Assembly: GCA_003144275.1 (NCBI GenBank)
Contig: NJBF01000060.1
Span: 1 to 15,065 of the forward strand
Length of the DNA stretch: 15,065 nucleotides
Direction of reading: 5' to 3'
Source: Candidatus Heimdallarchaeota archaeon B3_Heim
GTDB taxonomy: Archaea; Asgardarchaeota; Heimdallarchaeia; Hodarchaeales; Hodarchaeaceae
Part shown: one piece after another, positions 1 to 15,065 of the stretch
Layout of the letters: the number at the start of each line of letters is the position of its first letter
Position numbering within the stretch: the first letter of the stretch is position 1
The notes under the pieces: generated by a model
What the model saw: the letters and a program-made list of their open reading frames with translations, nothing else
Database searches by the model: none
Told to the model about the DNA's origin: nothing
Position numbers and translations under genes: made by a program

Positions 1-116
1 ATTTATCGGTTAGCGCGTGGCTGCCTGGCAGTACCCTTCTGGATAACCCGTACACTAGAGGCCCCCATACCCTGTTCCTCTCGTACTGAGGGCACGTTCC
101 TCTCACGAATCCAACA
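1..116 (-). repeat. 23S-rRNA-derived repeat, copy R0 (long type, cut by window edge)
   Basis: Nearly identical to 3715-3825 and 12620-12734. Reverse complement reads TGTTGGATTCGTGAGAGGAACGTGCCCTCAGTACGAGAGGAACAGGG; the sarcin-ricin loop is at 74-87. Confidence 0.92.
1..116 (-). rRNA. Partial 23S rRNA fragment (H94-H96, sarcin-ricin loop); not a full gene
   Basis: AGTACGAGAGGAAC followed by CTAGTGTACGGGTT...CTGCCAGGCAGC matches the LSU rRNA domain VI pattern. Protein genes lie directly upstream instead of domain V. Confidence 0.75.
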
Positions 117-139
117 CTGCTTCAAATATAGAATAAATA

Positions 140-544
140 TCATTTAATAACTTGGAATCCCGCTTGTTCGAAATGTGAATCATATGTAAAGGCAGTATTC
201 ATTCTTAAAGTATGCATAACAACAAAACTTGTACAATCAGTAAAGCTAAAGATTTTGTCCTGATGTTCCTTAAATAAATTCCATGCTTTTTCTTCCAATG
301 CCTCTAATATCCAGACAATTCGGATATTAGGAGAGTGTCTGATAGAATCCCCAATTCGGATAATCTCCTCATGACCCACTCTTCCCCGCAGCAGGGTATA
401 AAGTTCATCAAGGATATAATTAGTGGTTATCATCTTCCCATATCTGCCCTCTCTAATGTGATTTTCAATGACGAGGGCAGAAGAATTATTGATATCATTC
501 GTCACTTTCGAAGCATAAAAAGCCCCAGTATCGATAAAAATCAT
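140..544 (-). CDS. vapC: PIN-domain VapC toxin (COG2402 / VapC20-like)
   Basis: MIFIDT N-terminus, TTNYILDELYTLL, FSFTDCTSFVVM and AFTYDSHFEQAGF are PIN acidic motifs. GGTGA SD-like site upstream; lies downstream of a small antitoxin-like gene. Confidence 0.92.
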   Translation of the reverse strand: MIFIDTGAFYASKVTNDINNSSALVIENHIREGRYGKMITTNYILDELYTLLRGRVGHEEIIRIGDSIRHSPNIRIVWILEALEEKAWNLFKEHQDKIFSFTDCTSFVVMHTLRMNTAFTYDSHFEQAGFQVIK

Positions 545-581
545 TTAGCTCACCCTAATAAACTCCTAAATTAGATACACA

Positions 582-824
582 CTAGCTTGTCCTGTAAAGA
601 ATCTGGTCGACTTCTTGAGAGGCGTTTTCATTGTCTACTAGAGATTTAGTTTTAAGAGAAAAATAAGGATCATCAGCTACAACTTTATCACTTTTGAGAA
701 GAGCTAGAATTGCTTGTTTAACTGCTTCCTTGAGAGAAAGGTTATGTTGAGTCGCATAATCCCGAAGAATGGCATGCTCTTCAGGGGAAAGAGTAGTTTG
801 AACAACTTTTTCACGAGAGGTCAT
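582..824 (-). CDS. vapB: Ribbon-helix-helix/CopG-like antitoxin
   Basis: 80 aa, beta-strand then two helices (VVQTTLSPEEHAILRDYATQHNLSLKEAVKQAI) with an acidic C-terminus, directly upstream of vapC. Confidence 0.75.
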   Translation of the reverse strand: MTSREKVVQTTLSPEEHAILRDYATQHNLSLKEAVKQAILALLKSDKVVADDPYFSLKTKSLVDNENASQEVDQILYRTS

Positions 825-828
825 TTTA

Positions 829-853
829 CATGTCTCATATTACATGAGATATG
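829..853. promoter_or_regulatory. Inverted-repeat operator upstream of the antitoxin (putative TA autoregulation)
   Basis: CATGTCTCAT-ATTAC-ATGAGATATG (9/10 arm match), TTATAA at 860-865, extra half-site TGAGACAT at 897-904. Confidence 0.55.
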
Positions 854-935
854 ATGCACTTATAAATGTGATCAATTTTATCCGACAAAGCAATGGTGAG
901 ACATAAGACCAGAAGCCATTCATAAGGAAAGATGT

Positions 936-1919
936 GTGGAAATGGTAAAAATTCCAAAACTTGTAATGGAATGGCTGTTGGAGGAGAGTAATCCCTCGAT
1001 ACGGTATCGCACAATGCTAGAATTGCAGAATCTCCCAAATACTAGTGATAAGATCAAAGAAGCCAAAGAAGCGGTAATTGAGTATCCTGTGGTGCAAAAT
1101 ATTTTGAAAAAGATGCAGCCCGAAGGATATTGGGAGGTGAAAAAACGAGATGGCCGAGTACTAGGGGCAGGAGTGGAATATGCAGATTGGAGCACCACGC
1201 ATTATGTGTTGAGTTATTTAGTAGAACTAGGGGTAACAAAAGACAATCCCGAAGTGAAAAAGGCAGCAAATCGCTATCTATCCCTCCAACAACCAGACGG
1301 GGATTTCTGGAATCATTTTTCGTGTTTATATGGGGTAAATATTCGGACATTCATAAAATTGGGATTTCAAGAGGATCCACGGTTATTAAAGACGATTGAT
1401 TTACTAAAAACTATGATTCGCGAGGATCAAGGCTATTTGTGTGATATGCATAAAGGCAAACGGAAAACACGTCTGGTGAAAAGCTGTTATCGAGGCACCT
1501 TAAAAGTCCTACTTGCCCTCAGTGAACTCCAGCAGCTGTGGACAGAGTTGCATGCCAAACACTTAGTCAACTATTTTCTCGACCGGAATGTGCTATATAA
1601 AACAAAAAAACCTACTGAATTAGTGACGCGGGAAACAGGAAAGACTATCTTTCCCTTTTCCTACAGAGCAGGGCTTCTCGAAACCCTGTATGCCATAGCA
1701 AAAATGGGGTATGGGGAGGACTCACGGGTTCAAAACGCCTGGAACATTCTTCAGGACCATCGAACCTCTACTGGTCGATATATTCTGGACTGGACACCAG
1801 GTAAAACCACGAATCGGTATTTCTATCCTGGGAAAAAACAGGCAGAAAATAAATGGGTCACTTTCTATGCCTATTTGTGCCTGAAATATAAAGAAACGAG
1901 TAGTAAAAGAAATCCTTAG
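936..1919 (+). CDS. Prenyltransferase/squalene-cyclase-like repeat (alpha/alpha-barrel) protein, function unknown; ATG start likely at 942
   Basis: QW-like motifs MQPEGYW and LSLQQPDGDF in a helical repeat protein with C-terminal NKWVTFYAY. No DXDD cyclase motif seen. Confidence 0.6.
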   Translation: MEMVKIPKLVMEWLLEESNPSIRYRTMLELQNLPNTSDKIKEAKEAVIEYPVVQNILKKMQPEGYWEVKKRDGRVLGAGVEYADWSTTHYVLSYLVELGVTKDNPEVKKAANRYLSLQQPDGDFWNHFSCLYGVNIRTFIKLGFQEDPRLLKTIDLLKTMIREDQGYLCDMHKGKRKTRLVKSCYRGTLKVLLALSELQQLWTELHAKHLVNYFLDRNVLYKTKKPTELVTRETGKTIFPFSYRAGLLETLYAIAKMGYGEDSRVQNAWNILQDHRTSTGRYILDWTPGKTTNRYFYPGKKQAENKWVTFYAYLCLKYKETSSKRNP

Positions 1920-1925
1920 TAAAGC

Positions 1926-2098
1926 AAGACCACCAGACAGAAGAGCAGAATTTGTTTATACAACAACACAGATACGCTAGTAGACGCCTGAAGGCTATTT
2001 TCAAGAAAAAACGAGAGGACTGAAAATTTTTACATTAATCTAAGAAGATTAACCCGTGTGCGAGGAGTGGGAGGGTGTAACAAATACTGAACATGTCG
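1926..2098 (-). repeat. Repeat copy R1a (trailer plus extreme 23S 3' end)
   Basis: CCTGAAGGCT at 1987, ACGAGAGGACTG at 2011, CCCGTGTGCGA at 2053, CTGAACATGTCG ending at 2098. Upstream AAGACCA...CAGAATTT...ACAACACA..CGCTA is shared with R2. Confidence 0.9.
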
Positions 2099-2130
2099 GG
2101 AGAGACATGGATTACCTATCCTGTTACTTA

Positions 2131-2334
2131 TCATTCAACACATTTCTCTGTTCTTTCTCTATTTTGTGGTTTTGAAGCACGTCGAAAATGAAATAGCAAT
2201 GAATAAACTCCACCTATAATAACGATTACCCACCCCCAATAGAAAAAAATGTCTTCTGACAGTCCAAGAGCATTCTGATTTTCTAGTTCAAGGGCCTCTT
2301 GTATGCTGCAATCGTATTGTAAACGGGATTTCTT
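2131..2334 (-). pseudogene. Startless 3' remnant of a membrane-anchored protein gene
   Basis: Open frame without Met: ...SEDIFFYWGWVIVIIGGVYSLLFHFRRASKPQNRERTEKCVE*, a TM helix plus basic tail. Its 5' end runs into repeat R1b. Confidence 0.45.
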
Positions 2335-2387
2335 TTAAGAAACATCCCAGCACTCGTTTACCATCTCATGGTTATCGTCGCCAATCC
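2322..2387 (-). repeat. Repeat copy R1b (internal 23S H100/ES39 segment)
   Basis: AACGGGAT...ATCCCAGCACTCGTTTACCATCTCATGGTTATCGTCGCCAATCC matches 12491-12547 and 3573-3629. Confidence 0.88.
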
Positions 2388-2393
2388 GTAATC

Positions 2394-2425
2394 AAAAACT
2401 ATATATAGAAGTATACAAGTATACT
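2394..2425 (+). promoter_or_regulatory. BRE/TATA-like promoter with palindromic operator for the second TA operon
   Basis: AAAAA-C-TATATATA (2394-2407) followed by AGTATAC-AA-GTATACT (2410-2425). Confidence 0.55.
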
Positions 2426-2458
2426 AGTAAAGAGCGGAAGAAGTATTCTGGGATTAAA

Positions 2459-2746
2459 ATGACAGAGAAAGTTTCATTCTATGCAGACGAGAAAGCATGG
2501 GAAAGATTTAAAGATCAAGTTTATCGGTCTAGCGGAACCACACGAGCACTCAGTACTGAACTAAATAAACTTATTGAGGATAAAACATTAATTAAACTGG
2601 AAACACAATTAAAGGGATTAATACCAACCGAAGAGAAGTCCTCTTTCACTCTAGAAGAGATAAAAAAAGAAAGACCTACTCCTCCGGAAAAAGCAGAAAA
2701 CTTAATTCGCAAAATGAGGTCTGGGAATGCAGGTATATCTGGATAG
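2459..2746 (+). CDS. vapB: Putative antitoxin (RHH-like N-terminus)
   Basis: 95 aa, KVSFYADEKAWERFK strand-helix start, overlaps the downstream PIN gene by 20 bp. Confidence 0.7.
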   Translation: MTEKVSFYADEKAWERFKDQVYRSSGTTRALSTELNKLIEDKTLIKLETQLKGLIPTEEKSSFTLEEIKKERPTPPEKAENLIRKMRSGNAGISG

Positions 2747-3212
2747 TTCCATGATTGTTAAACGCTATATACAAGAGGAAGGAACCTCCTTTGCTGATTT
2801 CATTTATGAACAAGCAAATCAAGGGTACTTAACTATAACCTACAACCTTTTGAACATAGGAGAAGTATTGGGAGTATTCGACCAGTACTTAAACCGAAAA
2901 TGGATAACGAAAGACTCATTTGATGTACTTATAGCAAAATTTATTGATGAAATGCTACGACTTTTGCGCTTAGACAGGTTAATTATCATTCCAACCCATA
3001 GCACTCTCCAAATGGAGGCCTGGCCATTCATCTTAGAAAATCGCTTGTATATTGCTGATGCACTTCAATTAACAAGTGCATTGTATGTTAATACCCGATT
3101 ATTTGTCTCAGGGGATAAGGAATTAAACACAGTGGCACAGAAAAGCAATTTAGAGATATATCTCCCTACAAAGGAGAAAGAGATTATCCAAATGATAAGA
3201 AAACAAAGATAA
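2727..3212 (+). CDS. vapC: PIN-domain VapC toxin
   Basis: VYLDSSMIVKRY, NIGEVLGV, LYIADALQLTSA and FVSGDKEL PIN motifs. Confidence 0.9.
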   Translation: MQVYLDSSMIVKRYIQEEGTSFADFIYEQANQGYLTITYNLLNIGEVLGVFDQYLNRKWITKDSFDVLIAKFIDEMLRLLRLDRLIIIPTHSTLQMEAWPFILENRLYIADALQLTSALYVNTRLFVSGDKELNTVAQKSNLEIYLPTKEKEIIQMIRKQR

Positions 3213-3365
3213 GCCAGTAATAATGGTCGCCAACAATCTATTTTTCCTGAAGTGCCGTGAAACAGGAGGTACTCATTCTTGGACATTACAGGAGTTATCT
3301 TTAGACGAAACCGTCTTATCTAGAGAGATACATGAGAAAACTGCTCTTTCTAACAAAAATTAAGG

Positions 3366-3825
3366 AAGACCACAGGACATGAGATCAGAATTTTCTCAAG
3401 AAAACAACACATATCCGCTAATTGAATCCTGAAGGCTGTTTTTCTAAAAAAACGAGAGGACTGAAAATTTCCACATTTCTTCTAAGAAAGAGCCCGTGTG
3501 CGATTAGTAGCAGCTGACTGAACATGTCGATCGAAACCTCCACGCGTATTTCCAGTAGAAAATTGCTCTATCAACGGGATGTTCTATCCTAGCACTCGTT
3601 TACCGTTTCATGGTTATCATCGCCAATCCCCATGGCTTAACGCTGATGACAAAATGGATTCGTCTTTTCGAGGTCCGTTTCGTGCTTTTTCTTAAAGAAA
3701 GCATTCAGCACTTATCTATTAGCGCGTGGCTGCTGGGCAGTACCCTTCCTGATTGCCCGTACACTAGAGGCGCCCATACCCTGTTCCTCTCGTACTAAGG
3801 GCACGTTCCTCTCACGAATCCAACA
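3366..3825 (-). repeat. Repeat copy R2 (full length: 23S domain VI plus trailer)
   Basis: CCTGAAGGCT at 3428, ACGAGAGGACTG at 3452, rRNA-homologous part about 3490-3825, sarcin-ricin loop at 3783-3796. Confidence 0.95.
3490..3825 (-). rRNA. Partial 23S rRNA domain VI pseudo-copy (disrupted in H97)
   Basis: Reverse complement contains the SRL, GATAAGTGCTGAATGC, GTTGATAGAGC and GCTACTAATCGC as in LSU 3' ends. The conserved GCATCTAAG is replaced by a palindrome at 3688-3700. Confidence 0.75.
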
Positions 3826-3930
3826 AGGCCAATCTCCGAAAAATAGGTGAAATCAGAACTCTCAGAAGATCGGGTCAATATCAACAAATGAGTTTTACAC
3901 AACATGTATCTACACGATCAAAAATTGAGA

Positions 3931-4611
3931 TTAGTTAAAGATGGAGTATAATTTTACCCCATCCATTAAGATTAAAATTCCTAAAACGAGTAAAATAATA
4001 GCTAATCCTCTTTGTATCCAAAAGCTATATTTCATCCATCTTGCTAAGGTTGCTGATTTCACTTCAGTCCCTAATGCTCCTAAGACAATAAAAGGCAAGC
4101 CAAGACCAAAAGAATAAAGACAAAGAAGTATATATCCATAGACGAATTCACCTTGAATGGAGATCATCGTAAGAATAACTGAAATCATGGGTGTCATGCA
4201 AGGTATCCATGCCAAACCTGATATAAGTCCAAAAATACCGAACCCGATAATATTAAAGTTCTCAAAAACGCTCTTCAAAATCTCGGACTTGTTAAACTTT
4301 GATGTTCCAAAATCGAATCCAATTAATAGACCAAGAGCGAGTATGACAATTATAAACCCAGCAGAAATCCGAAATATGGGAAGAGAGAGGATTGTTTCAG
4401 GGAAAAGGGAAAGAATGAAATTATAACTCGAAAAAGTCAGGGTTAATCCTAAGGTATACAATACACCAGCCAAAACCCCTTTTCTTCGATCGATATTGTC
4501 GTTTGCTAATAGATACGAAATAAATATTGGGATTATAGCAAGGTGACACGGGCCTAGAAATGAAACAGCTCCCAGAGCGAAGGCGACGGGAATTAAAACT
4601 AGGTCGACCAT
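3931..4611 (-). CDS. ccdA: CcdA/DsbD-type transmembrane thiol-redox protein
   Basis: About six TM helices with SFLGPCHLAIIP and WIPCMTPMIS Cys-Pro motifs and YSFGLGLPF. Confidence 0.88.
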   Translation of the reverse strand: MVDLVLIPVAFALGAVSFLGPCHLAIIPIFISYLLANDNIDRRKGVLAGVLYTLGLTLTFSSYNFILSLFPETILSLPIFRISAGFIIVILALGLLIGFDFGTSKFNKSEILKSVFENFNIIGFGIFGLISGLAWIPCMTPMISVILTMISIQGEFVYGYILLCLYSFGLGLPFIVLGALGTEVKSATLARWMKYSFWIQRGLAIILLVLGILILMDGVKLYSIFN

Positions 4612-4613
4612 GG

Positions 4614-4931
4614 TTATTCTCTCTCTTTCATAATTATCTCAGGAGAAAGATTTAGAACCAACTTCTTTCTCAAAAATCCACCTAGCTTGATCTTAAATTC
4701 ATTAAGGTCTCTGTAAATGTCCAAAACTTCATTCTCAATTATGATCGGAATCTTGTGAATTTTCTCTAATGTGACGTTTTCTTGGTTTTGAAAATCATCC
4801 AGTTGAGAAAGGGGAATTATATTGATTTCCGGTTCCACAACAAAGCTACAACAACTCTCCGTTTTTTTAAGACGAATTAACATTCCATGGTTAGAGGGAA
4901 TTTTCTCTATCACTTTTTGATCTATTTCCAT
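4614..4931 (-). CDS. Small CC-motif protein (possibly HesB/IscA-like fold), function unknown
   Basis: 105 aa with ESCCSF, 2 bp from ccdA, same operon. Confidence 0.55.
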   Translation of the reverse strand: MEIDQKVIEKIPSNHGMLIRLKKTESCCSFVVEPEINIIPLSQLDDFQNQENVTLEKIHKIPIIIENEVLDIYRDLNEFKIKLGGFLRKKLVLNLSPEIIMKERE

Positions 4932-4955
4932 AGTCTGATCACGTGAATTTATGTC

Positions 4956-5660
4956 TCAGCTATTTTTCCGTTTGAGAATAATAAGAAAAATACAGATTAT
5001 ACTCCCCGTTAATCCCCAGGATAAATCTGTAGATTGAATAGATGTCGAAGGCGTCAATTGAGTCATGAGTTCTCCAGTATAATTGTCATTAGAATTTATT
5101 ATCAGCTTAAAGGAAAGAGCAATCCCCTCATAGTTAAAGATAATTTCGGAGTTATATGCTCCATTGCTATGGGTAAGTACGAAAGTGTCATTAGTCTCAG
5201 ATACGAGTGTAAAGTTCTTCCACCCCCAATCTTGTAATTGATACACAAGTGGTTTATAGGCATTACAACAGGCTCTAAAGACGTATTTAGGGATGATAAG
5301 TGGAGGAATTAATGAGAAAGGTGGTTCTTCATTCGCATATAGAATTGTACAATCCATATTACCATAGTACCCGTTATCTACTGCATCTGGTAATTTACCA
5401 ATAATAGCAATTATAACACTGCTTACTTCAAAGGAGAGAAATTCATCTCCATTTACACTAGTAATCTGGTAGCTAAGATTATCACCTTTCCTAAGATGAG
5501 GACTCCATTCTACTGGATAGGCCCCATTCGGAAAAGTGGTTTCACCTAAAGCTAGAGTATCTGGTGCCATTAGTGAGAATAATTGGAGCAGAATAATAAA
5601 CGCAAAAAGAAGAGAAAAATCTGTCCAGAAAATCTTCTTAACGGTATTTTCCTTCACCAA
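4956..5660 (-). CDS. Secreted/cell-surface protein with C-terminal membrane anchor
   Basis: N-terminal hydrophobic signal, Ser/Thr linker, C-terminal TM plus KRKNS tail, internal CC. Confidence 0.7.
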   Translation of the reverse strand: MVKENTVKKIFWTDFSLLFAFIILLQLFSLMAPDTLALGETTFPNGAYPVEWSPHLRKGDNLSYQITSVNGDEFLSFEVSSVIIAIIGKLPDAVDNGYYGNMDCTILYANEEPPFSLIPPLIIPKYVFRACCNAYKPLVYQLQDWGWKNFTLVSETNDTFVLTHSNGAYNSEIIFNYEGIALSFKLIINSNDNYTGELMTQLTPSTSIQSTDLSWGLTGSIICIFLIILKRKNS

Positions 5661-5739
5661 TCTTTTCCACCATTGATTATTTGTTTAAACAAAGATGAAA
5701 ACCCATGTTTTGAGGAGCTATATTAATACTTTGATATAT

Positions 5740-5753
5740 GTCGATGTATCGAC
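5740..5753. promoter_or_regulatory. Palindromic operator, second copy of the putative ArsR site
   Basis: GTCGAT-GT-ATCGAC. 5741-5752 is the exact reverse complement of TCGATACATCGA at 7900-7911. Confidence 0.55.
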
Positions 5754-5863
5754 CTTTCCGCATTCAAACAGAAAGGAAAATTGATAAATCTGGACGAGGC
5801 AAGATGGGTTAATACCCATTTGACAATGAACTTTTCTGGGTCTTTATATGAAAGATGTCTGAA

Positions 5864-6133
5864 TTATAATACATCACCAATTGGTAATGTTTTTCCAAGG
5901 AGCTTAAGGAGAGTTTGTTCTAGTAAGAAAACTGGGATGGATTCTCCATTGATCACAACCGTTTGGCCTCCAACACCAAGTTTGTGAGCACGGGAAGAAT
6001 CTGAGGTTAAGCTTTCTATTTCCAAGTAGTCTTTATACTTCATTAGGATATCCCACACATTGTCAATCCATGTTGCAAATGAACAACCGCATACTCCTAC
6101 TGGGGAAAACACCTCGACTTTGGGCTTCTTCAT
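5864..6133 (-). CDS. Small thioredoxin-fold protein (CxC motif)
   Basis: KVEVFSPVGVCGCSF...TVVINGE pattern, adjacent to a second thioredoxin-fold gene. Confidence 0.65.
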   Translation of the reverse strand: MKKPKVEVFSPVGVCGCSFATWIDNVWDILMKYKDYLEIESLTSDSSRAHKLGVGGQTVVINGESIPVFLLEQTLLKLLGKTLPIGDVL

Positions 6134-6150
6134 TTTGAGTTCACTAATAT

Positions 6151-6399
6151 CTATTCAGATTCTTGAAGCAATGCTACAAGCTTGTTTACTGGGAGATAGC
6201 GTCCAGAAAGAACAACTTTTCCATCCACAGCTAAAGCCGGAGTAGCGGAAATTCCCCTTTGGATCACATCCGCCATATCAGTGTTATAAAGAATTTTTAC
6301 GTGTGTCCAACCTAGCTTTTCTACTGCTTCTTCGGCGCTCTTTTTTAATGCTTTACATTTAGCACATCCAGGTCCGAAGACTTCTATTTCCTTTATCAT
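6151..6399 (-). CDS. MTH895/ArsE-type redox-active disulfide protein (thioredoxin family)
   Basis: IEVFGPGCAKC CxxC motif and GISATPALAVDGKVVLSGR; typical neighbour of DUF318 permeases. Confidence 0.88.
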   Translation of the reverse strand: MIKEIEVFGPGCAKCKALKKSAEEAVEKLGWTHVKILYNTDMADVIQRGISATPALAVDGKVVLSGRYLPVNKLVALLQESE

Positions 6400-6450
6400 A
6401 TTTATTTACACCTTCAAAATTTTCAATGTATAGTCTAATTGTTTCTACTC

Positions 6451-7866
6451 TTACCAAAGGCCAATTCCTTGGCCGAGAACGAATCCAAAAAGCAAGCCTG
6501 AAAATGTTGTGAAAAAAGTCACTAGGATCACATAAAATGAGTTTCGTCTATCCCCTAAATACTTCCGGGTAACAAGAATACTTTGTATGGATAATTCAGG
6601 ATCAGCTAATAAATACGCTAATAGCGGTCCACGAGCCATTCCAAGATCTAAGAAAATTCGGGCAATAGGGACTTCCATTAAGGTCGGAAAGTACATAAAT
6701 ACTCCAAATAACACTCCAATAAGATTTGCCAGGATTGTATTACTACCCACTAATTCTACAATAATTTCAGGGGGGATAAAATACTTAACAAATCCAGCAA
6801 TCACAACTCCAGAAATAATTAAGGGAAAAATTGATTTGACAAATATCCATGTTTCCAGTAACCAGGCATTTACATCATCTGCCTCAAACATCTTCCAGAT
6901 GAACAGGAGTAACCCCACGACCACTATTCCTGTTAAAACAACTTTGAGTAACATATTACTGATAGCTGGTGTGAGAAGAATTCCAAAGACGGTAAGGTCC
7001 TTTGTAAAATAAGTGATTTGAGAAGTTCCAGTCATTAACACATAAACTAACCATAAAAAAAGTCTTAATTCTTTACTGGAAAGCCTATAAGTTGTTAGAC
7101 CGAGTATGAGTAATCCGAGTACATAATTGAGGGTTTGAAGGATCGCAGGCGTTTGGAATAAAAATTCTATCATGGGTACCCCCACAAAGAATGTTCTACC
7201 AATCATCTCAACCATATTAGAATCCAACGTAGCTAAAAGTAATGAACAGATTCCCAAGCCAAAAATTAACACCACATTTAGTTTAGTGGTAGACTTTGTT
7301 GACTGACCATTAATGGCTGAATCTTGCGTCTTTGAAGGAGTATTTAAGTTCTCAGGATTATAGTGATGAGAATTGGTTAGATCTATCTCCTTTCCAAAGA
7401 CTTTAGCCATTATTAACCCAATTAAAAAAGCAAAAACAATAGCTAAAATACCTCTGGCTAGAGCAATATCCATTCCAACCAATGTACCTGTGTAAGTTAA
7501 TGCGAGAATATTAATAGCTGGAGCTACAAATAGAAATGTTATCGCTGGACCTAATCCTGCTCCCCGCTTCCAAATCCCCACAAATAGAGGTAATACTGTG
7601 CAACTACAGACTGCTAAAAGGAATCCTCCAGCTGTTGCCATTGGATATGCAATTTTAGGATCTGCATCTTTCCCCATGTAACGCGTAACGAGCTCTTTCG
7701 GGATGAAATAGGTCATGGCTCCTGCAATAAAAAACGCAGGGACAAGACATAACAACACATGTAAAGAGAGGTAATCTAGCAGTGTGGTAAGTGCACTTTC
7801 TAGTGCTCCTTGAAACATTTGGAATACATCGGACATTGAGTAGACCTTCGTAACAAAATTTTCCAC
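6451..7866 (-). CDS. arsP: DUF318/ArsP-family permease
   Basis: LCLVPAFFIAG, AVCSCTVLP, AITFLFVAPAINI, MYFPTLMEVPI and GPLLAYLLADPELS motifs; multi-TM. Confidence 0.85.
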   Translation of the reverse strand: MENFVTKVYSMSDVFQMFQGALESALTTLLDYLSLHVLLCLVPAFFIAGAMTYFIPKELVTRYMGKDADPKIAYPMATAGGFLLAVCSCTVLPLFVGIWKRGAGLGPAITFLFVAPAINILALTYTGTLVGMDIALARGILAIVFAFLIGLIMAKVFGKEIDLTNSHHYNPENLNTPSKTQDSAINGQSTKSTTKLNVVLIFGLGICSLLLATLDSNMVEMIGRTFFVGVPMIEFLFQTPAILQTLNYVLGLLILGLTTYRLSSKELRLFLWLVYVLMTGTSQITYFTKDLTVFGILLTPAISNMLLKVVLTGIVVVGLLLFIWKMFEADDVNAWLLETWIFVKSIFPLIISGVVIAGFVKYFIPPEIIVELVGSNTILANLIGVLFGVFMYFPTLMEVPIARIFLDLGMARGPLLAYLLADPELSIQSILVTRKYLGDRRNSFYVILVTFFTTFSGLLFGFVLGQGIGLW

Positions 7867-7870
7867 TTAT

Positions 7871-7914
7871 ATATCGAAAACTATCGATATATAAACATAT
7901 CGATACATCGAAAT
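7871..7914. promoter_or_regulatory. Putative ArsR operator pair overlapping the TATA box of the permease operon
   Basis: ATATCGA-AAACTA-TCGATAT (7871-7890) and ATATCGA-TACA-TCGAAAT (7897-7914). The minus-strand TTTATATA at 7888-7895 is 22-29 bp from the start codon. Confidence 0.65.
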
Positions 7915-8045
7915 ATTTTTTAAGAAGACCTTCGACACTGTCTAAATAAGCGTCTTCTAGGCTTTTATGGCGCAAATTTACAAGAGAATAAAGGGAAATT
8001 TCCTTTTTTCAGGTACGTACTATTATCAGAATCAGTTCAGGATTT

Positions 8046-8438
8046 ATGGATATGGAAACTCCTGTGTTAGAAGCAAGACTTAAAGATCTAATTGATGCCG
8101 AATTAGTTTCATGGAAATCTGTTTCAAAGCGATTAAACTACCTTAATCAGCTAAAAATTAAATTAACATCATTAGATGAACAAGCGGATTTCAAGGAGTT
8201 TGGAAAGATGATCAAAGCTCTGAATCATCCTATTCGGATTCAGATTCTCCTTGCTATTGATAAAGGAGTGACATGTGCCTGTGAATTGGAGTATTTAACT
8301 GAACTTGCCCAAGCGACAATCTCTCATCACTTATCTTTACTAGAAGATGCAAATCTGATAGCCCGAATTAAGGAAGGTAAACGAAACTTTTTTTCAATAA
8401 AAAACCAACAGCTTCTTGATTCTCTTATAACGTTCTAG
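8046..8438 (+). CDS. arsR: ArsR/SmtB-family transcriptional repressor
   Basis: ALNHPIRIQIL, TCACEL (CxC) and QATISHHLSLLEDANLI HTH; divergent from the permease. Confidence 0.9.
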   Translation: MDMETPVLEARLKDLIDAELVSWKSVSKRLNYLNQLKIKLTSLDEQADFKEFGKMIKALNHPIRIQILLAIDKGVTCACELEYLTELAQATISHHLSLLEDANLIARIKEGKRNFFSIKNQQLLDSLITF

Positions 8439-8475
8439 TGCTCAGAAATATATGCATTTGATTGAACTTGAAGCG

Positions 8476-8720
8476 TGACCACTATCGCTTGCGAGGAAAT
8501 ATTAACTTTCTAAAAAACTCACGAACACACGCTATTAGACTCCTGAAGGCTTTTTTTATGAAAAAACGAGAGGACTGAAAATTTCCACACTATTCCAAGA
8601 AGAGACACCCTTGTGCGATTAGTGGGAGTGTGTATTAAACACTAAACATGTCGACGGGCCTCCACGCGTATTTCTTTAAAGAAAATTGCTCTAATAGCGG
8701 AATTTCTCTCTAGAAGAGCA
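8476..8720 (-). repeat. Repeat copy R3 (trailer plus about 110 bp of 23S 3' end)
   Basis: CCTGAAGGCT at 8542, ACGAGAGGACTG, TGTGCGATTAG, AACATGTCGA, CCTCCACGCGTA and TTGCTCTA; homology fades near 8700-8720. Confidence 0.9.
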
Positions 8721-8737
8721 TGGGAAAAAAGGAAAAA

Positions 8738-9637
8738 TCATGCCTCTTTCACATAACGGTGGGTGAGATACTTAACGAAAAGGTATGGATCCTCGTTTTT
8801 ATCAGCTCGTGCAAGGGCATTGTAGTATTTCGTACGCTCCTTGTTCCTGAAGTTGTACATCGGGAATTTGTGTTTATACAGGACAAAATTCATCAGCATT
8901 CGTGACATCCGTCCATTACCATCCCAATAGGGGTGAATGCAGACAAATTTGTAATGGACGAGGGCCGCAAGCTCTACAGGATGGAGTGTTTCTTTCGCCT
9001 CGTGATACCACTGCAAAAATTCTTTCAGTAGAGGAATCAATTCAACTGGTAATGGCGGAATAAAATCACTACCTGTTATCCTGACCTGTTCGGTACGGAG
9101 CTCCCCTGCTATATCTGGTCGGGAATTCTTGAACAGAATGTGATGCCATTCAAAGATTAAATTAAAGTGCAAATCGCCTGATGTCACGACATACCGTCTC
9201 ATTTCTTCAAAGAGTGTTTGGTGACTTTTAGCTTCGAGGATGTCGTTTAATGGACGATTTGGGGCTTGGTTTTCTAGCAATAGCTGAGCTGTTTCTCGGT
9301 GTGTTAGAGTACTTCCTTCAATCCGATTTGAGTCATAGGTAAAACGGACGATGAAATCTTCATAATATTTCTCAACTGCAGTTTTAGGTGTCTTTTTAAG
9401 CATTTGCTGATGTTTCTGTTTAACTGTGCTTAGTTGTGACTTAAATTCTTCCATAAATAAGTCGTGGTGAAAATCTTCTATGATGATGTCGATGTTATCA
9501 GGAATTTCTTGTCCTAAGTACTTCGTTCGACTACTAGTACGGTGGCCGTTCCGCACGGTATGCACTAGCGCATAATATTTGCGACCATTTTGTTTAATTG
9601 TTTTTATCCGTACCATAAGTAATTTGTTACCCCACAT
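8738..9637 (-). CDS. fic: Fic/Doc-family protein with N-terminal basic domain; ATG start likely at 9616
   Basis: HPYWDGNGRMSR catalytic motif (HPFxDGNGR type) and SNRIEG inhibitory (S/T)xxxE(G/N) motif. Confidence 0.92.
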   Translation of the reverse strand: MWGNKLLMVRIKTIKQNGRKYYALVHTVRNGHRTSSRTKYLGQEIPDNIDIIIEDFHHDLFMEEFKSQLSTVKQKHQQMLKKTPKTAVEKYYEDFIVRFTYDSNRIEGSTLTHRETAQLLLENQAPNRPLNDILEAKSHQTLFEEMRRYVVTSGDLHFNLIFEWHHILFKNSRPDIAGELRTEQVRITGSDFIPPLPVELIPLLKEFLQWYHEAKETLHPVELAALVHYKFVCIHPYWDGNGRMSRMLMNFVLYKHKFPMYNFRNKERTKYYNALARADKNEDPYLFVKYLTHRYVKEA

Positions 9638-9674
9638 TTTATATATTTTTTGGTTTTTATAATAAATGTGGGGT
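9629..9674. promoter_or_regulatory. 11-bp inverted repeat bracketing the fic TATA-like element
   Basis: ACCCCACATTT (9629-9639) and AAATGTGGGGT (9664-9674) with an AT-rich spacer containing TTTTATATAT. Confidence 0.55.
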
Positions 9675-9745
9675 TAGATTAGGATCTAGTTTGTATTCAT
9701 GATAGGTTATGAGTGCAAGAAGTATAAAGAAGAATAACCAGACGG

Positions 9746-9828
9746 AAGACCAGAAGACGCAGGAACACACGTGTTACGACTCCTTAAGGCTATTACTTTT
9801 CAGTAAAAGAGAGGACTGACACCTTCCC
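9746..9828 (-). repeat. Repeat copy R4 (trailer only, shortest)
   Basis: AAGACCAG...AACACAC...ACGACTCCTTAAGGCTATTACT..AGTAAAAGAGAGGACTG matches the R3 and R6 trailers. Confidence 0.8.
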
Positions 9829-9847
9829 GCCCTCGAACCGTTTTTTA

Positions 9848-10681
9848 TCAATCTTTCTTTCTCGTTTCCATTCTCATGAAAAAAAACCACGACAGGATTA
9901 AAGCAATTGTAATAATTATCCCGAAGAATCTAAATGCTTCATTCACCTCCTCAATAGTTGAAATTTGCTCTTCTTGAGTCATAAACATGTGATTTGTGAT
10001 TATATAAACTCGGAAGTAAGTAGAGAACTGTAACATTTCCTCGGTGGCAAATCCCAAGTAAATTGAGCTGAAAATGAAGAAAGGAATCACAAAAAAAACG
10101 ATAATTGGGAAACCACTCCCCAGTCCACTTAAAGATCTGTGTTTCATCACTAAAGTATTACCAACCACAGTAACTATAAGGGGGACAGTTGAGACAATGA
10201 GTAAAGTAACTAGAGCAAGCAAGAATCTGTCCAATGATATTGGTAATTCTTGTTGCCAAATAAGAAATGAGATTACACATCCGATCCATGTACACAAACT
10301 TGTAAAGAGGAGGACAAGCGCTGTTGTGCTTACTTTTCCAATAAACACTTCAAACCTTTTAGTTGATGTGAATAAAAATTCAAGAGCTGACTCATTGAGA
10401 AATAATTCTTGAATGACAACAATTGATACCAGAATATTGACTACATAAGCGAATGTGACATATATTTGAAGAACATGACCAACAAACCACTCATATCCAT
10501 TAAGATGTAGGTAGATCTCTAATGAGGCGTTCTGACCGGCAAAACTGACATATAATAGGGTGGGGACAAGACAAAAACTTAGGAGAATTAAGGCGCGATT
10601 TGAGAACAAATACCGCTTTGTTTCATACTTTGCAATTATTAAGCTGTTCCTGATAATGAACCAGATTTCCCAGATGACCAC
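9848..10681 (-). CDS. ABC-2 type transporter permease
   Basis: About six TM helices and EFLFTSTKRFEVFIGK motif; adjacent to an ABC ATPase. Confidence 0.75.
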   Translation of the reverse strand: MVIWEIWFIIRNSLIIAKYETKRYLFSNRALILLSFCLVPTLLYVSFAGQNASLEIYLHLNGYEWFVGHVLQIYVTFAYVVNILVSIVVIQELFLNESALEFLFTSTKRFEVFIGKVSTTALVLLFTSLCTWIGCVISFLIWQQELPISLDRFLLALVTLLIVSTVPLIVTVVGNTLVMKHRSLSGLGSGFPIIVFFVIPFFIFSSIYLGFATEEMLQFSTYFRVYIITNHMFMTQEEQISTIEEVNEAFRFFGIIITIALILSWFFFMRMETRKKD

Positions 10682-10710
10682 TTTTGCAGGATTGTTAACT
10701 TTCGTCTTTC

Positions 10711-11361
10711 TCAGCTCTCCCTTTGAATTGGAAAATGGATTTTTCGATAATTCGTAAAATGAGCTTTCTCATGTGAAGCAGCGATTACAATGTTTCCTTT
10801 CTCAGTATAGTTGTTCAGATATTCTTCTAAATAACGCTTCATTTGATCATCCAAATTCGCATATGGTTCATCAAGGAGTAAGACTTTTGGTTCATTTAAC
10901 ACGGCAGAACATAAGCCCATCCGTCGTCGCATCCCTTCGCTATATACACTGACATCAATATGGCTCCATTTTTCAAGTCCAAATTGTTCAAGTAACCGCG
11001 TTGCTTTCTCTTTGGGGGATTTAATTCCCATAAGTCTGCCTAAATAACATAAAAAATTAAGTCCAGATATTCCAGCATGAAATTTGCATTCCTCAGGCAT
11101 AAAACCTATCATATTCAACAATGTTCTACTTCGACGCTTTGTATTGGAACCAAATACCACAATATTTCCAGAGGTAGGCATCAACAATGTTCCTATCATT
11201 CTTAAAAGAGTTGATTTTCCAGATCCATTTGGACCTAATAATAACACTAACTCTCCTTCGGAGATTGTTACCTCAAGATTATCAATTACTCGTACTTTAA
11301 GCCCTGCCCTCCATATTCTAAAACTCTTGCTTACATTTTGAACAGAGATTTCTCCAACCAA
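10711..11361 (-). CDS. ABC transporter ATP-binding protein
   Basis: Walker A GPNGSGKS, signature YSEGMRRR, Walker B LLLDEP, H-loop ASH. Confidence 0.93.
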   Translation of the reverse strand: MVGEISVQNVSKSFRIWRAGLKVRVIDNLEVTISEGELVLLLGPNGSGKSTLLRMIGTLLMPTSGNIVVFGSNTKRRSRTLLNMIGFMPEECKFHAGISGLNFLCYLGRLMGIKSPKEKATRLLEQFGLEKWSHIDVSVYSEGMRRRMGLCSAVLNEPKVLLLDEPYANLDDQMKRYLEEYLNNYTEKGNIVIAASHEKAHFTNYRKIHFPIQRES

Positions 11362-11516
11362 CTAAGTGGCACCCTTACTTCTGTGAATACAAATTATTAC
11401 TCGCGAACGAACAGCTTAATGAAGTGATTATAAGAAGTGTAAAAAGATTCCTTTTAAAAAAGGTTCATTCTAAGTGTGAAAGAGAATTTTTTAATTAAAA
11501 CTTAATCGGGAGACTA

Positions 11517-12353
11517 ATGCGAAAATTCTACTCAAAGAATTTCTTAATTGTCTTTTTTCTCTTATTATACCTCTATCCAATTCAAAGCATACATTGTACT
11601 TCCCATAATGAACCAAGACTTATCCCTTTTATCGGAATGGTTTTAAAATATAGACTGGAAGCGCATCTTGAAGTAGGATTACCTATACCAATACCAGTCA
11701 TTGCAAACTGGACAGTTGTCTGGGAACAGTATAATACATCAAACCCCGATATTTTTATATCTCAATTAACTTTAACATCGCTTTATTTGACTTTGTACGG
11801 TGGAATTGGTCAAGAATCTGGTATCATTGTAGAGAATATCACTTCTCGCCGGGTATTATGGGTTGAGATGGAAAATACGACCTTTTTAGAGAAAATGTAT
11901 TCACTATATTATGCTCCACATCGACCCAATTATTCTCCTTTTTATATTCCCACAGAAGATCTAGGTATCAACAGTAGTATTGGTATCTACAATTATTCAA
12001 TGACTGTTATTGCTAAAGATAGAATTGCAGTGAGTGAATTTGGTTATCGTGATGTGTGGATTATACATAAAAATGTGACAAGTTCAAGTGCGGTGAACCA
12101 TTTTATTAGCTTAATCTATGATGAGATTACAGGTGTTCTTGTGGGAGGCAGTCTTTACACCCATTGGTTTTGGGAGAATGGTACTGAGCATATATACAGT
12201 GTTAAAATTATTTGTCAGTCTACAAATGCATTAGCAAGGCATTTAATCATCATTAGACCCAATGAACTACTTGCTATACTAATTAGTTGTGTACCAATAA
12301 TCCCCTCTTTAATGAAAATAATGAAGTTCAAGGAAATCAGAGGTGGTCTCTAG
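11517..12353 (+). CDS. Secreted/membrane-anchored hypothetical protein
   Basis: Signal-peptide-like N-terminus, beta-rich body, C-terminal hydrophobic segment with basic tail. The stop codon abuts R5. Confidence 0.65.
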   Translation: MRKFYSKNFLIVFFLLLYLYPIQSIHCTSHNEPRLIPFIGMVLKYRLEAHLEVGLPIPIPVIANWTVVWEQYNTSNPDIFISQLTLTSLYLTLYGGIGQESGIIVENITSRRVLWVEMENTTFLEKMYSLYYAPHRPNYSPFYIPTEDLGINSSIGIYNYSMTVIAKDRIAVSEFGYRDVWIIHKNVTSSSAVNHFISLIYDEITGVLVGGSLYTHWFWENGTEHIYSVKIICQSTNALARHLIIIRPNELLAILISCVPIIPSLMKIMKFKEIRGGL

Positions 12354-12734
12354 TTTTTTTTCTAAGAAAACGAGAGGACTGACCATTTCCACATTTCTTC
12401 TAAGAAATAGTCCGTGTGCGAGGAGTGGGAGTGTGTCATAAACACTGAACATGTCGACCGAGGGCTCCACGCGTACACAACTGCTCTGTCAACGGGATGT
12501 TCTATCCCAGCACTCGTTTACCATCTCATGGTTACCGTCGCCAGTCCCCATGGCTTTGCGCTGATGGCAAAATGGATTCGTCTTTTCGAGGTTCGTTTCG
12601 TACTTAGATGCATTCAGCACTTATCGGTTAGCGCGTGGCTGCCGGGCAGTACCCTTCCGGATAACCCGTACACTAGAGGCGCCCATACCCTGTTCCTCTC
12701 GTACTAAGGGCACGTTCCTCTCATGAATCCGACA
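12354..12734 (-). repeat. Repeat copy R5 (full 23S domain VI plus trailer lacking the CCTGAAGG end)
   Basis: ACGAGAGGACTG at 12370, rRNA-homologous part about 12409-12734, sarcin-ricin loop at 12692-12705. Confidence 0.95.
12409..12734 (-). rRNA. Partial 23S rRNA domain VI copy (best preserved)
   Basis: Reverse complement has the SRL, CTGCCCGGCAGC and GATAAGTGCTGAATGCATCTAAGTACGAAAC (close to canonical GATAAGTGCTGAAAGCATCTAAGCACGAAAC), then an extended H98 and H100-H101. Confidence 0.8.
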
Positions 12735-12796
12735 ACTAGAATAGAAGAAAAAGTATTGGATTTCATAACGTAATAGGCTTTAAGAGAGGATCTAGA

Positions 12797-13285
12797 TTAA
12801 ATAATTCTTGAACGTAACCTTAAGATTCGTTTAGCTTTTTGTTTGGGGATAATTTTCCACTCACGAAATAACCTGACTACCTGATAAAGCTCATTGGGAG
12901 AAATCTCTCCTTCCAGTAGCAAAAAACCAAAATAATCAGCAATATGTAGTGCTTTTAATGCGCCATTCATCGTATTTTCTAGCAACATTGGATGATCTTC
13001 TGTAATAATAGGATAACCAGAGAATTCACCATATTCCAAGAGTGAAGCATCAGCTTCATCAAAACACTGTTTAAGAAATTTGTTGAAATGTTTGTTTAAC
13101 CTCGGAAGGATTGTCACATTACGAAAAAAGACCTCTTCATCAGGAAAACGATGGAGTAACTCCTTGTGAACATCATGTGTAATCATAAATTCTTTTCGCT
13201 CCATTATTCTCGAAATTAAGTTAGAAAAACCATTATCTCGTAAAAGAAGGATGTAGAACCATGAAAGAGTATCAACTCCAAACAT
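12797..13285 (-). CDS. PIN-domain (DUF3368-like) protein; true start likely MFGVDT at 13285
   Basis: GVDTLSW, THDVHKEL, DEADASLL and IITEDH acidic PIN pattern. Confidence 0.72.
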   Translation of the reverse strand: MFGVDTLSWFYILLLRDNGFSNLISRIMERKEFMITHDVHKELLHRFPDEEVFFRNVTILPRLNKHFNKFLKQCFDEADASLLEYGEFSGYPIITEDHPMLLENTMNGALKALHIADYFGFLLLEGEISPNELYQVVRLFREWKIIPKQKAKRILRLRSRII

Positions 13286-13307
13286 GGTTTGAAAAACCAA
13301 CACAAGC

Positions 13308-13315
13308 TTTATAAA
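13308..13315. promoter_or_regulatory. Palindromic TATA box shared by two divergent, likely leaderless genes
   Basis: TTTATAAA lies 23-30 bp from both ATG 13285 (-) and ATG 13338 (+). Confidence 0.6.
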
Positions 13316-13337
13316 CATATTGGCCTGTTATCTAACC

Positions 13338-13667
13338 ATGAGTCAACTAAGTTTCAAATTTCCAGAAAAAGAACGCAGTTTTCTAAAATGGTATTCAGAG
13401 AAAACCTCCGAACCACTGGGAACAATATATCGCAAAGTAACACTGGAACACTTCATACATTGGAAAAAAACTGTCTTGATAGAGGCGTATCTCAATGGTT
13501 CAATCGGAATAAAACAATTTGCTAACTTAGGGGGAATGACATTCAATGAATGTTTCCTCTTACTTAAACAAAACAATATCGACCCTCCGTATAATGAATT
13601 GTTAGATATCCATTCAGCTCAAGTGATGGAAGAACAGCTTATACAACCAAAGAAAAACCTCAAGTGA
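13338..13667 (+). CDS. UPF0175-like antitoxin (RHH plus HTH); start likely MSQLSF at 13338
   Basis: QLSFKFPEKE strand-helix N-terminus. AYLNGSIGIKQFANLGGMTFNECFLLLKQNNI resembles the UPF0175 HTH. Confidence 0.68.
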   Translation: MSQLSFKFPEKERSFLKWYSEKTSEPLGTIYRKVTLEHFIHWKKTVLIEAYLNGSIGIKQFANLGGMTFNECFLLLKQNNIDPPYNELLDIHSAQVMEEQLIQPKKNLK

Positions 13668-13706
13668 TTACCGATATCTACCGTAAACTCAATTTCATGA
13701 TATTTT

Positions 13707-13818
13707 TACGACTCCCGGAGGCTATTACTTCTAGTAAACGAGAGGACTGCCCATTTCCACACTAATTTTTCATTAGTAGCCCGTGTGCGATTAGGGGGAG
13801 TTAAATTTCTAAGACTCC
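13707..13818 (-). repeat. Repeat copy R6 (trailer plus a few rRNA bases)
   Basis: TACGACTCCCGGAGGCTATTACT..AGTAAACGAGAGGACTGCCCATTTCCACA..GCCCGTGTGCGATTAG. Confidence 0.88.
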
Positions 13819-13853
13819 TTAGGCAAACCAACAAGAGGAAGGAAAGTTTCTTC

Positions 13854-14648
13854 TTAGACAGAAACACAAGAAAATAATGTAAAATTCTTGTAGGAGGAAA
13901 AACCAAGCTTTTCGTAAAGACGGATTGCAGGAACATTATCTTGAACAACAAATAAAGTTATGAATCTTTTCGTTTTCAAAATCTCATTTCCTATAGTAGA
14001 GACCAGGTTTTTGCCTAAAGATTTGCCACGATATTCGGAAATGACCAGGACATTCCCTAAATGTGCCAACTTAGGTGTTTCAAAGTGAGTTCCTCCACAA
14101 GCAACAATTTGATCATTAATCTCCTGAAAAAAGTAGAAATTGCTCTCTAGTTGAATCGAACTCCACGGGAATGTATGATTAGCTTGATAGAATTCATCAA
14201 TACGACTTAAATCCTTAAGAGAGGCATGTATTAACGAATGATCCGAATCCAGAAAGTTTTCTCTTTTTCTATCTGTAATCATACAGATTTCAGAACTTTT
14301 TTCTTGGATACGAAAATGACTACTCAAAACCTTTTCAGTTAAAGAAGGGGAGACCAATATAAACTTTTCAGGGAGTATATGGAACAGGTGAGAAAGGATA
14401 ACGGCTTCAGTTTCTTCGGATGATTTTGGTATAACAACAGAAGAACAGTCGAATCCTTTAAAAACAGTGAAAAGGGAAATTAGGGCCTCTCTATCAAAAA
14501 CACCATAAACATCCGTAAGATCAATGCAAGGAGGGAATAAATCTCCTAGTAAAAACAAATTATCAAAATAGTCTTTTGTGGCTAGTCTAATACAGTTATT
14601 TATTAGGAATTGATTATTGCGAGGAATATGCTTAATTTTCAACTCCAT
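13854..14648 (-). CDS. GNAT-family acetyltransferase (C-terminal GNAT domain)
   Basis: LGNVLVISEYRGKSLG acetyl-CoA motif and VVQDNVPAIRLYEKLGF. Confidence 0.9.
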   Translation of the reverse strand: MELKIKHIPRNNQFLINNCIRLATKDYFDNLFLLGDLFPPCIDLTDVYGVFDREALISLFTVFKGFDCSSVVIPKSSEETEAVILSHLFHILPEKFILVSPSLTEKVLSSHFRIQEKSSEICMITDRKRENFLDSDHSLIHASLKDLSRIDEFYQANHTFPWSSIQLESNFYFFQEINDQIVACGGTHFETPKLAHLGNVLVISEYRGKSLGKNLVSTIGNEILKTKRFITLFVVQDNVPAIRLYEKLGFSSYKNFTLFSCVSV

Positions 14649-14719
14649 TGCTCCAATAAGAAAATACGTCTCTATCCTTAATAACTCATTTTGTTAATCC
14701 AGTTATTCATGGTGGATGT

Positions 14720-14888
14720 CCTGAAGGCTATTTCTGCAAAAGAAACGAGAGGACTGAAAATTTCCACAACTCTAAAAAGAAAGAGCCCGTGTGCGAGGAG
14801 TGGTAATATGTCTTAAACATTAAACTTGTCGGTTGAAATTTCTATGTATAATTCTTGAATAAGACCCCTCTCTCATCGGGATTGTTCT
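14720..14888 (-). repeat. Repeat copy R7 (trailer plus degenerate 23S 3' end)
   Basis: CCTGAAGGCT at 14720, ACGAGAGGACTGAAAATTTCCACA, GAGCCCGTGTGCGAGGAGTGG, and CTCTCTCATCGGGATTGTTCT (14868-14888), which resembles CTCTGTCAACGGGATGTTCT. Confidence 0.88.
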
Positions 14889-15065
14889 CACTCCATATGG
14901 TATTTAATCAAAGCGAAACTAATACTTTGGTCTGAAATAAAGAAAACTAGCTGAAAATTGATTCTCAATTTTTTCAACTGGAATGCTTTGTTTTCAAGCA
15001 ACAGAAGGGAGGGAGACAAAGATTTTTAATCTAATAAGTTACCTTAGTGGTTAACTAGCAGAAAA

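Follow-up and report, generated by a model that had tools for sequence, protein, structure and literature searches.

The window analyzed here, a stretch of 15,065 nucleotides, is a series of small gene cassettes separated by eight junctions in the same orientation, and every junction derives from the 3′ end of the rRNA operon itself, carrying a relic copy of it or being cut off within one. Of the explanations weighed below, we lean slightly toward one in which the window represents an inner section of a large array on the chromosome that starts directly behind the single 23S gene, with accretion at the 23S 3′ end resembling that of tRNA-gene islands and reshuffling by general homologous recombination between the tails.

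Source and Analysis of the Sequence

The window originates from Candidatus Heimdallarchaeota archaeon B3_Heim (GCA_003144275.1, contig NJBF01000060.1, positions 1 to 15,065, forward strand), and the host group is one genus in Hodarchaeales (Heimdall-group Asgard archaea). It is an entire 15-kb MAG contig, C65 in a genome of 3.95 Mb and 103 contigs. Fragments of 23S were called with Infernal cmscan against LSU_rRNA_archaea and trailer copies with an nhmmer trailer profile, while 23S remnants were placed on an LSU-fragment profile and cargo families were assigned via Pfam. The integrase survey covered PF00589 on the array contigs of six genomes, together with tblastn over ~230 kb of arrays, and serine recombinases were covered by Pfam scans of the larger array ORFs. 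Distribution was surveyed in a 301-genome Asgard sample.

Junctions and Cassettes of the Window

The junctions contain seven trailer copies (nhmmer E 8e-8 to 8e-36) and three 23S 3′ fragments (3-127, 3498-3825, and 12431-12734), all on the minus strand (Table 1). Eight or nine repeat copies had originally been predicted; eight hold, and the possible ninth (~1138-1157) lies inside an ORF and is no copy. The junctions had also been equated with LSU domain VI. They do derive from the 23S 3′ end, but most are mainly trailer, with little or no 23S proper. Junction 0 matches C9:14-129 at 95% identity.

The cassettes measure 0.9-5 kb, carry no integrase and mostly consist of one gene or one operon each. 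The PIN/antitoxin-like pair next to junction 0 has an orthologous pair in the arrays of G013, G003, and G018. The Fic and GNAT cargo recognized initially was matched by Pfam families, and two of the three proposed toxin-antitoxin (TA) pairs are PIN-type pairs, the third being without a significant family match. Similarly, only the ATPase of the proposed ABC exporter was identified, its permease having no significant family match; neither the 277-aa nor the 278-aa ORF of this region matches a Pfam family. The cassette at 3931-8438 encodes a DsbD-type membrane protein, three unknown ORFs, a thioredoxin, and an ArsP-type permease on the minus strand, with a divergent ArsR gene on the plus strand and an operator palindrome. 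The "ars cluster" seen here by the original prediction is thus accurate for ArsR, the ArsP-type permease, the thioredoxin, and the DsbD-type protein, but includes no ArsA, ArsB, or ArsC. This cassette has a chromosomal paralog, 75% identical, on C31.

Table 1. Junctions and cassettes of the window, with the matches that define them.
Feature	Position	Strand	Evidence
Junction 0	3-127	-	5′ part of domain-VI fragment, cut by contig start; LSU-fragment profile 8-132
PIN toxin (140-544) and small antitoxin-like gene (582-824)	140-824	-	PF01850 E 3e-9; DUF6290 weak
Cassette gene, 327 aa, unknown function	936-1919	+	Sub-threshold Pfam match only; ortholog in G013 array
Junction 1	1931-2387	-	Full trailer 1931-2070, nhmmer E 1e-33; decayed 23S at 2050-2102 and 2318-2387
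95-aa gene and PIN-domain gene (second TA-like pair)	2459-3212	+	PF01850 E 2e-5 for 2727-3212
Junction 2	3371-3843	-	Full domain-VI fragment ~3491-3843, cmscan 139.3 bits
Junction 2 trailer	3371-3510	-	nhmmer E 8e-36
Multi-gene cassette	3931-8438	both	PF02683, PF13192, PF03773 (E 6e-70), PF01022
Junction 3	8487-8705	-	Trailer 8487-8626, nhmmer E 4e-33; last ~80 nt of 23S, LSU profile 253-333
Junction 3 23S remnant	8608-8705	-	LSU-fragment profile
Fic-domain protein cassette	8738-9637	-	PF02661 E 7e-23
Junction 4	9741-9827	-	Partial trailer, profile 41-137; nhmmer E 8e-8
277-aa ORF and ABC ATPase (minus), 278-aa ORF (plus); cassette(s)	9848-12353	both	ATPase PF00005 E 1e-27
Junction 5	12315-12752	-	Best-preserved domain-VI fragment 12408-12752; cmscan 169.5 bits, E 4e-50
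Junction 5 trailer	12315-12428	-	nhmmer E 7e-21
Small ORFs, unknown function (candidate third TA pair)	12797-13667	.	No significant Pfam match
Junction 6	13709-13797	-	Trailer 5′ two-thirds only, profile 2-90; nhmmer E 9e-18
GNAT acetyltransferase cassette	13854-14648	-	PF00583 E 2e-14
Junction 7	14670-14883	-	Trailer 14670-14803, nhmmer E 5e-25; last ~80 nt of 23S, LSU profile 254-335
Junction 7 23S remnant	14784-14883	-	LSU-fragment profile

Identity of the Junction Repeat

At its maximum the repeat comprises ~330 nt of 23S domain VI and a ~145-nt trailer, with cmscan matches at LSU model positions 2721-2973. It then begins just past the universally conserved GAGACAGGUCGG, near model position 2700, where domain VI starts, and ends at the foot of the pre-23S processing stem. 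The ~330 nt of 23S are followed by the 3′ strand of helix 1, then by a hairpin that is conserved, and finally by ~100 nt pairing with the 5′ leader of the 23S. Aligned to the true 23S of the relative G007, the long fragments all begin in a ~17-nt zone right after GACAGGTCGG. Although its arm sequences differ, the hairpin, located after CGCACACGGGC, is maintained with 5-8 bp in 25 of 30 copies, and every trailer copy has an oligo-T run after CUCUCG in addition to hairpins. The plus-strand motif ACGAGAGGAC, which resembles the sarcin-ricin loop, was considered as domain VI and rejected, as it belongs to the trailer/leader stem.

In archaea, the leader and trailer of pre-rRNA form a helix, the processing stem, that is cut by the splicing endonuclease. 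The trailer of the repeat is the 3′ strand of this stem and base-pairs with that genome's own 23S leader. Its complement lies on contig C88, in the 5′ leader of 23S, with a duplex energy of -65 kcal/mol for the trailer of C9; most trailer copies pair with the leader better than shuffles do (z -2 to -10.7), and the junction 2 trailer of the window is the best partner of its own genome's leader (-52.9 kcal/mol, z -10.7). The stem is normally present as a single copy per operon, whereas here more than 20 orphan copies are spread over tens of kb. The trailer is truncated at one or other end in about half of them, and displaced 23S remnants begin at many positions and have internal deletions, the trailer parts being better preserved than the neighboring 23S parts. 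Copies inside one genome are only 70-88% identical, and at this level homologous recombination would not be expected to be efficient, a point against the reshuffling favored here.

Anchoring and Distribution of the Arrays

Genome-wide, nhmmer detects 23 trailer copies, which are not scattered but clustered on four of the 103 contigs, as the original prediction had anticipated (C65, C9, C79, and the first 2.7 kb of C50), with uniform orientation within each contig. An intact 23S gene had been expected at the end of the array, toward higher window coordinates, and one G007 contig bears out this position of the gene: C8 (54.7 kb) ends inside the true 23S (model 2545-2987, 328 bits), behind which an array of >51 kb carries ~25 tail copies. 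The link between array and true 23S is absent from the assembly of the window's own MAG, and the anchoring is read from G007. An environmental contig additionally joins fragment-like sequence to true 23S (loose end at 12734). Two domain-VI fragments on the G007 contig are 92% and 90% identical to the true 23S, one with a mutated sarcin-ricin loop. Between the true 23S and a full fragment that is well preserved, there are four junctions consisting of trailer only. Trailer copies farther away are no less identical to the resident trailer (94% at 29.5 kb, 71% at 1.7 kb), and therefore plain accretion with the newest copy next to the gene is an incomplete account.

A second domain-VI copy is found in eight of 20 same-genus genomes and in one of 280 other Asgard genomes, where the two loci are 1.5 Mb apart and probably represent two operons. 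In the 301-genome sample, extra 23S tails are thus essentially confined to the host genus.

Cassette Turnover and Competing Explanations

As expected of a cassette array rather than of a static gene order, both the content and the order of cassettes differ between relatives. The close relative G013 has blocks in common at 92-96% identity but with other neighbors, its flanking chromosome being colinear, and G003, G018, and G020 have cassettes in common, in other orders. We located 14 change-points between orthologous junctions, at repeat coordinates -11, -3, 7, 10, 26, 36, 39, 41, 57, 61, 73, 77, 99, and 113, a scatter along the repeat that general homologous recombination fits better than a site-specific system. 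Neither circular cassettes nor recent insertions were seen among the arrays.

The arrays encode no dedicated recombinase. The cassettes were correctly predicted to lack an integrase: PF00589 has no match on any array contig in six genomes, tblastn finds no remnant, and the larger array ORFs scanned with Pfam are all cargo. The original prediction went on to propose an integron-like site-specific system with cassettes mobilized in trans, in which a recombinase encoded elsewhere would use the trailer as an attC/attI-like site and move single cassettes at a defined core. The small, integrase-free, mostly one-gene or one-operon cassettes would suit such a system, as would the conserved ~145-nt element with its structure-conserving hairpin at each junction, the near-constant 5′ boundary of the long fragments, and the several tyrosine recombinases on non-array contigs of the window's genome. 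However, this part of the prediction was not supported, and we consider it unlikely. The breakpoints extend over >120 nt of the repeat (-11 to +113) instead of marking one core, and conservation of the trailer is already accounted for by its role as a processing-stem strand. There are no R''/R' inverted cores or dif-like palindromes near the junctions, no recurrent inverted-repeat site, no end-to-end self-complementarity of the repeat, and no recurrent 11-mers beyond the rRNA-derived parts. Genes run in both directions (~40% are antisense to the rRNA), and some cassettes bring along a regulator. Despite its large array, G003 has just one detectable tyrosine recombinase, which is XerA-like; moreover, the rRNA operon on C88 has no recombinase gene beside it, no integrase occurs on C88, C9, or G007:C8, and the array begins at the 23S gene with no adjacent intI or attI.

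It is rather improbable that the arrays are ordinary integrase-bearing islands or proviruses that serially targeted the 23S 3′ end and whose integrases and backbones have since decayed. Islands classically leave a regenerated gene with displaced pieces of the target behind it in direct orientation (PMC4383910), tycheposons are documented as stacked and degenerate, with partial copies of the target scattered among them (10.1101/2020.12.28.424599), and the 23S remnants are visibly decayed, but the ~230 kb of arrays examined in six genomes contain no integrase gene or pseudogene fragment. Replication and virion genes were likewise not found in the arrays, the repeat is unmatched in viral contigs, and ~25 junctions per 50 kb is much denser than island-sized elements would give. 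Neither the window nor the array contigs contain a tRNA or tmRNA. Introns and retroelements that target rRNA (group I/LAGLIDADG, R2-like) were rejected, as the array sits behind the gene and no homing endonuclease or reverse transcriptase ORFs were found among the scanned array proteins. Retention of the trailers as RNA or DNA signals (terminators, insulators against rRNA read-through, or EndA sites), with the array a by-product of local duplication, is very improbable: the oligo-T run and hairpins of each copy, the leader complementarity kept in many copies, and the survival of trailers beyond adjacent 23S parts would agree with it, but truncation at one end or the other affects about half of the copies, close relatives differ in cassette content, and most array genes have no paralog elsewhere in the genome, so local duplication cannot supply the cargo. 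Finally, we give almost no credence to repeat-induced assembly or binning chimeras of rRNA fragments with unrelated contigs. The window contig does begin inside a repeat, and its ~128-nt overlap with C9 is consistent with a k=127 graph branch; however, the same architecture occurs in at least 10 independently assembled MAGs, the arrays lie inside contigs of 54, 113, and 525 kb that run on into chromosomal genes, and junctions are included in syntenic blocks.

Proposed Mechanism

In the accretion and recombination model that we favor, DNA carrying its own tail copy would recombine into the resident tail, regenerating a complete, processable 23S and displacing the old tail downstream, as in tRNA-gene islands. 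The many direct tail copies would then offer portable homology to the general recombination machinery of the host, and blocks of one or more cassettes could be looped out, re-inserted, deleted, duplicated, or exchanged between any two copies; this reshuffling is suggested by the scattered breakpoints and mosaic repeats. The 23S parts of displaced tails decay through substitution and deletion, a step directly visible in the arrays. The proposal covers the stacking and reshuffling of genes that already carry a tail. The near-constant 5′ boundary of the long fragments holds across genomes whose fragments are only 70-80% alike and could reflect a site-specific cut or crossover, although an ancestral boundary subject to concerted evolution would account for it just as well.

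Relation to Known Systems and Significance

Integrons in archaea have reportedly been described by Ghaly et al. in 2022. The arrays resemble chromosomal integrons in forming a long series of small, mostly single-function cassettes at one locus, with a ~100-150-nt repeat after each cassette, variable content among close relatives, and TA cassettes. They differ in that no intI lies beside the array, the cassettes are in both orientations, some being multi-gene with their own regulator, and there is no single crossover point; integron cassettes are promoterless and mostly point the same way. Furthermore, the repeat is not an imperfect palindrome of the attC type, with its R''/L'' and L'/R' boxes and one crossover in R', but a copy of a host RNA-processing element that pairs with the distant 23S leader. 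In staphylococci, SCC elements insert at the 3′ end of rlmH (orfX) through ISS/att sites and CcrAB recombinases, and the dif/pdif modules of Acinetobacter are Xer-dependent, using XerCD and ~28-bp dif-like sites in which two inverted arms of ~11 bp flank a spacer of 6-8 bp. Both similarly stack recombinase-less modules at one conserved site bounded by its copies, but they use short defined sites and known recombinases, whereas no short palindromic site recurs here.

Islands at tRNA and tmRNA genes regenerate the 3′ part of the gene and leave a displaced fragment downstream in direct orientation (Islander/TIGER, PMC4383910), and the tycheposon islands of Prochlorococcus form tandem, degenerate arrays with scattered partial target copies (10.1101/2020.12.28.424599). 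The likeness extends to the regenerated 3′ part of a structural RNA with a displaced direct copy downstream (G007, and the window with its three fragments), to successive events that stack while old copies decay and scatter, and to accessory cargo such as TA systems, Fic, transporters, and surface proteins. In contrast, the gene targeted here encodes 23S rRNA, the duplicated unit of ~450 nt runs through the whole 3′ strand of the processing stem instead of measuring tens of nt, there is no integrase or integrase remnant, and the units are gene-sized. Crossover points are scattered within the trailer, and the 5′ ends of the long fragments fall within ~17 nt. With the operon's own tail as junction and no recombinase, the logic of the displaced gene tail is therefore extended to rRNA and to a recombinase-free regime. 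We found no published description of such arrays behind 23S in the literature. More tentatively, the 3′ end of the single rRNA operon, comprising 23S domain VI and the processing-stem strand, might be a dedicated gene-capture platform in several archaeal lineages, a functional integron analogue without its own integrase that possibly uses host recombination or an undiscovered enzyme, and extreme rRNA conservation as universal homology for the exchange of cassettes across species.

In practical terms, MAG assemblies break at rRNA operons because of the arrays, and rRNA annotation can be misled by orphan 23S fragments. Asgard archaea, the lineage closest to eukaryotes, have genomes that are large and rich in genes. 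Among the array cargo are TA systems, Fic, small Ras-type GTPases, Hcp, surface beta-helix proteins, transporters, and redox enzymes. With 20-30 accessory cassettes stacked behind the only 23S gene, such a hot spot would give new genes a major and easily located way into this lineage.

Nature of the repeat

The cassettes of this contig are separated by displaced copies of the end of the 23S rRNA gene and of the sequence behind it. Two archaeal LSU rRNA model matches were found in the window, both covering model positions 2721-2973 (domain VI), along with a third 23S fragment. By repeat finding and alignment, these fragments are outnumbered by an element of ~145 nt, the trailer, which lies directly behind the 23S 3' end in long copies and elsewhere stands with little or no 23S sequence; the domain VI part and the trailer together are called the tail. 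A trailer profile search of the window returned copies on the minus strand only, seven in number (E 8e-8 to 8e-36); shorter 23S remnants adjoin four of them. With the fragment cut by the contig start included, the eight to nine junctions of the original prediction were counted correctly, and its module size of 0.9-4.6 kb is close to the measured spacing of ~1-5 kb (largest start-to-start gap, 5.1 kb).

When fragments from six genomes are aligned to the true 23S of the relative G007, the long form starts in a ~17-nt zone right after the universally conserved GAGACAGGUCGG and spans all of domain VI, including an Asgard-type expansion in helix 98. The trailer begins with the 3' strand of helix 1 (CCACUCMUCGCACACGGGCU), followed in 25 of 30 copies by a hairpin with a 5-8 bp stem whose arm sequences differ; RNAalifold on the junction alignment did not call this variable hairpin because its arms are out of register, and it was detected by a per-copy stem search. 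The last ~100 nt of the trailer are complementary to the spacer directly upstream of the 23S 5' end on C88, a contig of this genome that carries the 16S gene and, at its end, the first 1,149 positions of the 23S gene (duplex -65 kcal/mol). Most copies pair with this leader at z -2 to -10.7 against shuffles, the best being a window copy. This complementarity identifies the trailer as the pre-23S processing stem's 3' strand. The plus strand of each window repeat resembles the 23S leader itself, and the sarcin-ricin-loop-like plus-strand motif ACGAGAGGAC is part of the processing stem, not of domain VI.

The 23S remnants have many different start positions and internal deletions, roughly every second trailer copy is truncated, and tail copies within one genome are only 70-88% identical. 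In three domain-VI fragments from two genomes an AU-rich hairpin, longer by 12 nt, stands in place of the conserved helix-97 loop GCAUCUAAGC, a shared change which means either that a non-canonical tail variant was copied to several junctions or that this is the real 23S sequence of the lineage.

Coordinates of repeats, cargo and related features (L003 and L004, array stretches of this genome with the Ras-family GTPase and Hcp cargo, whose coordinates are given jointly; L005, contig C50; L009, G007 contig C8; L017, G020 contig C106)
Feature	Sequence	Position	Strand	Evidence
Third 23S fragment	window	3-127		cut by contig start
Trailer copy with best leader pairing	window	3371-3510	-	z against shuffles
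LSU rRNA (archaeal model) match	window	3498-3825	-	Infernal, 139.3 bits
Altered helix-97 loop	window	3690-3720		
Altered helix-97 loop	L003	130-160		
Altered helix-97 loop	L017			
Palindrome, 10-bp arms	window	7867-7900		perfect arms
LSU rRNA (archaeal model) match	window	12431-12734	-	Infernal, 169.5 bits
Ras-family small GTPase	L003	3913-4428		
Ras-family small GTPase	L003	4931-5545		
Ras-family small GTPase	L004	4044-5327		
Ras-family small GTPase	L004	11097-11609		
proC	L005	822-1673		
Second thioredoxin/ArsP-type permease/ArsR module	C31 (this genome)	12697-15149		75% DNA identity
Insertion in true 23S, 337 nt	L009	~14270-14610		

The array and its cargo in this genome

In the source MAG (3.95 Mb, 103 contigs, 36% GC) the trailer profile finds 23 copies, all of them on the window contig C65, on C9 (7 kb) and C79 (12 kb), or within 2.7 kb of the start of C50 (67 kb), with a single orientation per contig. 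C9 starts inside a domain-VI copy and overlaps the window by ~128 identical nt; over its first 13 nt it departs from the true 23S, as known from G007 and an environmental contig. Related MAG records carry k127 contig names. On C50 three repeats are followed by chromosomal genes. These pieces fit a single array of at least 37 kb that was split by the assembler at its repeats.

Array genes lie in both orientations and mostly have no paralog elsewhere in the genome. The Fic and GNAT genes predicted as cargo were both recovered; of the three toxin-antitoxin pairs, Pfam supports two PIN-type TA-like pairs and leaves the third a candidate, and of the ABC exporter the ATPase was confirmed. The supposed ars cluster comprises ArsR, an ArsP-type permease, a thioredoxin and a DsbD-type protein. 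The gap that separates the ArsP-type permease gene from the divergent ArsR gene contains a perfect palindrome (TATATATCGA..TCGATATATA), probably the ArsR operator. A second copy of the thioredoxin, permease and ArsR genes lies on the chromosome, and its 75% identity marks the array module as a diverged archaeal paralog rather than a bacterial import. As a tracer of mobility the module was uninformative, since its homologs are ordinary chromosomal genes across the class. Further cargo includes Ras-family small GTPases, four in this genome and 19 across the examined arrays, and a homolog of Hcp (PF05638, E 9e-28), a type VI secretion protein and as such unusual for an archaeon. At the distal array end on C50, proC (pyrroline-5-carboxylate reductase), the only one detectable in the MAG, lies between two trailer repeats and is followed by a PEMT-like methyltransferase cassette; in the relative G013 an additional repeat lies past the gene that comes next, for a GlcD-like oxidase.

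Anchoring at the 23S gene and distribution

The original prediction expected an intact 23S gene towards higher coordinates, and in G007 the end of a true 23S and an array do share one contig. C8 (54.7 kb) breaks off within the true 23S, of which it retains model positions 2545-2987 (328 bits), and ~25 tail copies follow over 51 kb, in the same orientation except one; this single contig shows the architecture of 23S followed by array. Among these copies are two full domain-VI fragments, which share 92% and 90% identity with the true 23S; one has a mutated sarcin-ricin loop. Trailer-only junctions separate the true 23S from a full fragment that is well preserved. Copies farther away are no less similar to the resident trailer, so that either blocks of several cassettes are moved together or insertions go in at any point along the array. 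In the helix 91-92 region (near model position 2650), ~50 nt upstream of the zone where displaced fragments start, the true 23S itself has a 337-nt insertion that could be an ORF-less rRNA intron. Other arrays are embedded in larger contigs of 113 kb (G003) and 525 kb (G010).

With the tail of this genome as query, multiple copies were found in at least 10 of 21 genomes of the genus and in none of 20 genomes from other families of the class; G010 and G009 contain arrays built from sequence versions of the element that are their own. A DNA search of 301 Asgard genomes, in which at most two candidates per genome were scored, recovered a second domain-VI copy in 8 of 20 same-genus genomes and in 1 of 280 others, where the two loci lie 1.5 Mb apart and are probably two operons. 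In two closed genomes of the Heimdallarchaeum type, from another family, the 40 kb after the 23S contain no tail copies. Within the genus, G009, G015 and G006 are without an assembled 23S, trailer-like repeats being present in G009. A complete 23S on a 6.3-kb contig of G001 (C57, L018) was rejected as that genome's own gene, having ~62% domain-VI identity to two fragments of the same MAG; on this sequence comparison it is probably a mis-binned contig or contamination.

Cassette turnover and mode of movement

The original prediction proposed comparing cassette order and content between strains, and both vary between G013 and this genome. The flanking chromosome is colinear, and the two share blocks at 92-96% identity (peptidase S9; a PIN pair with a 327-aa gene; an Hcp block; proC/PEMT) whose neighbours differ, while several cassettes occur in one genome only. 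Further cassettes are common to G003, G018 and G020 in other orders, and marine-sediment contigs hint at a relative with a different junction behind the 327-aa gene. A simple deletion model did not fit the difference at the first junction between this genome and G013.

The cassettes had been described as integrase-free, which is borne out: in six genomes the array contigs carry no tyrosine recombinase (PF00589), no remnant turned up in ~230 kb of arrays when the six integrases of this genome served as tblastn queries, and none of ~60 array ORFs is an integrase, all scanned proteins being cargo by Pfam. Nor was a dif-like, palindromic or other short recurrent site found outside the rRNA-derived parts, and no IMG/VR contig matched the repeat pattern as a viral or extrachromosomal carrier would. 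Logan contigs of marine-sediment runs, in which at most 21% of words were present, gave no evidence for circular cassettes; their joints lie inside repeats at 90% likeness, with mostly short sides, and come from relatives with other neighbours (e.g., 1886 joined to 8538 in X4). In 14 orthologous junction pairs whose contexts differ, the points at which identity changes from low to high scatter between repeat coordinates -11 and 113, and no site is preferred.

The scattered change-points, the missing recombinase and site, the mixed gene orientation and the decayed remnants fit general homologous recombination between tails together with neutral decay; an integron-like, site-specific reaction fits these data less well. 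Tail copies would recombine by loop-out, Campbell-type re-insertion and unequal exchange. By analogy with tRNA-gene islands (PMC4383910; 10.1101/2020.12.28.424599), an incoming tail may initially replace the resident 23S tail, a step also suggested by the extent of the unit, whose limit coincides exactly with the base of the processing stem; for the only 23S to mature, an insertion has to rebuild this stem. Homologous recombination would account for tail-bearing cassettes, not for the first acquisition of a tail by a gene. Some observations do not fit. The 70-88% identity between copies within a genome is low for homologous recombination and counts against it, and the trailer-only junctions ahead of the full fragment in G007 are a misfit, as are the lack of a distance trend in trailer identity there and the sole proC of the MAG sitting within the array. 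Long fragments have nearly the same 5' boundary even in diverged genomes, for which either a site-specific cut or concerted evolution could be responsible.

Relation to known systems

The outcome resembles that of a chromosomal integron, but the array fails every defining feature of one except variable cassette content. Islands at tRNA genes, including stacked and decayed arrays, leave the same footprint; the present array, in contrast, targets 23S rRNA, has an RNA-processing element within its duplicated unit and lacks integrases. We found no description of such arrays in full-text searches or in the Asgard mobile-element papers examined. Overall, the observation of an array is confirmed and its first interpretation is partly supported: the array is genuine, is conserved in the genus and has apparently not been described, and we regard it as a novel variant of gene-tail-anchored island accretion whose mechanism is probably recombinase-independent.

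Follow-up and report, generated by a model that had tools for sequence, protein, structure and literature searches.

The DNA examined here, referred to as the window, is one whole contig of 15,065 bases from a 3.95-Mb MAG with 36% GC. The repeated units in the window are orphan tails of the 23S rRNA gene that bound gene cassettes, an identification we regard as secure. Equally secure is the nature of the four nearly constant boxes found in the units. They are the trailer (3') strand of the pre-23S processing stem, which pairs with the 23S leader in the genuine gene. Between the boxes are two slots, A and B, each holding a small hairpin whose sequence changes from unit to unit. The covariation in these two slots is real, and the evidence supports the view that the units are not in neutral pseudogene decay.

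Two archaeal 23S 3'-end fragments were identified with Rfam on the minus strand of the window, at 3498-3825 and 12431-12734 (model positions 2721-2973 of 2987). A third is truncated by the contig start (2-140). The minus strand is the 23S sense strand. At the gathering score the window matches no Rfam family other than LSU rRNA, and ARAGORN detected no tRNA or tmRNA in it. The trailer core lies 3' of the 23S fragments in the 23S direction and elsewhere stands alone. In addition to the truncated 23S fragment at 2-140, seven copies of the core are present in the window, and there are 22 in the genome, on four contigs. Retrieval of loci from eight genomes of one Hodarchaeota genus yielded 119 copies, with a single orientation per contig throughout.

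The MAG contains no full 23S gene. One metagenome contig matches window positions 12596-12734 at ∼93% and continues into genuine 23S sequence, so the true gene is present in the sample and was not binned or assembled with the MAG. A search of this subclade for a complete 23S gene with leader and trailer found none. The candidates were a G009 region that lacks 23S, an orphan fragment in G010, and a different, GC-rich 23S on G001:C57. Annotators should not dismiss the 23S 3' fragments of these genomes as debris of assembly.

The anatomy of the units was derived from a 586-position profile built on the long copies, and units were mapped by nhmmer with this long unit profile. In the 23S sense, the order is the 23S part, the last 23S helices, B4, slot B, B3, a 4-nt linker, B2, slot A, B1 and a distal trailer, which extends ∼60 nt beyond B1 and terminates in an oligo-T run. 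The 3' ends of units concentrate at the oligo-T of the operon (51/129). The 5' ends form two clusters, one at the 23S limit and one just upstream of B4. The start of long copies is near Rfam model position 2716, that of short copies near the last 23S helix. The 5' limit of the long type is sharp, lies just before the sarcin-ricin loop and falls at the identical point in all genomes. In every genome of the genus, the long orphan 23S fragments all begin within a few bases of GACGUGUUGG, ∼25 nt before the sarcin-ricin loop (window 110-125, 3820-3830 and 12728-12740; L003:1-20, L052:780-800 and L058:4586-4600). This common start is suggestive of a second breakpoint, a site-specific one, within the 23S gene.

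All units of the window are on the minus strand. U0 (2-140) is the orphan 23S 3' fragment cut by the contig start. U1 (1918-2102) is a whole orphan unit of the short type, matched by nhmmer at profile positions 309-491 and 222-281; a decayed 23S remnant belonging to it was detected with the long unit profile at 2319-2387. U2 (3303-3847; Rfam 139 bits) is a long unit that runs from about model position 2716 to the end of 23S, then through the trailer to the oligo-T. U3 (8512-8707), U6 (13643-13803) and U7 (14718-14888) were mapped by nhmmer with the long unit profile. U4 (9723-9827) is truncated to B2, slot A, B1 and the distal trailer. U5 (12312-12757; Rfam 169.5 bits) is a long unit without B1. 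Slot A of U5 is at 12354-12369, and the stop codon of the ORF at 11517-12353 is found just beyond it, at the place expected for B1. The cassette border at U5 is the edge of slot A. The ORF itself encodes 278 aa without a Pfam match and ends at U5 (12343-12381).

Some long orphans are altered within the 23S part. An A·T palindrome in the style of TTTCTTnnAAGAAA takes the place of AUCU in the universally conserved 23S loop GCUGAAxGCAUCUAAGC. It was found in three orphan fragments from two genomes (window 3681-3700, in U2; L003:150-175; L052:930-955). These three fragments have a common ancestor and cannot be working rRNA.

The motifs listed in the first-pass annotation, for the core at 1987-2062 of U1 and for the other copies, are all present in the sequence at the coordinates given. 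On the plus strand, positions 1987-2063 comprise CCTGAAGGCT (1987-1996), slot A (1997-2010), ACGAGAGGACTG (2011-2022), AAAA, TTTTTACA (2027-2034), slot B (2035-2052) and CCCGTGTGCGA (2053-2063). The boxes are read on the minus strand. B1 (1987-1996; AGCCUUCAGG in the RNA sense) forms the trailer side of the processing stem's outer helix and was found in 81/119 copies. B2 (CAGUCCUCUCGU), the variable 4-nt linker and B3 (UGUGGAAA, in U1 UGUAAAAA) make up an invariant core at 2011-2034. This core is the best conserved stretch across all units, and its linker occurs in 16 variants. B4 (UCGCACACGGG; 2053-2063) is the 3' strand that closes the last 23S helices. It lies within the Rfam LSU model, whose alignment to the end of the genuine G004 23S extends through it.

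Archaeal pre-rRNA forms a leader-trailer helix with a bulge-helix-bulge that is cut by EndA (PMC7038931, PMC8339473). B3, B2 and B1 are the trailer strand of this stem. G007 has both flanks of its gene in the assembly, and its leader folds together with the genuine trailer (-48.6 kcal/mol) in a helix through the equivalents of B3, B2 and B1. The leader motif AGAGGACUG of G016 and G001 is the exact complement of B2 of the window units, and the G016 leader also pairs with B1; these are leaders of congeners, since the leader of this genome is not in the assembly. Between species, B2 varies together with the leader. The leader side has a bulge of 2-3 nt, no matching trailer bulge is evident and a canonical 3-4-3 bulge-helix-bulge could not be drawn. 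The constancy of the boxes is explained by their origin as the trailer strand of this stem. Unlike a working processing stem, the orphans have no leader partner nearby, and their hairpins are additions that the genuine stems examined do not show. A pairing between B4 and B3 (CACA with UGUG) was also considered and rejected, as variation on one side only gives it no covariation support.

Hairpins A and B are absent from all four genuine trailers found (G004, G007 and two metagenome contigs). These trailers have CAGT(T) at slot A and CTAACCG or CGACCG (about C(T/G)AACCG) at slot B. Most orphans carry the hairpins, and a few hybrids have hairpin A and lack hairpin B. The hairpins are orphan-specific by comparison with genuine trailers from other species of the genus, those of this genome and its closest relatives being unassembled.

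In U1, slot A (1997-2010) has a 5 bp A·T-rich stem and slot B (2035-2052) a 7 bp stem, neither of which is assigned to a strand. Covariation was examined in alignment A1, which contains 45 hairpin-bearing units and leaves out 12 units that are hairpin-less or of odd length. In A1, 87.7% of the cells are paired. Shuffles gave 78.1±0.9%, with 0/500 reaching the observed value, and sliding the partners reduced pairing to 43-57%. The earlier description of nearly constant boxes separated by linkers that change and remain self-complementary is accurate for slots A and B on this measure. Cells altered on both sides number 77, compared with 30.8±6.8 expected from the shuffles. Such double changes affect 5/5 slot B pairs and 3/5 slot A pairs, the latter being A1 pairs (57,67), (58,66) and (59,65).

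Perfect arms of at least 5 bp are found in 58% of the slot A sequences and 51% of those of slot B. For length-matched windows drawn at random from the intergenic DNA of this genome the values were 1.6% and 3.9%, respectively, and shuffled slots gave 8-10%. The hairpins thus exceed the intergenic background 13- to 36-fold and are not a general property of intergenic DNA in this genome. Linkage in the 45 units provided the strongest control. An association is seen between the two arms of a hairpin (z 5.0-6.1) and nowhere else, as slot A, slot B, the linker, the box variants and the flank vary independently of one another (|z|<1.6). Because linkage is confined to the arms, the pairing cannot be put down to a few alleles passed on by common descent. 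The slots are fixed in position and length (14-15 nt for A, 17-18 nt for B). Unconstrained positions are saturated, while the boxes are fixed and the hairpin arms complementary, which upholds the earlier argument against neutral pseudogene decay. Both outcomes that the first-pass annotation named as contrary to its view, a lack of significant covariation and a like gain of hairpins in the intergenic DNA of this genome, are contradicted by these results. The covarying hairpins indicate selection on the copies.

The stems consist of 5-7 A·T-rich pairs, with TTACT/AGTAA and CTAAT/ATTAG as common types. A third covarying slot, C, had been proposed. It does not hold up, for AGTGT/ACACT is one conserved sequence in about 14/79 units and the example at 13797-13818 is out of register. 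A snap-back or P-nucleotide-like mechanism would make the arms inverted copies of the boxes beside them, which they are not, and it was rejected as the source of the palindromes.

RNAalifold produced no consensus structure from the 45 units, and no unit folds better than its own shuffles, whether treated as RNA or DNA. G·U pairs are about equally frequent on the two strands, with 21 in the sense and 24 in the antisense direction. Together with the hairpin-less genuine trailers, this equality makes selection at the RNA level on the rRNA strand unlikely and is the reason for considering a DNA-level role. The first-pass annotation had proposed selection on folded ssDNA or RNA. This proposal is partly supported, and its RNA half loses ground for the reason just given.

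Arrays of units lie behind the 23S gene in Hodarchaeota of one genus, where the units separate accessory-gene cassettes of 1-5 kb. The cargo of the window includes two or three PIN/VapBC-type pairs, Fic, GNAT, an ABC exporter and an ArsP-ArsR-thioredoxin-DsbD set. Sibling contigs carry P5C reductase, a methyltransferase, a peptidase S9, Ras-like GTPases and Hcp. The toxin-antitoxin (TA) pairs in the window occur one per cassette, at 140-824, 2459-3212 and 12797-13667. Two are PIN-domain pairs and the third is TA-like, with weak matches to antitoxin families. The first PIN pair recurs in the arrays of G003 and G018 with 76-77% identity. The largest cassette (3931-8438) is a metal/redox module with a DsbD-like membrane protein, two unknowns, a small protein, thioredoxin, an ArsP-type permease and a divergent ArsR.

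G013, the closest relative (92-95% identity), has cassettes in common with the window in a different order. When blocks at least 88% identical between genomes were compared, 27/57 synteny block ends fell in units, which comprise 7.8% of the DNA. About two thirds of the block ends in units are between slot B and slot A, that is, in the core region; the placing of BLAST block ends within shared boxes is approximate, and the figure therefore describes a tendency and not a mapped cut site. Other breakpoints within the unit are at profile positions 139-351 and ∼445. In junction alignments of G000 with G013, one switch falls between B2 and B1 and another before slot C. Different window units are joined, often at slot A edges, on contigs from four marine-sediment metagenomes, although these are short contigs of relatives that represent mosaic units and not proven rearrangement events.

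The enrichment of block ends in units, the B2/B1 switch and the metagenome joins at slot A edges suggest that the orphan tails would serve as joints for the gain, loss and reshuffling of cassettes. The reading we favour, at somewhat less than an even chance, is that the hairpins are DNA-level parts of a recombination site in which the 24-nt core is the crossover zone. Crossover would occur within the invariant UGUGGAAA-N4-CAGUCCUCUCGU stretch. The flanking hairpins would be retained by selection as structural parts of the site at the DNA level, recognised on either strand or in the form of a small cruciform or of folded ssDNA. The genuine trailer, without hairpins, would be the docking site, and the recombinase would be encoded outside the arrays.

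Tyrosine recombinase (PF00589) had no match on the array contigs of 6 genomes, whose array starts are not all assembled, and no serine recombinase is present on any array contig. The sole recombinase common to all these genomes is an XerA-like tyrosine recombinase, encoded by one gene per genome off the array; that XerA is the enzyme is a guess. The HUH transposase family PF01797 is absent from G000, G007, G013 and G020 and has one match in G018, off the array. The units are in this respect unlike the end hairpins of IS200/IS605-type elements, and the earlier comparison with HUH-recognised hairpins is not borne out, as no Y1 transposase is present on the array contigs. No mobile circular form was seen, and the core motif has no exact match in IMG/VR. 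The absence of a recombinase from the array contigs, of a circular form and of the core from IMG/VR weakens the recombination-site reading. A match to a 'Caulobacterales' contig was dismissed as chance, because the contig has 50% GC and no unit-profile match and about one such match is expected.

The hairpins themselves pose further difficulties for the recombination site. To our knowledge, every DNA hairpin recognised by an enzyme is far stronger than a stem of 5 A·T pairs. Recognition of the hairpins is made less credible by this weakness and by fold energies equal to those of shuffles. A site with two hairpins also leaves unexplained the similar palindromes elsewhere in the 23S-derived part of orphans. 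The block ends, moreover, may reflect plain homologous recombination between similar units, given that breakpoints also occur outside the core at profile positions 139-351 and ∼445 and that BLAST ends in the boxes are imprecise.

Readings that dispense with a recombination site were weighed against the same data. It is unlikely that the hairpins are two-way transcription stops or insulators. On that reading, selection added palindromes of a T-run and an A-run to tails stranded between cassettes, so that each strand would have a U-tract with a small hairpin, and cassettes would be protected against read-through from the rRNA genes and against one another. The arms are indeed T-rich and then A-rich, G·U tolerance is the same on both strands, and the unit already terminates in the operon oligo-T. 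In the window, 5/7 units are flanked by convergent genes, and palindromes in convergent intergenic regions of this genome are 1.75x shuffles. Over 88 units, however, the orientation of flanking genes is near random (26 convergent, 48 tandem, 14 divergent), and the common stems TTACT/AGTAA and CTAAT/ATTAG contain no T-run. Archaeal termination requires a U-tract and not a stem, so covariation is not predicted by this role, which also leaves the invariant core unexplained. We consider it improbable, more so than a transcription stop, that the structure was inherited from rRNA, such that the hairpins are small expansion segments of the working 23S trailers of donor strains, inserted elements brought their own tails and the covariation is now fossil. 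Pairing of the boxes with the leader, covariation of B2 with the leader between species, the well-scoring 23S part retained by some long orphans (169.5 bits) and the position of slot A at a processing-stem junction, where a third helix is tolerated, would all be expected if this were so. It is difficult to reconcile with the four genuine trailers that lack hairpins, the lack of a sense-strand G·U excess and negligible RNA stability, and palindromes of the same kind break a universally conserved 23S loop in orphans.

An origin without function is given the same low probability as inheritance from rRNA. Replication template switches would renew quasi-palindromes from one ancestral origin and mimic compensation, with gene conversion keeping the boxes alike. 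The strand-neutral symmetry and the absence of a thermodynamic signal fit such a process. A deletion joint in long orphans and loops of their 23S-derived part also carry palindromes in the style of TTTCTT..AAGAAA, and in one clearly orthologous unit pair the hairpin is decaying through point changes. (Regional divergence within syntenic blocks was discarded because it is dominated by non-orthologous units at block edges.) The process cannot be general, however, as palindromes in the intergenic DNA of this genome are just 1.3x shuffles. The slots have also kept their position and length over 119 old, saturated copies, and gene conversion should link neighbouring segments, for which no linkage was seen.

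If the hairpins are parts of a recombination site, a wider model can be drawn, which we consider possible and rather doubtful: an integron-like gene capture in Hodarchaeota, with the orphan 23S tail as the attC equivalent, crossover in the 24-nt core between structure-selected mini-hairpins, docking at the genuine trailer and a host recombinase in place of a dedicated integrase. Asgard archaea would then have a platform for capturing cassettes at the end of their rRNA operon, and with it a route of gene flow in the lineage closest to eukaryotes that is not described in the literature searched. No description of such arrays was found there either. The invariant 24-nt core between two small stems offers a testable site, usable for binding and cleavage assays and for junction-read searches.

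An attC site is one imperfect hairpin in which R''-L'' pairs with L'-R', with RYYYAAC / GTTRRRY core sites and extrahelical bases. The earlier likening of the units to attC fails at this level, as they have two separate A·T hairpins of 5-7 bp around a non-palindromic, invariant 24-nt core, and IntI is absent. At the level of the array the resemblance is closer. The comparison extends to chromosomal cassette arrays, among them attC clusters that lack an integrase (CALIN) and the archaeal integrons described by Ghaly et al. 2022 (10.1101/2022.02.06.479319). As in integron attC arrays, one-directional repeats separate small cassettes with TA-rich cargo, pairing is kept while sequence varies, and cassette order differs between close relatives. 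Unlike in integrons, the site is derived from a 23S rRNA tail, no IntI-type recombinase is present and the cassette genes run in both directions.

The units also resemble the islands at tRNA and tmRNA 3' ends. A displaced 3' gene part (LSU 2721-2973) and its trailer form direct repeats in the orientation of the gene, and the sharp 5' limit of the long type is expected of an att site within a gene. They differ from these islands in that the target is 23S rRNA, the modules are 1-5 kb without integrase, and the copies are old, diverged and mosaic, with added hairpins. A looser parallel is HVR2 of SAR11, a large variable island directly behind 23S, after the 16S-23S pair, in which tRNA genes are held as anchors and no rRNA-tail repeats bounding cassettes are reported (PMC2217521; 10.64898/2026.04.03.716430).

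Two further observations concern 23S genes other than the orphans. The genuine 23S of G007 (L028:17308-17629, G007:C8) has an insertion of ∼320 nt, ∼40 nt upstream of the model-2716 breakpoint, which may be an intron or an intervening sequence. On G001:C57 (L035:3262-3295 and 3381-3415), from a MAG of the same genus, the trailer strand of the processing stem of the GC-rich 23S is duplicated ∼120 nt downstream. This duplication may represent the same process in minimal form; alternatively, the contig may be a contaminant.

What the first reader, a model, noticed from the sequence alone, without database searches (positions are those of the whole stretch)
3783..3825. All three long copies stop at the same rRNA position, the start of 23S domain VI
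Seen: R0 (116), R2 (3825) and R5 (12734) all lose homology right after TTCCTCTCA(C/T)GAATCC(A/G)ACA, followed by unrelated flanks. Established: this is roughly E. coli 23S position 2630, the domain V/VI boundary just before H94 and the SRL. Inference: either a fixed recombination crossover (att core) or capture of a discretely processed, self-folding domain-VI RNA.
Basis: partly seen in the sequence, partly recalled or inferred. Interest (0 to 1): 0.75.

Follow-up and report, generated by a model that had tools for sequence, protein, structure and literature searches.

The report
Fixed joint in 23S-tail repeats
In this Asgard (Heimdall-group) archaeon, spare copies of the tail of the 23S ribosomal RNA gene separate small packets of accessory genes, and the longest copies all start at the same nucleotide of the rRNA across a dozen related species; this points to a site-specific DNA joining process that uses the rRNA gene's end as a docking site, with no recognisable integrase.

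Summary
The 20-nt motif occurs exactly three times in the window (0 expected), and each copy is the 5' edge of a minus-strand copy of 23S domain VI plus the 3' trailer. Using a real 23S from the same genus as query, 31 stand-alone copies in 12 genomes start within 18 nt of this point. None runs further 5'. There is a second peak about 20 nt before the mature 3' end.

That is inside helix 73, not at the domain boundary. Some flanks keep 8-20 degenerate nt of 23S sequence, as a hybrid att-like site would.

The copies punctuate cassette arrays that start directly behind the real 23S gene (G007:C8, G004:C44). No tyrosine recombinase lies on any array contig. The trailer part of each unit is the 3' strand of the pre-23S processing stem.

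Best reading (about 0.5): a site-specific DNA joint of an integrase-free gene-capture array anchored on the rRNA gene, with later exchange in the trailer core. Capture of a processed RNA is not supported. The enzyme is unknown.

Earlier notes of this scan report similar trailer-repeat arrays in Thor- and Lokiarchaeial genomes. I found no paper describing them.

The parts
1..116 (-). R0: 5' part of a long 23S-tail unit (domain VI start); the rest is lost at the contig end. The joint is at 116.
   Evidence: orthologous copy with the same flank in G013:C70
140..1919 (.). Cassette between R1 and R0: PIN toxin (140-544 -), antitoxin-like gene (582-824 -), prenyltransferase/cyclase-like ORF (936-1919 +).
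   Evidence: 95% identical block in G013:C70:10151-12040
1921..2098 (-). R1: unit holding the last 23S nucleotides plus the full trailer. A detached domain-VI remnant lies at 2344-2387.
2459..3212 (+). Cassette: antitoxin-like ORF plus PIN toxin.
3363..3825 (-). R2: complete long unit (domain VI, hairpin 1, core, hairpin 2, full trailer). The joint is at 3825. The conserved helix-97 loop is replaced by a small hairpin.
3931..8438 (.). Cassette: DsbD-like gene, three orphan ORFs, thioredoxin, ArsP-type permease, ArsR. Four of its genes (the 89-aa ORF, thioredoxin, ArsP, ArsR) have paralogues on contig C31.
8506..8700 (-). R3: mid-length unit (end of domain VI plus trailer).
8738..9637 (-). Cassette: Fic/DOC protein.
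9735..9832 (-). R4: short unit (core, hairpin 2 and distal trailer only).
9848..12353 (.). Cassette: ABC permease-like gene, ABC ATPase, orphan of 278 aa whose stop overlaps R5.
12344..12734 (-). R5: long unit, the best preserved (Rfam 169.5 bits), lacking the distal trailer. The joint is at 12734.
12797..13667 (.). Cassette: orphan of 173 aa plus a small antitoxin-like ORF.
13706..13800 (-). R6: short unit starting at the last 23S helix strand.
13854..14648 (-). Cassette: GNAT acetyltransferase.
14719..14850 (-). R7: mid/short unit.

Best explanation
The shared endpoint is the outer (5') edge of the longest class of '23S tail units'. A unit is a DNA copy of the last 4 nt of helix 73, the whole of domain VI, and about 150 nt of 3' trailer. 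That trailer is the 3' strand of the long pre-23S processing stem. Units lie head to tail, all in rRNA sense, directly downstream of the single real 23S gene, and they split an island into cassettes of 1-5 kb. The cargo includes toxin-antitoxin pairs, Fic, GNAT, transporters and, in relatives, many Ras-type GTPases.

Shown: the edge is a hard wall at one position in about 24 independent junctions from 12 species, with unrelated DNA beyond it.

Inferred: the wall is a site-specific DNA joint. Incoming DNA is joined to the 23S gene at about E. coli 2620/2621. A copy of everything 3' of that point remains downstream, as happens when islands integrate into the 3' ends of tRNA or tmRNA genes. The 3' limit of a unit is set by function, because the upstream copy must still provide a complete 23S end and processing stem. 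Shorter units are deletion derivatives, or products of a second joint about 20 nt before the mature 3' end.

Once an array exists, cassettes are reshuffled by exchange within the conserved trailer core (GTGGAAAT...CAGTCCTCTCG), which in cassette-borne units is flanked by two covarying hairpins.

The enzyme is not identified and would act in trans. Candidates are the host XerA-like recombinase or an unrecognised family.
For: Peak: 31 stand-alone copies in 12 genomes start at query positions 387-404 of a real 23S, where the boundary is 401. None starts further 5'. A second peak of 11 copies lies at 699-704.

Precision: in 24 independent flanks the match to real 23S is 18/24, 20/24, 20/24 and 16/24 at positions -1 to -4. 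It falls to 8/24 at -5 and to background beyond.

Hybrid-site look: several flanks keep degenerate 8-20 nt of the 23S sequence just upstream of the joint. Examples are L028, L034 and G001:C45 (L047, L075) and L082.

Independent DNA: three further fragment junctions appear in JGI metagenomes and more in Logan contigs.

Anchoring: in G007:C8 the real 23S 3' end lies at the head of an array of at least 45 kb, with two long and about 15 short units on the same strand. The same layout holds in G004:C44.

Trailer function: the trailer pairs with the 16S-23S spacer along its whole length.

Turnover: G000 and G013 share cargo at 92-100% identity, while the flanking units are only 60-80% identical. Orthology breaks inside the unit core.

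Hairpins: 90% of cells are paired, and 53 double-change cells are seen against 17 in shuffles (0 of 500 shuffles as high).
Against: No recombinase was found. PF00589 hits in six genomes all lie on other contigs. Nothing recombinase-like appeared among the 25 commonest families of 150 array ORFs, nor at array heads or tails.

The joint sequence has no dyad symmetry. It holds two direct TRTTGGA repeats, unlike classical core sites.

Flanks between the joint and the next gene are only 15-135 nt, which is short for an attP arm.

In the one clear orthologous case the joint is internal to a block inherited by two species. Joints are therefore old and stable, and recent activity at this site is not shown.

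No excised circle or free element carrying the unit was found.

Some junctions share ancestry, so the count of independent events is below 31.
Confidence: 0.5

Rival explanations
1. Founder plus homologous recombination. One ancient accidental duplication created a tail copy starting at this position. All long units descend from it and spread by homologous recombination between units and with the real 23S, as circles integrating by single crossover. The flanks differ because cargo next to the unit has been replaced piecemeal. No site-specific step exists.
For: No recombinase was found. Units share long homology, and orthology breakpoints fall in the best-conserved stretch of the unit, where homologous exchange would concentrate. 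C9:1-128 is identical to R5 including 13 nt of flank and then switches to an R2-like sequence, as a recombinant or an assembly branch would. The R0 junction is inherited unchanged in two species.
Against: Homologous recombination never makes a new unit edge. Yet about 24 unrelated flanks abut the same nucleotide within 1-2 nt. Replacing cargo by illegitimate events should erode or shift the edge in both directions, and no copy extends 5' of it. The residual GACG and the degenerate 23S-like flanks are also left unexplained.
Confidence: 0.2
2. Stand-alone functional RNA. The long units are genes for a domain-VI RNA carrying the sarcin-ricin loop, for example a decoy for ribotoxic nucleases such as PIN toxins, or a spare ribosomal part. 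Their sharp edges simply reflect selection on a self-folding domain.
For: The edge is close to the domain V/VI boundary. Most long copies keep an intact sarcin-ricin loop, with compensatory changes in its stem. R0 lies 23 nt behind a co-oriented PIN toxin gene in two species. Seven of the 150 array ORFs scanned in relatives are PIN toxins.
Against: The joint is 4 nt inside helix 73. Many copies are truncated or mutated in universally conserved loops: R2 and the C9 copy lost the helix-97 loop, and L029, L037, L054, L059 and L060 have damaged sarcin-ricin loops. Most units lack domain VI altogether. The PIN orthologue in G018 is followed by a unit without the sarcin-ricin loop. No consistent promoter lies in the flanks.
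Confidence: 0.08
3. RNA-mediated capture. A processed 3' fragment of pre-23S RNA (domain VI plus trailer) is reverse-transcribed and joined to genes. The common 3' end with variable 5' ends would then be 5' truncation.
For: All units share the 3' part and differ at the 5' end. Both 5' peaks and the 3' limit lie near RNA structural landmarks: the domain VI start, the last helix strand, and the base of the processing stem.
Against: No reverse transcriptase appeared among the array ORFs examined (not searched for specifically). The copies are strictly co-oriented and anchored behind the real gene, not dispersed. The joint has mismatched residual homology upstream. Cassette units carry two hairpin inserts that are absent from the real trailers of G004 and G007. 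A metatranscriptome rRNA contig crosses the site (weak).
Confidence: 0.07
4. Assembly or binning artefact. The rRNA-like pieces are chimeric joins at conserved k-mers in metagenome assemblies.
For: Contigs often break in rRNA. C65, C9 and others end inside units. Some MAGs in the set carry foreign 23S contigs.
Against: The same junction with the same flank occurs in two independently assembled genomes. Junctions lie deep inside contigs of 55 kb and 525 kb (G007:C8, G010:C12). Independent studies' contigs show further junctions.
Confidence: 0.02

Closest known systems
Genomic islands and integrative elements at the 3' ends of tRNA/tmRNA genes, including tandem arrays and archaeal 'gene capture' at tRNA genes
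   Same: A direct repeat that is the 3' part of a stable-RNA gene. The sharp 5' limit of the repeat equals the crossover position. The intact gene sits at the head and displaced partial copies lie downstream in the same orientation. Accretion is tandem and the cargo is accessory or defence-like.
   Different: The target is the 23S rRNA gene. The repeat is 170-480 nt instead of 20-60 nt. Modules are only 1-5 kb. No integrase gene, whole or split, is present on any array contig examined.
Integrons, including chromosomal super-integrons and those reported in Archaea (PMC9668308)
   Same: Long arrays of small cassettes separated by co-oriented repeats of about 100-170 nt. The cargo is rich in toxin-antitoxin and acetyltransferase genes. 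Cassette turnover between close relatives is rapid. Exchange seems to occur inside the repeat, so a cassette carries parts of two repeats.
   Different: No IntI was found. The repeat is derived from the rRNA trailer and is not an attC bottom-strand hairpin. The anchor is an rRNA gene rather than attI. Gene orientation is mixed: 14 genes co-oriented with the units and 6 opposite in the window.
Xer-dependent integrative elements (IMEX) and pdif modules
   Same: Modules carry no recombinase of their own. They form tandem arrays at one chromosomal site and rely on a host enzyme.
   Different: No dif-like 28-bp dyad is visible at the joint or in the core. The site lies inside an rRNA operon. A role for XerA is untested.
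rDNA-specific mobile elements of eukaryotes (R1/R2 retrotransposons, Pokey)
   Same: Site-specific use of one conserved nucleotide position of the large-subunit rRNA gene as an insertion target.
   Different: Those elements interrupt the gene and encode their own enzymes. Here the gene stays whole, the downstream part is duplicated, and no element-encoded enzyme is seen.

Membership tests
Integrase-mediated island at the 3' end of a stable-RNA gene | Tyrosine or serine integrase gene at an edge of the island | tested here: not met
   PF00589 hits in G000, G003, G007, G009, G010 and G013 all lie on contigs other than the arrays. No recombinase appears in the top families of 150 array ORFs or at array ends. 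Serine recombinases were not searched for specifically.
Integrase-mediated island at the 3' end of a stable-RNA gene | Direct repeats formed by the 3' part of the target gene, with a fixed 5' limit | tested here: met
   31 copies start within 18 nt of one position and none extends further 5'. The joint is precise to 1-2 nt in 16-20 of 24 independent flanks.
Integrase-mediated island at the 3' end of a stable-RNA gene | An intact target gene at the head of the island, with partial copies downstream on the same strand | tested here: met
   G007:C8 and G004:C44 show a real 23S running through the joint to its 3' end, followed by cassettes and units. The own genome lacks an assembled 23S.
Integron | IntI-type integrase next to attI at the array head | tested here: not met
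   The array head is the 23S gene. No PF00589 match lies on array contigs.
Integron | attC sites: imperfect palindromes that fold as one long bottom-strand hairpin | tested here: not met
   Units are rRNA and trailer sequence with two separate short hairpins around a conserved core. No attC covariance model was run.
Integron | Cassettes exchanged as units between relatives, with breakpoints inside the repeat | tested here: met
   G000 against G013 and other pairs: cargo is 92-100% identical, units are 60-80% identical, and orthology breaks in the unit core.
Naturally fragmented rRNA gene or simple rRNA pseudogene | No contiguous 23S: domain VI is encoded only as a separate piece | tested here: not met
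   Contiguous 23S across the joint is present in G004:C44, G007:C8, three JGI contigs and a metatranscriptome contig.
rDNA-targeting retroelement | Reverse transcriptase encoded in or beside the insert | not tested
   None appears among the 25 commonest Pfam families of 150 array ORFs. No dedicated reverse-transcriptase search was run.
Xer-dependent element (IMEX / pdif module) | dif-like site: two inverted arms of about 11 bp around a 6-8 bp spacer | tested here: inconclusive
   By eye the joint holds two direct TRTTGGA repeats and no dyad. The core has only a weak AT-rich palindrome that is not conserved among units. The genus's dif site is unknown.

The most novel reading that the evidence does not exclude
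Asgard archaea possess a gene-capture system of its own kind. It is anchored on the rRNA operon and has no dedicated integrase. Foreign or duplicated genes are joined at fixed positions of the 23S 3' region, and the processing-stem strand, with added hairpins, serves as the cassette recombination site. The system feeds lineage-specific expansions, including small Ras-type GTPases. The enzyme may be a host factor of rRNA or DNA metabolism, or the orphan HTH-like family of about 515 aa seen beside the joint.
Probability: 0.3. Interest if true: 0.85.

Novelty: new variant of a known kind. Interest (0 to 1): 0.66.

Why it matters
If the joint is made by a site-specific process, the 3' end of the 23S rRNA gene is a dedicated landing pad for new genes in the archaeal lineage closest to eukaryotes. 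No integrase is visible, and the repeat units are built from an rRNA processing signal. That would add a third platform beside tRNA-gene islands and integrons. It would also give a concrete target sequence, the GACG/TGTTGG joint and the GTGGAAAT...CAGTCCTCTCG core, for biochemical work on archaeal recombination. It may further help explain how Asgard genomes accumulate paralogues such as Ras-family GTPases. On the practical side, it explains why rRNA operons and these islands assemble so poorly in Heimdall-group MAGs.

Tried and rejected
1. Aloposons (PMC8813620) were read and rejected. They integrate at tRNA genes and carry giant genes.

2. A scan of viral contigs for the domain-VI start motif found nothing, so no virus or plasmid carrying a matching attP was found.

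3. A tree of the first 170 nt of domain VI was meant to show whether fragments are foreign to their host. It was too poorly resolved. G007 fragments group weakly with G007's own 23S, and the mixed types in G018 and G020 may be binning errors.

4. An age gradient along the G007 array was looked for and not seen. Identity of units to the real trailer does not fall with distance: 71% for the nearest unit and 94% for a distant one. This speaks against simple target-site duplication of host sequence at each insertion.

5. RNA evidence was not usable. Only contigs were available, so no RNA 5' ends could be read. Runs held only the rRNA-like fifth of the stretch, so no habitat or expression claim is made.

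6. An Rfam search over the class scored only two candidates per genome and is not usable as evidence of absence outside the genus. The phylum-level call failed.

7. The contig G033:C1 ends 3 nt before the joint. This is suggestive of a repeat edge in another family, but contig ends in rRNA are common, so it was not counted.

8. A family of about 515 aa next to the joint was examined as a possible insertion sequence. Terminal inverted repeats appear in one locus only, and the three copies in G000 lack them. It has no Pfam or NCBIfam match, and Atlas neighbours carry HTH domains. It remains unresolved.

9. The joint (CGTGTTGGAT) resembles the start of the trailer core (CGTGTGGAAAT) at 8 of 11 ungapped positions. 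By my own rough estimate the chance of such a match somewhere in a 150-nt trailer is about 0.2, so it is a lead only.

Full report
WHAT IS THERE

The window is a whole 15,065-nt contig (C65) of a Heimdall-group Asgard MAG with 103 contigs and 94% completeness. Rfam matches 3498-3825 and 12431-12734 on the minus strand to positions 2721-2973 of the 2987-position archaeal LSU model. This is domain VI with the sarcin-ricin loop. R0 is the same piece, cut by the contig end.

In rRNA sense, homology to 23S begins at TGTTGG, the single-stranded linker before helix 94. Counting back from the sarcin-ricin loop places this at about E. coli 2625. Beyond the three edges the flanks are unrelated and lead to different genes.

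THE UNITS

Eight co-oriented copies lie in the window. All share about 150 nt that follow the mature 23S 3' end. Only R0, R2 and R5 reach back through domain VI.

In G007, a relative where both sides of the real 23S are assembled, this trailer pairs along its whole length with the 16S-23S spacer. It is therefore the 3' strand of the long pre-23S processing stem. The unit's 3' limit (GGTGGTC...) is the base of that stem.

Cassette-borne units have this layout: last 23S helix strand, hairpin 1, core (GTGGAAAT-NNN-CAGTCCTCTCG), hairpin 2, then AGCCTTMAGGAGTC and the distal stem strand. The two hairpins vary in sequence but keep pairing. 90% of cells are paired, and 53 double-change cells are seen against 17 in shuffles, with 0 of 500 shuffles as high and far lower values for slid partners. 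The hairpins are absent from the real trailers of G004 and G007 and from two units in G013 and G018.

THE ARRAYS

The own genome has four such contigs: C9, C50, C65 and C79, with about 23 units in all. It has no assembled real 23S.

In G007:C8 the real 23S 3' end sits at the head of an array of at least 45 kb. It is recognised because it runs through the joint, and it carries a 337-nt insert near model position 2651. The array holds two long units and about 15 short ones, all on the same strand. G004:C44 shows the same layout.

Cargo in the window is two PIN-type toxin-antitoxin pairs, one more small antitoxin-like ORF, Fic, GNAT, an ArsR/ArsP/thioredoxin/DsbD cluster and an ABC exporter. Among 150 array ORFs from eight relatives the commonest families are Ras/Roc GTPases (16), beta-helix proteins (9), PIN (7) and methyltransferases.

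THE ENDPOINT TEST

I used a real 23S of the same genus as query: G004:C44, 400 nt on either side of the joint, with the boundary at query position 401. I searched all 22 genomes of the genus held.

- Stand-alone copies start at 387-404 in 31 cases from 12 genomes.
- Eleven copies start at 699-704, at the beginning of the last 23S helix strand, about 20 nt before the mature 3' end.
- Four copies start at 722-728.
- A few are scattered or cut by contig ends.
- Only real 23S genes cross the joint. Two of the crossing contigs proved to be contaminant 23S from other organisms.

Three more fragment junctions and three real genes came from JGI metagenomes. Further junctions are visible as loose ends at 12728-12734 in Logan contigs of other studies.

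ANATOMY OF THE JOINT

After collapsing flanks that are homologous to each other, 24 independent junctions remain. Their match to real 23S is as follows.

- Position -1 (G): 18 of 24.
- Position -2 (C): 20 of 24.
- Position -3 (A): 20 of 24.
- Position -4 (G): 16 of 24.
- Position -5: 8 of 24, with background values beyond.

The usual joint thus lies 4 nt further 5' than in the three window copies, whose GACG has diverged. It is inside helix 73, not at the domain edge. Several flanks retain a degenerate 8-20 nt of the upstream 23S sequence, namely L028, L034, G001:C45 (L047/L075) and L082. This is what the partner half-site of a hybrid att-like site would look like. The region holds two direct TRTTGGA repeats and no dyad.

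WHERE EXCHANGE HAPPENS NOW

G000 and G013 share five blocks of cargo at 92-100% identity, but the units on either side are only 60-80% identical. Orthology covers three parts: the distal part of the upstream unit (from AGCCTT), the cargo, and the proximal part of the downstream unit. It breaks between the two hairpins.

The R0 joint itself is internal to such a block. Present-day shuffling therefore uses the trailer core, by homologous or site-specific exchange, while the domain-VI joint is an older, stable scar of how long units were made. Deletion variants that join the first 45-50 nt of domain VI directly to the core also occur (L060; the joint 12393/12690).

ENZYME

No tyrosine recombinase lies on any array contig in six genomes. 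None lies at array heads or tails. No recombinase family appears among the commonest cargo families.

An orphan family of about 515 aa sits beside the joint in four loci, in either orientation. Its Atlas neighbours carry HTH domains and it has no Pfam or NCBIfam match. It also occurs away from arrays without the local inverted repeat. It is a lead, not a finding.

READING

Best reading (0.5): a site-specific DNA joint of an integrase-free cassette-accretion system anchored on the 23S 3' end.

- It works like islands at tRNA or tmRNA gene ends in that the part 3' of the joint is duplicated.
- It works like an integron in that small cassettes are exchanged within the repeat.
- It fails the membership tests of both, because there is no integrase, no attC and no attI.

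Rivals:

- Founder plus homologous recombination (0.2). It cannot create about 24 new edges at one nucleotide.
- A functional domain-VI RNA (0.08). Many copies are damaged, and most units lack the domain.
- RNA-mediated capture (0.07). No reverse transcriptase was seen, the copies are anchored and co-oriented, and the joint is 4 nt inside a helix.
- Artefact (0.02).

PRIOR NOTES AND LITERATURE

Earlier notes of this scan describe similar trailer-repeat arrays in Thor-, Loki- and another Asgard genome, and the array in this same window. I did not re-test those genomes. Full-text searches found no paper describing such arrays. The integron report in Archaea (PMC9668308) came up by title and abstract in a search; I did not open it, and attC/IntI as its defining elements rests on general knowledge of integrons.

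Noticed in passing
window 3424-3503, 8538-8618, 13710-13790 and others; loci L030-L042: Cassette-borne units carry two short hairpins on either side of the conserved trailer core. Their stems covary strongly. They are missing from the real 23S trailers of G004 and G007 and from two units (G013 L032:12052-12121, G018 L005:1408-1468).
   Followed up: yes
array loci of relatives (L028-L044); G007:C8: Ras/Roc-type small GTPases are the commonest cargo, at 16 of 150 array ORFs. G007 has 72 Ras matches in 5.9 Mb, and at least 4 of them lie in the 45-kb array, roughly a sevenfold excess.
   Followed up: partly
L066:394-1998, L069:232-1773, L072:9989-11539, L073:270-1811; G000 C88:122654-124153, C88:37160-38678, C54:35972-37495: An orphan family of about 515 aa lies right beside the domain-VI joint in G012 (twice), G018 and G020, in both orientations. 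It has no Pfam or NCBIfam match, and its Atlas neighbours carry HTH domains. Between G012:C386 and G020:C63 a 1.66-kb segment holding the gene is inverted. In G020 it is bounded by 17-nt inverted repeats ending in CGTC at the joint.
   Followed up: partly
L029:18937-19756 (G007:C8): The real 23S of G007 has a 337-nt insert at about model position 2651, in the peptidyl-transferase region. It looks like an rRNA intron or intervening sequence.
   Followed up: no
window 5864-8438 and G000 C31:12710-15177: The four genes of this cassette (ArsR, ArsP permease, thioredoxin and a small ORF) have paralogues at 67-84% amino-acid identity, in the same order, on another contig. Cassettes can therefore hold copies of resident gene clusters.
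   Followed up: partly
window 3680-3700 (R2) and G000 C9:130-160: In R2 and in the C9 copy the universally conserved helix-97 loop (GCAUCUAAGC) is replaced by a small hairpin (GCTTTC...GAAAGC). These copies cannot be working rRNA parts.
   Followed up: partly
G000 C9:1-128 against window 12620-12747: The start of contig C9 is identical to R5 including 13 nt of its flank, then switches to an R2-like sequence. This is either a recombinant unit in part of the population or an assembly-graph branch.
   Followed up: partly
L063 (G033:C1 end): In a genome of another family the contig carrying the 23S ends 3 nt before the joint. This could mark the same repeat edge outside the genus, or be an ordinary rRNA assembly break.
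   Followed up: partly
L061 (G001:C57), L062 (G005:C310): Two MAGs of the genus contain 23S contigs of other organisms. One is bacterial and is followed by a 5S gene. This is bin contamination to keep in mind when counting rRNA copies.
   Followed up: partly

Follow-up and report, generated by a model that had tools for sequence, protein, structure and literature searches.

Partial 23S rRNA copies between gene cassettes

The stretch of DNA analysed here (the window; 15,065 nt) is contig C65 of G000, the genome of its host, a Hodarchaeota member of the Asgard archaea (3.95 Mb in 103 contigs, 94% complete). The minus strand matches positions 2721–2973 of the archaeal large-subunit rRNA model RF02540 (LSU_rRNA_archaea) at 12431–12734 (169.5 bits) and at 3498–3825 (139.3 bits). 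Both matches span domain VI, i.e. H94, the sarcin–ricin loop, H96, H97, an enlarged H98 and H99–H101. According to the Infernal alignment, the enlargement of H98/ES39 in the lineage of these tails amounts to ∼55 extra nt. Shorter copies in the same orientation comprise the last part of domain VI and the 3′ trailer. Together, the copies separate small packets of accessory genes (cassettes), whose products in the window are PIN toxins and DsbD-like, thioredoxin, ArsP, ArsR, Fic, ABC ATPase and GNAT proteins. Genome-wide, the repeat is confined to four contigs of G000 (C9, C50, C65 and C79). The full 23S gene of the host is not assembled, and the two window copies are the only RF02540 matches in this genome. 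The same repeats are present in two relatives, Candidatus Hodarchaeota archaeon YT2_004 (G003) and YT2_065 (G021).

These spare 23S tails are partial copies without a role in the ribosome; their sequence begins with the first nucleotide of domain VI. The first-pass annotation had proposed that small palindromes inactivate the rRNA copies in which they lie. Since the tails begin at domain VI and the rest of the 23S is missing, they were never functional. Being free of ribosomal selection, the tails record the fate of unprotected rRNA-shaped DNA.

All tails of the window lie on the minus strand. R2 (3376–3825) covers domain VI (H94–H101) and the 3′ trailer, and corresponds to positions 1–420 of our nhmmer tail model; it contains the lower-scoring RF02540 match. 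R5 (12353–12734) is the most rRNA-like and carries the 169.5-bit match. R0 (1–117) holds the first 114 nt of domain VI (H94, the sarcin–ricin loop and H96) and runs off the contig start. Two fragments, R1a (1933–2099; the 3′ strand of H101 and the trailer) and R1b (2319–2387; the end of ES39/H98, H99 and H100), are separated by ∼230 nt of unrelated DNA. The remaining copies are R3 (8521–8705; 5′-truncated), R4 (9770–9830; trailer only), R6 (13707–13803; from slot C, defined below, onwards) and R7 (14720–14883; 5′-truncated near slot D).

Two length states at loop positions of the rRNA fold

Six slots were delimited in the tails by conserved flanks, and the inter-flank length was measured in tails fetched from a 22-genome family. 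Every slot showed two sharp length classes across the family, native and hairpin-bearing. Four slots lie in the rRNA body: the H97 apical loop (slot A; 10 nt native, 19 nt with a hairpin), the H100 apical loop (slot B; 6 and 14–15 nt) and the 5′ and 3′ sides of the H101 internal loop (slot D, 9 and 18–19 nt; slot C, 8 and 17–18 nt). The other two lie in the trailer, slot E just past the 23S 3′ end (9 and 17–20 nt) and slot F further on (5–6 and 14–16 nt, with 24–25 nt in four copies). The net gain per insert was ∼9–10 nt at each slot. The palindromes themselves measure 13–16 nt with arms of 5–7 bp, and up to six or seven are present per tail. When 20 long tails of the genus were compared with the genuine 23S gene of a relative (G007), all insertions of at least 4 nt in the rRNA body were such inserts of 8–10 nt (21 instances at four slots). 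Fixed-size palindromes at loop positions are nearly the only insertions that the spare tails have taken up.

In R2, hairpins occupy slots A, D, E and F and a distal trailer site, while B and C are native. Slot A (3683–3701; 19 nt versus 10 nt) contains TTTCTTAAAGAAA at 3688–3700, and slot D (3548–3565; 18 nt versus 9 nt) contains TTTCCAGTAGAAA at 3549–3561; Infernal alignment assigns the first insert to the apical loop of H97 and the second to the 5′ strand of H101. Slot E (3475–3493; 19 nt versus 9 nt) contains TTTCTTCTAAGAAA at 3476–3489, and slot F (3437–3451; 15 nt versus 5–6 nt) is a T-run, CT and an A-run. The seventh site (3391–3404), which is also found in the C9 copy, carries the T-first palindrome TTTTCTCAAGAAAA. 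In R5, slots A, B and D are native and hairpins are present at C (12428–12444), E (12393–12411) and F (12358–12370), directly after which the trailer ends. In R1b, the slot B loop (2329–2342) is replaced by TTTCTTTTAAGAAA between GGGAT and ATCCC of H100, and the predicted fold has this helix extended by 4 bp.

Slot D of R3 is the perfect palindrome TTTCTTTAAAGAAA (8671–8684), followed by hairpins at C (8625–8641), E (8589–8608) and F (8551–8565). The trailer-proximal slots are also filled in R1a (C, 2070–2086; E, ∼2035–2052; F, 1996–2010) and R7 (C, 14803–14819; E, 14768–14786; F, 14729–14744). R4 has only a slot F hairpin, TTACTTTTCAGTAA at 9791–9806. In R6, slot E (13761–13780) has the arms ACTAAT and ATTAGT and slot F (13723–13737) the arms TTACT and AGTAA; an insert identical to that at slot E is present in G003.

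The sequences reported by the first-pass annotation are all present at 3688–3700, 2329–2342, 8671–8684, 3549–3561 and 3476–3489, with a variant at 3391–3404. Its observation that similar small palindromes replace native rRNA nucleotides at differing positions in differing copies holds, and all positions are unpaired loops. Its placements in H97 (3688–3700) and H100 (2329–2342) are correct, but the site that it described by the replaced CACAAC is the internal loop of H101 and not a helix apex. In predicted folds, the inserts lengthen H100, sit within the H97 loop or sprout from H101, leaving the parent helix undisturbed. As isolated hairpins they are predicted to be weak (about −1 to −2 kcal/mol).

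Growth at helix tips and internal loops, where a small new helix is added to an existing trunk, is also how rRNA expansion segments (H98/ES39, H101/ES41) and bacterial intervening sequences are built, and the real rRNAs of Asgard archaea are known for unusual expansion segments. The palindromes could accordingly be native micro-expansion segments of this species group's real 23S, with the tails as snapshots of that gene. The 23S genes of G000, G003 and G021 are unassembled, every position is a loop where rRNA tolerates growth in a lineage with an already enlarged H98/ES39, and the H101-3′ hairpin (slot C) is the commonest rRNA-body hairpin in G000 tails. Four genuine 23S genes are nevertheless available from relatives, two from the same genus as the host (G004 and G007) and two from another family (G015 and G019); these loci are real genes, since their 23S sequence extends upstream of model position 2721. 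All four have the short state at every rRNA-body slot. The native slot A state, CATCTAAGCA, is shared by these four genes and R5, and GCAUCUAAG, the sequence of the H97 loop, is a conserved part of the archaeal LSU consensus. Because the host gene is unassembled, absence from the real 23S rests on these relatives and on hairpin-free tails: those of G022 and G023, and R5 for slots A, B and D, fall in the same well-supported clade as the loaded tails. Nor are the states nested as snapshots of one gene would be (A and D without C, C alone, B and D without A). We regard the micro-expansion explanation as very improbable.

Unlike expansion segments and intervening sequences, which belong to working rRNA genes, the tail inserts were seen only in non-functional partial copies, and none was present in the four relatives' functional genes. 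A scan of genome contigs for the slot A junction, from which host records were possibly excluded, returned only displaced tails of two other Hodarchaeota MAGs and chance matches. Metagenome scans gave no match to a genuine 23S with a hairpin. Our best guess is that the mini-palindromes are secondary patches in displaced 23S-tail copies and not features of working rRNA.

Array-restricted, T-first and symmetric inserts

The strict motif TTTCTT(N0–2)AAGAAA occurs five times in the window, where 0.03 are expected (sd 0.16), and none of 200 shuffles reached five. All five lie inside 23S-tail copies, and a sixth motif within rRNA tails is found at C9:2786–2799. Across the 3.95-Mb genome there are 23 motifs compared with ∼19 expected from hexamer counts; the window makes up 0.4% of the genome yet holds five of the 23. 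We also determined the density of perfect palindromes with 6-nt arms and loops of 0–4 nt. In G000, T-first palindromes were 9.0-fold denser in array contigs than elsewhere, whereas A-first (0.9-fold) and other palindromes (0.8-fold) were not enriched. All but three of the T-first palindromes within arrays were inside tails. In agreement with the first-pass annotation, the palindromes are specific to the repeats and not general to intergenic DNA.

Polarity is constant, in that T predominates in the 5′ arm and A in the 3′ arm whichever strand is read. One function that would use this is a bidirectional transcription stop or insulator, in which a T-tract faces the polymerase arriving from either side, parts convergent genes and blocks rRNA read-through. 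The tails do lie between gene ends: R2, R3 and R6 are downstream of plus-strand genes, and a stop codon (12351–12353) is 4 nt from the slot F hairpin of R5. A variable hairpin also follows the trailer in relatives' tails, including the genuine operon of G004. Archaeal termination requires oligo-T and is not known to depend on hairpins, and we took a run of at least five T as the minimal archaeal stop signal. Such runs occur in 17 of the 43 slot F hairpins in sense and 20 of 43 in antisense but are rare elsewhere, judged from sequence (A 0/5 in sense, D 0/10, C 0/11 and E 7/47; by strand, 7–8 of 47 at E and 0–3 at A–D). Up to six hairpins per tail would be excessive for a stop signal. T-first palindromes as a general terminator style of this genome were ruled out, since T-first and A-first palindromes are about equally dense outside arrays (0.066 and 0.062 per kb). 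On balance a stop or insulator role seems rather unlikely.

Symmetry was assessed by an unbiased arm-by-arm count, in which 659 of 734 arm pairs were Watson–Crick, 30 were G/T and 34 A/C. The best ungapped stems scored 0.8–2.4 points above shuffles at all slots. As G/T and A/C pairs are equally rare, the arms show no tolerance of G·U on one strand, and their symmetry is either a DNA-level property or required on both strands, which would also suit a stop or insulator acting in two directions. A sense-strand wobble bias seen with RNAfold proved to be an artefact of included flanks and was gone in the arm-by-arm count; with it, the claim of a one-strand RNA function was dropped.

The first-pass annotation suggested a single protein-binding site, which would make the palindromes repeated operators for one dimeric DNA-binding protein. 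The sites do have dyad symmetry, the consensus TTTCTT/AAGAAA recurs at A, B, D and F, and the cassettes encode HTH/antitoxin-type regulators (ArsR, DUF6290). The strict motif is however present in a minority of hairpins. Allowing one mismatch per arm, distinct hairpins fit it in 5/5 cases at A, 4/8 at B, 7/10 at D and 24/43 at F, but in just 6/47 at E and 0/11 at C, and the R4 hairpin does not fit. Spacers range from 0 to 5 nt. In addition, arms in the same slot covary to unrelated sequences (ACTAAT/ATTAGT, ATTGTT/AACAAT, GTGT/ACAC); mirrored changes at fixed length are seen at slots E and F, with TTACT/AGTAA as a further pair. The covarying arms and the hairpins that depart from the motif do not agree with a single fixed protein site, and there is only a slight chance that the palindromes serve as operators. 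Different slots nonetheless draw on related sequences: TTTCTTAGAAGAAA is common to D, E and F (shared 11–14-mers), and 11-mers are also shared between A, E and F and between B and F.

REP/BIME (RAYT) and Rickettsia palindromic elements are likewise short palindromes, extragenic but able to insert into RNA genes as well. Those families comprise hundreds of dispersed copies, and REPs come with a Y1 transposase. Unlike REP/RAYT, the tail motif is at chance level outside arrays, and a search of G000 (94% complete) with PF01797 found no Y1/HUH transposase. A closer likeness is to sponge mitochondria, with their repetitive hairpin-forming elements and double-hairpin elements (PMC2800124). There, too, small hairpin-forming repeats that are AT-rich or balanced lie in non-coding DNA and in rRNA genes at length-tolerant sites, sometimes stacked; likewise, one hairpin sequence family is found here at H97, H100, H101 and in the trailer. 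The tail inserts differ in being much smaller (13–16 nt, net +9/10), in being limited to one repeat family and not spread over intergenic regions, in being absent from the functional rRNA genes examined, and in residing in an archaeal chromosome and not an organelle. The analysis establishes for the tail inserts a constant size, placement in loops, absence from four relatives' genuine genes, arm symmetry without strand bias and the nested accumulation described below.

Gain, proposed copying and recombination of the hairpins

Per slot, ∼4–6 native nt are exchanged for 13–16 nt of palindromic sequence. Even the best single-insert models leave 2–4 additional changes next to the insert and outside the flanking boxes; as adjacent bases change too, the event is a replacement and not a clean insertion. 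A pure 9–10-nt insertion or a target-site duplication was ruled out for this reason and because the inserts are not flank copies. The inserts are neither direct nor inverted copies of native sequence within 60 nt: the longest match to a reverse-complement donor in that range was 4–6 nt, the same as in shuffles, and no junction microhomology was seen. An insert foreign to native sequence within 60 nt argues against target-site duplication, fold-back repair and simple local template switching; local inverted duplication from native neighbours, by fold-back or template switch, was rejected as no donor was found. In pencil-and-paper models, off-centre nicking of a hairpin or cruciform predicts a direct duplication of the loop or an A-first order, neither of which is seen. 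An archaeal bulge–helix–bulge (BHB) mini-intron has two 3-nt bulges on opposite strands with a 4-bp helix between them, whereas on inspection the predicted folds are simple hairpins or helix extensions without paired bulges.

The replacements could also be remnants of a tiny mobile element, in line with the insertion/excision footprint that the first-pass annotation offered as one origin. They would then be either excision footprints or what is left of the terminal inverted repeats of a miniature, tail-targeting transposon after collapse. The same ∼14-nt sequence at different slots, the fixed size increment and an insert foreign to its neighbourhood would be expected of such an element, and mitochondrial rRNA genes are known to be invaded by small hairpin elements (PMC2800124). 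But the flanks are not duplicated, so there is no target-site duplication, and the 2–4 altered bases outside the flanking boxes do not suit a footprint. Elsewhere in the genome the motif is not scattered, G000 yielded no Y1 transposase, the trailer box had no match in the viral contigs scanned, and no longer element ending in TTTCTT...AAGAAA was noticed. Mobile-element remnants are accordingly an improbable source.

A maximum-likelihood tree of 22 long tails, built from non-slot columns only, recovered the tails of G000, G003, G021, G022 and G023 as a clade with SH-aLRT support of 98. In this clade the hairpin load is nested, from none (a G022 tail) through E and F (G023), C and E (R5), and A, C, E and F (the C9 copy) to A, D, E and F (R2) and A, B and D (G003, G021). 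Single slots are native in some G003 and G021 copies, and nesting is broken, for instance, by slot A, native in one G003 tail, by slot D, native in one G021 tail, and by the patchy slot C. These exceptions indicate that slot states were later shuffled, as by conversion. The window is itself a mosaic, with A and D in R2, C in R5, C and D in R3, and B and C in R1. The different positions in different copies, attributed by the first-pass annotation to recurrent installation, fit better with roughly a single gain at each slot in a tail lineage common to three species, followed by recombination.

Each slot shows a clustered multi-base change with stem formation, as a template-switch mutation would also produce in one step. 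Template switching that creates and maintains hairpins in rRNA has been described (PMC8794818). In the events described by Mönttinen and Löytynoja (2022, PMC8794818), a one-step complex mutation likewise turns a few bases into a perfect-stem segment, and the process could keep arms complementary without selection. Those hairpins are copied from a nearby reverse complement, unlike the tail inserts with no native donor within 60 nt, for which no donor is plausible except another copy of the palindrome. The explanation that we tentatively favour is that the palindromes were copied patch-like from an existing trailer palindrome into loops, by template switching or short-patch conversion, and spread by gene conversion.

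The history may then have run as follows. Cassettes would first have accumulated behind the 23S gene, leaving co-oriented tail copies whose 5′ end is the first base of domain VI. Next, the tail trailers (slots E and F) would have acquired a T-first, AT-rich palindrome of ∼15 nt. In one tail lineage, found in three Hodarchaeota species, like palindromes would then have replaced 4–6 native nt elsewhere for a net 9–10 nt, about one gain each. All of these sites are unpaired in the original rRNA fold, at the tips of H97 and H100 and on either side of the H101 internal loop. Each gain would be a copy-paste event in which an existing palindrome served as the source, through template switching during replication or through short-patch gene conversion. 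We infer copy-paste from the complex replacements, the lack of a neighbouring native source and the 11–14-mers shared between slots. Complementarity of the arms at the DNA level could be maintained by intra-hairpin template switching, by selection or by both, and recombination among tails would produce the window's mosaic of slot states. On this copying account, a dedicated function would be dispensable.

If the origin is mutational, a hairpin-making mechanism is at work in close archaeal relatives of eukaryotes, and the tails offer dated, countable events for testing template-switch models. However, the constant quantum of 9–10 nt at six sites is poorly explained by a purely mutational origin and looks like constraint, as do the constant T-first polarity and the near-fixed length of E and F despite sequence turnover. 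Since the fixed quantum, the polarity and the length constancy are ill-explained by copying, the stop/insulator reading and a reading of the hairpins as recombination sites stay alive. Fixed size, loop targeting and T-first polarity are concrete properties that any mechanism must explain, whether the process is mutational or the hairpins are functional.

In the recombination reading, the hairpins are working sites comparable to integron attC, structure-specific DNA or single-stranded DNA hairpins where tails break and join, whether by an unidentified enzyme or by breaks that the hairpins provoke, followed by homologous recombination. Like attC sites and chromosomal cassette arrays, they are array-specific palindromes, variable in sequence and conserved in structure, that lie with the tails at the boundaries of cassettes, whether these bear promoters or not: 90% of arm pairs are Watson–Crick although E and F sequences are diverse, and structure and length are kept while sequence turns over, without G·U bias, as for DNA. 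An attC site is one imperfect hairpin of 57–141 nt with paired R″/L″ and L′/R′ core boxes, whereas the tails carry several 15-nt hairpins on a scaffold of rRNA origin. Of the IntI-type tyrosine recombinase, attI and Pc that accompany integrons, neither an integrase nor attI adjoins the arrays. No recombinase gene was found on the array contigs C9, C50, C65 and C79, nor a recombinase domain in the window ORFs; the tyrosine and serine recombinases of G000 are on non-array contigs (PF00589 matches, for the tyrosine type, on C27, C80, C98, C61, C77 and C101), and the Y1/HUH search of this genome was negative. Stable cruciforms would need arms longer than 5–7 bp, the hairpins are predicted to be weak, and six sites per tail exceed the need of a recombination site. 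We consider attC-like working sites unlikely, if the most credible of the functional readings; that the mini-hairpins fill the attC role as the break-and-join sites of an integrase-free cassette system, or one served by an unidentified enzyme, behind the Asgard 23S is slightly more doubtful still. If functional, they would be the first candidate recombination sites for rRNA-anchored Asgard cassette arrays, where no integrase was found.

The ends of the tails bear on this directly. Starts of 5′-truncated tails fall near slots in 57 of 77 cases, while the slot windows make up 30% of the length (C 36, E 13, B 5 and D 3), which fits a role of the hairpins in breakage and joining. This clustering is a lead and not a result, since the copies are related and a few founder truncations, later multiplied, would suffice, and since tail 3′ ends are not clustered at slots (6/30). 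More generally, our counts overstate independence, since every genome is a metagenome bin from a single genus and the tail copies are related. Some junctions lie inside a hairpin, as in short tails that retain just the 3′ arm of hairpin C, and R5 stops immediately past its slot F hairpin. The second-order enlargement of slot F (24–25 nt) suggests that the hairpin tip is itself a target. At C9:2760–2830, slots B and D are fused: a single hairpin has the left flank of B on one side and the right flank of D on the other, without the 32 nt found between the B and D hairpins in a G003 tail. This join is a deletion between two hairpins, i.e. hairpins can recombine with each other.

Hairpins at the two ends of the tails

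Relatives' copies of the tail (the spare, displaced 23S rRNA domain VI with its 3′ trailer) have a hairpin downstream of the trailer, as does the genuine G004 operon, and its arms vary from copy to copy. The hairpin lies within the 10–35 nt after the trailer box GGTCTGATGTCTG (loci L006, L007, L045, L046 and L066–L068), and its arms include GTTGC/GCAAC, TATTTC/GAAATA and TGTTTTC/GAAGACA. Since these copy-varying hairpins occur in relatives, including at a genuine operon, small variable hairpins may be native to the 3′ flank of the rRNA operon, and they are a possible source of the palindromes found within tails. At the opposite end, one long tail (locus L010, contig C52 of the related genome G001) carries a TTTCTT-AAGTC-AAGAAA palindrome directly at the fixed 5′ joint, just upstream of the tail start. 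Other long tails have different short palindromes at this joint, namely CTTAT-CT-ATAAG and GAAT-GTGT-ATTC.

Deletions and foreign DNA within tails

The rRNA body of tails shows few deletions, and these are similar in size to the insertions (loci L046, about 250–679, L052 and L034). A displaced tail of G007 has lost 7 nt between CGCCACG direct repeats, and in the alignment this loss also appears in one tail of G012. The most diverged G003 tail lacks 9 nt of the rRNA body. In the window, tail R1 is split into two fragments, R1b and R1a, by ∼230 nt of unrelated AT-rich DNA (2100–2318), which stands in place of the stretch from insert slot D to the H101 apex. This interruption is an example of foreign DNA inside a tail, not between tails.

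Identity between contig C9 and tail R5

Contig C9, from the same host assembly, opens with 127 nt identical to window positions 12621–12747 (minus strand, tail R5, the most rRNA-like copy), including 12–13 nt of non-rRNA flank, and the sequences diverge beyond 127 nt. This looks like a k=127 branch of the assembly graph. Either the array is polymorphic in the sampled population or it contains one more near-identical copy, so that contigs C9, C50, C65 (the window) and C79 could be ordered in more than one way.

The trailer box and the sarcin-ricin loop

In the spare tails, the trailer carries a conserved box (e.g. 3453–3464 and 12372–12383) that reads ACGAGAGGACTG on the plus strand and CAGTCCTCTCGT in the rRNA sense. 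The reverse complement of the rRNA-sense form nearly equals the sarcin-ricin loop sequence ACGAGAGGA, present in the window at 74–87, 3783–3796 and 12692–12705. Long tail copies carry the loop sequence ∼330 nt upstream of the box. The genuine G007 and G004 trailers have CCTATCGT at the box, a match to the sarcin-ricin complement that is worse by one mismatch than that of the spare tails. This complementarity may reflect chance or long-range pairing. Two genes for PIN-domain toxins (Pfam PF01850) and one further small ORF without a Pfam match, together occupying 140–544, 2727–3212 and 12797–13318, adjoin long tail copies in which the sarcin-ricin loop is kept.
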